Below, in pieces: positions 1 through 47,116 of a stretch of DNA of 47,116 bases. Location of the stretch: IMG/VR virus record IMGVR_UViG_3300036943_000490, positions 1 to 47,116 of that record; one strand, 5' to 3'. How positions within the stretch are numbered: the first letter of the stretch is position 1; the number at the start of each line of letters is the position of its first letter. A program made the translations under genes and the position numbers. The notes under the pieces are model-generated. The model saw nothing but the letters and a program-made list of their open reading frames with translations. It did not search any database and was not told the origin of the DNA. The stretch comes from a virus.

Positions 1-127
1 ATTTAAGATTTTAGGAGATGCTTCTGGAGATATTCATAAGGTTTTAAGACTTGGAGATGGAATTGCAGTTTATGGAGATAACAGTGTTGTTTTAATGAAG
101 CCTGAGGAAGTTAAGTTTGGTTTCTTT
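1..127. repeat. Terminal overlap, identical to 46990-47116 (contig closes on itself)
   Basis: Direct comparison: both copies read atttaagattttaggagatgcttctggagat...gaggaagttaagtttggtttcttt without mismatch, so the unique sequence is 46989 bp. 127 nt is a common maximal assembler k-mer, so this is most simply the signature of a circular or circularly permuted molecule. Confidence 0.9.
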
Positions 128-838
128 ACAGCGTTAGAAGTTGGAATACCTTCTATCAAAGCAATAGCGGGCTCTGATTCTGAGCATGTGTTTGTAGATA
201 ATCTTTATAGAATATGGCGTTGGAAGGATGGTAAGAAACCAGAACTTCTTGATTACAGTCATCACATAGAAAATCTAACTTTGGATAATATTATAGTATC
301 TGTTGATAAATCTCAAAATGAATATTATATAAGTGATGGATTGAAAACATATCTTCTAACAGATTATGGATTAAGTGAAATTCATCAACTTATAACATCT
401 GTTTTTCATCATGAAGGGAATGTGTATGGAGTTGTAGAATCTGTAGGAGCAAGTGGATTTTATCTTGAATCAGAGCGTCTTGATTTTGGATTACGTGGTT
501 TGAAAACTATTGTTGCAATAGAAGTTGGAATTAGCTATAGTAGTGATTATATATTAGATGAATTAACTGATGAGCTAGAAGATGAAGATAGTGATTATCT
601 TTCTGCATCTGATATTCATGGAAGTGTTAGCTGGAAATCTAATATAGCAGGTTCTTTCTCTAATACAACAAATAGATTAATAAATCCAAATGGAGTTTTT
701 TATCCAAAAGTTACCGGAGATGAATTTAAAATAAAATTAGTTTGTCCAACAAGAACTAATCTACAAATTGATTATATGAATATTAGAATAAATACAACAG
801 ATAAAAGGTCGATTCGTGGGAGGATAGATGTTAGTTAA
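2..838 (+). CDS. 3' portion of the wrap-around virion structural gene that starts at 46328 (full product about 499 aa)
   Basis: The frame of ORF 95..838 stays open back to base 2. It is in phase with the ORF entering the terminal repeat from 46328 (47116 equals base 127; next codon starts at 128). The acidic tract DELTDELEDEDSDYL echoes TDELDSELLDELADAL in the N-terminal part. Function unknown; lies in the tail/virion block. Confidence 0.75.
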   Translation, partial: FKILGDASGDIHKVLRLGDGIAVYGDNSVVLMKPEEVKFGFFTALEVGIPSIKAIAGSDSEHVFVDNLYRIWRWKDGKKPELLDYSHHIENLTLDNIIVSVDKSQNEYYISDGLKTYLLTDYGLSEIHQLITSVFHHEGNVYGVVESVGASGFYLESERLDFGLRGLKTIVAIEVGISYSSDYILDELTDELEDEDSDYLSASDIHGSVSWKSNIAGSFSNTTNRLINPNGVFYPKVTGDEFKIKLVCPTRTNLQIDYMNIRINTTDKRSIRGRIDVS

Positions 839-1250
839 GCTTATTTCAAAAGATCTTAATAAGTATTGGCCAGTTATTGCTGAGTCATTAAAAAAGACTT
901 TGACAAAAGAAAAGCTTGATACACCAGAAAAACTTAATTCAATTTTAAAAGCTCTTCTTTTAGGGAGTTTAACTTGTTGGTTATATATAAATAATGAAAA
1001 AATAAAGGGTGTTATAATTACGTCTATTATGATAGATCAATTTTTACAAGAAAAAAATCTACTTATATATAGCGTATATACAAAAAGTTCAAGTGCTGAA
1101 GAATGGGCAGATTCCTTTGATGGTTTCTCAAAATATGGAAAAAGTATTGGATGCAGTAAGATTATTTTTTATACTTCAGATAAGAGGTTAATAGCTATAA
1201 CAAGGCACTTTGGTTTTATATCAAGTTCAGTTTGTGAGATTGAGATATAA
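828..1250 (+). CDS. Hypothetical protein, virion gene block (140 aa)
   Basis: ATG preceded by GGGAGGATAG and overlapping the upstream stop (translational coupling). No motif recognised. Confidence 0.6.
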   Translation: MLVKLISKDLNKYWPVIAESLKKTLTKEKLDTPEKLNSILKALLLGSLTCWLYINNEKIKGVIITSIMIDQFLQEKNLLIYSVYTKSSSAEEWADSFDGFSKYGKSIGCSKIIFYTSDKRLIAITRHFGFISSSVCEIEI

Positions 1251-1276
1251 CCTTCATTCAATATTTGAACATAGGA
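1251..1276 (+). promoter_or_regulatory. Intercistronic palindromic motif (IPM) copy
   Basis: CCTTCATTCAATATTTGAACATAGGA, ends 7 nt before ATG 1284. Confidence 0.6.
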
Positions 1277-1283
1277 AATTATT

Positions 1284-2279
1284 ATGGGCGGATCAGGTGG
1301 TGGAAGTTCTTCTGGTGAGATAGACTATCCAGATTATATGAAGCATAGGCATCAATACTGGCTTGATAGGATGTCTACACTTATAGCTAATACAACATCT
1401 GGAGCGAGCCCTTTTGCTACAGCGACTGCTTATAATCCAGATTCTGCAGTAACTTATATGTTATCAGCTGCTTGTAATTTTGAAACGGCTGTTGATGATA
1501 TGGAAGCTACTACTGATTTTGCTAATGCTATTACTAATGCTATAACTCGTTTTGATGCCTTAGCTGAAACTCCTACATGGGTTGATCCAAGTCCTGCTGC
1601 TGCAGATGAAATATCTGCTGATGTTGATGCTTTTGAGTCTGTACAAGATGATCATATTGAGAATGATATTCTTCCTAGATTTAAAGCTGGAATGAGAGAT
1701 ATTAATGCTGTTCAGACATCTTCATTTGTTTTAGGACAGGCTTATATAGAAGCTTCTGGAAGTAGGGATGTAGCTAAATATCAAGGTGATCTTAGAACAA
1801 AAGCATACTTACTCAAAGATGAGCTTATGGCTAAGTCTGCTATTGCAGAAAATTCTTTTAATTTGCAACTTGAAACAGATCGTCGAAGAAATATTACTGA
1901 GATGAATCATGATATTCTTCAGTATATGATTCAGAAGATTCAATTCTCTCAAGCTGTGGCTCATTATCTTATTGAAGTTCGTCGTATGCAGATTGTTGCT
2001 AAGAAAGAACAGTCTGATGTTAATCTTCTTCTAGATGAACAAGATGCAAAATGGGATCTTGAGGCATATCAGTATGGAGCTAATATGTTAGGATCAATTG
2101 GTGGTGGAACAGTTACTAATAGTATGTCAAAGGCTAGTAAGATTTCATCAGCTTTAGGAGGAGCTTTATCTGGGGCAGCGGCTGGGACTATGGTTGGATC
2201 TGCTGTTCCTGGAATAGGAACTGCAGTTGGAGCAGCTGTAGGTGGTATTGTTGGATTAGCTGGAGGACTTTTATCTTAA
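1284..2279 (+). CDS. Virion-block protein with Gly-rich N-terminus and C-terminal glycine-zipper-like hydrophobic tail (331 aa)
   Basis: MGGSGGGSSSGE start. The C-terminus GGALSGAAAGTMVGSAVPGIGTAVGAAVGGIVGLAGGLLS is typical of membrane-inserting small-residue zippers. Role as an internal or ejection protein is inference only. Confidence 0.55.
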   Translation: MGGSGGGSSSGEIDYPDYMKHRHQYWLDRMSTLIANTTSGASPFATATAYNPDSAVTYMLSAACNFETAVDDMEATTDFANAITNAITRFDALAETPTWVDPSPAAADEISADVDAFESVQDDHIENDILPRFKAGMRDINAVQTSSFVLGQAYIEASGSRDVAKYQGDLRTKAYLLKDELMAKSAIAENSFNLQLETDRRRNITEMNHDILQYMIQKIQFSQAVAHYLIEVRRMQIVAKKEQSDVNLLLDEQDAKWDLEAYQYGANMLGSIGGGTVTNSMSKASKISSALGGALSGAAAGTMVGSAVPGIGTAVGAAVGGIVGLAGGLLS

Positions 2280-2299
2280 TTCATTTATTGAACAAAGGA
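2280..2299 (+). promoter_or_regulatory. IPM copy (left arm shortened)
   Basis: TTCATTTATTGAACAAAGGA, ends 7 nt before ATG 2307. Confidence 0.5.
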
Positions 2300-2306
2300 T
2301 ATTATT

Positions 2307-2780
2307 ATGGCCGGAGAGGTTATTTTTAACACACCTTTGAATACTCCTAACTATTCATCAGGTGGAAATTATGGAACTAATTGGTTATCAAGTGCTGCTG
2401 GAGCATTAGGAAATTGGATTAATAGAAATCCAAATCAGTTTGCTATTATGGCTGATACTATAGGATCTAAGTTAGCTCCTAATAATCCTTTTGCAGGAGT
2501 TGGAACTACATTTGGAAAGAGTGCTATTGCTGCTGAGGAAGCGGCTAGTGGTAATAATAAACTTAGCATGCTTGAAAGGCTTATTCAAGGATTGACTGAA
2601 ACTGGAAAGCCTGGAGGAAATAATATAACTATTAAAGCAAATCCTAATGGCGGATATACTGTTAATACTTCTACAGATTTAAAAGATCTAAATAATCCAA
2701 CACAGACTCCTGTTTTATCAGATAAATCAGCAAACGATCAATATGGAGTCTTATCTTCTTTTGTGGTAAATGGGAGGTAA
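2307..2780 (+). CDS. Hypothetical virion-block protein (157 aa, Gly/Asn-rich)
   Basis: ORF track; IPM plus SD upstream; no motif recognised. Confidence 0.6.
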   Translation: MAGEVIFNTPLNTPNYSSGGNYGTNWLSSAAGALGNWINRNPNQFAIMADTIGSKLAPNNPFAGVGTTFGKSAIAAEEAASGNNKLSMLERLIQGLTETGKPGGNNITIKANPNGGYTVNTSTDLKDLNNPTQTPVLSDKSANDQYGVLSSFVVNGR

Positions 2781-2781
2781 T

Positions 2782-3723
2782 ATGGCTAATCTTTTTGGAT
2801 TGTCTCCTGAAGAGATCAGTAGAATTCAGAATAATCGTTTAGCAGAATCTGCAACACTTGGCACAGTGGCTAAAGCACTTGCTGATGCCAGAAATAATGC
2901 TGTTGGAAAACAAATTATTACTGGTAAGGTAGGTGATGTTGAATATCCAGTTATGCTTGAGGATGTCCCTGCTTTTGCAAATTATGCTGCTCAGAATCGG
3001 ACAGAGACTTTTAATCTTCCTGATGGAAATGGAGGATTTGCTTCTTTTAAAATTCCACTTGCTGAGCAAGATAATATGATTAAAGTTCTTGCTGAGAAGA
3101 ATAAAATAGATCAACTTTTGCCGATTGAGAAAGAAGCTCTCAATGCTTTGACTTCTCAAAGAAACGCAGCTGCTACAGCGAGTATAGCTTCTGCTAATAG
3201 GGATCGTACTTTAACACCTTTTGATGTTGCTTTAAAAACTCAGCAAGCCCATCAAGCTTATGAGACAGCGAGAAATACTGGAGTAGAAGCAGATATTAAA
3301 AGTAGAACTAATACTGCTATTCAAGCTCTTAGTGGTGTAACAGATCCTAATAAACTTTTTACTGAAAATCTCGGAACAGCTGTTCAAGCAGCTCCTTCAA
3401 CAATTCCAGCTCTTGCTAATAAATATAAACCTGAAGGAACTGGTCCAACAATTGAAGAGAAACGTAAGCTTCTCAAAGATGCTGTAGCAATCAATCCTAA
3501 AAGCATGACTCTTGGAGATGTTAATGCTTTTAATACTTTAGCTGAGGAAGCTAATTTTAACACTATGGTTTTATCTGATGGTAAAGATTCAGAGTATATT
3601 CTTCTTCCTATAGTTAATGGAGTTCAGATGACTCCTAAGCTTGTTAGAGAATATGCTACAAAAAATAATATGCAGATTAATCAAGTTCTTGAATTAATTA
3701 AGAATCAGACTTCTGAGGAATAA
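2782..3723 (+). CDS. Hypothetical virion-block protein (313 aa)
   Basis: ORF track gives 2770. I prefer ATG 2782 (MANLFGL) because GGGAGG lies 5 nt upstream and the upstream stop ends at 2780. Confidence 0.6.
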   Translation: MANLFGLSPEEISRIQNNRLAESATLGTVAKALADARNNAVGKQIITGKVGDVEYPVMLEDVPAFANYAAQNRTETFNLPDGNGGFASFKIPLAEQDNMIKVLAEKNKIDQLLPIEKEALNALTSQRNAAATASIASANRDRTLTPFDVALKTQQAHQAYETARNTGVEADIKSRTNTAIQALSGVTDPNKLFTENLGTAVQAAPSTIPALANKYKPEGTGPTIEEKRKLLKDAVAINPKSMTLGDVNAFNTLAEEANFNTMVLSDGKDSEYILLPIVNGVQMTPKLVREYATKNNMQINQVLELIKNQTSEE

Positions 3724-3724
3724 T

Positions 3725-6700
3725 ATGGGAATATTAGAAGATATTGTTAAACAAGATAATAAGACTTCTGATAATAATCCTGTTTTTAATTGGCTAGACA
3801 AAGCAATGACTACTAAATCTGCTGAGAGAAAATCTTTAGATTTAGATGCTGCTAAGTCTTTAACAAGAAATCTTTTCGTACCGCTTGAAGGTGCTAAGAC
3901 AGCTATAGACATTGGAAAAATAGGTACAAATTTTGTAGCAGGTTCTGTGAGTTATCTTCCTTCGTGGCTTGCTGGCTTAGGTTATACTGGAGCTCAAACT
4001 CTTGGAAATGCTTTTATAGATAGTAAGACTCCTGGCTCAGAAGGATACGAAAAGAAAACTCCTGAAGAGATAAGAGCAGAAGCTGAAAAAGTTAAAGAGA
4101 AAGTGGGATCTTTTATTCCTCAATATGATATAAAAACTTCTGAGGGAAAAGCAGTTAATAGAACAATAGAAAAAGGTTTTGAATATTTTAACACTGTCGC
4201 AGATGCTCTTCCATATCTTGTAGGTGTTACTAAAGAAGATAATCCAAGAACGCATATGTTAGCTCAGTTTATCTCTGAACTTGGAATGTTTAAAGGAGTT
4301 CATTCTATTGGCAATCGTGCTTTTGGAGCAAGTAAGAGGATTGCAAATAAGGTTAAAGATTATAAAGAAGGTAAAGGGGATATAAATACTGATATTACTT
4401 CTGAGTTGGATAAGATTTTTAAAAATCAGAATATAGATAAGCCAACAGCTGAAGATCTTGCTACACCTCAGAGTCGACAGGCTTATATTAGAAGAGTCAT
4501 GCCTGAAACAGCAGCTGATCGACAGGCTGAGATAGAAGCTGTTATGGGAGAGAAAGGATATAAAGAATCAGGAAGAGTTGAAGAACCTTCTGAATATATT
4601 ATTGAAGAACCTCGTAAGACTATTTCTGGAGAAAAGTCTGTAGCTCAGACTAATCTTGAAGCTCGTACTGATATTAATAAGAAGATTGAGATGATGAAAA
4701 AGATTCAACCTCAGTCTTCTATTTCAGCACTTGATAATGTTAATAGGATTAGAAAAGAACTTGGCTTAAAGCCTTATGAATTACCAAAACGAGAATTATC
4801 AAAGGAAGATGTTAAAGTTACTAATGTTAAAGAAGAAATCTTAACTCCTGAAGAAACAATAGATAAGTTTAATGTAGATAATCCTGGACATAGTGTTATG
4901 TTTAATGGAGAGCAAGATTTATCTATGTTAAATCGTGGTCCTATGTATTATTGGACTGCAACAGAAGGTAAAGCAAAAGGTGCAACTTTTACTACTGATT
5001 CATTGAAACCAGAAGAAATTCAAAGTAAACTTACTGAAACTGTCAATAGATTTAAACCTTCTAATGAAGAATTAGATAAAAGACTTAACGATGCTCTGAC
5101 AAAAAAAGCAGAGAATGGTCCTAAGATTGAAGAAGCTCTAATTAAATCTGATGATATTATTATAAGAGAAAAACCTGAATCCTTTGTTCAAAAAACAAAC
5201 AAAGGAAAGACCACTATTGATCTTGATCGTTTTCCTGACTGGGTTGAAACTGAGCTTGAAGCTATTTATAAAGATCCTAAAGCACCTAAGCGCATGAGTG
5301 GTATTGCTAAACAACTTCTCGAAACAGGTGAACTTGACAAACCAGGTCTTGTTAAGACTTTTAAGAAATGGTATGAAGGTGAGAAGAAAAAAGTTGATGA
5401 TATAGAAGTATCTGATAAGCTTCCTGAAAACATAGAACGAGTCGATCCTGAGACTGGTAGAGAAGCAGGCGGATGGGAGGTTCCTGAGAGGCCTGTTTAT
5501 AAGTCTAATTTTCAGGCTCAAACAGACTTTCTCACAGGTGAGACTGTTATTAAAAATAGTAAAGGAAAGGTTATAAAGAATAAAGATATTGCTCAGATGT
5601 ATCTTGAGGAGCTTGGTCTTGGAGGTAAGCTTGTTAAAGATCCTTCTTCAGGCGGCTGGAGAGTTAGACGTTCTGCTAAGGATAGAAAAGCTTTCGAAGA
5701 GAGACTTCGTCAGGAATATGAACAGCAACTTAAAGAAGAAGGTCTTGGTGAGGTTGAGCTTGAATCTTCGATGGATCTTTTCGATATTATTAATAATGAG
5801 AGAGGATCTGTTACTATTAATTTTAAGGAAGCAAAAGATAAGATTATAAAAATATTAAAAAACGAAAAAGGTGAAATAAGAATCTCACTAAAAGAAGCTG
5901 ATAAAATTCGAGATCTTCTTAATATCAAAGGTTATTCTTCCAACGATATCTCAAAAGCATTGAGAGCTAAAGGAATATCTGAATCTCAGATCAAAGAGAT
6001 TCTCCATAAATCCTCCGTTCAAATATCGAACAAAGGTGAGTCAAAGTTCTTTCAAAAAGGTGATGATCCTAATGAGTTACTTCCAAGACGAAAAAAACAA
6101 GGAGATAGGTTTGCTCCTGCTGTTACCAGAGCTATGGCAAATGCTATTGCTACAGCAAAAGATATTAAAGGAAGATTTTGGAATGAGAACTGGTCAATCG
6201 AAACAGGAGATAAAACCTTTGCAAGAATAACAGATGTTAACGGTCCGAAGATTGAGAATATTTTCTATGATAAAATTAAGAAAGCAGACGCAGATGCTTT
6301 GAAAGAGTTTAAACAAAAGCAGAAACTTTCGAAAGCTCTTCGGACAAATCTTTCTGGAAAATCTCAGAAGCGAATCGGTATATATGCTCTTGCTAAGCAA
6401 GAAGGTGGAGAAGCTATTCTTGAAAGAATGGGTTATACTGATATGCCTAAGCTTACTCCTGCTGAAATGAATGCTTATGAAACGTTAAGATCTGAGTTTA
6501 AAGAATATTATGATAGAGTTAATAATGCCAGAGAAGCAGCTGGTGAATCTCGTTTTCCTGCAGTTGATAATTATTTTACTTGGATAAACGATATGAACTG
6601 GCTTAAGGAAGAGCATGGAATAGGCATGACTGAAAACTGGCAGACGATGCAGAGTAAGCTTCATAATAAACAGATCGGACCTTCTTTCCGTTTTGCTAAA

Positions 6701-7957
6701 TATCGTGGAGGAGATATACCAAGAAAGCTTGAACTTAATCCTTTTACAATCTATGAAAAATATTCTAAGGCTGCTCTTGATACTATTCATAAAGCAGAAC
6801 CTCTTGCACAACTTCATGAACTTCTTGGAGAACGTTATGGACTTCAGAAGAATGCACCTAATCTTTATAACTTCTTAATGGAATGGAGAGGTACTCAGAC
6901 TGGTAAACCTCATATTTTTAACATAGCTAATCCTCAAACTATCAGAGCGCTTAGAATTCTTAATAATAATGTTATCATGGGAATCTTATCAGGCACAGTT
7001 CGATCTGCATTGATTCAGCCTACAGCGCTTCTTGGTTCTTTCGTTGAACTTAATCATCATATTGTGACTGGACTTGTTAAGAGTCTTGATCCTAAAGAAT
7101 GGAAGCGAGCTTATGAGACTTCTAATACTCTTATAACTCGCTCTCCTGATGTTGCTATATATGAAGCTATGGAAGGATCTGGAAAACTATTAAAAGCACA
7201 AAGAAAAATTGCAAATGCTGCTTTGACTCCTCTTACAGTTCTTGATCAGCTATCTGCAACTGCTACATGGCTTGGAGCTGAAGCTAGAGCGAAAGCTCTT
7301 AAAATGGAAGATCCTGTTAAGTATGCAGATAGCATCGTAGATAAAACTCAAGCATCAGCTGCTAAGACAAATCGTGCTCCTATTCAACGACATATTCTTG
7401 GTCAGACAGTCACTGGTCTTCAGACCTTTGTAATCAATCACTGGGGATGGTTAACAAGAGATGTTCTTGGAATAGGTAAAGCAGATCGTTCTAATCCAGA
7501 GACAGTTGCTAATGTTATGAAATTTGTTATGGCGACAGCTCTTATTAATTCTGCTTATGAAGATTTCTTAAATATTAAATCTCCTGTTGCCACACCGATA
7601 AGAGAATATGAAAGAATAAAAGATGAAACAGATGATAATTCCAAAGCCATCATGGCTGCTTCGAAAGAGCTTCTCGAGTATATACCAATCTATGGTGGGA
7701 CTATTAAATATGGTTCGCAGTTTGGTGGTCCTCTTGTTAATACTCTTTGGGATCTTTATTCTGAAGCTGAGAAAGGTGAGATAGGATATAAGGAAGTTGG
7801 TAAGCTTATGGGGATTCCTGGGACAAATCAGTTTTCGAAATCTTATCGTGCTTATGAAAGAGAAGGATCGTTGGCAGATATTATTCTTGGAAGATATATA
7901 GAAACACCGAAGAGTGGAAGAGGGAGGACAGGCAGGGGAAGCAGGTCCTCCCGATAG
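3725..7957 (+). CDS. Giant virion protein (1410 aa), candidate internal core/ejection protein
   Basis: Single uninterrupted ORF with a K/E-rich central region. It is the last gene of the plus-strand virion block. No sheath or tube genes are seen, so a podovirus-type internal protein is more likely than a tape measure. Function is positional inference. Confidence 0.45.
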   Translation: MGILEDIVKQDNKTSDNNPVFNWLDKAMTTKSAERKSLDLDAAKSLTRNLFVPLEGAKTAIDIGKIGTNFVAGSVSYLPSWLAGLGYTGAQTLGNAFIDSKTPGSEGYEKKTPEEIRAEAEKVKEKVGSFIPQYDIKTSEGKAVNRTIEKGFEYFNTVADALPYLVGVTKEDNPRTHMLAQFISELGMFKGVHSIGNRAFGASKRIANKVKDYKEGKGDINTDITSELDKIFKNQNIDKPTAEDLATPQSRQAYIRRVMPETAADRQAEIEAVMGEKGYKESGRVEEPSEYIIEEPRKTISGEKSVAQTNLEARTDINKKIEMMKKIQPQSSISALDNVNRIRKELGLKPYELPKRELSKEDVKVTNVKEEILTPEETIDKFNVDNPGHSVMFNGEQDLSMLNRGPMYYWTATEGKAKGATFTTDSLKPEEIQSKLTETVNRFKPSNEELDKRLNDALTKKAENGPKIEEALIKSDDIIIREKPESFVQKTNKGKTTIDLDRFPDWVETELEAIYKDPKAPKRMSGIAKQLLETGELDKPGLVKTFKKWYEGEKKKVDDIEVSDKLPENIERVDPETGREAGGWEVPERPVYKSNFQAQTDFLTGETVIKNSKGKVIKNKDIAQMYLEELGLGGKLVKDPSSGGWRVRRSAKDRKAFEERLRQEYEQQLKEEGLGEVELESSMDLFDIINNERGSVTINFKEAKDKIIKILKNEKGEIRISLKEADKIRDLLNIKGYSSNDISKALRAKGISESQIKEILHKSSVQISNKGESKFFQKGDDPNELLPRRKKQGDRFAPAVTRAMANAIATAKDIKGRFWNENWSIETGDKTFARITDVNGPKIENIFYDKIKKADADALKEFKQKQKLSKALRTNLSGKSQKRIGIYALAKQEGGEAILERMGYTDMPKLTPAEMNAYETLRSEFKEYYDRVNNAREAAGESRFPAVDNYFTWINDMNWLKEEHGIGMTENWQTMQSKLHNKQIGPSFRFAKYRGGDIPRKLELNPFTIYEKYSKAALDTIHKAEPLAQLHELLGERYGLQKNAPNLYNFLMEWRGTQTGKPHIFNIANPQTIRALRILNNNVIMGILSGTVRSALIQPTALLGSFVELNHHIVTGLVKSLDPKEWKRAYETSNTLITRSPDVAIYEAMEGSGKLLKAQRKIANAALTPLTVLDQLSATATWLGAEARAKALKMEDPVKYADSIVDKTQASAAKTNRAPIQRHILGQTVTGLQTFVINHWGWLTRDVLGIGKADRSNPETVANVMKFVMATALINSAYEDFLNIKSPVATPIREYERIKDETDDNSKAIMAASKELLEYIPIYGGTIKYGSQFGGPLVNTLWDLYSEAEKGEIGYKEVGKLMGIPGTNQFSKSYRAYEREGSLADIILGRYIETPKSGRGRTGRGSRSSR

Positions 7958-7959
7958 GA

Positions 7960-8547
7960 TTATATAATTTCTCTTGCTAAAAGTTCAAAAAAACATTTCT
8001 TCGTATAAGTACAATCAGCCAAAGCATCATGAAGTTCTTCAGCAAGGGGCTTGAATCCAAAAAGCTTCTGATGAAGTTCTTCTAGCTTTGGCCATTTGAA
8101 AGAGTTAAGCCATTTGTTAGGAAGGGCACAATAGTTTGTGGTTGACTTCATTGTGCAGATCGCTTCTTTATTTTTAAGATGCTGAGCAGGAAGCTCAAGA
8201 CCATTTCTTACAAGAGCGAGTCTTGTCATAGGAAGATCAAAAGCAACGTTATGACAAACTATAATATCTGCATTATAAAACATTGTTAGAAAGATTTCTA
8301 ACGCTTGAAGTTCTTTAAGTCCAAACTCAGCGTCTTTAACAGATATTCCATGAACTTTTTCTGCTCCAGGATCTATAGATCTCCCTTCTGCTTTAATATT
8401 AATAGCCAGTCGATTAAAATCCTTCTCTCCATTTGTAAGAATCATTCCCATCTGAACAATCCAAGGTTGTTCTTTAGCAGGTTTTGTTTCAATTCCTTTC
8501 TTATAAAAGCCAGATGTTTCTGTGTCATAGATAAGATATTTTGGCAT
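7960..8547 (-). CDS. DnaQ-like DEDDh 3'-5' exonuclease
   Basis: YDTETSG (Exo I), CHNVAFDLPM (Exo II), LHDALADC (Exo III, H-x4-D). Confidence 0.8.
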   Translation of the reverse strand: MPKYLIYDTETSGFYKKGIETKPAKEQPWIVQMGMILTNGEKDFNRLAINIKAEGRSIDPGAEKVHGISVKDAEFGLKELQALEIFLTMFYNADIIVCHNVAFDLPMTRLALVRNGLELPAQHLKNKEAICTMKSTTNYCALPNKWLNSFKWPKLEELHQKLFGFKPLAEELHDALADCTYTKKCFFELLAREII

Positions 8548-8726
8548 TAATCAATCCTCTTTACTGTTATAATTATGTCATCTGCTAAATCATTAATAGT
8601 TATATTATAAGTTGGTATAATATTACCATCGTCTAGATATTAAATCTCTGGGTATATAAAATTTACCTTTTATGCATATCAACCTCCTAAATGAATCTAA
8701 TGATATATAAAACTTTCCTTGTCTCA

Positions 8727-9254
8727 TTATCTTCCCTTCTCCTTCCATCTTAAATAAAAATTATCTTCAAAATCTCTCAAACCTATATGAGATTTATTAA
8801 CCATATCCTTTGTCATATCATCGTAGAATTTTATCTTTGTCACAACAAGATCTGTAATTCCAGCATTTATAATAATAGCCATACAGTTTTTACAAGGAAC
8901 TTCACAAGTCATATACATTATAGCATCTTTACATATAACTCCATGCCTCGCTGCATTAGCTATACAATTTACCTCAGCGTGTGCTGCTATACAAATATCA
9001 AGACCTTCTCCTGATTTATAACCTAGAGTATAACGTGGACACTTTCCGTCGTCCATATTTGTGTATACTATTTCTCCGTTTCTTTTTATTGTTCTTGTAT
9101 CACATCTTTGTATTCCTCTTGCAGGTCCGTTATATCCCGTTGCTATAATAGATTTATCTCTGACAAGAATCGCTCCGATTTTACGAGAAAGACATTGAGA
9201 GTTGGATGCGACAGTGTTTGCTATATCATAGAAATATTGATTCCAGCGGTTCAT
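8727..9254 (-). CDS. dCMP deaminase (CMP/dCMP-type zinc deaminase)
   Basis: HAEVNCI zinc/catalytic motif followed by PCKNCMAIIINAGI; size 175 aa. Confidence 0.85.
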   Translation of the reverse strand: MNRWNQYFYDIANTVASNSQCLSRKIGAILVRDKSIIATGYNGPARGIQRCDTRTIKRNGEIVYTNMDDGKCPRYTLGYKSGEGLDICIAAHAEVNCIANAARHGVICKDAIMYMTCEVPCKNCMAIIINAGITDLVVTKIKFYDDMTKDMVNKSHIGLRDFEDNFYLRWKEKGR

Positions 9255-9484
9255 TTCTTCTTCCCTTTCACTTCTTCTTGAAGTTTAGAAAGTCTATCTG
9301 TTGCTCCTTTTAGTTTGCCTAAGTTATCATCTTTATCATCTGTAGGAACACTATCATTCATAATAATACTTTTAATTGTATCAATCTCATCACAAATCAT
9401 AACAAGTGCATCTTTAATTCTATCATGTTGAGCACGTTGAGTTGGAAGAATGTTTTTAATTTCTTTTCTAATTTCAGTTGTCAT
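9251..9484 (-). CDS. Hypothetical protein (77 aa)
   Basis: ORF track; 4-nt overlaps with both neighbours. Confidence 0.55.
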   Translation of the reverse strand: MTTEIRKEIKNILPTQRAQHDRIKDALVMICDEIDTIKSIIMNDSVPTDDKDDNLGKLKGATDRLSKLQEEVKGKKK

Positions 9485-9680
9485 TTTCTTCCTCCTTTAA
9501 AGTAGGTCTTAAAAGTTTCGTTTCTGTGTTTATCTCTAATGGATAATACTTCCAGTCTTTTATTTCTCCTTTCTCTATTATAGGTTGTTGGACATAAAGG
9601 TTAGAACGTACCCATTTTCCTGTTGTTGCTGTGCATGATGATAAGATTATTAGAGATGATATGATTAGTAGTTTTTTCAT
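9474..9680 (-). CDS. Small putative lipoprotein (68 aa)
   Basis: MKKLLIISSLIILSSC: basic n-region, hydrophobic core, L-S-S-C lipobox. Confidence 0.55.
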   Translation of the reverse strand: MKKLLIISSLIILSSCTATTGKWVRSNLYVQQPIIEKGEIKDWKYYPLEINTETKLLRPTLKEEENDN

Positions 9681-10390
9681 TCTTTCTCTCCTATTCTTAT
9701 TTTAGCTAATTCTTCTACATAACCATATATATGAAGTCCTTTACTAGTACAAATCATTTCTCCTTGTTCAATATTTATTTCAGATGCCATATATTCTTGA
9801 AGTACCGATATTGCAGCAAGGTTTGCTGGAAAACCTCCCCATAGATCCCAAGATCTAAAATAAGGAAAAAAATGTAGTTTATTATCTTGAATTCTTGTAT
9901 CAATATGTCTTAGACAAGGAGGATCATTAAGAGAAAGATCATTTGGTTGAGCTATTTGTAGAACCATTTGATTATTTCTATGACCGTTTCTTTTATATGT
10001 TTCAATTATTTCTGTTATTTGATTAAAACCTGCATTTTCTAACTCTCCACTCCATGTATTACATAACCTAGATCCATAAGTATAAGCTTCATTTGATTTC
10101 TTATCAGCTGTTAAAAGATATGGAATATAATCAATTAGATATTGTTTTTCTACTGGGGGAGGAATAGTACAACTTTCTGGCATCTCAGGTAATAAAGGAA
10201 GATTATCAACTGTTCTAAGCCAAGGTTTTAAAATATGTACATCTATCCAATCAAACTCAATTCTATGTTGTCCAGCATAAGAACCTTTATCTATTTTAAA
10301 CTTTCTTCCTTTATTTACTAATGTATGTATTAGTTGAAACCAAGCATCTGGTAAAGTAATTGCTTCAATAATTATCCTATTCAATTTCAT
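9677..10390 (-). CDS. ThyA-superfamily enzyme (short thymidylate synthase-like; dUMP C5-methylase or hydroxymethylase)
   Basis: DPPCLRHIDTRIQDNKLHFFPYFRSWDLWGGFPANLAAISVL aligns by eye with the ThyA core PPCH...KLSCQLYQRSxDxxLGxPFNIASYALL. The catalytic Cys, RS.D and the Asn of PFN are retained. Only 237 aa. Confidence 0.6.
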   Translation of the reverse strand: MKLNRIIIEAITLPDAWFQLIHTLVNKGRKFKIDKGSYAGQHRIEFDWIDVHILKPWLRTVDNLPLLPEMPESCTIPPPVEKQYLIDYIPYLLTADKKSNEAYTYGSRLCNTWSGELENAGFNQITEIIETYKRNGHRNNQMVLQIAQPNDLSLNDPPCLRHIDTRIQDNKLHFFPYFRSWDLWGGFPANLAAISVLQEYMASEINIEQGEMICTSKGLHIYGYVEELAKIRIGEKE

Positions 10391-10713
10391 TTCTTTTCCT
10401 CCTTTTTAATGTTTAAAAGAACTTCAACATATCTTATATAAAGCGAATTAATATTCCTTAATTCCTCTGCACAACGATATATAGTCACAATCTTATCAAG
10501 TGCATCAATCCCACCTTCGTTCGATAATTGAACAAAGAATCGAGCTTGCTCTATCCATTCCTTATGATCGCGTTGATCCCAAGTATCTTCTATTGTCTGT
10601 TCAAGATAATAACAACACTTATCTGATGTTTCATAAATAAGAATATTATCTTCATGTTTCTTACGACAGAAGATAGTATGAAGAATTTCTGTTACTTGTT
10701 TAAGATTTTTCAT
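10387..10713 (-). CDS. Hypothetical protein (108 aa)
   Basis: ORF track; overlaps both neighbours. Confidence 0.55.
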   Translation of the reverse strand: MKNLKQVTEILHTIFCRKKHEDNILIYETSDKCCYYLEQTIEDTWDQRDHKEWIEQARFFVQLSNEGGIDALDKIVTIYRCAEELRNINSLYIRYVEVLLNIKKEEKK

Positions 10714-11908
10714 TTTTCATCGGCTTGTTATGGACTAAGATTGTGTTACCCACCTTCTCAACAATCGTTATATATTTCATCGTTCGCAAAGTCTTTATAA
10801 TCCTCTCCATTTCATAATCATCAACGTCTCTAACAAACTCAGCCATCAGATCTTGCATTTTTATCTGCTCTTTTAAAGCGATAAATCTCATAATTGCAGA
10901 AACAATATCAGATTTATTCGATCTACCCATACCAGCGAAAACATTCGGCATATTTCTTTCTGTCTCAGATAAAAAAGCAATTGCTCTTTCTAAGTCTCTG
11001 ACTCTTATAATCATCTCATTCGATCTCGATGCTGAGAAAATCATAGAAAGCTTTGTTATATGCCCTGGTCTTCGTGACCAGTAATGCTTAAAATTTCTCG
11101 GATCGAAAGGTGGGTCTATAGGCATAGTCATATAAAATTCAGTCCAAGCAGCTACATAATTTTTCGAAACTTTGAATCTGCCGGAAAGTGCCTTTATTTG
11201 ATGAAGATCTTCTGTGAGTTTTCTTTTAAGATCTCTCCCTTCCTCAGTATGAGTGAAAAATGGGCATGGAACTCTTGCTCTGATCATCGGCTCGTAAACG
11301 AAGATGATACGACTTGACAAACCAGATCCGACAATTTCTGTTGGCATAGCCATTTGTATAAGATCTGGCGTCGTCGCTCCGATGAGGTTAAGAAATACTC
11401 CAATAATTTCTTCTGTGCCTCTACCGATAGTTTCATAGATAAAACGTGGTCTGCAATCATAAAAGTCGCATAAGATTGACATGAATTCTTTGTTCTGATA
11501 ACCAAGAAAAACGGTTAGCTCAGGCGAGAAACATGTCAAAGATGAGTGGGTTGATATATAGTTATCTTCTGTTTCTTCTCCAATCTCAGTATCCTCGCTC
11601 TCCATAAGACGTTTTATAAGAGCTTGTGGAGAATTTGCATCAGCTGCGATTGGTACATTCAGTTCGTCTACAAATTCCCTAGCAAAAGCCATAGCTGTTC
11701 CTTTTCTTGCATCTCCAGCAGGACCAGTTATTGCTATGAAGAAGTTTGGATAATGTGTTAGAGATCCCCAGACAAGTTTACACTTTCTTTGAAGTGCAGC
11801 TGCTATCGTGGATATAGCACACCATTCATGATACTTTGTTGGAGGTTCGCTATCATGACAATAGTATTTATATGAGTCGAACCAATCAGAAAGATTACGA
11901 TCCGGCAT
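10700..11908 (-). CDS. DUF3987/VirE-like P-loop NTPase (putative replicative helicase or primase-associated)
   Basis: FIAITGPAGDARKGTAMAF is a degenerate Walker A after a conserved hydrophobic segment (WCAISTIAAALQRK). Lies next to the polymerase. Family assignment is from memory of the DUF3987 pattern. Confidence 0.4.
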   Translation of the reverse strand: MPDRNLSDWFDSYKYYCHDSEPPTKYHEWCAISTIAAALQRKCKLVWGSLTHYPNFFIAITGPAGDARKGTAMAFAREFVDELNVPIAADANSPQALIKRLMESEDTEIGEETEDNYISTHSSLTCFSPELTVFLGYQNKEFMSILCDFYDCRPRFIYETIGRGTEEIIGVFLNLIGATTPDLIQMAMPTEIVGSGLSSRIIFVYEPMIRARVPCPFFTHTEEGRDLKRKLTEDLHQIKALSGRFKVSKNYVAAWTEFYMTMPIDPPFDPRNFKHYWSRRPGHITKLSMIFSASRSNEMIIRVRDLERAIAFLSETERNMPNVFAGMGRSNKSDIVSAIMRFIALKEQIKMQDLMAEFVRDVDDYEMERIIKTLRTMKYITIVEKVGNTILVHNKPMKNEKS

Positions 11909-12042
11909 TAGTTCTCCTCATCACCAAACATTTCTTCATACCAAATTTTTAATTTTTCTCTTTTTTCTTTTCTTTCTTCTTCTGTTAAATTTTCATATTC
12001 TAATACATCGTCTATTATAATTAAATCAGGTTTATTTCCCAT
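11908..12042 (-). CDS. Small acidic ORF (44 aa) bridging polymerase and NTPase genes
   Basis: Hand translation: MGNKPDLIIIDDVLEYENLTEEERKEKREKLKIWYEEMFGDEEN. Its TAA overlaps ATG 11908 (TAATG) and its start overlaps the polymerase stop. SD spacing is about 10 nt, hence low confidence. Confidence 0.35.
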   Translation of the reverse strand: MGNKPDLIIIDDVLEYENLTEEERKEKREKLKIWYEEMFGDEEN

Positions 12043-14644
12043 AACTCATAATCTCCTTATGAGCTTTCTTTTTATCTTCTTTTGTATTAAATTCTGTTCT
12101 AAGCCATTCCCAACCTAACTCAAGAACCTTTGCAAGCTTATCTTCTTCCTCTGGCCAATCTTTCGACTCAATATCAAAGCCGACTCTTTTATTCATACAT
12201 TTACCTAAAGTAAAAGAAGCAGGCACAACAAACTCCCTACCATAATGAGTGACAAGAGGAATCTCAAGACTCGCTTTAATAAGATTAAGTTGCTTTGCCC
12301 AAGCTAGCCAACCAATCTCAAGTGGATTCTGAAATCCAATCTCATCATGGACTTGTCGTAAGATCTCTATGGATCTGAATAAGTCTTGATTATAATAGAT
12401 ATATTCTATTCCTCGCTCATTAATTATATCTCCGACACTTCCCTGAGGTATGCACGAGAAAGCTTCCTTGAAAGTATTATCATCTAATCTATTAAGGAAA
12501 ACCGTTCTTCTGCCCAAGAGATTAACCAGTGTCCTGTTGATCCTAAGACAGCGGCGGACATAAGCATGAAAGCCCCGCTTAACACCAGGATATAAAGTAT
12601 GATAAGCGTTATATATTTTCTTACCATCAGCGTTAGGTATTTCATTTTTGAGAGCAAAAGCATCTGATCCCCAATCATAGTTGAATCCATGGTTAGCTTT
12701 CTTTCCCCAGTCTCGCCAAGTATGAGTTCCATCACCCATAGGAGCAAGCTCTTTAACGTTAAAATGCTTTAAAAAATCTTCTATATACTTATCATCAAAA
12801 GGATCTACTTGCTGTGGATAAAAAGTCTCAACAATAAACAAAGCTGTCTTTTCATGTACATCTGTTCCAGTCTCAAAGACCTCAATCATATTAAGGATCT
12901 CACCAACATATGCGACAATTCTGTTTTCAGCTTGATCAAGATCAAAGGCCCCATAGGCATATCCTTCGTCTGCAAGTAGGAATTCTTGAAGCTCAGCGGG
13001 CCAATTCTGATTGTTTCCTCCTGTTCCAAATATGTTTTCAGCTGATGAAAGACGAGAATACCTTGTGCCAGATGGTTTGTAAAGACAACGATATCTGTTA
13101 TCAGAGTCGATCTTTTTGACATCAAGATATGTTGAATGTTGCTTTGTGAGACGACGTTTTTTAAGTATGAGAGTAGCTTCATCTCTAAATCCCTTTCTTG
13201 CCATACGTTTCATAGCTATATCATCGAATGTAGGAGAACATCTTCCTCCTCCACGATGAGTTTTATATGGAGTAAACTTTTTTTCATCTTTAAAATACTT
13301 AAGCATTTGAACAGAAGAACCTGCAAACTTTTCATTATATTCAGGACCGATAATATCAAGAAGATCTCTTGTTGTCTTATCTATTTCATCCTGAATATCT
13401 CTTGCTTTCTTATCCATCTTATTAACATCAACAAGAAGTCCCCTCTCCATCATATAACAACAAGGTTCTATCATAAGTCTTTGTCGTTCATATGCTTCTT
13501 GATTATTTTGATTTCTTATCATTTCTTCCTGCTTCGGAAATATCTCATCACACATAAGAGAATCAAGACAATTATAATGCCAGAATGTTTCGTATGCTCC
13601 TCCATATGTTAAGAAGTCTTTTCCATCACGCTTATAATAAGGTTGATCTGTCCACCATGATGTTAGAAAATCAAGACCAACAGGATAATCAGGCATAATA
13701 GTTTTCTGAGCTATCATAGTATCATCAGCATTTGTCATGGATATCCCATAACGACGAAGAAGAAAATGAGCATCGAAAACAAGGTTCTGACCACATTTTC
13801 TTATATCAGGACTTTGAAGAATATTAGCTATCCAAAGCCATAACTTTAATTCATCGTCGATAGTATAATAATCTCCTCTGTGATCAGCGAAAGGTATTGA
13901 CATTCCCTGACCATTAACAGCAAAGCTGATGCACGATACCTGTTTATGTGCCCTACCCATAAAAACTTCAATGTCATAAGATATCCGTTCACCTTTCATT
14001 CCTTCGTTATAACAATATATGAGAAAGTCAAGAGCTTGTGAAAAAGACGGTTTTATAAAAACACTTCGTTCGGTGGGAATATAAAGTCCTTCAACAATAT
14101 TCCTCATTCTTTCCATATCATGAACAATAAGCTTACGATTAAGAAATTGATTCTTAGGCTTTATAACAGTAGCTGGATGAAAAGCTGGAACAATTTTCTT
14201 ATCAAAAGAAACTCCATCTATCTCACAAGGAAGAATGGAACCACGATAATTTGTGATCCCAGTTCTTCCTGTGAGAGCAAACAAAGCGATTCCACCAAAA
14301 GCCATAATGCAATCCGCTTTGATATCTGATACTTCACGTTTGAGTAGTTCGAGATAATATTTACCTTTAGGATGAATTATAGGATTTCTGAGGAGTTTAT
14401 TATTCTGATAAAGTTGAATATATTCATCAGGTGATTCATCAAAGTCCTTAAGAATATTAGATATATAACAAAAAACCCTTGGTATGTCAGCAAGATCAAG
14501 ACAACGATCAAGCTCATTACCAGCAGGACCACAGAAAAGCTGGCGACGTTTAACTTCCTCACGACCAGGCTGTTCACCGAAGATAGCAAACTTTGAGTCT
14601 TGTCTTCCAATAGGACGTATGAAGGTACGAGGCCCATCAAGCAT
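12032..14644 (-). CDS. Family A DNA polymerase with 3'-5' exonuclease domain and N-terminal family-4 UDG-like domain
   Basis: FGEQPG, FCGPAGNEL and FHPA resemble UDG family-4 motifs. YDIEV is Exo I; DLDQAENRIVA is PolA motif A; RDWGKKANHGFNYDWG is motif B; QVHDEI is motif C. Start moved to ATG 14644 (MLDGPRTF), which overlaps the upstream stop by 8 nt. Confidence 0.85.
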   Translation of the reverse strand: MLDGPRTFIRPIGRQDSKFAIFGEQPGREEVKRRQLFCGPAGNELDRCLDLADIPRVFCYISNILKDFDESPDEYIQLYQNNKLLRNPIIHPKGKYYLELLKREVSDIKADCIMAFGGIALFALTGRTGITNYRGSILPCEIDGVSFDKKIVPAFHPATVIKPKNQFLNRKLIVHDMERMRNIVEGLYIPTERSVFIKPSFSQALDFLIYCYNEGMKGERISYDIEVFMGRAHKQVSCISFAVNGQGMSIPFADHRGDYYTIDDELKLWLWIANILQSPDIRKCGQNLVFDAHFLLRRYGISMTNADDTMIAQKTIMPDYPVGLDFLTSWWTDQPYYKRDGKDFLTYGGAYETFWHYNCLDSLMCDEIFPKQEEMIRNQNNQEAYERQRLMIEPCCYMMERGLLVDVNKMDKKARDIQDEIDKTTRDLLDIIGPEYNEKFAGSSVQMLKYFKDEKKFTPYKTHRGGGRCSPTFDDIAMKRMARKGFRDEATLILKKRRLTKQHSTYLDVKKIDSDNRYRCLYKPSGTRYSRLSSAENIFGTGGNNQNWPAELQEFLLADEGYAYGAFDLDQAENRIVAYVGEILNMIEVFETGTDVHEKTALFIVETFYPQQVDPFDDKYIEDFLKHFNVKELAPMGDGTHTWRDWGKKANHGFNYDWGSDAFALKNEIPNADGKKIYNAYHTLYPGVKRGFHAYVRRCLRINRTLVNLLGRRTVFLNRLDDNTFKEAFSCIPQGSVGDIINERGIEYIYYNQDLFRSIEILRQVHDEIGFQNPLEIGWLAWAKQLNLIKASLEIPLVTHYGREFVVPASFTLGKCMNKRVGFDIESKDWPEEEDKLAKVLELGWEWLRTEFNTKEDKKKAHKEIMSYGK

Positions 14645-14945
14645 TTTCAAAATCCTTAATATCAGATAAATCGCTTTGACTATCATTTGTAGTCAAAAAT
14701 GAAAATAAATACATAGCAAAATGAGCTATTTTTACTGCATCTCTGACTCCATCAGCTCTACCTCTAGAAGATTTACCTATTCTATCTACATATGCTTCTA
14801 ACTTAGCTTGTATTTTTATATTATTATATTTTTTTATTGTCTTATCAGGAAAGTCTCCATATTGAGGCACTACATAATTTTTTATATGTTTTTCTACTAT
14901 AGCTGAAAACTGTCTCCATTGAGTTAATTTATCTTTTGCTATCAT
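14637..14945 (-). CDS. Hypothetical protein (102 aa)
   Basis: ORF track; IPM plus GGAG SD upstream. Confidence 0.6.
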   Translation of the reverse strand: MIAKDKLTQWRQFSAIVEKHIKNYVVPQYGDFPDKTIKKYNNIKIQAKLEAYVDRIGKSSRGRADGVRDAVKIAHFAMYLFSFLTTNDSQSDLSDIKDFENA

Positions 14946-14953
14946 TATTATCT

Positions 14954-14977
14954 CCTTTGTTCAATTATTAAATGAAG
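14954..14977 (-). promoter_or_regulatory. IPM copy
   Basis: Sense strand CTTCATTTAATAATTGAACAAAGG, 8 nt before ATG 14945. Confidence 0.6.
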
Positions 14978-15163
14978 TTATAAATCTTCATCTGGATATG
15001 TTGTCTTTAATCTACTTGCTTCTATTCTTATATTCCTAGGTTTTTGTATGCCAAACTCATCTTCTTCTACATTTTCCTTTATCCAGTGTCTTAAAGCATA
15101 ACATTCAATACCTGTTTCAGGAGTTATAACCAATAATCCAGATTCTTCTATAATCACTTTCAT
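14978..15163 (-). CDS. Hypothetical protein (61 aa)
   Basis: ORF track; 1-nt gap to the upstream gene. Confidence 0.5.
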   Translation of the reverse strand: MKVIIEESGLLVITPETGIECYALRHWIKENVEEDEFGIQKPRNIRIEASRLKTTYPDEDL

Positions 15164-15164
15164 T

Positions 15165-16562
15165 TTAAATCTCCTTGTGAACTTTTATTATATATCCATC
15201 CCTATATTCTTTCGTAAGATCAAATCCAATAGGTATCATTGATAACTTAGCTGCCTCTAAAAGCGTCCTTCCTGATCCAGCAAAAGGTACAAGAATCCTA
15301 TCATTCGTATGACCGAATGTTTGAAGAACATCTGTAATAAGCTCTTTCGGTCTTTCTGTCGGATGATACTTATGTGAATGAGGAACTGGTCGATGTCCGA
15401 AGACATTACTATGACCAGGTTTGTTTAAGGTCGGAGAGCCTTTTCTTGCATAAAAGAAAAACTCATATGAATTAGCAAGACAATATTCAGGATTATTTGT
15501 CTGACCATAGGCACCTTCTACGAATCCATCGTTTGCTTCATCAACACCTTTAACCCAAAGACCAGGAAGTCTCGAACATTTAAAACCAGCTTCGGTTATC
15601 CACTGATACATAGATTCAAACCAAGGATCAGGCCCAAACCAGACAATCATCCAAGAATTATCTTTAAGAACCCTATAACATTCTCGAAAGACATTCTTCA
15701 TAAAGTCAGGATATTTCTCAGGATCGATCTCATTATATCCTGTATAGTTATATCCTTTCTTTTGTTTTTCAAGTTCAATAGAATAAGGCGGATCGATCTC
15801 ACAAAAATTCATAGTATGATCGCCGATCTTTTTAACTCCGACGAAGAAATCTTCAACCTTATAAGCATCGACAAGAACTCGCTTTCTATCTTCTCCAGTT
15901 TTAAGAACCCTCTCAGCTTTCTTAGCATCAGTCAGTTGCTTAGCAGCCTTATGAGCACCTTTCATAGCTTTCTTAACATCAGCCTGAGTCTTAAACTGTC
16001 CCCAATCAACCTGAGGAAGATCTTCCATCATTTTTGCAAGCTTTAGATCCTCAGATATCTTACCTTTTGACTTACCCATAAGATCTGCAGTGTCAGCCTG
16101 TGACCAGCCAGGAGCATCTGGATTGGTAGAGTGTTTCTTTCCATGGATAGATATCTGAAGTTCATGAATACGTCTTTCGAGCTGTATCTTTTCCTGCCAT
16201 GTTAGATCTTTCCGATACATATTTTCAGAATATTCTAGGACTCTAAGTTGATGTTCTGTAAGTTCAGGATATACTCTGATTGTTATTTCTAAGTTTGAAG
16301 AAGGATCTTTTTGTTTAAGCTTCTCATCTAAGAATGTCAAAGCACGAAACCTTCTGCCTCCAGCTACCAAGGTATAAGGCTTCTCTGATCCTTCAGGATT
16401 TTTACAAACTGAAACTGGTTGGATAAGACCTTCTTTGGTTATGTTCTGTGCGAGGGCTGCTACATCACCATAATCCTTTCGAAAGCGATCCCCAACTTCG
16501 ATCTCATAAAGATAAGCATTTTTAAACTCAAGATTGGCTACGCGTATAGGAAAATTTCCCAT
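15165..16562 (-). CDS. ParB-like N-terminal domain fused to DNA methyltransferase (DPPY class, N6-adenine or N4-cytosine)
   Basis: ParB/Srx box LVAGGRRFRAL near the N-terminus. C-terminal half has FCEIDPPYS (motif IV) followed by VPFAGSGRTLLEAAKL (motif I FxGxG), the beta-class order. Confidence 0.8.
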   Translation of the reverse strand: MGNFPIRVANLEFKNAYLYEIEVGDRFRKDYGDVAALAQNITKEGLIQPVSVCKNPEGSEKPYTLVAGGRRFRALTFLDEKLKQKDPSSNLEITIRVYPELTEHQLRVLEYSENMYRKDLTWQEKIQLERRIHELQISIHGKKHSTNPDAPGWSQADTADLMGKSKGKISEDLKLAKMMEDLPQVDWGQFKTQADVKKAMKGAHKAAKQLTDAKKAERVLKTGEDRKRVLVDAYKVEDFFVGVKKIGDHTMNFCEIDPPYSIELEKQKKGYNYTGYNEIDPEKYPDFMKNVFRECYRVLKDNSWMIVWFGPDPWFESMYQWITEAGFKCSRLPGLWVKGVDEANDGFVEGAYGQTNNPEYCLANSYEFFFYARKGSPTLNKPGHSNVFGHRPVPHSHKYHPTERPKELITDVLQTFGHTNDRILVPFAGSGRTLLEAAKLSMIPIGFDLTKEYRDGYIIKVHKEI

Positions 16563-16568
16563 CTTAAA

Positions 16569-16808
16569 CTATCCTTTCTTTTGTAGTTTTTTAAGAAGCT
16601 CTGTTGCTTGCTTCTTATCCATAGTAGCAAGAATATCGTCGATAGAAAGTTGCTTAAGAGATTGCTTTGCTTTTTTCTTAGCAGCTTTTTTCTTAGTAAT
16701 CTTCTTAGGCTTTTGCTCTCGACGAAGGGCTCTGAGCTCTCGGATGAGAGAATATTTAGCTTCTTCTGAAAGGTCTAATATGGAAGGTTTTAGGTCGGAG
16801 GTTTGCAT
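16569..16808 (-). CDS. Lys-rich small protein (79 aa)
   Basis: ORF track; KPKKITKKKAAKKKAK tract suggests nucleic-acid binding (inference). Confidence 0.5.
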   Translation of the reverse strand: MQTSDLKPSILDLSEEAKYSLIRELRALRREQKPKKITKKKAAKKKAKQSLKQLSIDDILATMDKKQATELLKKLQKKG

Positions 16809-16927
16809 TATCTTTCTTCTTTTATCAAATCTATTATACTTTGTTCATCTATTTCATAAATATCACTATCATCAATTTCTACATAAATTAAATCGTCTTC
16901 TTTGTATATAGTAGTTATATGTTCCAT
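16808..16927 (-). CDS. Small acidic ORF (39 aa)
   Basis: Hand translation: MEHITTIYKEDDLIYVEIDDSDIYEIDEQSIIDLIKEER. GGGAGA lies 7 nt upstream and its TAA overlaps ATG 16808. Confidence 0.4.
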   Translation of the reverse strand: MEHITTIYKEDDLIYVEIDDSDIYEIDEQSIIDLIKEER

Positions 16928-16929
16928 AA

Positions 16930-17133
16930 TCATTCTCCCAAAAAATAATCTTCAAGTTTTATCCTCTTACTAACAATCGCTCCTAATGCTCCTGATCCAC
17001 AACGCTTTGTCATATCGATGAGCATATCGATAAGCGCTGAGAAAAGCTGTTGCTTCCATCCATATGGAAGATTGTCGAGGAAATTCTTCTGATATTCTTT
17101 AAGATCGATTGTTAGGCGAGGACGTTCTGACAT
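16930..17133 (-). CDS. Hypothetical protein (67 aa)
   Basis: ORF track; first CDS downstream of the tRNA. Confidence 0.5.
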   Translation of the reverse strand: MSERPRLTIDLKEYQKNFLDNLPYGWKQQLFSALIDMLIDMTKRCGSGALGAIVSKRIKLEDYFLGE

Positions 17134-17145
17134 TTCTTTTCCTTC

Positions 17146-17221
17146 TGGTGGTCATGGAAGGATTCGAACCTTCGACCTGTCGCTTATAAGGCAACTGCTC
17201 TAACCGCTGAGCTACATGACC
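17146..17221 (-). tRNA. tRNA-Ile, anticodon UAU, CCA encoded
   Basis: Hand-folded from the reverse complement: GGTCATG-TA-GCTC-AGCGGTTA-GAGC-A-GTTGC-CTTATAA-GCGAC-AGGTC-GAAGG-TTCGAAT-CCTTC-CATGACC-A-CCA. This is a 76-nt cloverleaf with all stems paired (one G-U); anticodon positions 34-36 are TAT. Confidence 0.85.
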
Positions 17222-17230
17222 AAGATAAAG

Positions 17231-17437
17231 GTGGGCAGGGATTTGCACCCTGCATGACTGGTACTATTTTAAGATAACCTAAGGTTGCGTATCCAAAACA
17301 AGTACATTAGCTTTTAAATTACATTGCTCTACTCCTATGTAGAGTTGTACTAATGCTCGGGGATTTCTTTGCCATATCCTTGTTAAGAACGTCCCAGTCT
17401 ACAACCGTTTAGCGTCTACCTATTCCGCCACCACCCT
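17231..17437 (-). ncRNA. tRNA-derived structured RNA: class-II-type 5' acceptor/D-arm and 3' T-arm/acceptor separated by about 150 nt
   Basis: The sense strand starts AGGGTGGTGGCGGAATAGGTAGACGC, which is 19 of 20 identical to the bacterial tRNA-Leu D-arm GTGGCGGAATTGGTAGACGC. It ends GCAGGGTGCAAATCCCTGCCCACCT, a T-arm-like hairpin plus acceptor-like tail. The insert contains hairpins CTCTAC/GTAGAG and AACC/GGTT and long-range GTTGTA/TACAAC pairing. I could not fold an anticodon arm, and the acceptor has 2 mismatches. Confidence 0.35.
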
Positions 17438-17458
17438 ATGTTTAATAATTGAATAAAG
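17436..17458 (-). promoter_or_regulatory. IPM copy abutting the tRNA-like RNA
   Basis: Sense strand CTTTATTCAATTATTAAACATAG runs straight into the GGGTGGTGGCGG 5' end of the tRNA-like element, so no CDS start follows. Confidence 0.5.
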
Positions 17459-17752
17459 TTAACCTATTGGAATTAATTTTCTTCCATTATTATCATCATC
17501 TGTAATAGTAACACCTGGTACATATGTTAATGCTTCTGCTACTGCATAACTGCCATCATTATTTCTCTGTTGTGTTGTTACTTGAACTATACATCCTCCT
17601 ACAACAGCCATAGCTTTTGTACTCTTCATCCATCCTTCACTTTCGCTAGATGCTTTACATAGAAGGCTAAACATATCCCCATTTCCCACTACTTTAATAT
17701 CCTTTACGTTCTTTCTAGCTCCAGAAACGTCTGAATTATGTAACGTTTTCAT
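17459..17752 (-). CDS. Hypothetical protein (97 aa)
   Basis: ORF track gives start 17776. I prefer ATG 17752 (MKTLHN) because a full IPM plus AGGA lies 8 nt upstream of it. Confidence 0.55.
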   Translation of the reverse strand: MKTLHNSDVSGARKNVKDIKVVGNGDMFSLLCKASSESEGWMKSTKAMAVVGGCIVQVTTQQRNNDGSYAVAEALTYVPGVTITDDDNNGRKLIPIG

Positions 17753-17760
17753 AATTATTA

Positions 17761-17785
17761 TCCTATGTTTATTCATTGAACAAAG
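17761..17785 (-). promoter_or_regulatory. IPM copy
   Basis: Sense strand CTTTGTTCAATGAATAAACATAGGA, 8 nt before ATG 17752. Confidence 0.6.
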
Positions 17786-17789
17786 ATGA

Positions 17790-18227
17790 TTAATGACTAA
17801 CTATAAACCTTACGATATTATTCCTCTCACCATATTGAGGATCATCTGTCACATTCAAAAGCGCGTCAACTTCAGATCCAAGCAATTCCTCAGGATCAAT
17901 CGGACGAGAATAATCAACTCTAAGAGCTTCCCAGAATTCACGAACGATAGCTTTTGCATTCTTAACCTGCTTAGCAGTCATGCTTTCAGAATCAGGAAGT
18001 CCGATATAGTGAGTGATATCCTTAGTATAATCCTCTTCAGGACAGTTAATGATTTCAAAGATAGGCATGATATAAGGCTTACCATTTGCAGAAGTAAGTT
18101 TAATCTTCCCATCCTCATCCATCTTCCAGTCTTTCAAACGCAGACGATATTCACCATCGCTAGCGGCTTGAAGTCTCTGTCCATCTTCGAGATCGTCGTT
18201 TGAGAAGTCTAGCATGTAGTCACTCAT
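17790..18227 (-). CDS. Acidic DUF669-like protein (possible ssDNA-binding partner of the AAA_24 ATPase)
   Basis: 145 aa. The pattern DGEYRLRLKDW...GKPYIMPIFEI and the position directly downstream of an AAA_24-type ATPase match the usual DUF669 context. Assignment is from memory. Confidence 0.4.
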   Translation of the reverse strand: MSDYMLDFSNDDLEDGQRLQAASDGEYRLRLKDWKMDEDGKIKLTSANGKPYIMPIFEIINCPEEDYTKDITHYIGLPDSESMTAKQVKNAKAIVREFWEALRVDYSRPIDPEELLGSEVDALLNVTDDPQYGERNNIVRFIVSH

Positions 18228-18249
18228 TTTTTTTCTCCTTTGTTAGATA

Positions 18250-19080
18250 TTATTCTGTTTCTAAATCTTTAAACAACGGTTTATCTTCTGTACTCATTCC
18301 TACCTTTCTCATAATATGCTTAAAATCTGGTTTCTCTACTTTTTCAAGCTTACCTCCTGATCCGATTCTTGTACCTGCCATTAATTGATAGTCAGGTTGA
18401 GTTATAAGTTCGCGCTCTCCTGTTCTAAAATTCTTGATTCTAAGATGATATATCTCAGAGAAAAGCGCAGGGATTCTTGTTCTAAGTTTCCCAGTTATCA
18501 TAAGACCTAAATCACCTATGATGTTTTTCTCACGATCGAGTTGATATTCTGAATGGCCGAGAAGCACACAGTTGCAAGGAAGAGAAAGAAAACGTCTCAT
18601 ATTATTTTCAATCTCTTGCATCTGTGGTAGCCAATCTTCCTCGAATGGTTGAGATCCTACAACACGGCGTTTAGGGAATTTTACTGCCGCTTTTGCTATT
18701 ACGTCATACATAATAACTTGCTGCCATGATGTTACTGAGTCTATGGCGAATGTTCCTACATGATTAAAAAAACCTTCTTGACATAACGTTGCAAATTCAT
18801 CTTTCCATATTTTATAAGCTCTTGGTTTGTAAGGATTATCCTCTTCGAATCTTGTATCAACAAGAACTTCTCCACGATCTATCTCATCACGAAGAACCTG
18901 CCATCCACCAGGATCGAATGAATGGATTAGGACAGGTTTGACGGCTGTTTTAAGAAGTGTTGTTTTGCCAACCTTAAGTGGACCGTGTACGATTGTATTG
19001 AAGCAGTTTGTTGTAGGAGCTTCATCGTACATTTTCTTGATAAAGTCAGCTCGCTTTTTAATCGTTAGGAGACTAGGCAT
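18250..19080 (-). CDS. AAA_24/Sak4-like P-loop ATPase (recombination/replication)
   Basis: Walker A VHGPLKVGKTTLLKTA followed by KPVLIHSFDPGG. Start set to ATG 19080 (MPSLL), which has GGAGG 6 nt upstream; the track start 19104 lacks an SD. Confidence 0.55.
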   Translation of the reverse strand: MPSLLTIKKRADFIKKMYDEAPTTNCFNTIVHGPLKVGKTTLLKTAVKPVLIHSFDPGGWQVLRDEIDRGEVLVDTRFEEDNPYKPRAYKIWKDEFATLCQEGFFNHVGTFAIDSVTSWQQVIMYDVIAKAAVKFPKRRVVGSQPFEEDWLPQMQEIENNMRRFLSLPCNCVLLGHSEYQLDREKNIIGDLGLMITGKLRTRIPALFSEIYHLRIKNFRTGERELITQPDYQLMAGTRIGSGGKLEKVEKPDFKHIMRKVGMSTEDKPLFKDLETE

Positions 19081-19246
19081 CTTCATCCTCCGTAGGTTGT
19101 TCATAAAGTCTACTTCTTTGTTCAGCTAAAAGACTTTCTATATGATTATTTAGATTATAATCATCTTCACGTAATTCTCTAAAATCAATCTTTTTAGCTA
19201 AAGCATTATCAATAGCTGTTTGAAGCTCTTCATTTGTTAATCTCAT
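19073..19246 (-). CDS. Small ORF (57 aa)
   Basis: Hand translation: MRLTNEELQTAIDNALAKKIDFRELREDDYNLNNHIESLLAEQRSRLYEQPTEDEDA. AAAGGAGGAAGAAA lies before the ATG, and its stop overlaps ATG 19080. Confidence 0.5.
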   Translation of the reverse strand: MRLTNEELQTAIDNALAKKIDFRELREDDYNLNNHIESLLAEQRSRLYEQPTEDEDA

Positions 19247-19613
19247 TTTCTTCCTCCTTTTTTAAAGTTATACGATCTAAGAATCTTACATTTCCTACAA
19301 AACATTCTATCAACTGTCCATCATCTTTCTCTATAACAGCGTAAGCATTTCCATCTTCTCCTGAATGCATGAAATGAAATAATCCTTTTTCTTTTTCAGT
19401 ATATTTATATACTCCATTACTAACAGATTGGAGAAAACAATATTCAATAGGTCTTAGATTTTCTCTAATACTATGACTTTTTCTAATTCCTTCTATACCA
19501 AATTCAAATCTCTTATTGTCTCTTCTAAGCTCAATAAAAAGACCTTTATCATTATAATCTATTGCTGATATCTGAAATCTTATCGGAAGTTCTTCATGTT
19601 TTGGTAAGATCAT
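19230..19613 (-). CDS. Hypothetical protein (127 aa)
   Basis: ORF track; 4-nt overlap with the nuclease gene. Confidence 0.55.
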   Translation of the reverse strand: MILPKHEELPIRFQISAIDYNDKGLFIELRRDNKRFEFGIEGIRKSHSIRENLRPIEYCFLQSVSNGVYKYTEKEKGLFHFMHSGEDGNAYAVIEKDDGQLIECFVGNVRFLDRITLKKEEENEINK

Positions 19614-20617
19614 ACATTCACCTCTACTTTAACTGGTTCGTTTAAAGGATTCCAAAATTCAATCTTAATATCCATTGGAAGCTTATCGATGTATCTCAAA
19701 GGATTCCTCCAATTACAACAGAAGTCATGATACTCACATACTCTTCCCCAGTTTGTACAAGCTCCCCAATTCTGTGCAAAACAAGGCATATAAGTATCTG
19801 TATCTTTGGCTTCAGCAAGATTATTAAAATCAAACTTAATCATGTCAAGCCACCAGATAAGATTCGATACCATAGTTCCCATGTTTTCTGAGCTTTTAAA
19901 GATAGGAACTCTTAAAACTTCGAAATGTCTAAAAGGATCTTTTTCATCTTTCTTGGGATCATCTTTCGTCCGTTTAAAGAATATTCCGTTATACTTTATT
20001 CCAGATATCTGCTCCGGTGGAAAAAGGCAATAAAGAACATGAGTATATATTGCCGTCGAAGGAGCAAGATACCATTGAGCATTCCAGTTATAAGAAGAAG
20101 AACCTGTTTTATGCTCAAGAGAAAAAATCCCTCTATCATTTCGCATAATAGTATCCTGACGAAACGAAACTGTATAACCGTCAGCAAGATCTATCTTACC
20201 TCCTATCTCAACAAGTTTCTGTCCGTTATATTCGAGAATTTCAGAATCATAAAGATCATTCTTATAAACACTCGCATAATATGCTAAAGCTTTAAAAGCT
20301 CGATCAGGAGTTTTAGGATGATAAAGTTCATCATCACCAGGATCACAAAACTGCCGATAATAGGGTAGAAAGTGATCATTGAATGCTTCTACGATTGTTT
20401 TAGGTGCCATATCGTTAAGATAAAGATGTGCCATAGCTTCGTGCCAAGCACTTCCGAAGAAAAGATGATTCGAAGGATGAACACTTCTCCAACCAAGAAC
20501 ATATTCGTAGAAATATTTACGAGGACATGCCATGTAGGCTTTTATCTTTGAGCCATCTTGAATATCCCATGTTTCGTTGATAGGGACTGGATAGGTTAGG
20601 GTTTTGTCGTAGTACAT
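19610..20617 (-). CDS. PD-(D/E)XK Cas4/RecB-like exonuclease with Cys cluster
   Basis: N-terminal YMACPRKYFYEYVLGW, core FRQD...SLEHKTG (D...E-x-K), and C-terminal CFAQNWGACTNWGRVCEYHDFC consistent with an Fe-S cluster (1+3 Cys arrangement). Confidence 0.6.
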   Translation of the reverse strand: MYYDKTLTYPVPINETWDIQDGSKIKAYMACPRKYFYEYVLGWRSVHPSNHLFFGSAWHEAMAHLYLNDMAPKTIVEAFNDHFLPYYRQFCDPGDDELYHPKTPDRAFKALAYYASVYKNDLYDSEILEYNGQKLVEIGGKIDLADGYTVSFRQDTIMRNDRGIFSLEHKTGSSSYNWNAQWYLAPSTAIYTHVLYCLFPPEQISGIKYNGIFFKRTKDDPKKDEKDPFRHFEVLRVPIFKSSENMGTMVSNLIWWLDMIKFDFNNLAEAKDTDTYMPCFAQNWGACTNWGRVCEYHDFCCNWRNPLRYIDKLPMDIKIEFWNPLNEPVKVEVNV

Positions 20618-20799
20618 TTATTTTTCTCCTTCTGATCATAGATAAAAAGAAGCTTCGAATATTTCTGTTTCAGCCTCTGATATTCCTCCCATTCAACTCC
20701 AAGGCTCTCACAGAAACGTCTTCTTGCTTGTCTTGAAGGAAGCTTATGAAGCATCATGACAAGAGTCATTTCTGCTTTTCTTTCTTCTTCAAGGTTCAT
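20596..20799 (-). CDS. Hypothetical protein (67 aa)
   Basis: ORF track; overlapping neighbours. Confidence 0.5.
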   Translation of the reverse strand: MNLEEERKAEMTLVMMLHKLPSRQARRRFCESLGVEWEEYQRLKQKYSKLLFIYDQKEKNKCTTTKP

Positions 20800-20977
20800 T
20801 TAAATTCTCCCAAAGTTGGACTATGTTATGCTCAATATCATATAATTCTATATTATCTAAAACTCCCTTGAGTGGTCCATCAAGAAATTCAAATTCTAAA
20901 TTTAAAGAATTAATATCAGTTATATTTCTTTCGATGTAATATCTTCTTATCTTTATATTACAGTCAAATTCTTTCAT
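20789..20977 (-). CDS. Hypothetical protein (62 aa)
   Basis: ORF track; overlapping neighbours. Confidence 0.5.
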   Translation of the reverse strand: MKEFDCNIKIRRYYIERNITDINSLNLEFEFLDGPLKGVLDNIELYDIEHNIVQLWENLNEP

Positions 20978-21276
20978 TTTAATATCCTTTCTATATATTC
21001 TTTCCTTCCACCTCTTGCTGCTTTAAAAAGAAGAAGATTAATCCTTCCATGCATCTTCGTAAGAATATAACAGGCGATAAGATTAAGCGACGTCAGACCT
21101 GTTACGAGAAGATAATCATCAGGACCTGAATGTTGGAGAATTTCATAAAATCTACGATACATTATGTTAGTAGCATATTTTTTTATGTTACCTTCTGATA
21201 GAAAAACTAACCTTCCGAAAGGCTCTGCGGCTGAAAAATCATGAACTGATTTGTTAGGAATGTATACACGAGGCAC
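20974..21276 (-). CDS. Hypothetical protein (100 aa), GTG start
   Basis: ORF track; IPM and a GGGGTGGTG purine tract upstream. Confidence 0.5.
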   Translation of the reverse strand: MPRVYIPNKSVHDFSAAEPFGRLVFLSEGNIKKYATNIMYRRFYEILQHSGPDDYLLVTGLTSLNLIACYILTKMHGRINLLLFKAARGGRKEYIERILK

Positions 21277-21288
21277 CTTATCACCACC

Positions 21289-21312
21289 CCTTCGTTCAAA
21301 AATTGAATGTAG
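21289..21312 (-). promoter_or_regulatory. IPM copy
   Basis: Sense strand CTACATTCAATTTTTGAACGAAGG, 12 nt before GTG 21276. Confidence 0.55.
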
Positions 21313-21315
21313 ATG

Positions 21316-22170
21316 TTAATCAATAACTTCTAATGCAAGTCCAAATCTCGGAACACCTCCCTTGGATGTAATGTTCTGATATTGAACTCTGCAGAATTTT
21401 CCAACGATACTGTTGTTAAAGCAATGCTCGTTCCATATATCATAGCGTTGATCGTGTGTGAGAGAGCCTGCTCCGACCTTAAACTCTGTTCCATCAACTC
21501 CGACACATAGAAAGGCACCGAGCATTGCTTTATCTTCACCATCTTTTGATATAGCTTGAATACAATCTCTGATCTCATAATCGTCAGTCTTTTTTGGTTT
21601 AAACTTCATGATAAAGCGTGATCGTTTTCTTTCATAATAAGCAAAAGCATGCCTTATGATTATACCCTCATAACCACCGCTAAGAAATATATCGTAACAA
21701 AGCATTATATCTTTCATACTTGTGCATACATGAGAAGGTACAATAAAAAGTGGAGGTTCTAATTCTGGAATATCAGTCAAACGCTTAACCTGATTATCAG
21801 ATGATACAAGGTCAAAAACATGAAACTGCATTTTATGAGCTTGAGGATGGATAGTCTTAGCACTTTTTCGACTTACTATAGAATGAATTTCAGAAAAATC
21901 CATACCATGAACATAAAGCTCACCATCAAGCTCTTTATCAATCTTCTGATCTTTAAAAGCCTGATTGATATGAGGTACGCTTTGAATAAGATTACATTCA
22001 GAAGAGATTAATTCTATATCTGGAAGAATGTTAGGAATCGGATGAGCTCTCTCACCATCGAGCTTAGGTTGGACTATGACTGGAAATTTCCATCCGAACT
22101 TTGGTTCGAAGAGACGACGTTCCTCGAAAGGGTAAGCTAGCATAATACCTGAGCGTCTGTTTGATCGCAC
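21316..22170 (-). CDS. ATP-dependent DNA ligase (minimal type)
   Basis: Motif I VQPKLDGERA (KxDG), motif III ELDGELYVHG, motif IV GYEGIIIRH, motif V FIMKFKPKK. GTG start with AAGGAG 6 nt upstream. Confidence 0.75.
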   Translation of the reverse strand: MRSNRRSGIMLAYPFEERRLFEPKFGWKFPVIVQPKLDGERAHPIPNILPDIELISSECNLIQSVPHINQAFKDQKIDKELDGELYVHGMDFSEIHSIVSRKSAKTIHPQAHKMQFHVFDLVSSDNQVKRLTDIPELEPPLFIVPSHVCTSMKDIMLCYDIFLSGGYEGIIIRHAFAYYERKRSRFIMKFKPKKTDDYEIRDCIQAISKDGEDKAMLGAFLCVGVDGTEFKVGAGSLTHDQRYDIWNEHCFNNSIVGKFCRVQYQNITSKGGVPRFGLALEVID

Positions 22171-22293
22171 TTTTATCTCCTTATTTGGAGTTAAATATCT
22201 TCAGTACAAAATGATACTAAGAATTTTTTCTTAACTTATTTTAAATCTCATCTTTTAAAAATGTGCTATTTGGTGACTTTATAAAATAAATTA

Positions 22294-22325
22294 AATGGAG
22301 GAGACAATACAACATCTCCTCCATT
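22294..22325 (-). terminator. Rho-independent terminator of the 22333..22770 cassette
   Basis: Perfect 11-bp stem aatggaggaga / tctcctccatt with a 10-nt loop, 8 nt after the stop. Followed on the sense strand by TTTAATTTATTTTAT. Confidence 0.75.
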
Positions 22326-22332
22326 ACTTTAG

Positions 22333-22770
22333 TTAGCCTTGCTGACGAGCAATAAGTTTTTCCAAGAAAGCCTGCTGTTCATCAGCCGACAGATTGTCAA
22401 ACTTATTTTCAGCAGCTACCAACGGATCGACAGGAGTGCGTTCCATTTGAACTCCAGGCTTCCATTGTGCAAGAAGATCTGCAACACTTTTTCCTTTATC
22501 AACCCAAGAACGCATAAGAGCCTGAAGTTTAATCTTTGCCTGAGCACGGAAGTTAGAAAAAACAACTTCTTCACCGAACAGTTCGATGGCTTCCTGAAGA
22601 TCCTTACCGAATTTAAAGTAGCCCTTTGCCATCTTGCTTTGCGCCGGAACCTTTGCTTCTACTTCGAGATATGAAGCAAGATCGTCTGATGGCTGAGTGC
22701 CTTCGAATACTGTTTCGAATTCTTCGGTTACAACTTCTTCAACATCATTCTTGTCATGATTGTCTGCCAT
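22333..22770 (-). CDS. Acidic hypothetical protein (145 aa) in a self-contained expression cassette
   Basis: Has its own promoter, an AAAGGAGAAAAAAATG SD and a terminator. A local line hand-counts to about 48% G+C against about 27% for the backbone. Confidence 0.65.
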   Translation of the reverse strand: MADNHDKNDVEEVVTEEFETVFEGTQPSDDLASYLEVEAKVPAQSKMAKGYFKFGKDLQEAIELFGEEVVFSNFRAQAKIKLQALMRSWVDKGKSVADLLAQWKPGVQMERTPVDPLVAAENKFDNLSADEQQAFLEKLIARQQG

Positions 22771-22831
22771 TTTTTTCTCCTTTATGAAGATTGATTTAAA
22801 TAAGACACAATTTGTGCCTGATGATTGTTGT

Positions 22832-22860
22832 AATATAAAGCAAGGTTATTAATATGTCAA
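22832..22860 (-). promoter_or_regulatory. Sigma70-type promoter (TTGACA, 17 nt spacer, TATATT)
   Basis: Sense strand TTGACAtattaataaccttgctttTATATTac. The -35 is at 22860-22855 and the -10 at 22837-22832. Confidence 0.65.
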
Positions 22861-22885
22861 TGGAGATTTTTGGTTATTTTGATAT

Positions 22886-22909
22886 CTTTGTTCAATGATT
22901 GAATGAAGG
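22886..22909 (-). promoter_or_regulatory. IPM copy without adjacent start codon
   Basis: Sense strand CCTTCATTCAATCATTGAACAAAG, directly after the stop of 22910..23272 and 25 nt upstream of the -35 box. Confidence 0.55.
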
Positions 22910-23272
22910 TTATTGTTTCAGTCCTTTATTATATTTTTCTATCTTACAGGTATCAATACGATTCTGTAATCGTTTTATAAGCTTTTCACGCATTTCTTTT
23001 GACATAGAATCTATAAAAGATTCTGATAGGATTTTCTTATTTTCTTTCTCTATATTTTTATAATGATGAGAATTTATTTTAGTTATTCCTACTGTCTGTT
23101 CAAATATCTTACGATCAAGAGAGTAAAACTTCTGCCGCATCGTTATATGTTCGTGCTTGTTTTTTGTAAGGATCATGTGAATTTTAAAGATTTTGTCTTG
23201 TTTGTCTTTCAGCTTTTCTCTCAGCTTCTCTCGCTTGAGCAACATTTCCTGGAGATCTGTGTTTTGAGTCAT
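22910..23272 (-). CDS. Hypothetical K/E-rich protein (up to 120 aa; start uncertain)
   Basis: ORF track. Overlaps the upstream ORF by 89 nt; an internal ATG at 23245 has AGGAAA upstream. Confidence 0.45.
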   Translation of the reverse strand: MTQNTDLQEMLLKREKLREKLKDKQDKIFKIHMILTKNKHEHITMRQKFYSLDRKIFEQTVGITKINSHHYKNIEKENKKILSESFIDSMSKEMREKLIKRLQNRIDTCKIEKYNKGLKQ

Positions 23273-23477
23273 AGAGAAGCCCCTTTGTTAGTTTTTCATG
23301 ATAATAACATAAGTTGTTAGACTCCAATTCTTTGCATGCTTGAATAGTATTCCAATCATCGTTGTTAGAAGGATGATTATAACGTTCGATCTTTGTCTCT
23401 GATGATTTTATGACAGAGACCGTTGCAGGATAATCGCAACGTTGATGATTTTCGTTAATGAAAGAGCATTGTTTCAT
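23184..23477 (-). CDS. Hypothetical Cys/His-containing protein (97 aa)
   Basis: ORF track; Cys and His residues in CSF...RCDYP...CKE...CYYH. Confidence 0.5.
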   Translation of the reverse strand: MKQCSFINENHQRCDYPATVSVIKSSETKIERYNHPSNNDDWNTIQACKELESNNLCYYHEKLTKGLLYDSKHRSPGNVAQAREAERKAERQTRQNL

Positions 23478-23929
23478 TATTCCTCCATATCTAGTCCAGT
23501 TATGTTTCTAAAACTATCTAATTGTTTCTCAAGCTCTTCTTTTCTTCTCCTTTCTATCATTTCTTTATCCTCTGTTGAAAGAATTTCATCTTTGGTAGGA
23601 TTAGCAGAATCATGATTACTTGTATAAGCATCTACATTATCTCCATATTGTGATAATTCATTGTATTGAAGTTGTTTAGCAAGTTCTCTTGCTCCACGAT
23701 TTCCTTTAACACAGCTAACACCTACATCTTCAAGAAAATTCATAGCTTCTGATACAGAGAAAGTCAGAGAAGGATGATTATCTCTTATAATCTCCGCTAT
23801 CATGTCTATTCCATAAGAGACAGGATCTGTGCGACTTCTTACATAAATTTTATTCTGACTCATGAAGGCTGCTATAGTAGCAATATCTTCAATATTAAGC
23901 CGAGATGTTACAACGAAGGTTTTTGGCAT
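23477..23929 (-). CDS. Hypothetical protein (150 aa)
   Basis: ORF track; IPM with GGAG 5 nt upstream. Confidence 0.6.
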   Translation of the reverse strand: MPKTFVVTSRLNIEDIATIAAFMSQNKIYVRSRTDPVSYGIDMIAEIIRDNHPSLTFSVSEAMNFLEDVGVSCVKGNRGARELAKQLQYNELSQYGDNVDAYTSNHDSANPTKDEILSTEDKEMIERRRKEELEKQLDSFRNITGLDMEE

Positions 23930-23934
23930 TGTTT

Positions 23935-23958
23935 CTCCGTTCGATTAATGAATGAAGG
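23935..23958 (-). promoter_or_regulatory. IPM copy
   Basis: Sense strand CCTTCATTCATTAATCGAACGGAG, 5 nt before ATG 23929. Confidence 0.55.
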
Positions 23959-24288
23959 TTATATCTTCCCTTCCTTAAGATATTTATAAAACGTTGACAT
24001 GGGCATTGTTGAACGTCTGAATCTGACTGCTGAGAAATGTAAGATTATACCATCAATCTTAATATTAACATCTGCCCATGTTTGTCTGTTTTTGTTAGGT
24101 GAATAACCTTCTTGACGACGAAAGAACGAGTTTACTAATATTCCTTTCTTATTTATATAAGATTTTTTCTTTGTTGACTTTGGATCGACCGGATGAATAT
24201 CTTCGATGATGATTTCTGTTCCTGGAGGGCAGCGGAAAGGATTCTTGATAGGAACAGGCGATGATAAAGATGGATAGTATTGAGTCAT
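23959..24288 (-). CDS. Hypothetical basic protein (109 aa)
   Basis: ORF track. Confidence 0.5.
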   Translation of the reverse strand: MTQYYPSLSSPVPIKNPFRCPPGTEIIIEDIHPVDPKSTKKKSYINKKGILVNSFFRRQEGYSPNKNRQTWADVNIKIDGIILHFSAVRFRRSTMPMSTFYKYLKEGKI

Positions 24289-24299
24289 AGTTATTTCCT

Positions 24300-24533
24300 T
24301 TATTTATATGAGCTGTTATAATCTAATACGTCTGAAACGGTTATATATTTATCTGAATTTTCTTCTTCAAATACTGGAGCTTCACAACATGTTGATACTA
24401 CAGCTAATTGAGTGTCTACTCCAGAAGCTCCCCAGTATTCATATTGGCCGATACCAAAGTCTACTATATTTACAAAACAAGGTTTTTTGCAAAATGAACA
24501 TATTCCTTCCATCTCAAATATTCCAACTATCAA
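24300..24533 (-). CDS. Small Cys-rich protein (77 aa)
   Basis: CSFCKKPC ... STCCEAP. Confidence 0.5.
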   Translation of the reverse strand: MIVGIFEMEGICSFCKKPCFVNIVDFGIGQYEYWGASGVDTQLAVVSTCCEAPVFEEENSDKYITVSDVLDYNSSYK

Positions 24534-24762
24534 TAATTATAGGCTTTTGATCTTCTGCAATAATCAGCTCAAACATAAGTTCATCACAAATAAATGACAT
24601 ACATGCTTGAAGAGTTTTAAATTCCATATTTTCTCTTTTCAATCTAACTTCATCCATAAGAATATAACGACTTGGTCCTCCTCTAATTCTATAAAGTCTT
24701 TGTTTCTCAGAATATATATCCCAATGACCAGGATTTCTATAAAGAACAGCAAAACTTTTCAT
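24514..24762 (-). CDS. Hypothetical protein (82 aa)
   Basis: ORF track. Confidence 0.5.
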   Translation of the reverse strand: MKSFAVLYRNPGHWDIYSEKQRLYRIRGGPSRYILMDEVRLKRENMEFKTLQACMSFICDELMFELIIAEDQKPIIIDSWNI

Positions 24763-24763
24763 C

Positions 24764-24961
24764 TTATCCTCCTATTCCATTTGCTCTAAGACTCATACTC
24801 TTTCTAAGAAGAAATCTTTCATTCTTCTCATTATAATCAACAGAACAATCTGGATATTTCTTACATTTTATTATTGATTTTGTTTCTTTTTTCTTTATTG
24901 GATAAACTTTGACTTCTATGTTGAGAATTGGATCGACATAAGTTCTAATCGGCTTTGTCAT
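24764..24961 (-). CDS. Hypothetical protein (65 aa)
   Basis: ORF track. Confidence 0.5.
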   Translation of the reverse strand: MTKPIRTYVDPILNIEVKVYPIKKKETKSIIKCKKYPDCSVDYNEKNERFLLRKSMSLRANGIGG

Positions 24962-25136
24962 TTCTTATCCTCCCACATGAAGGGCATTTATTAATAAGCT
25001 TTGTTGATTCGTCATAGAAGATTTCAAGTTCATGACTTTTGAAGAAGTATTCTGATACCTTAATGCAATAGTGGCACATATAAGTATATTTATCAGGTGG
25101 ATCATGTATCCAATGAGTCTTATAAAGATCTATCAT
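24945..25136 (-). CDS. Small zinc-ribbon-like protein (63 aa)
   Basis: CHYC ... CPSCG pairs. Confidence 0.5.
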   Translation of the reverse strand: MIDLYKTHWIHDPPDKYTYMCHYCIKVSEYFFKSHELEIFYDESTKLINKCPSCGRIRNDKAD

Positions 25137-25291
25137 GATTTATGGCCATCTTTCTCCTCCTTCTTAACCTTAACATAATTTATCTTACCAATCCTGCGAT
25201 GATAAGAATGTTTCCGGCTGAGAAAGGTCGAGAAGATATCAGGTAACCATCCTCGCTGTTCAAGACCGATATCACGGTTGTTTATCTTCAT
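25133..25291 (-). CDS. Small basic ORF (52 aa), below the ORF-track cutoff
   Basis: Hand translation: MKINNRDIGLEQRGWLPDIFSTFLSRKHSYHRRIGKINYVKVKKEEKDGHKS. GAAGGAG lies 6 nt upstream, and its stop overlaps ATG 25136 (ATGA). Confidence 0.5.
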   Translation of the reverse strand: MKINNRDIGLEQRGWLPDIFSTFLSRKHSYHRRIGKINYVKVKKEEKDGHKS

Positions 25292-25297
25292 AATTTC

Positions 25298-25322
25298 TCC
25301 TTCGTTTGTTTATTGAACATAG
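25298..25322 (-). promoter_or_regulatory. IPM copy
   Basis: Sense strand CTATGTTCAATAAACAAACGAAGGA, 6 nt before ATG 25291. Confidence 0.55.
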
Positions 25323-25333
25323 TTAATCATGTA

Positions 25334-25361
25334 ATTCTAGATATGGTAGGAATGTTTGCAA
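25334..25361 (-). promoter_or_regulatory. Candidate sigma70-type promoter (TTGCAA, 16 nt spacer, TAGAAT)
   Basis: Sense strand TTGCAAacattcctaccatatcTAGAATtacatg, about 40 nt upstream of ATG 25291. Confidence 0.45.
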
Positions 25362-25652
25362 GCTTTATCCTTTCAATAGTCTATCAAATTGTTCATGTAT
25401 ATAACTTCCTTTATCTATATAATTTTTTCTTCTGTTATCATATCACACTGCCAAAATAACCATATATAGAACATATCATCACCTCCTTTCATCTATCATC
25501 ATAAAATCATAATAACATAAGACAATGAAAGATTCAATGTTCTTTTTATAACTTCCAATCATATAAATTGAATCTTTCAAAATCCTTCCAACCATCAGCA
25601 TATCAATCTAACCATCAAAAGTCTATCGTCAGATCTTATCATCAGACCATCG

Positions 25653-25955
25653 TCAGATATTTCGTCCTCCGATCTCATCCGCTTTCGTGAACTCACCATT
25701 TTTGTCAATGACATCGTTGTCATAATCGACGGTAATGGTGAATGATCCATCTTCTTCACTGAGAACGGAGTTCCATGCTCCATTGACAAGGTGGCATTTG
25801 TCGAAGATGTCCGGTCTGATCGTGTACTCACCGCCCTCTTGATGAACGACAGCCCAGAGAACTCGCTTCATGGCAACAATCTGTTTGTCTCGTTCCAGCA
25901 TTGCTGCTTGGAGTTCTTTAATCCTCTGATTCCTGGTTTTCTTTTTCTTCTGCAA
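25653..25955 (-). CDS. Hypothetical protein (100 aa), TTG start
   Basis: AAGGAGG lies 6 nt upstream of TTG 25955. Preferred over the overlapping alternate-frame ORF 25595..25831. Confidence 0.5.
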   Translation of the reverse strand: MQKKKKTRNQRIKELQAAMLERDKQIVAMKRVLWAVVHQEGGEYTIRPDIFDKCHLVNGAWNSVLSEEDGSFTITVDYDNDVIDKNGEFTKADEIGGRNI

Positions 25956-26208
25956 TTTGATCCTCCTTTGGACGCCATGTATGATGCATTCCTACTTTCT
26001 TTGGAATACCATTGGCGTGAATGTAATTAATACAACCGCAATCAGGGCATTTTTCACCTGAACCATCAAGATCCATAGCAATGATTGTTGGAACTCTTTG
26101 CCATGACAAATGAAACTTATCTCCGTTGCAGTTACCGGCTTTGCTTTGGAACTCTATGCTTCGGTAGCATACCTGACACTTCGTTATCACCGAGTCGAAT
26201 GAGCCCAT
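25918..26208 (-). CDS. Small zinc-ribbon-like protein (96 aa)
   Basis: CQVC ... CPDCGC pairs; AAGGAG lies 7 nt upstream of ATG 26208. Confidence 0.55.
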   Translation of the reverse strand: MGSFDSVITKCQVCYRSIEFQSKAGNCNGDKFHLSWQRVPTIIAMDLDGSGEKCPDCGCINYIHANGIPKKVGMHHTWRPKEDQIAEEKENQESED

Positions 26209-26449
26209 CTTCTATTCTCCTTAATAGTTCAGGTACTACAATGTAATAGAATGCCGCATCGTATGTAGGAGTGGAGAACTCATACTTCCACGGCTCTTTC
26301 ATTTGGGAAAGATAATAACGGGCAGTAGCCACGAGATTCTTATCCGACAGATTTCGAAACTTGAAAAGATCACGGGCGTAATGCTCATCGGCATCTGCCA
26401 TCTTTTGCTGAGTCTCTGGCTTGAGTAGTTTTCGGAAATCAATCGCCAT
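26132..26449 (-). CDS. Hypothetical protein (105 aa)
   Basis: ORF track; its 3' end overlaps the next gene by 77 nt. Confidence 0.5.
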   Translation of the reverse strand: MAIDFRKLLKPETQQKMADADEHYARDLFKFRNLSDKNLVATARYYLSQMKEPWKYEFSTPTYDAAFYYIVVPELLRRIEDGLIRLGDNEVSGMLPKHRVPKQSR

Positions 26450-26524
26450 TGAATATCAATCCTTGTTGATAGTTATAGGTTCGGATTATTTCAGAGTCTT
26501 CCGGTCTTGATCTTATGTTCAACG

Positions 26525-26548
26525 CTTTGTTCATATATCGAATGAAGG
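26525..26548 (-). promoter_or_regulatory. IPM copy without adjacent start codon
   Basis: Sense strand CCTTCATTCGATATATGAACAAAG, just after the stop of 26553..26738. The next ATG is 75 nt downstream. Confidence 0.5.
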
Positions 26549-26552
26549 ATCA

Positions 26553-26738
26553 TCAAAAAATCTCAAAATCATTCCCTTCTTCCATCCATTCATAACTTTC
26601 ATAATCTTTCGGCAGGTAACCGTTATAACATTTGTCTTCCCAAAAGTTTCTCATAACCATATCTGTCACCCATCCTAACGATTTTATACCTTCCCATCCT
26701 TCGTAATTCCAAACCTGCTCAACAAAGTATATCCACAT
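26553..26738 (-). CDS. Hypothetical Trp/Tyr-rich small protein (61 aa)
   Basis: ORF track; IPM plus AGGAGG upstream. Confidence 0.55.
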   Translation of the reverse strand: MWIYFVEQVWNYEGWEGIKSLGWVTDMVMRNFWEDKCYNGYLPKDYESYEWMEEGNDFEIF

Positions 26739-26747
26739 AATATTCCT

Positions 26748-26771
26748 CCTTTGTTTAATTATTGAACATAG
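26748..26771 (-). promoter_or_regulatory. IPM copy
   Basis: Sense strand CTATGTTCAATAATTAAACAAAGG, 9 nt before ATG 26738. Confidence 0.6.
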
Positions 26772-26890
26772 ATTGTTTATAATCCCTATGATTTATAACC
26801 TCATCATAACATACCTTTCAATAACTATCAACGCATAATTCAAAACCTTTCCAACCCTCCATTCAATCATCCAACAATGTCAGCTTGCTT

Positions 26891-27089
26891 CCCCGTTTCT
26901 CGCTTCCCACCCCCCATGCTATCATCCATCCAATTGGTATGTTAGCTTAGTGTCTTAGTGTTCTTAGATTCTAATCTCCTATATATATATACTTATATAT
27001 ATACTATATATATAACTTATTAAACCAACACCCCTACAGACTGTCATTGGATGGGTGGGCAACACGGGGGTGGGTAGCAAGAAACGAGG
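26891..27089. repeat. Large imperfect palindrome with (TA)n core; candidate replication origin or other cis element
   Basis: The left arm is ccccgtttctcgcttcccaccccccatgctatcatccatccaattgg (26891-26937). The right arm is cattggatgggtgggcaacacgggggtgggtagcaagaaacgagg (27045-27089), its imperfect reverse complement. The centre contains tatatatatatacttatatatatactatatatata. No ORF lies in the 400-bp gap. Confidence 0.6.
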
Positions 27090-27138
27090 TTACGAGGTTA
27101 CGAAATTACAATTGGTTATGATTGAACGGAGCGGAATA

Positions 27139-27360
27139 TCAGCCTTTGTTACCGATTAGTAAGATGATATCGGTGTCTGAAAGGCCTTGAGCGATGAGAC
27201 TTTTATAAGCATTATCGACCGCTATCATCTTCCGCTGATAATCGTTGAGACTTTTGTTAAGGCTCGCCGCGTCAGCTTCAAGCTTATATGCCTTCTGATG
27301 CAGATCAAAGGCCTTGTCGAGCAATTCTTTAATATTCTGTTGAACTTTAACAGTATCCAT
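27139..27360 (-). CDS. Hypothetical coiled-coil-like protein (73 aa)
   Basis: ORF track; IPM plus AGGAGG upstream. Preferred over alternate-frame ORF 27225..27413. Confidence 0.55.
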   Translation of the reverse strand: MDTVKVQQNIKELLDKAFDLHQKAYKLEADAASLNKSLNDYQRKMIAVDNAYKSLIAQGLSDTDIILLIGNKG

Positions 27361-27368
27361 TCTTTCCT

Positions 27369-27392
27369 CCTATGTTTGATTATTGAACGAAG
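27369..27392 (-). promoter_or_regulatory. IPM copy
   Basis: Sense strand CTTCGTTCAATAATCAAACATAGG, 8 nt before ATG 27360. Confidence 0.6.
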
Positions 27393-27415
27393 CGACGATG
27401 ATCCTGACCTCATTT

Positions 27416-27642
27416 CCAGGCTGGATATTTATTAATCTACATTTCCATAGAAATCATATTCTTTAATACATTTATTTTCTTCATCTATACACATTTTAAA
27501 TACTGCACCACAAGCACACCAAAATATTGCTCGTGTATCTGCTACTAATGATACATTATCTAATCTACCACATCTAGGGCATATCATTAAATTGACTATC
27601 CTTTTAGGCTTCATGTTATCCATCCTTTCAATCCCAGCCTGG
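27416..27642. repeat. Inverted repeat pair C (arms 27416-27426 and 27631-27642) bracketing CDS 27432..27623
   Basis: The reverse complement of ccaggctggat is atccagcctgg, against atcccagcctgg at 27631 (one extra c). Confidence 0.45.
27432..27623 (-). CDS. Small zinc-ribbon-like protein (63 aa)
   Basis: ICPRCGR ... WCACG. Confidence 0.55.
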   Translation of the reverse strand: MDNMKPKRIVNLMICPRCGRLDNVSLVADTRAIFWCACGAVFKMCIDEENKCIKEYDFYGNVD

Positions 27643-28065
27643 TTAGAATGGCCTAGACGATTATTATTATCTAATCCGTTACCTTTGCCATAAGTTTTTC
27701 CAACAGCGCCTTTGCCACGTTTGGGTCCAACTCATCAACGTTCATACTCGCGGCCATGCTGTTCGAATCCTTCGGCGCTGCAGAAACCATCTGAGCAAAC
27801 GTAATACCATTAGCTAGTTCTTCCGCCTGCTCTTTTGTCTTGATACGTTTTCGCAAGATAATAATCCCTGCATTCAACGCTTGTTTAACAACTTCCCCGA
27901 TATCCGCTCCATCCATATTAACTACAACCTGATATCCCCTGCAATCCGGCGATCCGTTGAGAAACTGTGCCGACCTAATCTCCGTTCCTACCAATCTATT
28001 ATCCTTAATCATCGTAGCCATGATATATCTCCCTTCGATATCTAGGCCACTCTAATCAGGCCAGG
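27633..28065. repeat. Inverted repeat pair A (arms 27633-27656 and 28042-28065) bracketing CDS 27671..28021
   Basis: cccagcctggttagaatggcctag versus the reverse complement of ctaggccactctaatcaggccagg (cctggcctgattagagtggcctag): 19 of 23 aligned positions identical. Confidence 0.65.
27671..28021 (-). CDS. Hypothetical protein (116 aa), higher-GC early gene
   Basis: ORF track; GAAGGGAG upstream. Confidence 0.6.
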   Translation of the reverse strand: MATMIKDNRLVGTEIRSAQFLNGSPDCRGYQVVVNMDGADIGEVVKQALNAGIIILRKRIKTKEQAEELANGITFAQMVSAAPKDSNSMAASMNVDELDPNVAKALLEKLMAKVTD

Positions 28066-28071
28066 ATCATT

Positions 28072-28375
28072 CTCGGATAGTTAATTCATGCGGGCTGGGT
28101 TGATGTTATCTATATCTAACACTCCAATTATTATCATTATTACTAGGACTATAAACGCCCCGCGTTTCATAAAAATTTCTACCACACCATTCATCAAACA
28201 TAATAGCTGTTTTTTCATTATCAAAATGAGCCCAGGCCCAATTGATTCCGCCTGATAGTGTTCCACATAATGATTTAGCCATTTGTCCTGCTGATACGGT
28301 TCTACGCATTATTCCATTAACTATTTCAATCATAATCCACCATCCAATCTAGCCCGCATCAACTAACTACCCGAG
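28072..28375. repeat. Inverted repeat pair B (arms 28072-28098 and 28349-28375) bracketing CDS 28106..28333
   Basis: ctcggatagttaattcatgcgggctgg versus the reverse complement of ctagcccgcatcaactaactacccgag (ctcgggtagttagttgatgcgggctag): 23 of 27 identical. Confidence 0.7.
28106..28333 (-). CDS. Hypothetical Trp-rich protein (75 aa), first early gene
   Basis: Fills the space between the pair-B arms exactly. Preferred over alternate-frame ORF 28081..28266, which runs into the repeat arm. Confidence 0.5.
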   Translation of the reverse strand: MIEIVNGIMRRTVSAGQMAKSLCGTLSGGINWAWAHFDNEKTAIMFDEWCGRNFYETRGVYSPSNNDNNWSVRYR

Positions 28376-28508
28376 ATCCAACAATTCTAGGTCTTAACGC
28401 CCTTTCGGTCACTCACATTAGATCCGGTGGACTAGTAGTGGAGCCTATCGGTCTGCCTAGAACCGTTTCAAATTGTCAAAGAACATTCAATTTCGATTTG
28501 TTGAAACC

Positions 28509-28536
28509 ATCATATCACACCTACTCAAAATGTCAA
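28509..28536 (-). promoter_or_regulatory. Candidate early promoter (TTGACA, 16 nt spacer, TATGAT)
   Basis: Sense strand TTGACAttttgagtaggtgtgaTATGATgg, pointing into the minus-strand early genes. Confidence 0.5.
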
Positions 28537-28692
28537 ATCAAAGACCATCACCAAAAATCCATCATCATCAAATATCCTAAAACAAAAGGGGGTAGATGTG
28601 TTAAATCTCGCGCGAACAGGGACACTAACAAATTCTCCAAATTTTTATATGTCAACAAATGTCACCACGCTGCGAGGAATTGAATTGTTATT

Positions 28693-28717
28693 CTTCGTTC
28701 GATTTTTAAACATAGGA
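28693..28717 (+). promoter_or_regulatory. IPM copy
   Basis: CTTCGTTCGATTTTTAAACATAGGA, immediately before the TTG/GTG starts at 28719-28725. Confidence 0.55.
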
Positions 28718-28718
28718 C

Positions 28719-29372
28719 TTGGTGGTGGAGATTATTAAGGAGACTGATTTTATATGTTGGGAGATTGCTTGGAGATATGTTATGATGATTTATGATGATA
28801 AAGAGCGGAGGTTTATGATGGCAGAAGCTTGTTTGACAGTCGGAGGCTTTGCGATTCCAAGGAAGGATTATTGGAATCCTGATAGAGAGAGTCGTAGAAA
28901 AAGACCTCCTGAGATGAGAAAATCCTTTCAAATAGCAGAGGTTCATGAGACTCATCATGAAATAGCGAGGAGACTTGTCCTCGGGCAAAAGCCAAAAGAG
29001 ATAGCAAAGGATCTTAATATTGGTTATGGGACTGTTCTCAATGTTAGAAGATCTCCGATCATTCAAGAGCAGATGAAAATTATGGGAGGTGCGAGAGATG
29101 CTGAGACTCATGATATCGCTAAGCAGATAAGAGATCTTACTCCAAAATGTGTTAAGGTCCTTGAAGAAATTATTGACGATGATGAAGTTGGTAAGTCTCT
29201 TAAGATGAAGGCAAGTCTTGCGGTTCTTGATCGAGCAGGTCATGCTGTTCCTAAGAATGTAAACGTTAAAGGTATGCATGCTGTCATATCAGCTCAAGAT
29301 CTTATCGCTATCAAAGAACGTGCCGCTGAGATAGGTATGATAGCAGATGAGGATGATATAATCGATGTCTGA
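28719..29372 (+). CDS. HTH DNA-binding protein, putative small terminase subunit (start codon uncertain)
   Basis: Sigma-70 region-4/LuxR-like HTH QKPKEIAKDLNIGYGTVLNVRR. Lies directly upstream of, and overlapping, TerL. Non-ATG start (TTG 28719 or GTG 28725), or ATG 28780. Confidence 0.45.
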   Translation: MVVEIIKETDFICWEIAWRYVMMIYDDKERRFMMAEACLTVGGFAIPRKDYWNPDRESRRKRPPEMRKSFQIAEVHETHHEIARRLVLGQKPKEIAKDLNIGYGTVLNVRRSPIIQEQMKIMGGARDAETHDIAKQIRDLTPKCVKVLEEIIDDDEVGKSLKMKASLAVLDRAGHAVPKNVNVKGMHAVISAQDLIAIKERAAEIGMIADEDDIIDV

Positions 29373-30897
29373 TAATCAAATTACAGGTCTTGATCAAGAA
29401 GCGTTAGACATCCTTGCAAGATGCTCTTTTGATACAAAGTCACATTCTCAATATTTTTTCAAAGATATATTTTTTTCTCCTTATTCGATCCTTCATGATC
29501 AGATTCTAGCCGCTATAGATTCTCACCATCAAAAAGTTGTTATAGCAGCTCCTCGTGGGCTTGGTAAAACTTCAACTATGATGTATGGAAAAGCAAGTCA
29601 GAAAATTCTCTTTCAGCTTTCGAATTTTTTCATATATCTTACAAATTCAGGCGATAATGCAGTTCTTCAGACAGAGAATCTTAAATATGAACTTTTATCA
29701 AATCCTTTAGTTCGTAAGCTCTTTGGATCGATAAAGATAAAATACGAAGAAGATATGGATGAAAGATTCTCAAAGAAGGCTTGGGTTACTTCCGGAGGCA
29801 CTTTTGTCTTACCTAGAGGGGCAGGACAACAAGTCCGTGGACTCTTATATCATTCAAAACGTCCCGATTTCGTTCTTATCGATGATCTTGAAGACAAAGA
29901 ACTCATTGCTTCTGATTTGCAAAGATCAAAGTTAAAAGAATGGTTTTATTCTGATGTTATGAAATGTGGAGATCAATATGGAAAGACGACGAAATTTATC
30001 TATATTGACACGCTTAAACATGAAGATGCGCTTCTTCAAGAACTTCTTGATTCCCCAGAATGGCACTCGGTTCATCTTTCTGTTTGCGATGATAATTATC
30101 ATTCTTATGCACCTGAGTTTATGTCTGATGATGAGATAGCAGCAGAGGTAGCAGAGCTTAAACGAAAAGGAAAGCTTGATGTTTTTTATCGTGAGATGAG
30201 AAATATTCCTGTTGCTTCTGAGACAGCTTCTTTTAAACCTGAATATTTTAAACCTTGTATTCTTGATGGAGATAAAATTCGTTGGAAGATAGATGAGCAA
30301 AACTTCTGTGTGAATGTTAAAGATCTTGTGACAGTTATTATTGTTGATCCAGCAAAAGAAGTTCAAATTCATAATGCTGATACTGCTATTGTTGGAGTTA
30401 GCATATCAAGAATAGATAAGAAAATATTCTTTCGCGCTTGCCATTCTGGAAAAATGTATCCAGATGAGATATATAAAAACTCTTTTAAAATGGCAAGAGA
30501 GCTTAAATCATATCTTATCTTTGTTGAAAAAACATCTCTTCATCAGTTTATAGAACAACCTTTTGAGAATCAGAAACGTTTAGAAAACTGGGTCGGTCAG
30601 CTTATATGGCTTGATGCGAAAGGTAAGAAAGAAGAACGTATAGCTCATCTTGCTCCTTATTATCGTCAAGGCTTTATATATCATGCACAAGGTGTTTCAA
30701 CAAAACTTGAATCTCAGCTAACAGGTTTTCCTCGTTCGAAGCTTTGGGATGTCATGGATGCCTTTGCATATATTCTTAAGATAATGAAAGAATATTTTAT
30801 TTATTTTGATTTTATAGAAGATGTTGATGATGTTGAAGAAGATGAATATAATGAATTAGAAGATGATGAGGTTATAGAATATGAAAGGATTGCTTAG
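29365..30897 (+). CDS. terL: Terminase large subunit
   Basis: Walker A VIAAPRGLGKTS, Walker B PDFVLIDDLED, and a C-terminal nuclease-type segment VIIVDPA...; 510 aa. Confidence 0.85.
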   Translation: MSDNQITGLDQEALDILARCSFDTKSHSQYFFKDIFFSPYSILHDQILAAIDSHHQKVVIAAPRGLGKTSTMMYGKASQKILFQLSNFFIYLTNSGDNAVLQTENLKYELLSNPLVRKLFGSIKIKYEEDMDERFSKKAWVTSGGTFVLPRGAGQQVRGLLYHSKRPDFVLIDDLEDKELIASDLQRSKLKEWFYSDVMKCGDQYGKTTKFIYIDTLKHEDALLQELLDSPEWHSVHLSVCDDNYHSYAPEFMSDDEIAAEVAELKRKGKLDVFYREMRNIPVASETASFKPEYFKPCILDGDKIRWKIDEQNFCVNVKDLVTVIIVDPAKEVQIHNADTAIVGVSISRIDKKIFFRACHSGKMYPDEIYKNSFKMARELKSYLIFVEKTSLHQFIEQPFENQKRLENWVGQLIWLDAKGKKEERIAHLAPYYRQGFIYHAQGVSTKLESQLTGFPRSKLWDVMDAFAYILKIMKEYFIYFDFIEDVDDVEEDEYNELEDDEVIEYERIA

Positions 30898-31930
30898 AGT
30901 AGCTATTATATTTTTAGTGTTTATTCAGAGTGCTTATGGTTCAAGTATTATATCATATACTCTTAATTCATCTCCTATTGATACAGATCAACTTATACTC
31001 ATCGATGATCCTTCAGGATCATGGTCAGTCAATCGTGTTACGATAGATGATATATTATCACTAATAGACGATGCAAATATTCCTGATACAATCACAGTTG
31101 GAGCCTCTGGAAGTGTTAATGCATCTGCTCTTCCAACTAATGTTCAAACATTTAATGCTATAACACCTTCTTCAAATGTTCAATCTCTTCTTGGAGCCGC
31201 AACATATGCAGCTATGAGAACTCTTCTTGATCTTGAAGCAGGAACAGATTTTTATTCAATAACAGCTGCCGATGCTGCTTTTGAGCCTCTTGGAGTAACT
31301 GAGAGTGATATATCCGATCTTGGAACAACTGTTACTTTAAATGCTGATACAGATGTTTCTGGAAATTCTTGGGTTCTTAATGAAGATGATTTTGCATCTG
31401 ATTCTGCTACGAAAGTTCCAACTCAGCAATCTGTCGGTGCTTATATAGCTGCACTTAAGCTTGATGATCTTGCATCGCCTGACGACAATACAGATCTTAA
31501 TGTTTCTATAACAGCTCATGGTCTTGTTCCAAAAGCACCGAATGATATAGAGCAATGGCTTCGTGGAGATGGTTCTTGGTCAACTATTCCTTATGATGGT
31601 TATGCACTTAATATAATTATAACAGATATAAGTACAGCTGGATATTATTATGTTCCTGTTCCTTATGCAGGAGATATAACATTAATCCAATCAGTTATAT
31701 CAGGAACTATAGCGACTGCTGATGTTACACTAACTGGTTATATTGGAGGAGTTGCTATTACAGATGGATCTATAACAGTTGCATATTCTGGTTCGGCAGC
31801 TGGTGATTATGATTCAGCGACTCCTTCAGGTGCAAACACTGTTGCAGCAGGTGATATTATTCGCATATATACTGATGGAGCTTCTACAAACACTGTGACT
31901 GCATCTATAACAATCTGGATTGAACGATAA
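30881..31930 (+). CDS. Signal-peptide protein with fibre-like domains (349 aa)
   Basis: MKGLLRVAIIFLVFIQSAYG/SS. Fibre-like motifs DTDQLILIDD...VTIDDILSLI, ATKVPTQQSVGAYI and WLRGDGSW. Confidence 0.6.
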   Translation: MKGLLRVAIIFLVFIQSAYGSSIISYTLNSSPIDTDQLILIDDPSGSWSVNRVTIDDILSLIDDANIPDTITVGASGSVNASALPTNVQTFNAITPSSNVQSLLGAATYAAMRTLLDLEAGTDFYSITAADAAFEPLGVTESDISDLGTTVTLNADTDVSGNSWVLNEDDFASDSATKVPTQQSVGAYIAALKLDDLASPDDNTDLNVSITAHGLVPKAPNDIEQWLRGDGSWSTIPYDGYALNIIITDISTAGYYYVPVPYAGDITLIQSVISGTIATADVTLTGYIGGVAITDGSITVAYSGSAAGDYDSATPSGANTVAAGDIIRIYTDGASTNTVTASITIWIER

Positions 31931-31955
31931 CTATATTCGTTTATTGAACAAAGGA
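31931..31955 (+). promoter_or_regulatory. IPM copy
   Basis: CTATATTCGTTTATTGAACAAAGGA, 8 nt before ATG 31964. Confidence 0.6.
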
Positions 31956-31963
31956 AATAGTCA

Positions 31964-32323
31964 ATGAAAAGATTTTTTATTACATTCTTAATTATTCTTT
32001 TTATTTCTTCTTTTGCATATGCGGATTCATTTGATATAGCATCTCCTTCAACTCAGACAGCTGATGCTGCTGTCATGAATAATGCAGGATATCTTAAAGG
32101 ATTTCTTATAACTCCTGATGGTACTAATGCTGTTACTATAACTTTTTATGATAATGCTTCTGCTGCTTCTGGGACTCAGTTAACTCCTGATATGACATTT
32201 GCAGGAGATGGTGGGACACAAGGAATAACCTTTCCAGCTTATGTGCAGTGTAAGAATGGGATTTATGCTGATATAACAACAGCTGGAACTGTTGAATATA
32301 CAGTTTATTATAGAGACAGATAA
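31964..32323 (+). CDS. Signal-peptide protein (119 aa)
   Basis: MKRFFITFLIILFISSFAYA/DS. Confidence 0.6.
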   Translation: MKRFFITFLIILFISSFAYADSFDIASPSTQTADAAVMNNAGYLKGFLITPDGTNAVTITFYDNASAASGTQLTPDMTFAGDGGTQGITFPAYVQCKNGIYADITTAGTVEYTVYYRDR

Positions 32324-32538
32324 TGAAAAAGTTTATCATAGTTATAATTTTGTTATTACTTTTATCATCGATAGTTTATGCAAAGATAGGTCTTGATCTT
32401 AGTCTAAGTCTTGGTTCGGGTTCTGGAACAGTTAGTGGTCCTGTAACTGGTGCACATTATCTTCTCATCGATGGATCAAGCCATTATCTTATCATAGATG
32501 GTAGTTCTCACAAATTAAGAATTGATGGAGCAATCTAA
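32323..32538 (+). CDS. Signal-peptide mini-protein (71 aa) with triple H-x-L-x-IDGSS repeat
   Basis: MKKFIIVIILLLLLSSIVYA/K, then AHYLLIDGSSHYLIIDGSSHKLRIDG. TAATG overlaps at both ends. Confidence 0.55.
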   Translation: MKKFIIVIILLLLLSSIVYAKIGLDLSLSLGSGSGTVSGPVTGAHYLLIDGSSHYLIIDGSSHKLRIDGAI

Positions 32539-34505
32539 TGAAACGCTTCGTTTATTTATTGAACATAGTTTTTATTTTTATTTCTCTCAATGTTTTTGCA
32601 GCTGATTATGATGGAGATAAGCAGATTGGATCATTAGATGCTCATGGAGGTTCGCTAGCAACAACTTCGAAAGCGCTAGTTCAAGATCCTGTTGATACTG
32701 ATATTATAACTACAATGACTCTTCAGGAAATAGTAACTACAGTTCTTGGTGCTGATTATGATACTGGAACTGAGCTTACGAATCTTTTTAATTCTAAAAT
32801 TGGCGCTGCTGATGTTCCGACAAATGAGACTGATCCAATTACAGGTACGATAACTGGCATAGTTAAAGCAAATGGCGCTGGAACAATTTCGGCAGCTGTT
32901 GCGGGGACTGATTATTTAACGCCGACTGGGGATGGTGCCGGATTATCAGGAGTCGTTACTTCTGAGAGTGATCCGAATGCTCTTTTAACTGTTGACACTG
33001 ATAATGTAAAAGATACTCATATTGATTGGGGTTCCGGCGCAGGACAAGTTAATGCTGATGACATTGCGGACGGGTCTACCAATGCCATTCCCACATTAAC
33101 CCAAGAGACCAATTGGGATACAATGGTCGGTTCTGGCGCACAGGCTGTAGGCTCTGGAGATGCTCCAACATTTGCGGCCACGAACATCAGTGAGCCGTCA
33201 AATAGTAAAGGTGTCTTGCCAACCACATCGGGGATTACTGATGGATACGTCCCAAAAAAACAGACCGATGGATCAGTGGCATGGGCAGTGGATTCGACTG
33301 GTGCTGGTGGAGATCAACTTGTTGACTTAGTAGCTACATCTCCATTGTTGGTAAACGAAACAACTAATGTCAACGATGCCCTCCCAGGATCAGATGCGGA
33401 TATCACTTTTTCAATGCCTGCGGCGACGAACAGTGCTGGTGGTTATATGACCGCCGCGCATGTTACTGCCCTTGAAGCCATCGACACTGAAGCGGAGCTT
33501 GAAGCGTTGCTTGAGGTAGCTGATCTTCAAGGGGATTTGGCCGCAACGAGAGTGACTTTTTCTCCGACAGGCACAATATCATCCACTACGGCACAGGCGG
33601 CGATTGCTGAGGTTGCTACGGAGGCGGCACAGACATCCGGTTTTACGATGGGTGCTGCGGGAATACCTTTCATCGTAAATTCTCAAAATATTACGATGGA
33701 AGGCTCTCCGACAGCGGCCAGGGTTCTTAATGTCGGCGATTTTGATATGGAGATTCCGGCGGCTACGGCGGTCAATGCAAGCGGGTTGATTCTTGCTGCC
33801 GGCATCGCTGATGGTGATCATGGAGCGTTCACTTATTCGAGCGGTATCGCTTCTTTGGATGCGAACACGGTTGACTCAGATCAGTATGTCGATGGTTCTA
33901 TTGATCCAGAACACGTCGCTTCGGGTGCATGGGACTTTGGAACATCAGCAGAGGCTGATACGATTACCGAGGGGGGAGTTGGAGTTCCTAACGTCGATGA
34001 GCTTGATGCTTCATCTGAACTAGCTGCCCTCATAGATGATGAGACCGGATCAGGATCTATTGTATTCTCTACGTCTCCGACGTTGGTTACTCCTATTCTC
34101 GGCATTCCCACCAGTGGGACGTTGACGAATTGTACCGGCCTACCTCCTGCTGCCGGTATCACCATAGCCCTGCCATCCTATTCGGCCGCCCAAACCCTTA
34201 CCTGGACGACAAACGGCAGACGAACGAATCTTTTTACTAATTCGACAACGGTAGAATTCACGGTTTGGGATTGCGAAACCGCAAATATCGGGCAGTCGTT
34301 CTCCGTGTGGGCGTCCGACGCCTCTCTTGAGGGCGTACCAGCCAGCGGAGATCATTTCGTTTTGTTCGATGGGACGGCATTGACTGCCAACTATGAGATT
34401 GACGTTCCTGCCGATGCGCGAGTAAAATTCGTTTGCACGGCAGATGATACATGGTCGGTGCATTCCGAAACAGATACAACCACAGATGGAGGGACGGCAG
34501 ACTGA
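32538..34505 (+). CDS. Signal-peptide fibre-like protein (655 aa), AT-rich N-terminus and GC-rich distal part
   Basis: MKRFVYLLNIVFIFISLNVFA/AD. Motifs DPVDTDIITTMTLQEIV and GTDYLTPTGDGAGLSGV. Composition switches near 32.85 kb. Confidence 0.6.
   Translation: MKRFVYLLNIVFIFISLNVFAADYDGDKQIGSLDAHGGSLATTSKALVQDPVDTDIITTMTLQEIVTTVLGADYDTGTELTNLFNSKIGAADVPTNETDPITGTITGIVKANGAGTISAAVAGTDYLTPTGDGAGLSGVVTSESDPNALLTVDTDNVKDTHIDWGSGAGQVNADDIADGSTNAIPTLTQETNWDTMVGSGAQAVGSGDAPTFAATNISEPSNSKGVLPTTSGITDGYVPKKQTDGSVAWAVDSTGAGGDQLVDLVATSPLLVNETTNVNDALPGSDADITFSMPAATNSAGGYMTAAHVTALEAIDTEAELEALLEVADLQGDLAATRVTFSPTGTISSTTAQAAIAEVATEAAQTSGFTMGAAGIPFIVNSQNITMEGSPTAARVLNVGDFDMEIPAATAVNASGLILAAGIADGDHGAFTYSSGIASLDANTVDSDQYVDGSIDPEHVASGAWDFGTSAEADTITEGGVGVPNVDELDASSELAALIDDETGSGSIVFSTSPTLVTPILGIPTSGTLTNCTGLPPAAGITIALPSYSAAQTLTWTTNGRRTNLFTNSTTVEFTVWDCETANIGQSFSVWASDASLEGVPASGDHFVLFDGTALTANYEIDVPADARVKFVCTADDTWSVHSETDTTTDGGTAD
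32546..32568 (+). promoter_or_regulatory. IPM-like sequence inside a coding region
   Basis: CTTCGTTTATTTATTGAACATAG encodes part of the signal peptide (RFVYLLNIV) of the 655-aa ORF. Confidence 0.4.
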
Positions 34506-34750
34506 TGAAAAAAGCAATTATGATTTTAGCGTTTTTGGGTCTGCCGTTTGTTGCAATTGCCGGTGAAATAAGTTTCGATGACCTCATCAAAACCGAGGCC
34601 CGACTCGAAATCCTGCAACGCCAATATGAGCAAAAATACAACGAGATCACAATTAATCTGGCCGTAGTAAAAGCTAAGATCGCCAAAGCAAAAATGGAGA
34701 AAAAGGACGATGAAAAGCCTGTTGAAAATCCTGCTAATACTGGCCGTTAG
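34505..34750 (+). CDS. Signal-peptide coiled-coil protein (81 aa)
   Basis: Start set to ATG 34505 (TGATG overlap with the upstream stop): MKKAIMILAFLGLPFVAIA/GE. Confidence 0.55.
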   Translation: MKKAIMILAFLGLPFVAIAGEISFDDLIKTEARLEILQRQYEQKYNEITINLAVVKAKIAKAKMEKKDDEKPVENPANTGR

Positions 34751-35366
34751 CCTTTGCCTGTGCGGTCCTGCATGGCCGTTTGACGATGATGAGATTTTGC
34801 AGCCGGTTGCGAGTGGTAGTCCGTCCTACTTACTCAACGAGTCATTTACCGGCACGGGAACGCCAACCGGTTGGTCAACATCAGGTACGGTTACGTTTAA
34901 TGATAATGCTACCCTGAGTAGTGATTATGCAATGTTAATATCACCATCTTTTACGGAGCAGTCAACTGCATATATAAAATTTGAATACACATCATCTGCG
35001 GTAGCATACGACTCGATCGCAATATTCTTTTATCTCCGTAACTCAACGACAACAATTGCAGAGATTAGAATCCAAAGCAACTGGCTTCCTATTATATATC
35101 ACGGAACTACTACCCAATATGGTAGTACGGGAGACGAATTTACAGCCGCAACAACACACTATGTGTGGATAGATTACGTTGCGTCATCTGGGTCAGATGA
35201 CGGTACATTTGATCTGTACATTAATACTTCTGATTCTAAACCAGGGGTTGCAACACTGAGTTTAACTGGCGGAACATCAACCGATGGTGTTGATAACATT
35301 CGGTTTTCTCGTCGTTTCCAAGATAATATTTTTGATAACGCTAAGGTAAGTGGCGATGAATTTTAA
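34710..35366 (+). CDS. Signal-peptide protein (218 aa), beta-rich
   Basis: MKSLLKILLILAVSLCLCGPAWP. The mature part is Ser/Thr/Gly-rich, suggesting a jelly-roll or lectin-like fold (inference only). Confidence 0.55.
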   Translation: MKSLLKILLILAVSLCLCGPAWPFDDDEILQPVASGSPSYLLNESFTGTGTPTGWSTSGTVTFNDNATLSSDYAMLISPSFTEQSTAYIKFEYTSSAVAYDSIAIFFYLRNSTTTIAEIRIQSNWLPIIYHGTTTQYGSTGDEFTAATTHYVWIDYVASSGSDDGTFDLYINTSDSKPGVATLSLTGGTSTDGVDNIRFSRRFQDNIFDNAKVSGDEF

Positions 35367-36699
35367 AACGTTTGTTTTGGTGTCGTTTCTTGCATCAATT
35401 GCGGCGACATCGTGGTGTAAAGATCTTTATGTTGCTACAAATGGTAGCGACTCAACCACTTATGCTGCAAACGATATCGACCACCCGTGGTTAACGATTG
35501 AGTATGCATGGGGATCAGCTCAATCTGGAGATATAGTTTTCTATCGAGCAGGTACCTATTCTATCACTACATCCTATGATAGTTTGGGAAATGCAGATAA
35601 CGTCACTCACCAGCCCTATAATGGTGAAACTGTGATTTGGGATACTAATCAGACGTTAGAGGCAATCCGAGTTGGAAACGAATATATTACCATTGATGGA
35701 TTTATTATAGATGGTAGTTCCTTAACAGGCAGCGAGGCTGGTTTTTTTCGGGTTGGGTATGATAATCCAGCGACACATTTTACATTAAAAAATTGTACTG
35801 CTACCATTGGATTCTGCTCGGATAATTGTGGAGTTGTTCATGCAAGGAGCACGTATGCCAATTATCTGAAAGTAGAAAATAATACTCTAACAGGAAGCGG
35901 TTTTGGAGGGGGTGGGATTAGCAATTCATCCGTGGTTTGGCTTGACGCACTTCTTTATGCTGAAATTATAAATAATACAATTAGTTATGCTCCTGTTGGT
36001 ATTTATTATAAGCACAGCAATGAGAGATTGGTTGATGCTGGACCATTGATACAAAATAATTACGTTTACAATTGCAGTAGGAATGGGATGTTGCTGCATT
36101 GCAATTATGGAAGGATAATAAACAATCTCTTGGTTGACGCCAGTATATCATCTGGTCAGAATGGTGGTGAATCCGATCCTGGAGGAGCTGGATCTGATTA
36201 CAACGAATATTCACACAACACTTTATACAATACGCACTGGAGCTCAGTGTGTGCTGATGGTAGCGATCCAGGATCTACACATAATATTGTCTCTAATAAT
36301 ATTTTTTATGGTTACCCATTTCGTCCAGAGTTTGAAAATTCGTGTTCTGAGGATATGTTTTTATCAGGAGACTATAATCTTTTTCCATCTGGAACAGCAG
36401 TCATATATCGATCAACGAACTATACACTGTCAGCTTGGCAATCTGTTTATTCTACTGACATTAATTCGATTTCAGATGAGCCGTTATTTGTTGGAGCCGG
36501 ATCACCAGCATCAATTTCCGACTATGCTCTCACTACTGAATCTCCAGGATATCAAGATTGCGCCGATGGTACGGATATGGGGGCTGACGTTTCGTTGGTT
36601 GGAGTCAACGCATCTAGCGGTGGAATCAGAAAAACATATGATGCTGGATCATCAGCAATGACATTCGGTGGCAGCACGCCGACGACATTTGCAGAATAG
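35356..36699 (+). CDS. Signal-peptide right-handed parallel beta-helix protein (pectate-lyase-like; candidate glycan depolymerase)
   Basis: MNFKTFVLVSFLASIAATSWC. Periodic rungs: ENNTLTG, INNTISY, QNNYVYN, INNLLVD, SHNTLYN, SNNIFYG. ATG 35356 preferred over GTG 35350. Confidence 0.6.
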   Translation: MNFKTFVLVSFLASIAATSWCKDLYVATNGSDSTTYAANDIDHPWLTIEYAWGSAQSGDIVFYRAGTYSITTSYDSLGNADNVTHQPYNGETVIWDTNQTLEAIRVGNEYITIDGFIIDGSSLTGSEAGFFRVGYDNPATHFTLKNCTATIGFCSDNCGVVHARSTYANYLKVENNTLTGSGFGGGGISNSSVVWLDALLYAEIINNTISYAPVGIYYKHSNERLVDAGPLIQNNYVYNCSRNGMLLHCNYGRIINNLLVDASISSGQNGGESDPGGAGSDYNEYSHNTLYNTHWSSVCADGSDPGSTHNIVSNNIFYGYPFRPEFENSCSEDMFLSGDYNLFPSGTAVIYRSTNYTLSAWQSVYSTDINSISDEPLFVGAGSPASISDYALTTESPGYQDCADGTDMGADVSLVGVNASSGGIRKTYDAGSSAMTFGGSTPTTFAE

Positions 36700-36870
36700 G
36701 TATTTGGCGATAGTGAGTACCAACCTTAAAATTTAGTCCAAGGTTTAATCAACTGGAGGGCAAACCCAAAGGGGACCGATGCAGTGGCTGCATATATTAT
36801 ATTGATATAACTTATCTTAATATATAGTAATGAATACTCTTCAATTATGAAATAAATTTGGAGAAACTAA

Positions 36871-37119
36871 ATGACGGAAGTGACAGTAAGTTATTCAGAA
36901 GAAGAGTTTCAGAAACAAAAATCAATTGATGATAAACTTCTTATGTTATTTAGATTAATGGCAGCTCAACAAGCAACGTGCTGTAAAACTCAAAATAATT
37001 TTAATCAACAAATAAAAATATTAGAGTCTCGTAAATGGCTTGATAGAGTTATTGTAGCAATAGCTTCATCTGTAGCCACTATTGGAGCATTGCTTGGAAT
37101 AGGAGGAAATAATGGATAA
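36871..37119 (+). CDS. Small protein with C-terminal transmembrane segment (82 aa)
   Basis: C-terminus VIVAIASSVATIGALLGIGG; GGAG SD upstream. Confidence 0.5.
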   Translation: MTEVTVSYSEEEFQKQKSIDDKLLMLFRLMAAQQATCCKTQNNFNQQIKILESRKWLDRVIVAIASSVATIGALLGIGGNNG

Positions 37120-37258
37120 AGATATTTCTAGGAATTTATTGGATGATCATAATATTATCTTATATGGTTTATTTATGCTTGGTATAATAACACCAGATAT
37201 GCGAGGAGAGATAATTTCAGCTATTATAGCCTTTTGGACAAGGAATAAAATTAAATAA
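37112..37258 (+). CDS. Small membrane ORF (48 aa), below the ORF-track cutoff
   Basis: Hand translation: MDKDISRNLLDDHNIILYGLFMLGIITPDMRGEIISAIIAFWTRNKIK. AGGAGG lies 5 nt upstream, and it overlaps the upstream stop. Confidence 0.5.
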   Translation: MDKDISRNLLDDHNIILYGLFMLGIITPDMRGEIISAIIAFWTRNKIK

Positions 37259-37283
37259 CTATGTTTGATTATTAAACAAAGGA
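37259..37283 (+). promoter_or_regulatory. IPM copy
   Basis: CTATGTTTGATTATTAAACAAAGGA, 7 nt before ATG 37291. Confidence 0.6.
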
Positions 37284-37290
37284 AAGAAAA

Positions 37291-37524
37291 ATGAAAAAAT
37301 TATTAATATTCTTACCATTTATAATGATTGGTTGTACATCTATATCAGCAGAGTATAATGGAATGGAAGTTAATTATAACAGATTTGGTTCTAGGAATAT
37401 CAAACAAATAGAGTTTGAAGCTGCAGAAAACACACTTAAGGCGAAAGTAAAAGGTGTAGAAGATTCTGAGGGTGTGTCTCAAAATTTATCTAATATTGTT
37501 AAAATTCTTGAAGCCGCTCAATAA
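37291..37524 (+). CDS. Small putative lipoprotein (77 aa)
   Basis: MKKLLIFLPFIMIGC/TS lipobox-like. Confidence 0.5.
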   Translation: MKKLLIFLPFIMIGCTSISAEYNGMEVNYNRFGSRNIKQIEFEAAENTLKAKVKGVEDSEGVSQNLSNIVKILEAAQ

Positions 37525-37549
37525 CTACGTTCAAATATTGAATTAAGGT
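37525..37549 (+). promoter_or_regulatory. IPM copy
   Basis: CTACGTTCAAATATTGAATTAAGGT, 9 nt before ATG 37559. Confidence 0.55.
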
Positions 37550-37558
37550 AAAATCAAA

Positions 37559-39493
37559 ATGCCTCATATAGCATATGGAGATATAAGTAGTAAGAATGTA
37601 GCAAATTTTTCGTCTTATAATTTTGACTACGCTTATCCAAAAGGTTTGAATCTTAAACCAGGAACAAAGCTTCATGATGATCTTGTAGATAAGATTATAA
37701 AACGAGCTACTGATTCTGCCACTAATATGTCTAATAGATTTGAATCGTGGCAAAAGATTGATCAAACTCTTACTACTTATATAGACCTTTCAGATGATGA
37801 AAAGAAACTTAATGTTAAAGATGCATCAAAGCCAGTTTCAATCGTTTTTCCTCATACTTATGCTATTTTAGAGACTATTCTTGGTTATTTGATTTCAGCA
37901 TTTTTTCAAGAACCTATCTTTCGTTACGAAGGTGTTGGACCTGACGATACGATAGGAGCGATTATGATGGAGAAGATTATTGATCTTCAGGTTAATCGCG
38001 CAAGAATGATTCTTGGTTTGCATACACAGTGGAGAGATTGCCTCGCTTATGGTTTTGGAGTTCTTGCACCTTCTTGGCATATTGAGAAAGGTTATAAGAC
38101 TGTTAAGAAAACTAAGTCTCGATGGTTTGGTCCTGATGAAAATTATAAAGCATTTGAAGAAGCAGTTCTTTTTGAAGGAAATCAGGTTTCAAATATTGAT
38201 CCTTATCTTTGTCTTCCTGATCCAGATCGACCGATAACCGAAGTTAATAAAAGTGAATACTTTGGATGGATTGAGAACACTAATTATTATGATCTTCTTT
38301 CTCTTGAAAGAGATGATGATTCTTACTTTAATGTTAAGTATCTGCAGGCATTAGCTAATAAACGAACTTCAATTTATACTGCAGATAATTCTGGTAGAAA
38401 TGCTAAGATCGACACACTTAAAATTAATGATAATACTTACACTAAACCGACAGATATTATTCATAAGTATGTAAAAATTATTCCTAAAGAATGGAAGATA
38501 GGAGATGAAAATTATCCTAAAATCTATCTATTCTCTATCGCAAGTGATAAAGTTCTTATTCGGATGCAGCCTCTTGGGCTTACTCATGGTCAGATTCCTA
38601 TTTGCATTGCCGCTCCTGATTATGATGGTTATTCTATTAATCCTATATCACGCCTTGAAATTCTTTATGGAATGCAACATACGTTAGATTGGATGTTTAA
38701 TACTCATGTTGCGAATGTTAGAAAGGCTATTAACGATACTATTATTTATGATCCTTATCTTCTTAACTCTAATGATCTTAAAGATCCAAAACCCGGTGGA
38801 CTTGTTAGACTAAGAAAAGCTGCTTGGGGAAGAGGCGTTAAAGATACATTTGCACAGCTTGGAATTACAGATGTAACCAGAGGACATATTGCTGATGCTG
38901 AATTAATAAAGCATGCAATGGAAAAAGTTGGTGGTGTTGATGCTTCATCAATGGGCAGTCTAAGACAAGGAGGTCCAGAGCGTTTAACAGGTGCAGAATT
39001 TAGGGGAACCCAAGCTGGGACGTTCACTCGCTTAGAGCGCATAGCTAGAATTATTGGTGTTCAATCTATGCAACCTCTCGGATATATGCTAGCTCATCAT
39101 ACACAGCAGTTTATGTCTGAAGAAGTTTATATGAATATGTCAGGAAGATGGCAAGAGACTCTTATGAAAGAGTATCAGGCTACAGATCCTAATAATAAAA
39201 TTAAAGTTTCACCTTTTGATATTCTTGTTGACTATGATCTTAAGGTTAGGGATGGATCAGTTCCTGGTGGTAATTATTCAGCTGTCTGGGTTAAGATGTT
39301 TGAGGTTTTAGCAAATCATCAAGAATTACTTCAGACCTTTGATATAGCAAAGATTTTTACTCATATAGCTAGAAATGAAGGAGCTAAGAATGTTGAAAGT
39401 TTCCTTCGAATTCGACAACAGCCTACTGAACAAGTTCAACAACAAGTTCAGGATGGAAACCTTATTCCAACATCGGAGCTTATGGCAGCATGA
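37559..39493 (+). CDS. Portal protein
   Basis: 644 aa, upstream of scaffold and capsid. The N-terminal region (RFESWQKIDQ...PVSIVFPHTYAILETILGYL) resembles podovirus head-tail connector proteins, from memory. Confidence 0.7.
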   Translation: MPHIAYGDISSKNVANFSSYNFDYAYPKGLNLKPGTKLHDDLVDKIIKRATDSATNMSNRFESWQKIDQTLTTYIDLSDDEKKLNVKDASKPVSIVFPHTYAILETILGYLISAFFQEPIFRYEGVGPDDTIGAIMMEKIIDLQVNRARMILGLHTQWRDCLAYGFGVLAPSWHIEKGYKTVKKTKSRWFGPDENYKAFEEAVLFEGNQVSNIDPYLCLPDPDRPITEVNKSEYFGWIENTNYYDLLSLERDDDSYFNVKYLQALANKRTSIYTADNSGRNAKIDTLKINDNTYTKPTDIIHKYVKIIPKEWKIGDENYPKIYLFSIASDKVLIRMQPLGLTHGQIPICIAAPDYDGYSINPISRLEILYGMQHTLDWMFNTHVANVRKAINDTIIYDPYLLNSNDLKDPKPGGLVRLRKAAWGRGVKDTFAQLGITDVTRGHIADAELIKHAMEKVGGVDASSMGSLRQGGPERLTGAEFRGTQAGTFTRLERIARIIGVQSMQPLGYMLAHHTQQFMSEEVYMNMSGRWQETLMKEYQATDPNNKIKVSPFDILVDYDLKVRDGSVPGGNYSAVWVKMFEVLANHQELLQTFDIAKIFTHIARNEGAKNVESFLRIRQQPTEQVQQQVQDGNLIPTSELMAA

Positions 39494-39762
39494 AATATTC
39501 ATCTATAATATCAATCGAAGAAATAGAATTAGCAGAAGGTTCTAAATTTTGGAATGCTGTTAAGCAAATGGCTCAGGAATGGATAGATAGTATTCATTTT
39601 GAGATGGATGATGTTGACGGAGGAAATGATCTTGGGACTTATAAAAAATTAACTGGTAATATTCAGACAGCTAGAAGAATTGCACTGATTCCTGAGATGA
39701 TTAAGGATCAGATTAAATATGAATACGAACAAGAAAGAGAGGATAAACATGACGATGACTGA
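39490..39762 (+). CDS. Hypothetical acidic protein (90 aa)
   Basis: ORF track; ATGA overlap with the portal stop. Confidence 0.55.
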   Translation: MKYSSIISIEEIELAEGSKFWNAVKQMAQEWIDSIHFEMDDVDGGNDLGTYKKLTGNIQTARRIALIPEMIKDQIKYEYEQEREDKHDDD

Positions 39763-40702
39763 AGAAGAATTGAAAGATTTAGAGAATGAAGTTAATGAAT
39801 TAGATGATTTTGTAGAGAATGAGTCTGACAAATCTGATGATACAGAGTCTGTTGAATCAGTGGAATCTAATACTTCTGAATCTTCTGAGACTGTTGTTAC
39901 TGAATCTAGCGAACAATCTGAATCACCCACAGAAGTAGAAACTGAACATACTGAGACAATTGTTGAATCTGTTAATGATTCTGATGCTACTTCTGAAATT
40001 CCTCATAAACCTGAAATAGAGGTAGAAGATGACACTGTTTCAACTCTTAGAACTCAAATTGATAATTTAACAAGTCAGCTTTTAGCTCTTAAAAGTCAAC
40101 CAACAGTACAAACGACTAAGACTTCTAAAGCGTCAGAAACAAATGATAAAGAACAGTCTTCAGAATCTTCTACCACTTCTCAACAAGCTCAGTCACAAGA
40201 ATCTTATGAAGCTATAGATTTCATCGGTGATTTGAATATGGACGATGTGACAGCTGATAAGAAGATCTTTAATCAGGTTATTAATAATGCAGTTATGAAA
40301 GCTATTGAGAATGCTGAGAAGTTTATCAAGCCAAATGTTCTTAATGAAACACTTCTTTCTATACCTAATGTTATATCAAGTCAAATTAAAGAACAAGCTT
40401 ATATAAATTCAGCTGTTGATAAATTTTATGAAGAGAATTCTGATTTAACTAATGTCAAGAATACAGTTGGATTAGTAGCTCAAAATATTGCCACAGAACA
40501 TCCTGATTATGATATAACAACACTTTTTAATGAGGCAGCAAAAGCTACTCGTGTAATGCTTAAGCTTCCAGAAGCCAGCAAAATTATAGAAAACAATGAG
40601 AAAGTATCTGAATTTCAAAAACCTGCTTTTGCTGCTAATACCAGCAAGCGATCGACATCCGTAAAAGTATCAGATCTTCAACGAGAATTAGACGAACTTT
40701 AA
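39749..40702 (+). CDS. Putative scaffolding protein (acidic, Ser/Glu/Thr-rich)
   Basis: Lies between portal and capsid. Low-complexity acidic N-terminal half and helical C-terminal half. Start set to ATG 39749 (GAGAGG upstream) rather than 39719. Confidence 0.5.
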   Translation: MTMTEEELKDLENEVNELDDFVENESDKSDDTESVESVESNTSESSETVVTESSEQSESPTEVETEHTETIVESVNDSDATSEIPHKPEIEVEDDTVSTLRTQIDNLTSQLLALKSQPTVQTTKTSKASETNDKEQSSESSTTSQQAQSQESYEAIDFIGDLNMDDVTADKKIFNQVINNAVMKAIENAEKFIKPNVLNETLLSIPNVISSQIKEQAYINSAVDKFYEENSDLTNVKNTVGLVAQNIATEHPDYDITTLFNEAAKATRVMLKLPEASKIIENNEKVSEFQKPAFAANTSKRSTSVKVSDLQRELDEL

Positions 40703-40714
40703 AGGAGTATAAAA

Positions 40715-41080
40715 ATGGTAGATATCCAAAGACGTGTAGACGGTGAAAGTTTTATTGATAGAAATAATAACGTGAAGTTTATTCATTTTGATGCTGATAT
40801 GACTTCGTATCAACTTAAACCTCATGAAACTATTGTTCATGCAACATCTGAGAATGCTGACGCATCTGCTATTCTTACGTTACCTAGTAAGGCAGAAATG
40901 GCTGGAAAGATGGTTTACATTTGTGCTACGACTGGTGCGACAGGTGGTGATATTAGTGTATATGATAAAGAAGCAGGTTCTGAAATTACTACTTATGGAG
41001 ATATGGATGCAGATGATGATCATGTACTATTTTTCTGTGATGGAGTAAATTGGCGTGTTGTTCTTGATGGTGTTGCATAA
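40715..41080 (+). CDS. Hypothetical head-module protein (121 aa)
   Basis: ORF track; AAAGGAG SD upstream. Confidence 0.6.
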   Translation: MVDIQRRVDGESFIDRNNNVKFIHFDADMTSYQLKPHETIVHATSENADASAILTLPSKAEMAGKMVYICATTGATGGDISVYDKEAGSEITTYGDMDADDDHVLFFCDGVNWRVVLDGVA

Positions 41081-41104
41081 CTTTGTTCAATAATTAAACG
41101 GAGG
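41081..41104 (+). promoter_or_regulatory. IPM copy
   Basis: CTTTGTTCAATAATTAAACGGAGG, 7 nt before ATG 41112. Confidence 0.6.
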
Positions 41105-41111
41105 TATAATA

Positions 41112-41588
41112 ATGCAAGGTAATATTGGTAGACACACTTTGCAAAATCTTTTCAATGTAGGAGCTGAAACAGGTGAGACAGATATCGATATCAGTGCAGC
41201 TGTTTATACTGCTTTTGTCGATCTTCTCACTGTTGAAGCACCTGTTGGAGGTTTGCAAGATTGTCGAATTGATATTGATGTGAATAAGACAACAACTGGT
41301 TGGGATACTGTTGCTACTGCTGCAGATACAATTGATGCTTGTCTTGTTCTTATGGTTGATGATACTAATTATAGACTTTTGCAGAATGGTACTCAGATAA
41401 CTGCTAATGGTGATGGATCTCTTGAAATGAGTGAGAATGGTTTTAGTTTTAAGACCGGGCCTCTTGCGAGTGGGGAAACTGTTAAAGTTAAAGTTAAATT
41501 GAGTGCTGAACGTGGTGATTGTGTGCTTCCTTATAAAGTTACTTATGTTGGTAAAGCTCCTACAATTACTGCAGTTGCTGCTGGATAA
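41112..41588 (+). CDS. Hypothetical head-module protein (158 aa)
   Basis: ORF track. Confidence 0.6.
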   Translation: MQGNIGRHTLQNLFNVGAETGETDIDISAAVYTAFVDLLTVEAPVGGLQDCRIDIDVNKTTTGWDTVATAADTIDACLVLMVDDTNYRLLQNGTQITANGDGSLEMSENGFSFKTGPLASGETVKVKVKLSAERGDCVLPYKVTYVGKAPTITAVAAG

Positions 41589-41616
41589 CGATTATAATCT
41601 TTAAAGGAGATATAAA

Positions 41617-41774
41617 ATGGCTGTTCTTGGGATGAGAGGTAACGGCGATTGGGTAACTGATCAAAGACCGAAAAATTGGCGAGAGAAAATTCTGCAGCTT
41701 TATCCTAACGGTGATGCTCCGTTGACTGCGATTTTGTCAATGATGAAATCTCAGTCGACAGATGATCCGGAGTT
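41617..41774 (+). CDS. Major capsid protein, exon 1
   Basis: AAAGGAG SD; MAVLGMRGNGDWVTDQRPKNWREKILQLYPNGDAPLTAILSMMKSQSTDDPEF. The frame then hits TAG, and TAA 27 nt later. It continues in phase at 42597 after intron removal (DPEF|NWWTKGLAV). Confidence 0.7.
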
Positions 41775-42596
41775 TAAATAGTTGGACTCCCTTAGGCGAA
41801 ATCCTAAGTAAAAAACAGTGAGATATGCTGGAACTTCCTAAAGCCAATGTTACCACAGAGTAAAAATACAAAGGATAAAACAATGGATAATCAGCAGGGA
41901 AAAACTTATGAATCAGGTATAAATGCTATGGCTTATGTATTAGGTGCATTTCAAGGTGATGGTTATTATAAATATCATTACTATGGAAATGGAGGCTGGT
42001 ACATAATTGAGATTAGTAAGGGTGATAAAGAGGTGATAGAACGCTGTCAGTTTATCATAAATAGTGTTTTTAATACTTCATATTCCTTACTAAGTAGAAG
42101 AATAAAGAGTGGACTTATCATTTGGACCTTGAGAACCAGTAAAAAAGTTATTTATGATTTTATGACTATAGCTACTGGATTTAAAACTATGATTCCACAT
42201 GCTATTATTACTGGTGACAAACAGACACAGTTAAATTATATATCTGGATTATTTGATACAGATGGTAGTGTAGCAATGAATAATGATAGGTTTCAACTTA
42301 AATACTCTTCTGTAGAACTTAAAGTCATAGAGAGTGTGGCTTTATTATTACAACGTCTTGGAGTTAAGGTTGGTAAAATAGGTTCTTATAATAAAGGTGG
42401 TTATAAGACCGTTTATAATATTCAACCTAATATTAGAAGTTTTATAGACGCTGGATGTATATTTTATAATAATAAGAAAGCTTCTCGTATTAAAGCCTAT
42501 ATTAATAAGTTTGCCTCAGAGACTTTGCACACTGAGTCCATAACTATGGATTAAGATAAAGTCCGGCTTATGGCGAAAGTCATAAGGTGTCCACTG
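41775..42596 (+). mobile_element. Group I intron (822 nt) carrying a LAGLIDADG homing endonuclease ORF
   Basis: P1: exon GGAGTT (41769-41774) pairs with GACTCC (41785-90), with the terminal U-G wobble at U41774-G41785. P10: AGTTG (41780-84) pairs with the first exon-2 bases CAACT (42597-42601). The last intron base is G42596. P2-like hairpin cttagg-cgaaat-cctaag (41791-41808). GAAA-tetraloop hairpin cttatggc-gaaa-gtcataag (42567-42586). Confidence 0.75.
41847..42554 (+). CDS. LAGLIDADG homing endonuclease (double-motif)
   Basis: Two motifs: YVLGAFQGDGY and YISGLFDTDGSV. Lies entirely inside the intron. The true start may be the internal ATG at 41883. Confidence 0.8.
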   Translation: MLPQSKNTKDKTMDNQQGKTYESGINAMAYVLGAFQGDGYYKYHYYGNGGWYIIEISKGDKEVIERCQFIINSVFNTSYSLLSRRIKSGLIIWTLRTSKKVIYDFMTIATGFKTMIPHAIITGDKQTQLNYISGLFDTDGSVAMNNDRFQLKYSSVELKVIESVALLLQRLGVKVGKIGSYNKGGYKTVYNIQPNIRSFIDAGCIFYNNKKASRIKAYINKFASETLHTESITMD

Positions 42597-43725
42597 CAAC
42601 TGGTGGACTAAAGGCTTAGCTGTTCAGGCTGCTGCAGTTACTAATGTTTATACTGATGCAGGTATGACAACTGCTTATACAACTGGTGGAGCTGCTGCTG
42701 ATACACTTTATGCTAAAGTTGCTACATCTGATTTAGCTAAACAATTTCGTCCTGGACATCAGGTGCTTCTTAGGAATTCTGATAACTATGCTGATGATAC
42801 AAATGCTAAAGTTGTTTCTGTTACTCCAAATGGGTCATCTTCTCAAATCGCTGTAACATTGCTTGAAGCTGATCCGACTACGACTGGTATTGCAGATTGT
42901 GATAGGATTCTTATTATAGGTAATATCAATGCTGAGGGCGCTGCTATGCCTCAGGCGGTTGCATATGATCCTACTAAATATTATAACTATACTCAAATCT
43001 TTCGAACTCCTTTGAGTATTACTCGAACGGCTCGTAAGACTCGTCTTCGTACTGGTGATCAGTATAAGGAAGCCAAACGTGAGGCTCTTGAGCTTCATTC
43101 TATTGAAATGGAAAAGGCTTTCATGTACGGTATTAAGACTGAGAATACTGGATCAAATGGTCAGCCTGAGCGTACAACTGCTGGTCTTGTTCGTTCTATT
43201 ATTGATAATAGTGGAAATGTATCTAATTTTGTGACTGAGACTGATACTGATTATGCTGGAAAAACTTGGCTTGAAGCTGGTGAAGAGTGGCTTGATGCTC
43301 AGTTGACTGAAATCTTCCGATATGGTGGAACAGATCGTATGGCTTTTTGTGGTACGACTGCAATTCTTGCTATTAACAAACTTGTTAAGGAATATGGTTC
43401 TTATAAGCTTGAATCTGGGACTGCTGAATATGGGATTAAGGTTAAAACATGGATGACTCCTTTTGGAGATATTCATCTGAAGGTTCATCCGCTTTTTTCT
43501 TATGAGGCAACGGATCGAGCTAATATGGTTATCTTTGATCCTAAGGATCTTGTCTATCGTTATATCGATGATACTACTTTTTATAAGGAAGGAGAAAAAC
43601 AAAACACTGGTCGTGGAAGGATTGATGGAACTGACGAGGAATTCTTGACTGAAGCTGGTCTTGAATTTCATCATTATGCTAAGACTGGTTTTCTTACCGG
43701 TTTTGGTACTGATAATACTCAGTAA
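42597..43725 (+). CDS. Major capsid protein, exon 2
   Basis: In phase with ORF 42664..43725, and open from 42597 (c aac tgg tgg act aaa ggc...). Joined product is about 428 aa. Followed by a strong terminator. Confidence 0.7.
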
Positions 43726-43737
43726 GATTATTCGATT

Positions 43738-43759
43738 GGGAGGTTCTTCGGAGCCTCCC
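43738..43759 (+). terminator. Rho-independent terminator after the capsid gene (UUCG tetraloop)
   Basis: gggaggttc-ttcg-gagcctccc: a 9-bp stem (one G-U) followed by ttcgtttaataatt. Confidence 0.7.
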
Positions 43760-43781
43760 TTCGTTTAATAATTGAATGGAG
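43758..43781 (+). promoter_or_regulatory. IPM copy
   Basis: CCTTCGTTTAATAATTGAATGGAG, 2 nt before ATG 43784. Confidence 0.55.
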
Positions 43782-43783
43782 AT

Positions 43784-44020
43784 ATGATGGATATTAAGGA
43801 AATTAAAAAGAAGAAATCAGAAGCTGAATCTTCTATATTAGAAATATTAAAACAATTTGAAAAAGATACTGGTATATATATTAGCTATGCATCTGCTTCT
43901 GTAGATAGATATGGAGGAGATATGCCAGTATGTGGTGCTAATGAGAAACCTAGAAAAGCTAAACCGAAAGGTTTATATGATTTTAATATATCTATTCAGT
44001 TTGATAAAGAGGAATACTAA
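43784..44020 (+). CDS. Hypothetical protein (78 aa)
   Basis: ATG 43784 (MMDIKEIKKK) with a GGAG SD is preferred over the track's TTG 43772. Confidence 0.55.
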   Translation: MMDIKEIKKKKSEAESSILEILKQFEKDTGIYISYASASVDRYGGDMPVCGANEKPRKAKPKGLYDFNISIQFDKEEY

Positions 44021-44736
44021 TGGATCTTGTAACACTAAGACAAAAATTTGTAGAACTATCTGGTCATTATGATCTTGTTGTTAATACAACTGATTGGGCA
44101 GATAATGGTGCAGATTTTTATATAAATGCTGCTCAAGAATGGCTTGATAGAAATTCAAACTTTTGGAAAAAGACAAGTCGTCTTTATGATGAGTTATCTG
44201 TTGGAACTTGGTATAAAACTTTTCAACGTTGTAGAATTATAGAAGATGTTTATATTAATAACTCTGAGGGAAGATCAAAACTCGAAAAGAAAGATTTTCA
44301 TTATATTCATGAAAATTATAGTTCGCTTATAAGTGATACAGATCAAGGAACTCCTCTTTATTATTGTCCAGCAAATCTTAGAACACAAGATGCTACAGAT
44401 GTAGATAATCTTGGAGCTTTCTTTAATTATACTATGGCAGATGATGAAACCTATCGCGGTGTTCTCATTTTTCCACCTCCTGATGAAGCTATAGTAATTG
44501 AGGTCTTTGGTCAGTTTTATTCAGCTGATTTATCTGATGATGCTGATGAAAGTTTTTGGTCTATTAATCATCCTTCTCTTCTTATTCTTGCATCACTTTA
44601 TCAACTTGAAATTTTAGCTCATCGTAATACACAAGGAGCAAATGATTATCTTATCCAACTTCAGCGTGAGATAATGAGTCTGGATAAAGATATTGCAGAA
44701 GAAGAATCTTTTGGAGTTAATCAGATAGAGGATTAA
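44020..44736 (+). CDS. Hypothetical protein, possible head-tail adaptor (238 aa)
   Basis: TAATG overlap with the upstream gene. Position after the capsid gene; function is positional inference. Confidence 0.35.
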   Translation: MDLVTLRQKFVELSGHYDLVVNTTDWADNGADFYINAAQEWLDRNSNFWKKTSRLYDELSVGTWYKTFQRCRIIEDVYINNSEGRSKLEKKDFHYIHENYSSLISDTDQGTPLYYCPANLRTQDATDVDNLGAFFNYTMADDETYRGVLIFPPPDEAIVIEVFGQFYSADLSDDADESFWSINHPSLLILASLYQLEILAHRNTQGANDYLIQLQREIMSLDKDIAEEESFGVNQIED

Positions 44737-44737
44737 A

Positions 44738-45253
44738 ATGAAAGATACTGTTATTATTCAGGGTAATACAGATTCTGAAAAATGGGAACATCTTGAGATT
44801 GTTCTCAAAAGAATGTTTCGAAGACTTAATCATACAGTAGTAGGAATTATGCCAAAGATTCCAGTTATGAATTATGTTAAGGATTCTGAAGATGGCTTCT
44901 TAGGAAGATTCTTAGTTCCTTCAAATGGAATTTTAGAAACATTTGATGCTTATGTTGGACTTAAACAACTTGATGATTCAGGTGATATTATTGAACCTAC
45001 ATTTAAAATCTTAATCAAGCGTGGATTGACTGAGATATCAAACGTAGTTGATAAGGATAAACTTGGATCTTCTATTAATGTTAATATGTCAGTACAACCA
45101 GATGATATTATTGAGATTTATACAGATAAAGGAATTTCTTTTATAAGTTTTAGTATGCTTTTTTCATTTGATGAAAGTTCTTCTAATGCACAGCAGGTTA
45201 TGATAAGTAAAATAGAGCAACTTGCATTGGATCATATTAATGCAGACGATTGA
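44738..45253 (+). CDS. Hypothetical virion-block protein (171 aa)
   Basis: ORF track; 1-nt gap to the upstream gene. Confidence 0.55.
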   Translation: MKDTVIIQGNTDSEKWEHLEIVLKRMFRRLNHTVVGIMPKIPVMNYVKDSEDGFLGRFLVPSNGILETFDAYVGLKQLDDSGDIIEPTFKILIKRGLTEISNVVDKDKLGSSINVNMSVQPDDIIEIYTDKGISFISFSMLFSFDESSSNAQQVMISKIEQLALDHINADD

Positions 45254-46328
45254 TCCTTATGATAGCTGTGATCAAGCTGGATATATGTTTTCCAGAGCAT
45301 CTGGAATATTTAATGTTTTTATAGGCAGAGATACTATTCTATATGTAAATGGTGGAGTACCACCTTATACTTGGTCGATAACAGGAAATGATTTTGATCT
45401 TGATAAAACTGTAACAACTGTTCAATATAATTTAGTTCGTGCTAATGCAAATACAGTTGTTAGAGAAAGTGCAGAAGAAATAACTGTCACAGATTCTTGT
45501 GGAAATGAAGCAACTTTTTTTGTTCAGTGTTGTTCTACTTATACTTGTTGTGAGGAATTTGCTGATGTTTTTACTGTTGATGATATAGATTCTTTTGGTG
45601 ATGCAGGATATAAAATTATAAAGGTTTATACTGGTTGCCCACCTTTTAGTTGGATTAGCGAAGATTTATCTAAAGCTTATTTTAAATCTCGTTATACTAA
45701 TAGTAGAACTAATATATTATATTATGCTATAGATGAACCTTATGGCTGTGCATACAATGTTACAGATTCTTGTGGTAATGTGGCAAATGGTAGTATAACA
45801 TATCCAGATTGGTTTTTTCCAAATAACTGTGGAATGTGGGATGGTTACAATTTACCAGATCCTGGCTTTGAGTTGACTACAGGAGCAGATGATTATACAT
45901 ATTGGAATTTTAATCCACATAATGTCGGTAAGGCTTATGATTTTAATTCTAATGGTTGGGTAGATTGTTATAAAGATGGTAATATAGAGCCATTCTGCCC
46001 AGGTTTAGGTCAATTTATTATTTTTTATGTATCTGATGGATCTCAGATAACTATAAGAGCTAAACTAAAAAGAACTGGTTGGTACAATTTTTATGGCTTT
46101 AGATTTTCTTTATTTATATGTAATGAATCAGGTAGTATTATTCAAACTATGCGTTTGGGAAAAGCTTTTACTTCTATAAGTACTTCTTGGACTTATTATG
46201 ATTTTGTATTTGATGTATCTAATCCAGACGCTTATGGAGCTTGGTTTAGTTTTGAAAATTATAATTCAATTAATGTTGGAGTAACTATATCTGTTGGTAA
46301 TATATCAATATCTAAGAGTAGATTCTAA
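45240..46328 (+). CDS. Cys-rich protein with two tandem Ig-like/SprB-like repeats (candidate adhesin or fibre component)
   Basis: Repeat 1: NGGVPPYTWSITG...ITVTDSCGNEA. Repeat 2: TGCPPFSWISED...YNVTDSCGNVA. ATG 45240 preferred over TTG 45222. Confidence 0.5.
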   Translation: MQTIDPYDSCDQAGYMFSRASGIFNVFIGRDTILYVNGGVPPYTWSITGNDFDLDKTVTTVQYNLVRANANTVVRESAEEITVTDSCGNEATFFVQCCSTYTCCEEFADVFTVDDIDSFGDAGYKIIKVYTGCPPFSWISEDLSKAYFKSRYTNSRTNILYYAIDEPYGCAYNVTDSCGNVANGSITYPDWFFPNNCGMWDGYNLPDPGFELTTGADDYTYWNFNPHNVGKAYDFNSNGWVDCYKDGNIEPFCPGLGQFIIFYVSDGSQITIRAKLKRTGWYNFYGFRFSLFICNESGSIIQTMRLGKAFTSISTSWTYYDFVFDVSNPDAYGAWFSFENYNSINVGVTISVGNISISKSRF

Positions 46329-47116
46329 TGAAAGAATTTAACTATATATTTTCAGAAGGCATTAAAAAAGGTCTTAGTCAATATTCTAATAATCCTCTCA
46401 ATGATCAAGCATTGTCTTCTCTTCTTAATATGAAGGTTGCTGAGAAAGGTATTAAGCCTTATACAGATATCAAGAATATTCCTAATGATGTTTCTATCTC
46501 TTGGCCATATCCACAGATTTTTAAAGGATCTTATTATTGTTTTTTAGCTGATGAGACTACTGTTTATAATATAGGAATCTCTAATATTGCAGAAAATATA
46601 AATATAACTTCTTCTTCTTCTCTTACTGACGAGTTAGATAGTGAACTCTTAGATGAGCTTGCAGATGCATTAACTTGGTCTGGTTTTCAGAGTTTAGGAA
46701 ATCTGCCAATAGGTGATTTTTGGGATTTTGCAGATTTTGGAAAGTATATTATTCTTACTAATGGAAGTGTTATTATATTTATAGATTATGAAACAAATCC
46801 AGATGATCCAGCTATTTCCTCTATGGAATATTCTTCAATCTTTCCGCGCTGTAAGACTTATTGCAATTTTAAAGGACAGATAATTGGAGGAAATGTTCAA
46901 ACATCTTGGCATGATTGCTCTTCTACTTCTGTTATTTGGAGTAAGATAGGTTATGCAGATTTTACTCCTATGGTTGGAATGGAATCTGGATTTAAGATTT
47001 TAGGAGATGCTTCTGGAGATATTCATAAGGTTTTAAGACTTGGAGATGGAATTGCAGTTTATGGAGATAACAGTGTTGTTTTAATGAAGCCTGAGGAAGT
47101 TAAGTTTGGTTTCTTT
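46328..47116 (+). CDS. 5' portion of the wrap-around virion structural gene (continues at base 128)
   Basis: TAATG overlap with the upstream stop. Open for 263 codons to the contig end (MKEFNYIFSEGIKKGLSQYSNNPLNDQ...), in phase with 2..838 through the 127-nt overlap. Confidence 0.75.
   Translation, partial: MKEFNYIFSEGIKKGLSQYSNNPLNDQALSSLLNMKVAEKGIKPYTDIKNIPNDVSISWPYPQIFKGSYYCFLADETTVYNIGISNIAENINITSSSSLTDELDSELLDELADALTWSGFQSLGNLPIGDFWDFADFGKYIILTNGSVIIFIDYETNPDDPAISSMEYSSIFPRCKTYCNFKGQIIGGNVQTSWHDCSSTSVIWSKIGYADFTPMVGMESGFKILGDASGDIHKVLRLGDGIAVYGDNSVVLMKPEEVKFGFF
46990..47116. repeat. Terminal overlap, identical to 1-127
   Basis: See first feature. Confidence 0.9.

Follow-up and report, generated by a model that had tools for sequence, protein, structure and literature searches.

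The DNA analysed here, which we call the window, is the 47,116-nucleotide phage genome IMGVR_UViG_3300036943_000490, a complete and circularly assembled genome with an exact 127-nt terminal direct repeat. The short gaps between its genes host about 22 copies of a 23-base palindrome with the consensus CTWYRTTCAATWATTGAACRWAG. In this phage the half-site reads CTWYRTTCAAT and the centre is A/T-rich. With a half-site criterion of up to 6 mismatches of 22, the window holds 25 sites, 22 strong and 3 marginal, compared with a mean of 0.85 (maximum 3) in Markov-1 random genomes. The core TTCAATWATTRAAC, allowing at most 2 mismatches, gives 40 strand-hits compared with 5.9±2.7 (maximum 12) in dinucleotide shuffles.

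A first-pass annotation of this genome had reported about 19 copies. We recovered all 19, the register shifting by no more than 5 nt (e.g. 2280 becomes 2275-2297, 1251 becomes 1252-1274 and 43758 becomes 43759-43781). Three strong copies (5182-5204, 6013-6035 and 10515-10537) and the three marginal ones (16839-16861, 26857-26879 and 43189-43211) were absent from that list. The sites are as follows.

1252..1274, plus strand: motif copy CTTCATTCAATATTTGAACATAG; g02 stop 1 nt upstream, g04 start 9 nt downstream; the orthologous junction of relative L001 also has the motif
2275..2297, plus strand: motif copy; overlaps the stop codon of ORF 1284..2279, next gene start 9 nt downstream
5182..5204, plus strand: intragenic copy within the 1410-aa ORF 3725..7957
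6013..6035, plus strand: intragenic copy within ORF 3725..7957 (g07); position kept in relatives L098, L101 and L102, where the peptide differs
10515..10537, minus strand: intragenic copy within the conserved ORF 10387..10713 (g14); window-specific
14955..14977, minus strand: motif copy; g19 stop at 0 nt, g18 start at 9 nt
17436..17458, minus strand: motif copy; directly past the stop of ORF 17459..17752, abuts a tRNA-like sequence (17433->17222)
17763..17785, minus strand: motif copy; g26 stop at 4 nt, g25 start at 10 nt
21290..21312, minus strand: motif copy; ligase gene stop at 3 nt, g33 start at 13 nt
22886..22908, minus strand: motif copy; 1 nt past the g36 stop, sigma-70-like promoter (22860->22832) 25 nt downstream, next start 115 nt off
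23935..23957, minus strand: motif copy; g38 stop at 1 nt, g37 start at 5 nt
25300..25322, minus strand: motif copy; start of ORF 25133..25291 at 8 nt
26525..26547, minus strand: motif copy; 5 nt past the g47 stop, next start 75 nt off
26749..26771, minus strand: motif copy; g47 start at 10 nt, sigma-70-like promoter (26831->26803) about 25 nt upstream
27370..27392, minus strand: motif copy; 9 nt upstream of the g48 start
28693..28715, plus strand: motif copy; just upstream of the small-terminase gene (28719/28722..29372), with the motif at the orthologous position in many relatives
31931..31953, plus strand: motif copy; g55 stop at 0 nt, g56 start at 10 nt
32546..32568, plus strand: motif copy; in the first codons of ORF 32538..34505, no Shine–Dalgarno (SD) sequence or start follows
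37259..37281, plus strand: motif copy; g63 stop at 0 nt, g64 start at 9 nt
37525..37547, plus strand: motif copy; immediately ahead of the portal gene (start at 11 nt); L001 also has the motif at the orthologous junction
41081..41103, plus strand: motif copy; g68 stop at 0 nt, g69 start at 8 nt
43759..43781, plus strand: motif copy; 33 nt past the major-capsid gene stop, 5 nt before the g73 start
26857..26879, minus strand: marginal copy (6 mismatches of 22); in a 367-nt non-coding stretch of the early region
16839..16861, strand not given: marginal match (6 mismatches), may be chance, as about 0.85 such sites are expected by chance
43189..43211, strand not given: marginal match (6 mismatches) within the capsid gene, possibly a chance hit

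Positions C1, T2, T6, T7, A17, A18, A22 and G23 are invariant in all 22 strong copies. The reverse-complement symmetry reaches the centre, with invariant pairs at C1T2/A22G23 and T6T7/A17A18. Neighbouring sites are 0.2-4.7 kb apart, and even the longest gene holds copies.

Placement of the sites

Fifteen of the 22 copies end 5-13 nt ahead of a start codon, close to the 14 that were originally claimed, and 13 begin within 5 nt past the upstream stop codon or overlap it. The motif is carried by 10 of the 11 same-strand junctions with gaps of 25-45 nt and is absent from all 44 junctions whose gap measures 14 nt or less. The less typical placements described in the first-pass annotation also hold up, namely the two copies that follow a stop only (22886 and 26525), the copy that abuts the tRNA-like sequence and the copy at 32546 inside a coding region. 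The SD-proximal bases of the sites are co-oriented with transcription and the sites lie very near stop codons; an RNA-level role would also explain both features.

Fusion to the ribosome-binding site stood at the head of the first-pass annotation, but the element is not defined by it. In the relative OP947158.1 the homologous palindrome lies 14-25 nt upstream of a separate SD, and in L001 the motif is separable from the SD. An intragenic copy with no start behind it keeps its position in relatives, and one copy precedes an RNA gene. Because a relative keeps the motif at a distance from the SD, and the intragenic copy of the 4.2-kb gene is positionally conserved while its peptide has changed, the fusion looks incidental, a by-product rather than a function.

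The motif in related phages

Relatives were collected via the terminase and DNA polymerase, which gave 172 loci. Repeated palindromes are found at 74 of these, with 454 sites. Of the sites that were scored, 86 of 195 overlap a stop codon or lie within 5 nt past one. The outer arms are mostly conserved (CTWTG...CAWAG) and the inner arms are lineage-specific and symmetric, with at least 20 such half-site variants and each genome homogeneous. Sites are kept at orthologous junctions, e.g. before the portal gene, before terS, between g02 and g04, and after g26, the last being the most recurrent motif junction across the family. Some relatives carry tandem arrays (L029 at 525/560/594 and L014 at 2350/2390), and near-perfect palindromes occur in relatives such as L029. 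All of the relatives are stand-alone contigs of ~46-51 kb, and we saw no sign of integration among them.

Pairing between the arms

One reading of the palindrome is an RNA hairpin in polycistronic mRNA, formed right after the upstream stop and including part of the SD. It could serve translational coupling, where the terminating ribosome melts the hairpin, offer an operator to a regulator of translation that binds RNA, or be a point at which the mRNA is processed or stabilised, as at T7 RNase III sites or REP elements, which are also repeated, related sequences between polycistronic genes. The copies do sit in spacers that are transcribed, in the same orientation as the genes, and their closeness to stops (13 of 22, and 86 of 195 family-wide) and starts (15 of 22) suits this reading. 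So do the symmetric inner-arm changes between phages, and the near-perfect palindromes of relatives such as L029 would fold well. However, intergenic hairpins of the known kinds need base pairing and are longer and more stable, whereas the arms here have not kept their pairing and are predicted to fold with marginal stability.

In the window, 75.5% of the arm cells are paired, compared with 78.9±1.4 in arm shuffles, 498 of 500 of which score at least as high. Across 304 sites in 42 related genomes there are 2453 paired cells, compared with 2517±9.9 in shuffles, and all 1000 shuffles equal or exceed the observed count; the test is slightly biased towards anti-correlation, because sites were picked by total mismatch count. 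Compensation within copies is seen in none of the 42 genomes, which bears out the earlier remark that the arms are not compensatory. On the sense strand G·U is no more frequent than A·C, with counts of 15 and 32 in the window and 24 and 35 family-wide. The predicted sense-strand hairpins of the window are weak: their mean is -2.75 kcal/mol, random 25-mers give -1.4±1.7, and for three copies the energy is 0.0. Against the hairpin we also count the motif of L001 that lies away from the SD, the conserved intragenic copy, the copy before an RNA gene, and the fact that a purely structural stem would not require homogeneity within a genome. An RNA hairpin is therefore unlikely.

On balance, a site at which a phage protein binds double-stranded DNA is better supported than an RNA hairpin or a signal to the ribosome. 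The first-pass preference for a dimeric protein site is supported by the lack of compensation and of any G·U over A·C bias, and by the weakness of the predicted hairpins. We would give roughly even chances to the motif being an operator-like site for a two-fold symmetric, phage-encoded protein. The palindromic symmetry, the half-site variants, the sites kept at orthologous junctions, the tandem arrays, the separation of motif and SD in L001 and the conserved position of copy 6013 also count for the operator-like site, together with the features of g23 described next.

A candidate binding protein

The best candidate for the binder appears to be g23, a small, universally conserved protein with features of the ribbon-helix-helix (RHH) fold, encoded in the same conserved operon as g20.

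16930..17133, minus strand: g23, 67 aa, candidate binder with an RHH-like N-terminus, RPRLTIDLKEYQ...L..G
15165..16562, minus strand: g20, a ParB N-domain fused to an N6/N4 DNA methyltransferase

Known RHH proteins bind ~20-bp palindromes as dimers of dimers. The operators of P22 Arc and Mnt, CopG and omega of pSM19035 are palindromic or repeated sites of about this length, read through an N-terminal beta-ribbon by dimers or dimers of dimers of very small proteins. Their half-site centres are about one helical turn apart, as are T6T7 and A17A18 in the window, and the L029 inner arm GGTGATT/AATCACC resembles the omega heptad WATCACW. These systems differ in having one or a few operators at promoters, compared with ~22 sites at gene junctions here.

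The g23 family is found at 71 related loci, always upstream of the genes for the ParB-methyltransferase and DNA polymerase. The AF2 model of g23 (pLDDT 86) has an extended segment, a helix, a turn and a helix, which is compatible with an RHH fold. ParD and CopG are matched weakly and in register, Foldseek searches with g23 gave nothing significant, and the RHH assignment is a weak one: the hhalign probability is ~7%, and no more than 3 of 25 members match Pfam ParD. Where the outer arms read GTT.. in place of CTWYG, the g23 strand reads RFSFE in place of RLS[IV][ED]. The strand sequence does not follow the inner half-site, the same YRPRLSIEITEEQ occurring with both GGGGATT and GTTCATT, so other g23 residues or another protein would read the inner arm.

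The ParB-fold neighbour suggests another role. KorB-OB of plasmid RK2 comprises a dozen dispersed palindromic sites on a mobile genome and a ParB-family system with a small dimeric partner. The motifs may be parS-like loading or recruitment sites for the adjacent methyltransferase, with the RHH-like protein supplying recognition; speculatively, sites spread over the phage genome would allow a clamp-like enzyme to modify all of it fast. The operon order (RHH-like, g21, ParB_N-methyltransferase, DNA polymerase) is kept at 69 of 69 loci, the ParB part has no helix-turn-helix (HTH) region of the kind that reads parS, and the spacing of the sites, even within the longest gene, suits such loading. 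However, unlike KorB and ParB, the phage protein carries a methyltransferase and no HTH DNA-reading domain, and no ParA is present. NTP binding, a clamp and an interaction of the ParB domain with g23 are conjectural, the case being one of gene neighbourhood alone, and we offer the link between the ParB-fold protein and the motif as conjecture. ParB-fold/methyltransferase fusions are common in phages (PMC12704722) and phage DNA-modifying enzymes are activated by ParB-like proteins (PMC13229309). Many phages with such fusions are not reported to have a motif of this kind. We regard a loading site as quite improbable.

Recombination and promoter explanations

No more probable is a recombination linker, cassette boundary or small mobile palindromic element at gene borders, promoting gene gain, loss and exchange. 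Its spread and homogenisation would explain the uniformity within genomes. Among related loci, 10.9% of homology breakpoints lie within 30 nt of a motif, compared with 1.9% for random positions, several gene-sized indels abut a motif (L137/L150, L106/L109 and L103/L130), and Cluster O mycobacteriophages show deletions between palindrome copies (PMC4351075). This enrichment is confounded, however, because motifs and mosaic joints both sit in intergenic spacers. The joints we inspected stop at spacer edges and not within the motif, we found no clean motif-to-motif deletion, and three L001/L045 breakpoints are away from motifs. Inner arms that differ between lineages would hinder exchange, no transposase is present, and the copies at 6013 (g07) and 10515 (g14) align with homologues without insertion. 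The linker proposed in the first-pass annotation thus finds no clean support.

A promoter, either a template-strand DNA hairpin like that of the N4 virion RNA polymerase or a phage-specific sigma/polymerase promoter with transcription starting at the SD, would suit the A/T-rich centre, the 23-nt unit directly ahead of genes and of an RNA gene, and the slightly better fold of the template strand (-3.7 compared with -2.75 kcal/mol, not significant), but it is scarcely credible given that no RNA polymerase or sigma factor turned up among the proteins compared with Pfam, PHROGs or NCBIfam (and, for three of them, with PDB sequences), that DNA polymerase is the sole large protein conserved with the motif, that base-pair compensation is absent, that a palindromic form is not expected of promoters and that ordinary sigma-70-like promoters exist separately from the motif (e.g. 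22860->22832 and 26831->26803), in agreement with the earlier view that the motif is not itself one.

Comparison with known systems

The closest precedents for an operator-like site are the L5 stoperators, the Cluster O palindromes and the Cluster K extended start-associated sequences, all from mycobacteriophages. The stoperators of L5 and Cluster A (cited in PMC3203893) are sites of the repressor gp71, and the bound protein blocks transcription. They too number 20-30, lie genome-wide in short stop-start gaps, are co-oriented with transcription, and have a consensus that co-evolves with the phage's own protein. They differ in being asymmetric 13-bp sites of a monomeric HTH repressor in a temperate phage, whereas our sites are palindromic, the window has no detected repressor or integrase, and the relatives are without sign of integration.

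Cluster O phages (the Corndog group) carry a 17-bp dyad-symmetric repeat, 5'-TGTTCGGNNNCCGAACA, for which a dimeric DNA-binding protein was suspected (PMC4351075). As here, the palindrome is phage-specific and A/T-rich at its centre; its copies number in the tens and mostly occupy short gaps between genes or gene 5' ends, some being intragenic, and relatives keep their positions (PMC4351075). The window core TGTTCAATAATTGAACA and the Cluster O repeat share the outer TGTTC...GAACA. In contrast, the Cluster O arms are invariant and those of our 23-bp element degenerate, the SD is not reused there, and the phage lineage and host are unrelated.

Cluster K phages have start-associated sequences (SAS) and extended SAS (ESAS), repeated a few bases before start codons at the ribosome-binding-site position (PMC3203893). 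The ESAS are imperfect inverted repeats, with a consensus that varies from one subcluster to another, and since departures in their arms are non-compensatory the authors favoured DNA-binding proteins (PMC3203893). However, the SAS is an asymmetric 13-bp sequence, the ESAS has 17-bp arms and a variable spacer, and both are restricted to non-structural genes (PMC3203893). The window element is one compact palindrome, found on both genome arms with all gene classes, and separable from the SD in relatives.

Discussion

We propose that the 23-bp dyad-symmetric site is read on double-stranded DNA by a symmetric phage protein, with each half-site read independently and the A/T-rich centre acting as a spacer. 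The sites would lie in stop-start gaps because the genome is compact and leaves no other room; a constrained sequence of 23 bp would fit only in gaps of 25-45 nt, and its last bases, A22 and G23, would be reused as the start of the SD. Relatives keep the same junctions and change the inner half-site symmetrically and in concert, as expected from co-evolution with a phage-specific DNA-binding protein. One point against an operator-like site is that no HTH protein, repressor or integrase was detected among the window proteins scanned. A lysogeny-type silencer would also have no obvious use, because all of the relatives are stand-alone contigs.

The first-pass interpretation therefore survives in part: its preference for a DNA site and its rejection of a sigma-70 promoter are backed, and the ribosome-binding-site fusion as a defining trait and the recombination linker are not. 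The motif is not private to one genome: hundreds of uncultured relatives have versions of their own. The family through which we have traced it is very large and shows 20 or more half-site variants, which sets the element apart from the Cluster O repeat. The most likely consequence would be genome-wide control of transcription by a protein bound at gene junctions, which may act as a roadblock or by silencing, as for the mycobacteriophage stoperators.

Reality and placement of the motif

A 23-nt palindrome recurs throughout the window, far above chance. Its core, TTCAATWATTRAAC, is found 40 times with at most two mismatches when both strands are counted, against 5.9±2.7 in dinucleotide shuffles, and a half-site criterion returns 25 sites where random Markov-1 genomes give 0.85 (maximum 3). 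These comparisons rule out chance, or an AT-rich Shine–Dalgarno (SD) context, as the origin of the motif. The 19 copies listed in a first-pass annotation, made from the sequence alone, are all present, with the register within 5 nt. There are three more strong copies, two in the 1410-aa ORF (5182-5204, 6013-6035) and one in ORF 10387..10713 (10515-10537), and three marginal matches. The consensus of the 22 strong copies is CTTCGTTCAATnATTGAACAAAG, with C1, T2, T6, T7, A17, A18, A22 and G23 invariant in all of them.

Window site, as a 23-bp duplex: CTTTGTTCAATAATTGAACAAAG

Eleven same-strand junctions have gaps of 25-45 nt, and 10 of them hold the motif; the 44 junctions whose gaps do not exceed 14 nt all lack it. 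Thirteen of the 22 strong copies start no more than 5 nt past a stop codon or overlap one, and 15 end 5-13 nt ahead of a start codon; the remaining seven have no adjacent start.

The phage genome

The window ends in an exact 127-nt direct repeat (1-127 and 46990-47116) and is therefore a complete genome from a circular assembly, of about 46,989 bp. One ORF spans the circular junction. Judged from its gene content, the phage is tailed.

Principal genes of the window
12032..14686, minus strand, family A DNA polymerase
10700..11908, minus strand, primase
15165..16562, minus strand, ParB-N/DNA methyltransferase fusion (g20)
29365..30897, plus strand, large terminase
37559..39493, plus strand, portal

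Exonucleases, a Sak4-like ATPase, a ligase and a dCMP deaminase are also encoded, together with a single tRNA-Ile(TAT). The leftward genes occupy the stretch between about 28.3 kb and 7.96 kb; the rightward genes start at 28.4 kb, cross the circular junction and end at 7.96 kb. The early region carries sigma-70-like promoters. Searches of approximately 55 ORFs against Pfam, PHROGs and NCBIfam were negative for RNA polymerases, sigma factors, HTH regulators, repressors and integrases; neither the 1410-aa nor the 655-aa ORF has a match in PHROGs, Pfam or PDB. Megablast against cultured phages found no match, and the only database relative by protein similarity is the metagenome-derived Desulfofustis phage LS06-2018-MD01 (OP947158.1, our locus L001), whose terminase is 43% identical.

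Three other regions deserve mention. Between the terminase and portal genes, 32000-36700 has a GC content of 0.44 against 0.35 elsewhere and is possibly an acquired island; its large ORFs (32538..34505, 34710..35366 and 35350..36699) have no Pfam or PHROG match and no homologue in related loci, and a PDB sequence search with the first also gave nothing significant. The capsid ORFs 41617..41781 and 42946..43725 both match a single capsid ORF of a related locus, L007 (87% and 68% identity). The interval between them contains a LAGLIDADG homing-endonuclease ORF (41883..42554) as well as a group I intron match that falls below threshold (24 bits, 42433-42585), so the major capsid gene is probably split by an intron. 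Finally, at 8727-10390 on the minus strand the dCMP deaminase has as a neighbour a protein that weakly resembles thymidylate synthase (56 bits, confined to the C-terminal half), and the two may form a pyrimidine-modification pathway and not plain dTMP synthesis.

The motif across the phage family

Profile-guided scans of viral contigs (terminase and DNA polymerase), together with a scan of genome contigs, gave 170 related loci, or 172 with the Desulfofustis phage and the window. A repeated 23-nt palindrome, in three or more copies per locus, is present in 74 of the 172, with 454 sites in total. The Desulfofustis phage has nine copies of GCTATGTCCCAAATTGGGACATAGC, equal in length to the window motif and with the same outer arms, CTATG...CATAG, but with a symmetrically different inner arm (TCCCAA|A|TTGGGA, as against TTCAAT|A|ATTGAA in the window). 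Most motif-bearing relatives keep CTWTG...CAWAG outer arms and have a lineage-specific, symmetric inner arm, e.g. GGTGATT/AATCACC, GGTCAAA/TTTGACC, GGGGAAT/ATTCCCC, GTTACAT/ATGTAAC or GGTTAAA/TTTAACC. Other outer arms, GTTCATACAAA... and GCGTGTACAAT... among them, are seen in deeper branches.

Site of the L029 type (a related locus): CTATGGTGATTAAATCACCAAAG

The family holds at least 20 half-site variants, all symmetric. Within each genome the copies are nearly uniform. Distant relatives have them at shared junctions: ahead of terS, the portal gene and the DNA polymerase, between the homologues of window genes g02 and g04, and after g26 and the ligase. All the sites of one genome have thus changed in concert.

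In locus L029 the contig starts with 640 nt of non-coding sequence (1-640), possibly with a role in regulation or as an origin; it contains four motif copies, three in tandem at 34-35 bp spacing, and other direct repeats (caccctat three times, ctctgggtaaaaaaa twice). Free-standing HNH endonuclease genes occur in relatives (L083 10890-11491, L002 425-958, L094 4095-4613), the first of which begins directly after a motif copy, and motif-bearing spacers may be permissive insertion points for such genes.

RNA hairpin or duplex DNA

Reverse-complement symmetry implies that a double-stranded form is read, whether a hairpin within one strand or duplex DNA. We compared pairing between the arms with that obtained when right-arm letters were shuffled among copies (500 shuffles for the window, 1000 for 42 dereplicated genomes). 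This test is slightly biased towards anti-correlation by site selection, but a selected stem would still show a clear excess. Of the stem cells of the window, 75.5% are paired against 78.9±1.4% in the shuffles, 498 of the 500 being at least as high. Stem pairs with double changes number 2 against 4.8 expected. The same trend holds across the 42 genomes (304 sites), where the paired count of 2453 against 2517±9.9 lies below all 1000 shuffles. There is thus no excess of compensatory pairing in either set, which upholds the earlier observation that the two arms are not compensatory within a copy.

The wobble pairs agree. On the sense strand A·C outnumbers G·U by 32 to 15 in the window and by 35 to 24 in ten genomes. 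Window copies have a mean folding energy of -2.75 kcal/mol in the sense orientation and -3.7 in antisense, against -1.4±1.7 for random 25-mers, and three do not fold (0.0); the near-perfect palindromes of relatives are expected to fold well. Pairing is no different between SD-fused and other copies (Mann-Whitney p = 1.0 and 0.17), and we dropped the idea of selection against SD occlusion. A structured RNA or single-stranded DNA hairpin, be it an RNase III site, a REP-like element or a translational operator, is consequently disfavoured: it finds no support in covariation, wobble or folding energy.

The motif does behave like a dyad-symmetric operator in double-stranded DNA. It has reverse-complement symmetry and half-sites that vary independently, a lineage-specific consensus, concerted change at all sites, and orthologous junctions that are retained. 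The copy at 6013-6035 is informative, as it lies in the middle of a 4.2-kb gene and has a counterpart in three related loci where their sequences align with it.

Homologous intragenic copies
L098: CTTCATTCAAAATTTAAACAAAG
L101: CTATATTCAAAATTTAAACAAAG
L102: degenerate

The peptides encoded at this position differ (SSVQISNKG, SFIQNLNKE, SYIQNLNKE and ASVRILNEG) and no start codon lies behind it, so the copy appears to be constrained at the DNA level and not as peptide. Taking together compensation, wobble, stability, the separability of the motif from the SD and the intragenic copy, we favour duplex DNA, which would be read as two independent half-sites.

Association with ribosome-binding sites

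The motif had been described as fused to the SD, but this fusion does not survive as a defining feature. In the Desulfofustis phage an independent AGGAG follows 14-25 nt downstream of the palindrome, whose copies are 24-40 nt from starts, with a separate SD. Together with the seven window copies that have no start and the conserved intragenic copy, this spacing means that the copies are not tied to starts as the SAS repeats of Cluster K mycobacteriophages are. With duplex DNA favoured, the fusion would be explained by genome compaction: the motif ends in AG and the spacer has little spare room, so that AG-GAG would be shared with the SD. With a compaction origin in mind, such motifs are less likely to be mistaken for translational signals in annotation.

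One of the copies without a start, at 17436-17458, was said to abut a tRNA-like RNA, and so it does. The neighbouring sequence lies between this copy and tRNA-Ile, and about 125 nt separate its two ends.

tRNA-like sequence, 17222-17433, minus strand
5′ end (acceptor and D-arm, as in a long-arm tRNA): GGGTGGTGGCGGAATAGGTAGACGC
3′ end (T-arm and acceptor): GCAGGGTGCAAATCCCTGCCCACC

Neither ARAGORN, intron options included, nor Rfam calls a tRNA at 17433-17222. A similar interrupted tRNA-like sequence adjoins a motif in a relative (L103, approximately 5250-5390).

A candidate binder

We grouped the conserved ORFs of all loci into clusters. Beside the ParB-fold methyltransferase, nearly every relative encodes two small proteins: g23 (16930..17133, 67 aa, found in 71 loci) and the small basic protein g21. 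The g23 family as a whole has 738 members. The gene order g23, g21, ParB-methyltransferase, DNA polymerase (window 15165-17133, minus strand) holds in all 69 loci that have g23, the methyltransferase and the polymerase. The N-terminus of g23, (Y)RPR[LF][ST][IVF][ED][IVL]TEEQ...L..G, is suggestive of the strand, helix A and glycine turn of a ribbon-helix-helix protein. An AlphaFold2 model built with 62 homologues (pLDDT 86) has an extended N-terminal segment, a helix at 13-20, a turn at G25 and a helix at 26-45, a secondary structure that fits this fold. Pfam ParD matches 3 of 25 g23 members, weakly (best E 0.0086) and in register, and PDB ParD compares with E = 0.61. An hhalign comparison with ParD and CopG sequences is also in register (E approximately 0.005, probability approximately 7%). 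Fold searches with Foldseek (PDB, BFVD) and a PDB profile search gave nothing significant.

Where half-sites start with GTT, GTC or GAT in place of CTWYG, the g23 strand reads RFSFE instead of RLS[IV][ED]. Only the outer-arm class tracks the strand; we found no recognition code linking the β-strand to the inner arm. On this evidence g23 is the best candidate for the predicted site binder, albeit a tentative one that has the balance of probability against it.

We also considered g35 (22333..22770), a conserved monocistronic early gene, and set it aside: its AlphaFold2 model is mediocre (pLDDT 66.7) and Foldseek returned no match. The gene is kept in 45 loci and looks like a self-contained transcription unit (22294-22860, minus strand), with a strong sigma-70-like promoter at 22860->22832 (11/12) and a terminator with a 13-bp stem at 22325->22294.

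What binding would do

In Cluster A mycobacteriophages a protein bound at stoperators between genes blocks transcription. By analogy, we take this system to be the nearest functional precedent. Like L5 stoperators, the motif occurs throughout the genome, in short stop-to-start gaps and co-oriented with transcription. That said, the L5-type stoperator is an asymmetric 13-bp site for the monomeric repressor of a temperate phage, whereas our motif is palindromic, the window has no detected repressor or integrase, and the relatives are stand-alone contigs. A lysogeny-type silencer is disfavoured for these last two reasons. No prophage was seen among the ten relatives from genome collections, all stand-alone phage-sized contigs. 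Nine of the ten (L082-L091) measure 8-51 kb and the tenth is a fragment of 2 kb. The MAGs in which they are deposited belong to unrelated organisms (Nanohaloarchaea, WOR-3, Sphaerochaeta, Nitrospirae, Bathyarchaeia and others), and the ten are almost certainly phage contigs binned there in error.

A more speculative idea, which we consider improbable, is that the palindromes are dispersed loading sites: in a module with g21 and the ParB-fold NTPase-methyltransferase g20, g23 would read the site and load a ParB-type clamp that carries the methyltransferase, and the clamp would slide and modify the genome between sites. Two points speak for it. The g23/g21/g20 module is conserved in every relative examined, and the matches of g20 are limited to the ParB N-domain (profile positions 23-117 of 186) and a methyltransferase domain, so that, unlike in a parS/ParB system, the protein has no HTH domain with which to read the palindrome. 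Phages often encode ParB-fold/methyltransferase fusions, whose role is unexplained (PMC12704722), and recent work shows activation of phage DNA-modifying enzymes by ParB-like proteins (PMC13229309).

The first-pass annotation had also weakly proposed a recombination linker, an idea that lacks clean support. Homology breakpoints between related loci do lie within 30 nt of a motif more often than random positions do (10.9% against 1.9%), but this enrichment is confounded because motifs and mosaic joints are both found in intergenic spacers. The breakpoints that we inspected end at spacer edges beside a single motif copy, and one replaces the motif entirely; there was no clean case of a motif-to-motif deletion among them, and none of the three breakpoints between the Desulfofustis phage and locus L045 is at a motif. 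An N4-type hairpin or phage RNA polymerase promoter is rejected, as the large ORFs have no RNA polymerase match in Pfam, PHROGs, NCBIfam or PDB sequences.

Comparable elements and significance

Elements of the same kind are known from other phages. Cluster O mycobacteriophages have a 17-bp palindrome in more than 30 copies, mostly intergenic and with an A/T-rich centre, whose function is unknown and whose suspected partner is a dimeric protein (PMC4351075). Cluster K has SAS/ESAS repeats, which overlap the ribosome-binding site and have inverted repeats with a subcluster-specific consensus and non-compensatory departures (PMC3203893), and a repeated element of SPbeta is bound by the MrpR repressor (PMC10516654). 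The window motif belongs to an unrelated, uncultured phage family, and differs from all three in its 23-bp architecture, in the reuse of its last bases as SD and in a well-resolved series of co-varying half-sites.

Dispersed, phage-specific palindromes at gene junctions were noted more than a decade ago in a few actinobacteriophage clusters. The same kind of element is now seen in uncultured phages of approximately 47 kb that form a very large family, in at least 74 loci and with 454 sites and at least 20 inner-arm variants. This natural diversity of half-sites makes the question of the binder tractable, through co-variation and through specificity swaps between variants. If the palindromes were loading sites, a parS-like system would have been turned to genome-wide DNA modification and not segregation, and a real link to the methyltransferase would give a function to a widespread class of phage proteins.

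What the first reader, a model, noticed from the sequence alone, without database searches (positions are those of the whole stretch)
27398..28375. Nested long-range inverted repeats bracket each of three consecutive early genes
The first three early cistrons are each enclosed by a pair of inverted repeats:
- Pair B, 27 nt, 23/27 identical: 28072-28098 with 28349-28375, around the 75-aa ORF.
- Pair A, about 24 nt, 19/23 identical: 27633-27656 with 28042-28065, around the 116-aa ORF.
- Pair C, 11-12 nt: 27416-27426 with 27631-27642, around the 63-aa zinc-ribbon ORF.
- Pair D, 12 nt, 11/12 identical: 27398-27409 with 28059-28070, enclosing the last two together.

Many of the mismatches are transitions, some of which would be G-U pairs in RNA. 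In a transcript these would form long stems that loop out whole cistrons, as the RNase III processing stems do around 16S and 23S rRNA. At DNA level they would mark gene cassettes. I do not know of a described phage system with per-gene bracketing stems of this type. The genes themselves are orphan and higher in GC.
Basis: seen in the sequence. Interest (0 to 1): 0.66.

Follow-up and report, generated by a model that had tools for sequence, protein, structure and literature searches.

The report
RNA helices clamp phage early genes
In this phage and its uncultivated relatives, each of the first genes expressed after infection sits inside its own long RNA helix formed by the sequences just before and just after the gene; evolution has preserved the pairing while the sequences and even the enclosed genes changed, so each gene behaves as a self-contained, probably RNase III-processed, messenger module.

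Summary
The inverted repeats are real and at the stated coordinates. Pairs B (27/32) and A (23/27) exceed genome-wide chance. Pairs C and D are at chance level alone but appear in the predicted RNA fold. The genes lie on the minus strand, downstream of a conserved sigma-70-type promoter (28536-28509). Among 61 genes in the window, only these early cistrons have strongly pairing flanks.

Relatives decide the interpretation. Every locus carrying the ORF116-type gene (24 examined) has a helix closing that cistron, with unrelated arm sequences. In six closer relatives the 28-bp helix is 91% paired, with 13 pairs changed on both sides. Mismatches are G-U on the sense strand 52 times against 8 on the antisense strand. 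So selection acts on the transcript, not on duplex DNA.

The ORF75 unit is an arm-to-arm insertion that relatives lack. The gene in the next bracket has been replaced while its helix was kept.

Best reading: cistron-closing RNA helices, most likely RNase III substrates that release end-clamped mini-mRNAs. Cleavage itself is inferred, not shown. This is a new variant of known long-range mRNA duplexes and rRNA-type processing stalks.

The parts
28509..28536 (-). Immediate-early promoter, sigma-70 type with extended -10 (TTGACA-16-TGtTATGAT); transcription start about 28500
   Evidence: Matches 11 of 12 consensus positions, with TG before the -10. Invariant spacing and near-invariant sequence in five close relatives (alignment A4). 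Equivalent promoters lie upstream of the bracketed gene in L059, L068, L036 and L203.
28468..28484 (-). Conserved leader box GTTCTTTGACAATTTGA in the 5' untranslated leader; function unknown
   Evidence: Conserved in all six close loci. Recognisable in distant relatives, where it partly forms the 5' arm (L041, L056, L059, L014, L036).
28345..28376 (-). 5' arm of helix B (RNA sense UCUCGGGUAGUUAGUUGAUGCGGGCUAGAUUG); ends 11 nt before the ORF75 start codon, just upstream of its Shine-Dalgarno
28106..28333 (-). ORF75, a 75-aa orphan; first immediate-early cistron; lies in the loop of helix B
   Evidence: Its only hit among 5.8 billion clusters is itself. The whole unit is absent from five relatives.
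28071..28102 (-). 3' arm of helix B; begins 3 nt after the ORF75 stop codon
28041..28067 (-). 5' arm of helix A. Its outer part, extending to 28070, can alternatively pair as the 5' strand of helix D (28059-28070). The arm ends 19 nt before the ORF116 start codon
   Evidence: Homologous arms with compensatory changes occur in L081-L085.
27671..28021 (-). ORF116, second cistron; conserved small protein of unknown function, with no Pfam, PHROG or PDB match
   Evidence: Only a weak profile link to the syntenic ~120-aa family of distant relatives (hhalign 43%).
27631..27657 (-). 3' arm of helix A; begins 13 nt after the ORF116 stop codon. Its outer part (27631-27642) alternatively forms the 5' strand of helix C
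27432..27623 (-). ORF63, third cistron; small Cys-rich (zinc-ribbon-like) protein; lies in the loop of helix C
   Evidence: A 34%-identical homologue occupies the same bracket position in L081.
27398..27426 (-). Composite 3' arm after ORF63. 27416-27426 pairs with 27631-27642 (helix C). 27398-27409 pairs with 28059-28070 (helix D, closing ORF116 plus ORF63)
   Evidence: both present in MFE and centroid. Each is at chance level alone. It corresponds in position to the strong 24-29-nt second bracket of L081, L082, L084 and L085.
27374..27388 (.). First copy of the near-palindromic motif GTTYAATNATYRAAC, marking the end of the bracketed immediate-early block. Not part of the helices
   Evidence: About 14 sites in the window against 0.34 expected. 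The same motif sits upstream of many genes in relatives.

Best explanation
The inverted repeats are the two strands of long RNA helices in the immediate-early transcript. That transcript is made on the minus strand from the host-type promoter at 28536-28509.

Anatomy. Each helix pairs the sequence just upstream of a gene's Shine-Dalgarno with the sequence just past its stop codon. Each complete cistron (ORF75, ORF116, ORF63) therefore sits in the loop of its own closing helix. In the window the second and third brackets share strands, so they can form either a full 27-bp helix A or a three-way junction (D outside, inner A and C inside).

Shown here:
- The pairing is under selection at the level of the sense-strand transcript.
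- It is specific to the immediate-early cistrons.
- It is conserved across a large family of uncultivated phages while the arm sequences and the enclosed genes turn over.

Inferred:
- Helices of 17-37 bp are natural substrates of host RNase III. The most likely mechanism is a staggered double cut in each helix that removes the leader, spacers or terminator.
- The cut releases each cistron as a short mRNA whose 5' and 3' ends stay base-paired, as in the stalks that release 16S and 23S rRNA.
- This sets the lifetime and output of each early message independently of its neighbours.
- A by-product is modularity. A gene that carries its own closing helix can be inserted, lost or swapped without disturbing its neighbours.

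My confidence that these are selected RNA closing helices is about 0.85-0.9. My confidence that RNase III cleavage is how they act is about 0.5-0.6. Whether cleavage stabilises or shortens the life of the message is open. The overall figure of 0.6 is for the whole statement, including the RNase III step.
For: 1. Fold. MFE and centroid structures of RNA 28385->27395 contain all four helices; z = -4.9 against shuffles.

2. Specificity. ORF75 and ORF116 are extreme outliers among 61 genes for pairing between upstream and downstream flanks.

3. Family-wide conservation of the architecture.
- 80 TerL-related IMG/VR loci hold 52 strong long-range inverted repeats against a null mean of 3.4.
- All 19 loci of the first set (the window plus 18 IMG/VR loci) that carry the syntenic ~120-aa gene have a flanking repeat. 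It lies 0-22 nt past the stop and about 4-45 nt before the start. It is individually significant in about 11 of them.
- With bulges allowed, the core helices are 17-32 bp.

4. Covariation.
- ORF116 helix: six sequences, 28 pairs, 90.9% paired, 13 pairs with changes on both sides, 0/500 shuffles as high. Sliding the partner by 1-3 columns gives 26-46% paired.
- Second bracket: 95% paired, 17 of 27 pairs changed on both sides.

5. Strand asymmetry.
- In 31 brackets, G-U-compatible mismatches number 49 on the sense strand against 8 on the antisense strand (binomial p = 3e-8).
- The sense duplex is the more stable one in 22 cases against 1.
- Loop-only hairpins in the same regions show 22:18; Fisher p = 0.001.
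- L203, retrieved through its promoter alone, adds 3:0.
- 5' arms are 65% G+U against 41% for 3' arms (p = 6e-5).

6. The Shine-Dalgarno and the start codon lie inside the loop, not in the helix.

7. In L059, L068 and L036 the order is promoter, 5' arm, gene, 3' arm, intrinsic terminator.

8. Modularity. The ORF75 unit is an arm-to-arm insertion. Unrelated genes sit inside homologous second brackets.

9. Precedent. RNase III cuts long-range intramolecular mRNA duplexes in B. subtilis (PMC11780869). In E. coli the paired cuts lie 16-1080 nt apart (PMC6212723).
Against: - There are no RNA data. Cleavage, and even formation of the helices in vivo while ribosomes translate the enclosed cistron, is inferred.
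- The host is unknown, so the presence and specificity of its RNase III cannot be checked.
- Helix B, around ORF75, has no relatives and shows no strand bias of its own (2:2). It is supported only by its length, its position and the fold.
- Helices C and D are at chance level individually.
- Many loci are related to one another, so mismatch counts and covariation cells are not fully independent.
- The arms were chosen as best inverted repeats, which inflates the percentage paired. It does not bias G-U against A-C.
- G-T wobbles also stabilise single-stranded DNA, so a sense-strand ssDNA structure is not formally excluded.
- In distant relatives the gene is monocistronic with its own terminator. 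Separating cistrons cannot be the only role there.
- Homology between the window's ORF116 clade and the distant ~120-aa family is only suggestive (hhalign 43% and 28%).
Confidence: 0.6

Rival explanations
1. The helices form in RNA and are selected, but they act without RNase III cleavage. Possibilities: 5'-3' UTR communication that tunes translation or decay (a closed loop that favours re-initiation, or shielding from RNase E and exonucleases); folding insulators that keep each cistron's ribosome-binding site independent of its neighbours; or a binding platform for a protein such as the ORF116 product.
For: - The evidence for RNA-level selection is the same as for the best explanation.
- The helix is also present where the gene is monocistronic and already ends in a terminator hairpin, so cistron separation is not required there.
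- 5'-3' UTR pairing that controls translation is documented for icaR (PMC3868564).
- The ORF116-type gene is the constant partner of the helix across the family.
Against: - Near-perfect duplexes of 20-37 bp are hard to keep intact in a cell that has RNase III.
- The Shine-Dalgarno is not sequestered, unlike in icaR.
- Unrelated genes (ORF75, the second-bracket genes, the 52-aa ORF of L068) have helices with unrelated sequences. This argues against one sequence-specific binding protein.
Confidence: 0.25
2. The repeats are DNA-level features. They would be terminal inverted repeats of small mobile cassettes (like MPMEs, MITEs or mobile insertion cassettes), or sites for inversion or recombination. 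Any RNA pairing would be incidental.
For: - The A unit is 437 bp with terminal inverted repeats around a ~116-aa ORF. That superficially resembles the 439-bp MPME1 (PMC3029335).
- The ORF75 unit is a clean arm-to-arm insertion.
- Gene content turns over inside brackets.
Against: - G-U-compatible mismatches favour the sense strand 49:8, and 5' and 3' arm composition is polar. Duplex DNA does not predict either.
- Each arm has a single partner in the genome and no target-site duplication.
- Arm sequences differ between brackets, so no single transposase could recognise them.
- The ORF116-type unit is syntenic and has diverged along with the phage backbone. It is not a set of near-identical copies at varied sites.
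- ORF116 has no tblastn match in 50,697 phage records, which include the mycobacteriophages.
- No recombinase was seen among the annotated neighbours, although that check was not exhaustive.
Confidence: 0.07
3. The pairs are chance matches, or a by-product of a repeated intergenic motif.
For: - Pairs C and D are at chance level alone.
- Some apparent inverted repeats in this phage family are indeed just copies of a near-palindromic motif upstream of genes. Examples are 27368-27392 / 28693-28717 and the pairs around plus-strand genes in the IMG/VR loci.
Against: - A and B exceed nearly all genome-wide resamples.
- They are unique, non-palindromic sequences.
- They sit exactly at cistron boundaries.
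- They have covarying counterparts in relatives.
Confidence: 0.02

Closest known systems
RNase III processing stalks that flank 16S and 23S rRNA in bacterial rRNA operons
   Same: Sequences hundreds of nucleotides apart, on either side of a functional unit, pair into a long helix that loops the unit out. The helix is long enough for a double cut by RNase III.
   Different: Here the looped-out unit is a small protein-coding cistron with its ribosome-binding site. Several such units follow each other in one phage early transcript. Cleavage has not been shown.
RNase III sites in the early region of phage T7 (established knowledge, not tested here)
   Same: Early genes are transcribed by host polymerase from strong promoters as a polycistronic RNA. 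A duplex element lies at every gene boundary. The expected product is one message per gene with a structured end.
   Different: T7 sites are local hairpins between genes. Here the two strands of each helix lie 242-420 nt apart and enclose the gene, so the product would have its two ends paired to each other.
Long-range intramolecular RNase III targets in bacterial mRNAs (B. subtilis, PMC11780869; E. coli, PMC6212723)
   Same: mRNA duplexes spanning hundreds of nucleotides, cut in pairs by RNase III.
   Different: Those are scattered host targets defined by end mapping. This is a conserved, repeated, cistron-exact arrangement in a virus, defined so far only by comparative sequence evidence.
icaR mRNA of Staphylococcus aureus: 5'-3' UTR pairing (PMC3868564)
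   Same: The 3' UTR of a message pairs with its own 5' UTR and creates an RNase III substrate.
   Different: In icaR a short motif pairs with the Shine-Dalgarno and blocks initiation. Here the helix is 17-37 bp and leaves the Shine-Dalgarno and start codon free inside the loop.
PeSL cassettes of T4-type phages (PMC2839356)
   Same: Short non-coding elements flank small, fast-evolving early genes, and gene gain, loss and replacement occur at those elements.
   Different: PeSLs are direct repeats of a promoter plus a local terminator hairpin, and they act through DNA recombination. Here there is one promoter, and the flanking elements are unique inverted pairs selected for RNA pairing.
MPME ultra-small mobile elements of mycobacteriophages (PMC3029335)
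   Same: A unit of about 440 bp with terminal inverted repeats around a ~120-aa ORF inside a phage genome.
   Different: MPMEs are identical copies at varied sites with 11-bp repeats and an added 6 bp. This unit is syntenic, diverged and single-copy, has no protein similarity to them, and shows strand-specific G-U tolerance.

Membership tests
RNase III processing stalk (rRNA type) | Two distant segments of one transcript form a duplex of about 20 bp or more that encloses the unit to be released | tested here: met
   Helices of 27-32 bp in the window and 17-37 bp in relatives. They are present in the MFE and centroid folds and supported by covariation.
RNase III processing stalk (rRNA type) | Staggered double cleavage by RNase III in vivo or in vitro, dependent on rnc | not testable with these tools
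   No RNA data. Host unknown.
T7-type early-region RNase III sites | A local hairpin lying wholly within an intergenic spacer | tested here: not met
   The arms are separated by 242 nt (B) and 383 nt (A) and enclose the cistron.
icaR-type 5'-3' UTR translational control | [quoted passage not shown] | tested here: met
   and 69-71 (monocistronic relatives).
icaR-type 5'-3' UTR translational control | The pairing covers the Shine-Dalgarno and blocks initiation | tested here: not met
   The 5' arms end 11 nt (ORF75) and 19 nt (ORF116) upstream of the start codon. The Shine-Dalgarno lies between arm and start, inside the loop.
MPME (mycobacteriophage mobile element) | Near-identical ~440-bp copies at different genomic sites in closely related phages | tested here: not met
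   The position is always syntenic. Arms and protein have diverged with the backbone. The unit is single-copy in the genome. Definition taken from PMC3029335.
MPME (mycobacteriophage mobile element) | ORF homologous to the MPME-encoded protein | tested here: not met
   No tblastn match at E <= 1 in 50,697 phage records.
PeSL regulatory cassette | Repeated sigma-70 promoter plus local terminator stem-loop flanking each variable ORF as direct repeats | tested here: not met
   One promoter serves three cistrons and there are no terminators between them. The flanking elements are inverted, unique pairs.
Transposon or MITE terminal inverted repeats | Target-site duplication, and multiple copies sharing the same termini | tested here: not met
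   The flanks show no direct repeat. Each arm has exactly one partner even at 7 substitutions.
Known RNA families (Rfam 15) | Match to a curated covariance model | tested here: not met
   The only gathering-level hit in the window is a tRNA. A permissive scan of 26300-28750 gave only sub-threshold resemblance of the 26.9-27.1 kb hairpin to miRNA precursor models.

The most novel reading that the evidence does not exclude
A family of phages builds its immediate-early genes as portable 'clamped cistrons'. Each gene carries a private closing helix that does three things:
- it makes host RNase III excise the gene as an mRNA whose two ends are paired to each other;
- it insulates the gene's ribosome-binding site from whatever lies next to it;
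- it lets orphan genes be captured, swapped or dropped as ready-to-express units.

This would be a natural counterpart of the RNA insulators used in synthetic biology, and a route by which phages trial new early genes such as anti-defence or host-takeover genes.
Probability: 0.35. Interest if true: 0.72.

Novelty: new variant of a known kind. Interest (0 to 1): 0.62.

Why it matters
Phage immediate-early genes are where host takeover and counter-defence functions concentrate, and where orphan genes turn over fastest. How such genes are expressed reliably in ever-changing neighbourhoods is poorly understood.

The data show a conserved, covarying RNA architecture that wraps each such gene individually and travels with it. 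That gives a concrete mechanism that can be tested directly by end mapping in wild-type and rnc hosts, and by compensatory mutagenesis.

It extends long-range 5'-3' mRNA pairing, so far known from isolated bacterial cases and global RNase III maps, to a repeated, cistron-exact design in viruses.

It also gives a simple computational signature: outlier pairing between a gene's upstream and downstream flanks, combined with sense-strand G-U bias. Any phage or bacterial genome can be scanned for that signature.

Tried and rejected
- Close DNA relatives in GenBank phages: none (blastn). The best TerL relative there is 43% identical.
- Protein-pattern scans for ORF116 relatives in IMG/VR and in metagenome contigs found nothing. 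Homologues came only from the protein cluster search.
- A promoter-pattern scan of metagenomes returned 120 loci. Only one (L203) was a true relative, because the pattern is close to a generic strong promoter.
- Function of ORF116. No Pfam or PHROG family for it or for distant family members. The AlphaFold model reached only pLDDT 69, and Foldseek against PDB gave no match with E below 0.7.
- First pooled G-U test. Mixing all gene-bracketing pairs gave only 36:21 (p = 0.06). Pairs around plus-strand genes showed the opposite bias. Inspection showed that these are direct copies of a near-palindromic motif upstream of genes, which register falsely as inverted repeats. They were removed, and the loop-only hairpins were used as the control.
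- The idea that this motif is a promoter for a phage RNA polymerase was dropped. The 884-aa ORF is a family A DNA polymerase with a UDG domain.
- MPME/MITE, PeSL and invertible-segment readings were rejected for the reasons given in the membership table.
- The 36-nt version of pair D was rejected as an artefact of overlap with the palindromic motif.
Full report
**Setting.** The window looks like a complete phage genome of about 47 kb and about 35% G+C. A leftward block of early and replication genes lies on the minus strand from about 28.4 kb down to 8 kb. Rightward packaging and structural genes start at 28719. The three genes in the finding (ORF75 28106-28333, ORF116 27671-28021, ORF63 27432-27623) are on the minus strand. 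They are the first genes downstream of a strong sigma-70-type promoter with an extended -10 at 28536-28509.

**The observation.**
- All four pairs exist at the stated coordinates.
- B extends to 32 nt (27 matches) and A to 27 nt (23 matches).
- In a genome-wide scan against Markov resamples, B (score 22) and A (score 19) are expected 0.025 and 0.075 times per genome. D (16) and C are within chance on their own.
- I scored, for each of 61 genes, the pairing between the 70 nt upstream and the 70 nt downstream. ORF75 and ORF116 are far outside the distribution: 22 and 19 against a median of 7, and about -58 against -16 kcal/mol.
- The arms are unique. Each has one partner only, and the units have no flanking direct repeat.
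B encloses ORF75. D plus the inner half of A enclose ORF116. C encloses ORF63. The z-score is -4.9.
- The 5' arms end 11 and 19 nt before the start codons. The 3' arms begin 3 and 13 nt after the stop codons. Each loop therefore holds a whole cistron with its ribosome-binding site.

**Distant relatives.**
- GenBank phages hold no close relative. IMG/VR holds at least 80 loci whose large terminase is 43-50% identical.
- These loci contain 52 strong long-range inverted repeats against a null mean of 3.4. Most lie in the divergent early region upstream of the packaging genes.
- Many of them bracket a minus-strand ORF of about 120 aa, in the same position as ORF116.
- These ORFs form two subfamilies that are homologous to each other (hhalign 94%). 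Their link to the ORF116 clade is only suggestive (43% and 28%). I treat them as syntenic and possibly homologous.
- In all 19 loci with such a gene, the best complementary match between its two flanks lies tight against the ORF. The arm sequences are unrelated from locus to locus. With bulges allowed, the core helices are 17-32 bp.
- In L059, L068 and L036 the order is promoter, 5' arm, gene, 3' arm, intrinsic terminator. L068 has an additional bracketed 52-aa cistron in front. So the helix belongs to the individual cistron, even when the message is monocistronic.

**Closer relatives.** A protein search found homologues of ORF116 at 51-76% identity, and I fetched their contigs.
- Four of them (L081, L082, L084, L085) carry two consecutive brackets: one around the ORF116 homologue and one around the next small gene.
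- An RNAalifold consensus of six sequences recovers a 28-pair helix that closes the ORF116 cistron.
- Counting on that helix gives 90.9% of cells paired and 13 of 28 pairs with changes on both sides. None of 500 shuffles reaches this. Pairing falls to 26-46% when the partner is slid by one to three columns.
- The second bracket gives 95% paired and 17 of 27 pairs with double changes. The caveat is that those arms were selected as inverted repeats.

**RNA or DNA?** Covariation alone could also come from concerted evolution of DNA repeats, so I used strand asymmetry. A transition in a perfect helix yields a G-U on one strand's transcript and an A-C on the other's. Base composition cancels out, because the arms are complementary.
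- A first pooled test was muddied (36:21). Pairs around plus-strand genes had the opposite bias.
- Those pairs proved to be direct copies of a near-palindromic motif (AGATCGTTTAATNATTAAACAAACT) upstream of many genes. They register falsely as inverted repeats.
- With them removed, 31 cistron brackets show 49 sense against 8 antisense G-U-compatible mismatches (p = 3e-8). The sense-RNA duplex is the more stable one 22 times against 1.
- Long loop-only hairpins in the same regions show 22:18, and the two classes differ (Fisher p = 0.001).
- L203, a higher-GC relative found through its promoter alone, has the same layout and adds 3:0.
- The 5' arms are G+U-rich (65%) and the 3' arms are not (41%; p = 6e-5).

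These properties are expected for a structure selected in the sense transcript and not for duplex DNA. A sense-strand single-stranded DNA structure is not formally excluded, but I know of no process that would make one here.

**Modularity.**
- Aligning the region between the promoter and ORF116 across six loci shows that the promoter and a leader box are conserved.
- The window's ORF75 unit, from arm to arm (about 28376 to 28071), is a clean insertion absent from all five relatives. ORF75 has no homologue anywhere.
- In the second bracket, the window and L081 hold a zinc-ribbon-like ORF. L082, L084 and L085 hold unrelated small ORFs, yet the arms remain alignable.
- The window's weak pairs C and D look like a rewired remnant of this second bracket. 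Its 5' arm appears to have been lost in a deletion. The 3' arm now pairs in two segments with the outer parts of both strands of helix A.

**Mechanism.**
- Shown: selected, cistron-exact RNA closing helices in the immediate-early transcript.
- Inferred: near-perfect duplexes of 17-37 bp are substrates of RNase III. That enzyme is known to cut long-range intramolecular mRNA duplexes in B. subtilis (PMC11780869). In E. coli it cuts paired sites 16-1080 nt apart (PMC6212723).
- The most economical model is that each helix is cut on both strands. This frees a short message whose ends remain paired, as with rRNA precursors. Functionally it parallels T7 early mRNA processing, though T7 uses local hairpins.
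- The Shine-Dalgarno is left free, which argues against icaR-type occlusion (PMC3868564).
- Whether cleavage prolongs or limits the life of the message cannot be decided here. A non-cleavage role (closed-loop translation, insulation, protein binding) remains a serious rival.

**Rejected readings.**
- The MPME-like reading fails on copy number, synteny, divergence, protein similarity and strand bias.
- PeSLs are direct repeats of a promoter plus a terminator (PMC2839356). That is not what is seen here.
- Rfam has no matching family.
- I found no prior description in the searchable literature. That library is incomplete.

**Verdict.** What is new is the conserved, repeated, per-cistron design in a virus family, which is a new variant of known long-range mRNA duplexes and processing stalks. 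RNase III cleavage is the key untested step.

Noticed in passing
window 10519, 14959, 17440, 17767, 22890, 25304, 26753, 27374, 28697, 32550, 37263, 41085, 43763 (15-nt sites); relatives e.g. L044 8715-8744, L046 7552-7578, L058 612-642: The near-palindromic motif GTTYAATNATYRAAC (AGATCGTTTAATNATTAAACAAACT in relatives) occurs at about 14 sites against 0.34 expected. Almost all copies sit just upstream of the Shine-Dalgarno of genes on either strand, starting right after the bracketed immediate-early block. It is probably the operator or promoter element of a dimeric phage regulator for middle and late genes. Its copies masquerade as long-range inverted repeats.
   Followed up: partly
window 26880-27095 (arms 26891-26914 / 27066-27089); L011 2912-3128, L045 3133-3349, L070 3167-3370, L052 82-294, L059 64-260, L036 264-503, L084 1672-1841: An extended hairpin of about 200 nt (z = -5.4) with CCCACCCCC / GGGGGTGGG arms and a TATATA-rich apex. 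It has no ORF in the loop and lies between the first early block and a second promoter-like site (26831-26803). Counterparts exist in many relatives. Unlike the cistron brackets it shows no G-U strand bias (22:18). It may therefore act on DNA (replication origin?) or on both strands.
   Followed up: partly
window 28468-28484 (minus strand): The leader box GTTCTTTGACAATT, about 30 nt downstream of the early transcription start, is conserved from the closest to the most distant relatives. In some relatives it forms part of the 5' arm. It could be a protein or ribosome binding site, or a second -35 element.
   Followed up: partly
window about 28545-28690: A block between the early promoter and the divergent ORF217 start is highly conserved in six loci. 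It reads GTGGTGACATTTGGTGACAT ... GTTAGTGTCCCTGTTCGCG ... CCCCCTTTTGTTTT. It may be a regulatory region, or a small RNA or terminator.
   Followed up: no
window 27671-28021: The public gene call for this gene is an 81-aa product from an internal Met (P0004, 100% identity over 70% of the query). Homologues of 115-133 aa aligning over 94-98% of the ORF support the 116-aa reading.
   Followed up: partly
window 33000-35000: A G+C island (0.48-0.51 against about 0.35 for the genome), lying mostly within the 655-aa ORF 32538-34505, which has no Pfam match.
   Followed up: no
window 12032-14686 and 15165-16562 (minus strand): Two unusual fusions: a family A DNA polymerase with an N-terminal uracil-DNA-glycosylase-superfamily domain, and a ParB-N domain fused to an N6/N4 DNA methylase.
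   Followed up: no
window 17146-17221 (minus strand): A tRNA-Ile gene with anticodon TAT, the only RNA gene detected. It could help identify the host.
   Followed up: no
window 1252-1292 / 2275-2315 and 22885-22936 / 23934-23985: The strongest direct repeats in the genome (scores 27 and 24). They flank the 331-aa ORF 1284-2279 and a cluster of small early ORFs. Not examined.
   Followed up: no

Follow-up and report, generated by a model that had tools for sequence, protein, structure and literature searches.

The window, that is the whole stretch of 47,116 nucleotides analysed here, comprises a complete, circular phage genome of about 47 kb. It belongs to a podovirus whose portal is of the SU10 type and which is apparently virulent; the ORFs scanned included neither an integrase nor a repressor. 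Seven tightly packed ORFs on the plus strand (30881-36699) lie in the interval from the large terminase gene (TerL) to the portal gene (Table 1). An earlier note on this DNA had described them as consecutive and translationally coupled, and they were found exactly where it had placed them, with overlaps at six of the seven junctions from TerL/ORF1 through ORF6/ORF7. The overlaps measure 17 nt between TerL and ORF1, 1 nt (ATGA) at each of the junctions ORF2/3, ORF3/4 and ORF4/5, 41 nt at ORF5/6 and 11 nt at ORF6/7, and ORF1 and ORF2 are separated by a 33-nt spacer.

Related loci were collected for TerL (156 loci) and for the portal protein (83 loci). The earlier note had asked whether the two genes are normally neighbours; they lie side by side in 18 of 69 relatives, so that the junction can be regarded as a cargo hot spot, and the block described here is a cargo cassette in this variable junction. 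Relatives usually carry at this site a leaderless variable protein with the conserved N-terminus 'RIGS...YDD'. This protein is absent from the genome studied, and therefore the cassette may have taken the place of an appendage of the virion. Downstream of the cassette the three small membrane or lipoprotein ORFs noted before were all recovered. ORF8 matches, in architecture and position, a small protein encoded after TerL in many relatives, though not by any significant BLAST match, and by these two features it would mark the downstream border of the insertion. ORF9 is at a guess holin-like, and ORF10, which matches phrog_9385 'Rz-like spanin' (7.6e-4), is a possible outer-membrane spanin.

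Table 1. Features of the TerL-portal interval and other ORFs discussed in the text
Feature	Position	Strand	Length (aa)	N-terminus	Characteristics
Lipoprotein ORF	9474..9680	-		lipoprotein leader	
TerL (large terminase)	29365..30897	+			upstream cassette border; 43% identity to annotated TerL of Desulfofustis phage LS06-2018-MD01
ORF1	30881..31930	+	349	MKGLLRVAIIFLVFIQSAYG/SS	tail-fibre-family protein
ORF2	31964..32323	+	119	MKRFFITFLIILFISSFAYA/DS	small, beta-rich, orphan
ORF3	32323..32538	+	71	MKKFIIVIILLLLLSSIVYA/K	orphan
ORF4	32538..34505	+	655	MKRFVYLLNIVFIFISLNVFA/AD	mosaic tail-fibre-like protein
ORF5	34505..34750	+	81	MKKAIMILAFLGLPFVAIA/GE	orphan
ORF6	34710..35366	+	218	MKSLLKILLILAVSLCLCGPA..., cleavage site uncertain	beta-rich orphan
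ORF7	35356..36699	+	447	MNFKTFVLVSFLASIAATS/WC	Pel9A-like right-handed parallel beta-helix; alternative start GTG at 35350
ORF8	36871..37119	+	82	no leader	C-terminal TM helix
ORF9	37112..37258	+	48		one TM helix
ORF10	37291..37524	+	77	MKKLLIFLPFIMIG/CTS	lipoprotein with lipobox
Portal protein	37559..39493	+			downstream cassette border; precomputed PF23899 SU10_portal; phrog_332, phrog_15554
Cys-rich ORF outside cassette	45222..46328	+	368	no leader	between adaptor-like and nozzle-like genes

Leaders were called throughout with our own rule set, by which all seven cassette ORFs possess Sec/SPase-I-type leaders and none is a lipoprotein. Each has K or R among its first six residues, an uncharged h-region of 9-13 residues, a c-region that is polar and has small residues at -3/-1 (AYG, AYA, VYA, VFA, AIA; with less certainty in ORF6 and ORF7) and a neutral or acidic early mature part. 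The basic n-region, hydrophobic core and A-x-A-like site claimed earlier for every ORF are thus present in all seven, except that the cleavage sites of ORF6 and ORF7 are ambiguous. An assignment of these two as lipoproteins was rejected because they lack a canonical lipobox. In the rest of the genome leaders were found in 2 of about 64 ORFs, both lipoproteins (ORF10 and the minus-strand ORF in Table 1), and in a T7 control the same rules flagged Rz and one spurious ORF and nothing else. Across the family 56 of 615 ORFs of at least 150 aa (9%) carry a leader, a rate at which seven consecutive ones would arise by chance with a probability of about 5e-8 per position.

Leaders are retained in 12 of 13 ORF7 homologues and in 36 of 73 ORF4 homologues. 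By our rules the latter divide into 27 with SPase-I-type leaders, 9 with a lipobox, 9 with TM-like N-termini and 28 with none (among the best 30 of the 73, 18 leaders and 6 TM-like N-termini were counted), and the nine lipoboxes are of the canonical form L-x-G/S-C followed by Pro-rich tethers. A lipobox in homologues is sensible only if the protein is truly exported, which supports the leaders as secretion signals. Judged from these sequences, the cassette leaders are real and under selection, and they are interchangeable with lipoprotein signals in homologues.

The suggestion that the leaders are an accident of AT-rich codons, or that the true starts lie downstream, has next to no probability left. 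In this AT-rich genome a composition effect may be seen in the leader-coding 60-mers of ORF1 to ORF4, which are 52-55% identical to each other. However, besides the clustering of leaders in the cassette, an SD-like motif precedes every leader-including start, no internal start with an SD that would omit a leader occurs in the seven ORFs, and leaders are kept in distant homologues over a GC range from 34% to 47%; together these points effectively refute it. It is also very unlikely that the hydrophobic segments are uncleaved signal anchors at the inner membrane, serving assembly or timing and not export, even though a hydrophobic N-terminus is the only feature common to all seven proteins and nine of the 73 ORF4 homologues score as TM-like and not as carriers of a cleavable leader. 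An h-region of 9-13 residues has the length of a leader, compared with about 20 for a membrane anchor, and helix-breaking c-regions with AxA-type sites follow; moreover, canonical lipoboxes alternate with these segments in homologues, the cellular relatives of ORF7 are ordinary secreted proteins, and a type-II anchor would still leave the bulk of each protein in the periplasm.

The mature regions had been described as fibre- or depolymerase-like, which agrees with the family assignments: ORF1 and ORF4 belong to mosaic tail-fibre families and ORF7 is a predicted beta-helix. For ORF7 the precomputed Pfam annotation is PF22842, Pel9A-like_beta_helix, and the structure prediction with Foldseek search that the earlier note had recommended gave the same answer. 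In the AF2 model (pLDDT 80.8, pTM 0.84) the helix begins at residue ~23, directly after the leader, and no particle-binding or N-terminal adaptor domain is seen. The best matches in the PDB are PL9/PL6 lyases, Pel9A (1ru4), RbmB (9ozl) and GH136. ORF7 thus resembles secreted bacterial lyases (Pel9A, PL6 alginate lyases, RbmB) most closely, whereas tailspikes match its structure weakly. Among its 13 homologues, P0008 is chromosomal and P0011 lies in an EPS export locus, flanked by Wza/Wzc/glycosyltransferase genes and WbaP. On the basis of the model ORF7 is a candidate polysaccharide lyase or hydrolase of the secreted type, and for this protein at least, the glycanase fold and the cellular, EPS-locus homologues favour export.

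ORF1 contains a foldon-like motif at aa ~210-236 (GLVPKAPNDIEQWLRGDGSWSTIP) and a beta-rich C-terminal domain (aa ~240-349); a similar sequence stands as a gene of its own beside the head protein gene in Pelagibacter phage HTVC106P. It matches phrog_1197 'tail protein' (7e-6) and phrog_6813, PHROG tail-fibre families dominate its pool of 4413 homologues, and its only sequence matches in the PDB are T4 fibritin and foldon-tagged constructs (weak, E ~1). The closest orthologue, P0091, is 54% identical and leaderless. In the nearest relative (TerL 73% identical) the ORF1 orthologue directly follows TerL, in the same position and without a leader, and therefore the protein works from the cytoplasm there, presumably on the virion. 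The concern raised in the earlier note, that close relatives might have the same proteins without leaders, is in this part justified. ORF1 is native to the genome by its GC3 of 0.11. ORF4 is chimeric, a native 5' end comprising leader and N-terminus (GC 0.36) being followed by a 3' part that is foreign and richer in GC (0.46-0.53). Its 73 homologues share common short modules at 55-85% identity, and over its C-terminal half it shares 56% identity with a lipoprotein encoded on phage contig L090. Both ORF1 and ORF4 are presumably trimeric proteins derived from tail fibres and binders of glycans.

ORF2, ORF3, ORF5 and ORF6 would be small partners in the set. ORF2 weakly matches phrog_28102 (unknown function, 5.7e-4) and has no homologues among the loci compared; the 51-aa mature part of ORF3 contains three YL(L/I)IDGSSH-like repeats; ORF5, whose mature part is charged and predicted to be helical or coiled-coil, gave no significant match in family searches. 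ORF6 found itself alone among 5.8 billion proteins and nothing in Pfam, PHROG, NCBIfam or PDB, and a lectin or jelly-roll fold is a guess. In the tail module the Cys-rich ORF at 45222..46328, with Ig-like repeats of the form PP(Y/F)(T/S)W and a C-terminus rich in beta structure, is the genome's only candidate for a leaderless receptor-binding protein (RBP). It occurs in this genome alone among 176 loci and has no family or PDB match.

These fibre-like features lead to the main rival of the explanation favoured below, possible if doubtful, in which the seven proteins are a receptor-binding complex of fibres and depolymerase that is exported, folds and oligomerises in the periplasm and docks on finished but fibreless particles only when the compartments mix at lysis. 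For T4 and P22 it is classical that particles lacking fibres or spikes can be completed with them in vitro, which provides a precedent. The tail-fibre homology of ORF1 and ORF4 with the putative trimerisation motif, the cassette standing in for the 'RIGS' protein, the all-or-none pattern of leaders (7/7, as opposed to 0/3 in sister contig L095) and the likeness of several beta-helices, fibres and small connectors to branched multi-RBP sets would all suit it; the alignment of mature ORF1 with its leaderless orthologue begins at the very first residues, so that any docking domain is retained, and the Cys-rich ORF7 fits periplasmic disulfide formation. On the other hand, we know of no tailed phage that routes virion proteins through Sec, those homologues of the largest component that are lipoproteins (P0016-18, P0026, P0078) would be lipid-anchored and hard to load, and assembly after lysis would suffer from dilution. 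The missing adaptor domain of ORF7, its cellular and secreted family and the leaderless RBP candidate likewise argue against it.

Runs of 4-8 ORFs that encode fibre, beta-helix or lectin-like proteins with leaders were found in at least five unrelated phage backbones, where they mostly abut lysis genes, usually just upstream. In L179 eight consecutive leader ORFs are followed by an M15 endolysin, a holin and a lipoprotein, in L090 seven of eight ORFs with leaders precede an M15 peptidase, and L088 and L086 each have a run of four. L180 encodes a leaderless 658-aa fibre, then five consecutive leader ORFs and then lysis-like genes, an order which shows that one genome can have both a leader run and a fibre lacking a leader. 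The mature parts form mosaic families common to different runs. In the wider TerL family a beta-helix protein of 618-965 aa with an AxA|EFFSDVIV leader adjoins TerL in about 28 of 50 loci, with lysis and glycosyltransferase genes nearby. The lysis neighbourhood is weaker in our genome than in L090, L179 and L180 because no endolysin was recognised in its 47 kb. We found no description of such leader-bearing fibre/lyase modules in the literature, as the earlier note had stated; the module is nevertheless recurrent across uncultivated phages and not unique to one genome.

The explanation that we favour, with moderate confidence, is that the cassette represents an exported module, expressed late, which works on the glycans of the envelope and does not belong to the virion. 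The seven proteins, each with a cleavable Sec signal peptide, would be made late in one operon with terminase and portal and would cross the inner membrane and leave the cytoplasm, the site of head and tail assembly. ORF7 would cut polysaccharide like the enzymes that bacteria export from their own exopolysaccharide loci, and the set would bind and cut host envelope polysaccharide (capsule, EPS or O-antigen) in the periplasm or at the cell surface, shortly before the neighbouring small membrane and lipoprotein genes cause lysis. Progeny would then not be trapped in the matrix, and receptors on debris would be destroyed or masked. We infer this from the canonical, clustered leaders (7/7 as compared to 2/~64), their maintenance and exchange with lipoprotein signals in homologues, the secreted-type ORF7, the recurrence of leader runs near lysis genes in unrelated backbones, the AxA|EFFSDVIV-leader protein beside TerL and the leaderless RBP candidate. 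A published base rate of leaders on prophage CAZymes of about 5% (PMC13507307) points in the same direction. Between the two roles considered in the earlier note, an exported effector set or a function in virion assembly, the conserved secretion signals and ORF7 speak for the former and the leaderless ORF1 orthologue of the nearest relative does not. Also counting against export are the bona fide tail-fibre families of ORF1 and ORF4, the likeness to the HTVC106P gene, the missing 'RIGS' protein which the cassette perhaps replaces, the unrecognised endolysin, the rule-based nature of the leader calls and the 12% of the 47-kb genome that the cassette occupies, which is much for proteins without a structural role. 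It seems that some phages direct fibre-like or sugar-cutting proteins to the cell envelope, either in place of building them into the virion or as a step that precedes it.

Exported proteins derived from receptor-binding modules could also bind the phage's own receptor, a glycan or a protein, in the envelope of the producing cell, with ORF7 trimming it, mainly to block secondary infection and to prevent inactivation of progeny on debris. Such receptor masking or superinfection exclusion would suit the export signals, the lipoprotein variants and the glycosyltransferases among the cargo of relatives, but we consider it unlikely, since the genes are part of the late operon of a phage that appears to be virulent, no lipoprotein occurs among the seven products, and seven genes with 5.8 kb far exceed what known exclusion proteins need. 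The cassette would in that case correspond, as a set of several proteins, to T5 Llp or Cor, whose genes adjoin RBP genes.

The seven forward-strand ORFs that the earlier note had placed between the terminase and portal genes (ORF1 to ORF7, here called the cassette) were all recovered at their positions, and so was their tight coupling: six of the seven junctions are overlaps of 17, 1, 1, 1, 41 and 11 nt, and the sole spacer, between ORF1 and ORF2, measures 33 nt. An SD-like motif precedes all seven starts that include the leader, i.e. the predicted Sec N-terminal signal peptide. Dual-start isoforms that would skip the leader were dropped, since an SD-backed internal start is absent in all seven ORFs.

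All leader calls throughout this work were made with our own rule set. The signal-peptide architecture described in the earlier note was largely confirmed: a K or R at positions 2-6 and an uncharged h-region, whose 9-13 residues fit a signal peptide and fall short of a TM anchor, are found in 7/7 cassette ORFs. The best 10-residue Kyte-Doolittle window reaches 2.6-4.1 in six of them, ORF5 being judged by the rule set only, the c-region is polar and the early mature sequence is neutral or acidic. Judged by small residues at -3/-1 and no Pro at +1, the A-x-A-like cleavage sites attributed to every ORF are clear in ORF1 to ORF5 (AYG, AYA, VYA, VFA and AIA at -3 to -1); ORF6 and ORF7 each offer several weaker candidates instead. 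That the N-termini act as uncleaved tethers is, in our judgement, very unlikely. A canonical lipobox ([LVI][ASTVI][GAS]C) occurs in 0/7 cassette ORFs, the 'SLC/LCG' of ORF6 and the 'TSWC' of ORF7 being non-canonical, and is present in ORF10, in ORF 9474-9680(-) and in nine homologues of ORF4.

Features of the window and of related loci (a slash marks the predicted lipoprotein cleavage site)
Feature	Position	Size	Remarks
Terminal repeat	1-127 and 46990-47116	~127 bp	
Lipoprotein	9474-9680 (-)	68 aa	MKKLLIISSLIILSS/CTATTGK
Family A DNA polymerase	12032-14686 (-)		N-terminal uracil-DNA-glycosylase-superfamily domain (aa 27-178), then 3'-5' exonuclease and polymerase domains
tRNA-Ile	17146-17221 (-)		anticodon TAT
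TerL	29365-30897		
Cassette	30881-36699 (+)		ORF1 to ORF7
ORF1	start 30881 (+)	349 aa	AYG
ORF2	start 31964 (+)	119 aa	AYA
ORF3	start 32323 (+)	71 aa	VYA
ORF4	start 32538 (+)	655 aa	VFA
ORF5	start 34505 (+)	81 aa	AIA
ORF6	start 34710 (+)	218 aa	
ORF7	start 35356 (+)	447 aa	
Compositional break	32538-36699		switch ~300 nt into ORF4
ORF8	36871-37119		small TM protein
ORF9	37112-37258		small TM protein
ORF10	37291-37524		lipoprotein
Portal	37559-39493		SU10-type (precomputed PF23899)
Major capsid gene, split	41617-43725 (+)		
Capsid exon 1	41617-41775		aa 1-53 of L003 MCP, 83% identity
HNH/endonuclease-like ORF	41847-42554		within the capsid insert
Rfam group I intron match	42433-42585		sub-threshold: 24 bits vs gathering 50; E 0.0013
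Capsid exon 2	42598-43716		aa 54-432 of L003 MCP
Candidate receptor-binding protein	45222-46328 (+)	368 aa	
Nozzle-like gene	46328 to 838	~499 aa	spans the contig junction
gp61, Pelagibacter phage HTVC106P (L177)	3983-4330	115 aa	stand-alone
TerS-TerL interval, L020	5642-9000		
TerS-TerL interval, L041	1641-7973		
TerS-TerL interval, L070	779-10001		
TerS-TerL interval, L045	1671-4454		

Applied to the other ~64 ORFs of the genome, the same rules flagged two, ORF10 and ORF 9474-9680(-), both of them lipoproteins, and in a T7 control they flagged Rz plus one spurious ORF and nothing else. If the hydrophobic N-termini were a chance artefact, seven consecutive leaders would be expected at ~5e-8 per position, given that 9% of the family's ORFs of 150 aa or more carry a leader; chance is thereby excluded. 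We firmly regard the predicted cassette leaders as real export signals. A spread of the leader among ORF1-4 by duplication was also considered: their leader-coding regions are 52-55% identical in nucleotides, which is above background but may be a composition effect. The lipoprotein gene at 9474-9680(-) belongs to the early/replication arm, where its neighbours are the thymidylate synthase gene and a 77-aa ORF adjoining the dCMP deaminase gene; it has no homologue in the fetched loci and is possibly an early exclusion-type lipoprotein.

As the window ends repeat each other, the genome is complete, either circular or terminally redundant, with ~46,989 bp. It encodes TerS, TerL, the portal, a scaffold-like protein and an HK97-type major capsid protein (MCP), as well as adaptor-like, nozzle-like, P22 gp7-like and giant ejection proteins. 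The phage has a replication set of its own: PolA fused to a UDG domain, a ligase, a PD-(D/E)XK nuclease, a DUF3987 helicase-like protein, thymidylate synthase, dCMP deaminase and a methylase. The ORFs scanned included no recognisable integrase, repressor or endolysin. An 822-nt insert interrupts the capsid gene and probably represents a group I intron that carries a homing endonuclease. A leaderless, Cys-rich ORF of 368 aa, located between the adaptor-like (44020-44736) and nozzle-like genes, is a candidate receptor-binding protein (RBP); it contains two PP(Y/F)(T/S)W Ig-like repeats, has a beta-rich C-terminus and is unique to this genome among the fetched loci. It was called from a TTG and may in fact start elsewhere.

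Among named phages, Desulfofustis phage LS06-2018-MD01 is the closest (TerL 43% identical), and a megablast of the cassette region against cultured phages gave zero matches. A metagenome scan for relatives reached a TerL identity of 51% at best; the sister contig L095 (73%) surfaced solely via its homologue of ORF1. The host search in genome contigs returned nothing but an unclassified groundwater MAG contig. In all, ~160 related contigs were fetched, giving 69 distinct loci that hold both TerL and portal. The synteny of these relatives, which the earlier note had proposed to compare, was informative: TerL and portal are essentially contiguous in 18/69 loci and their distance ranges from 158 nt to 9.3 kb (median 1.26 kb), which identifies the junction as a cargo hot spot. 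The gap usually holds a small C-terminal-TM protein, which ORF8 resembles by architecture and position alone, and a leaderless one of 77-691 aa whose N-terminus is conserved ('RIGS...YDD'); a member of the latter family was searched for elsewhere in the window and is absent. Since leader ORFs occur in this gap in 7/69 loci, with at most three per locus, the seven of the window are exceptional within its own TerL family. A separate transcription unit for the cassette was considered and rejected, promoter-like and terminator-like sites being no commoner than in shuffled sequences.

Lysis cassettes of the spanin/holin type consist of an o-spanin lipoprotein, an i-spanin with an N-terminal TM segment and a periplasmic coiled coil, a holin and an endolysin. 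ORF10 has a weak Rz-like PHROG match (7.6e-4), and neither an i-spanin architecture nor an endolysin was recognised among the genome ORFs scanned. The relatives have a second cargo hot spot between TerS and TerL, which holds a lipoprotein, small TM proteins, an M15-like endolysin, GT2-type glycosyltransferases, an epimerase-like gene and also proteins of 700-959 aa beginning 'LYPY.G.GLDSW.DHGAGM'. The two genes overlap in the window, where an endolysin was not recognised.

Predicted leader-bearing modules are not confined to the window, as they recur across unrelated phage backbones. L086, with a Phage_portal_3 portal, has four leader ORFs followed by the portal gene, and L088/L089 (P22-type portal, SU10 adaptor) has four, the first encoding a 642-aa lipoprotein, followed by a TerL-like gene. 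On the 60-kb contig L090, 7/8 ORFs behind a 2123-aa protein carry leaders and are followed by an M15 peptidase; on the 47.5-kb contig L179, eight consecutive leader ORFs of 66-1103 aa precede an M15 endolysin, a holin-like protein and a lipoprotein; and on the 33.5-kb contig L180, a leaderless 658-aa fibre is followed by five consecutive leader ORFs and then by lysis-like genes. Once stripped of their leaders, the proteins can be grouped into mosaic families that the runs share: fibre-like proteins, two beta-helix groups and one group each of ~230 and ~360 aa. The data firmly place the cassette within a mobile pool of such modules, which as a rule lie directly next to lysis genes.

A further leader-bearing family occurs within the TerL family of the window. 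In ~28/50 of the loci with enough upstream sequence (including L007, L013, L028, L041, L051, L054-L063, L069-L073, L078 and L091), a beta-helix protein of 618-965 aa with the leader AxA/EFFSDVIV is encoded directly upstream of TerL, often near lysis genes and glycosyltransferases; the window lacks it. Its mature N-terminus reads EFF(S/R/P)D(V/I)IVT..GIWTDSRAY, and the first ~230 mature residues are ~50% identical between loci, the remainder being unalignable. In the L018 variant the h-region is lost. Leaders have been found on ~5% of prophage CAZymes (PMC13507307). A full-text literature search for leader-bearing tail-fibre modules or multi-gene runs of leader-bearing, fibre-derived proteins in tailed phages found no description, in agreement with the earlier note, whose author knew of no described phage module of this kind.

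Scans of ORF1-10 with Pfam, NCBIfam and PHROG gave almost no matches, and they revealed no recognisable muralytic domain in any of the seven cassette ORFs. ORF2, ORF3, ORF5 and ORF6 are orphans in the family scans and the fetched loci, ORF6 matching only itself among 5.8 billion proteins; ORF2 and ORF6 were also compared with like-sized leader ORFs of L086/L088, the similarity being not significant. PDB sequence searches with ORF1, ORF4, ORF6, ORF7 and the 368-aa ORF were uninformative except for foldon-like matches. The proposed fibre- or depolymerase-like character of the mature regions is borne out by ORF1 and ORF4, which belong to tail-fibre families, and by ORF7, a beta-helix.

ORF1 has 4413 homologues at E <= 0.001 in a library of 1.84 billion proteins, and their PHROG profile is dominated by tail-fibre families: ORF1 itself matches phrog_1197 at 7e-6, 22/98 homologues match phrog_24210 and others match further 'tail fiber' PHROGs. 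Residues ~210-236 (GLVPKAPNDIEQWLRGDGSWSTIP) resemble the T4 fibritin foldon, fibritin and foldon-tagged constructs being the sole PDB sequence matches (weak, E ~1); a single-sequence AF2 model was unusable (pLDDT 30). Searched by tblastn against 50,697 phage records, ORF1 gave one match and ORF4 five short ones. The C-terminal domain of ORF1 (aa 241-349) is 43% identical to gp61 of HTVC106P, whose gene directly follows the annotated head protein gene, which suggests a possible role of the domain in capsid binding or decoration.

The closest homologue of ORF1, P0091 on the sediment contig L095, is 54% identical and lacks a leader. It aligns with mature ORF1 from ~residue 24 onward, its gene directly follows the TerL gene, and the ORFs downstream of it are leaderless as well. 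The more distant homologue P0130 (34-35% identical) has a leader, as does its neighbour. The possibility raised earlier that relatives might carry the same proteins without leaders thus came true for the sister orthologue and not for P0130, so that one protein occurs both with and without a leader. The two sisters show an all-or-none pattern, 7/7 in the window vs 0/3 in L095.

ORF4 is a mosaic fibre-like protein that shares modules with annotated fibres, and its 73 homologues share modules of 40-100 residues at 55-85% identity. Among these homologues, 27 have SPase-I type leaders, nine a canonical lipobox (e.g. LLSG/C, SFSG/C or LLGG/C, often with a Pro-rich tether next), nine a TM-like N-terminus and 28 none of these; leader-type signals are most enriched in the closest 30. 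Homologous mature proteins would be expected to switch between SPase-I and SPase-II signals only if they are really exported, which argues that the leaders are functional signals. GC3 amounts to 0.11-0.18 in ORF1-3, which is native, 0.31-0.43 in ORF4-7 and 0.20-0.22 in TerL and portal (TerL 0.215). Within ORF4, the GC content is 0.36 in the first 300 nt, encoding leader and N-terminus, and 0.46-0.53 in the remainder, and its C-terminal half and a lipoprotein of L090, a 47%-GC phage contig, share 56% identity. The GC3 values and the break within ORF4 indicate that the stretch from the 3' part of ORF4 through ORF7 is a recent acquisition from a GC-richer source, ORF4 being a recombinant that kept its own leader and N-terminus.

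For ORF7, 13 homologues were found, of which 12 begin with a leader. An AF2 model built from the homologue alignment predicts a confident right-handed parallel beta-helix (pLDDT 80.8, pTM 0.84) that begins at residue ~23, directly behind the leader helix. Foldseek against the PDB, one of the checks suggested earlier, matched this model at probability 1.0 to PL9, PL6 and GH136 helices. The best matches are secreted bacterial lyases and hydrolases, namely rhamnogalacturonan/pectate lyases of PL9 including Pel9A (1ru4), PL6 alginate lyases and chondroitinase B, Vibrio cholerae RbmB (9ozl) and GH136; phage tailspikes match weakly. A BFVD fold search gave generic beta-helix matches that did not distinguish virion from secreted proteins. 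The Pel9A-like beta-helix family PF22842 is a precomputed annotation of ORF7 and of 12/13 homologues, and our own hmmscan gave no Pfam family at E <= 0.1, below every Pfam threshold, so that the match is present but weak. One homologue, P0011, is part of a bacterial EPS locus, with Wza/Wzc/glycosyltransferase genes on one side and WbaP on the other; a second is chromosomal, and a third, in an unrelated phage, lies just upstream of a Phage_portal_3 portal and adjoins three more leader ORFs; tblastn of ORF7 against the 50,697 phage records gave zero matches. The model suggests that ORF7 is a candidate lyase-like helix of secreted-enzyme character. It resembles the secreted PL9/PL6 lyases in fold, Sec leader, size (~400-450 aa) and absence of extra domains, and P0011 extends the likeness to the periplasmic glycanases of EPS operons; unlike secreted bacterial lyases, it belongs to the late operon of a phage, where its gene lies between those for terminase and portal.

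Sequences and model together firmly suggest a glycan-directed cargo, made up of putative fibre-derived binders and a lyase-like helix. The reading to which we give an even chance is that the cassette is an exported, non-virion module, which would bind and cut the host's own envelope polysaccharide late in infection; this would help progeny to escape and would destroy or mask receptors on debris. This is suggested by the secreted-enzyme character and EPS-locus relatives of ORF7, the lipoprotein variants among the homologues, the position of leader runs next to lysis cassettes, the presence in L180 of a leaderless fibre beside the leader run and the leaderless RBP candidate in the tail module of the window. 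The main rival, that the cassette proteins are virion receptor-binding proteins which mature in the periplasm and join the particle at lysis, appears rather unlikely to us; it draws on the homology to tail fibres, the orthologue without a leader at this locus in L095, the all-or-none pattern between the two phages and the replacement of the usual leaderless junction protein in the window. Its general form, in which tailed phages of several lineages send their whole receptor-binding apparatus via the Sec pathway (in part as lipoproteins) to join fibreless particles at lysis, we likewise consider doubtful. If true, fibres, depolymerases and connectors would fold and assemble in the periplasm; we know of no virion assembly step outside the cytoplasm that has been described for Caudoviricetes.

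Fibres and tailspikes are the main handle for host-range prediction and phage engineering, and in the window and at least five other uncultivated phage backbones whole fibre-like runs have export or lipoprotein signals that look functional. Were they exported helpers, they would form an unrecognised multi-gene module for envelope remodelling or exit beside the lysis cassette, acting on a further layer (capsule or matrix), and pipelines that label fibre-like or beta-helix genes as tail fibre or depolymerase, and hence as virion RBP, would err for these phages. If they are virion parts, there would be a periplasmic branch in tailed-phage assembly. The window phage and its sister L095 constitute a natural comparison pair.

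Tail fibres and tailspikes are textbook virion parts assembled in the cytoplasm, and canonical fibres have no signal peptide. The cassette resembles them in the repeat modules of ORF1 and ORF4, which are common to thousands of fibre proteins, and fibritin-like fibres in the foldon-like motif of ORF1 and its leaderless orthologue after TerL in the sister phage; it differs in that all members have a predicted cleavable leader and relatives even lipoprotein signals, which argues against the canonical cytoplasmic route. T5 Llp and the Cor proteins of phi80, N15 and T1 are exported phage lipoproteins, linked to RBP genes, that block the receptor and so shield progeny from debris and stop superinfection. 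They are single, small and not fibre-like, and share with the cassette the phage origin and predicted Sec export; the cassette has seven proteins of SPase-I type, up to 655 aa long and predicted to be expressed late. Receptor masking as its primary role is improbable in our view.

Soluble non-virion depolymerases such as PghP of Bacillus phage PhiNIT1 and free tailspike forms are leaderless and freed by lysis. The cassette would share with them glycan or capsule degradation away from the particle, aiding progeny spread, except that export would precede lysis. Sec-exported and SAR endolysins (Lys44 of Oenococcus phage fOg44, P1 Lyz), encoded near holins and spanins, pass through the host Sec system late and before lysis, and are likewise late leader-bearing phage proteins; the difference lies in the muralytic domain, which is not recognisable here. 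Lambda morons of the Lom and Bor type are leader-bearing envelope proteins encoded by single genes and expressed from the prophage. Like them, the cassette is embedded in a late structural region, but it consists of seven coupled genes of fibre/glycanase character; a lysogenic-conversion moron was rejected, as the genes overlap within the late operon and no integrase, repressor or other sign of lysogeny was found among the scanned ORFs. Ff inoviruses make the adsorption and coat proteins pIII and pVIII with cleavable Sec leaders and park them in the envelope before assembly, the phage being extruded; to our knowledge these are the only well-known precedent for leader-bearing receptor-binding proteins. 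An inovirus-type identity is ruled out by the TerL, portal, HK97-type major capsid and ejection protein genes. Single exported phage proteins, leaderless soluble depolymerases and leader-bearing inovirus proteins are thus known, and what appears to be new here is the multi-gene run of predicted leader-bearing, tail-fibre-derived proteins in tailed phages.
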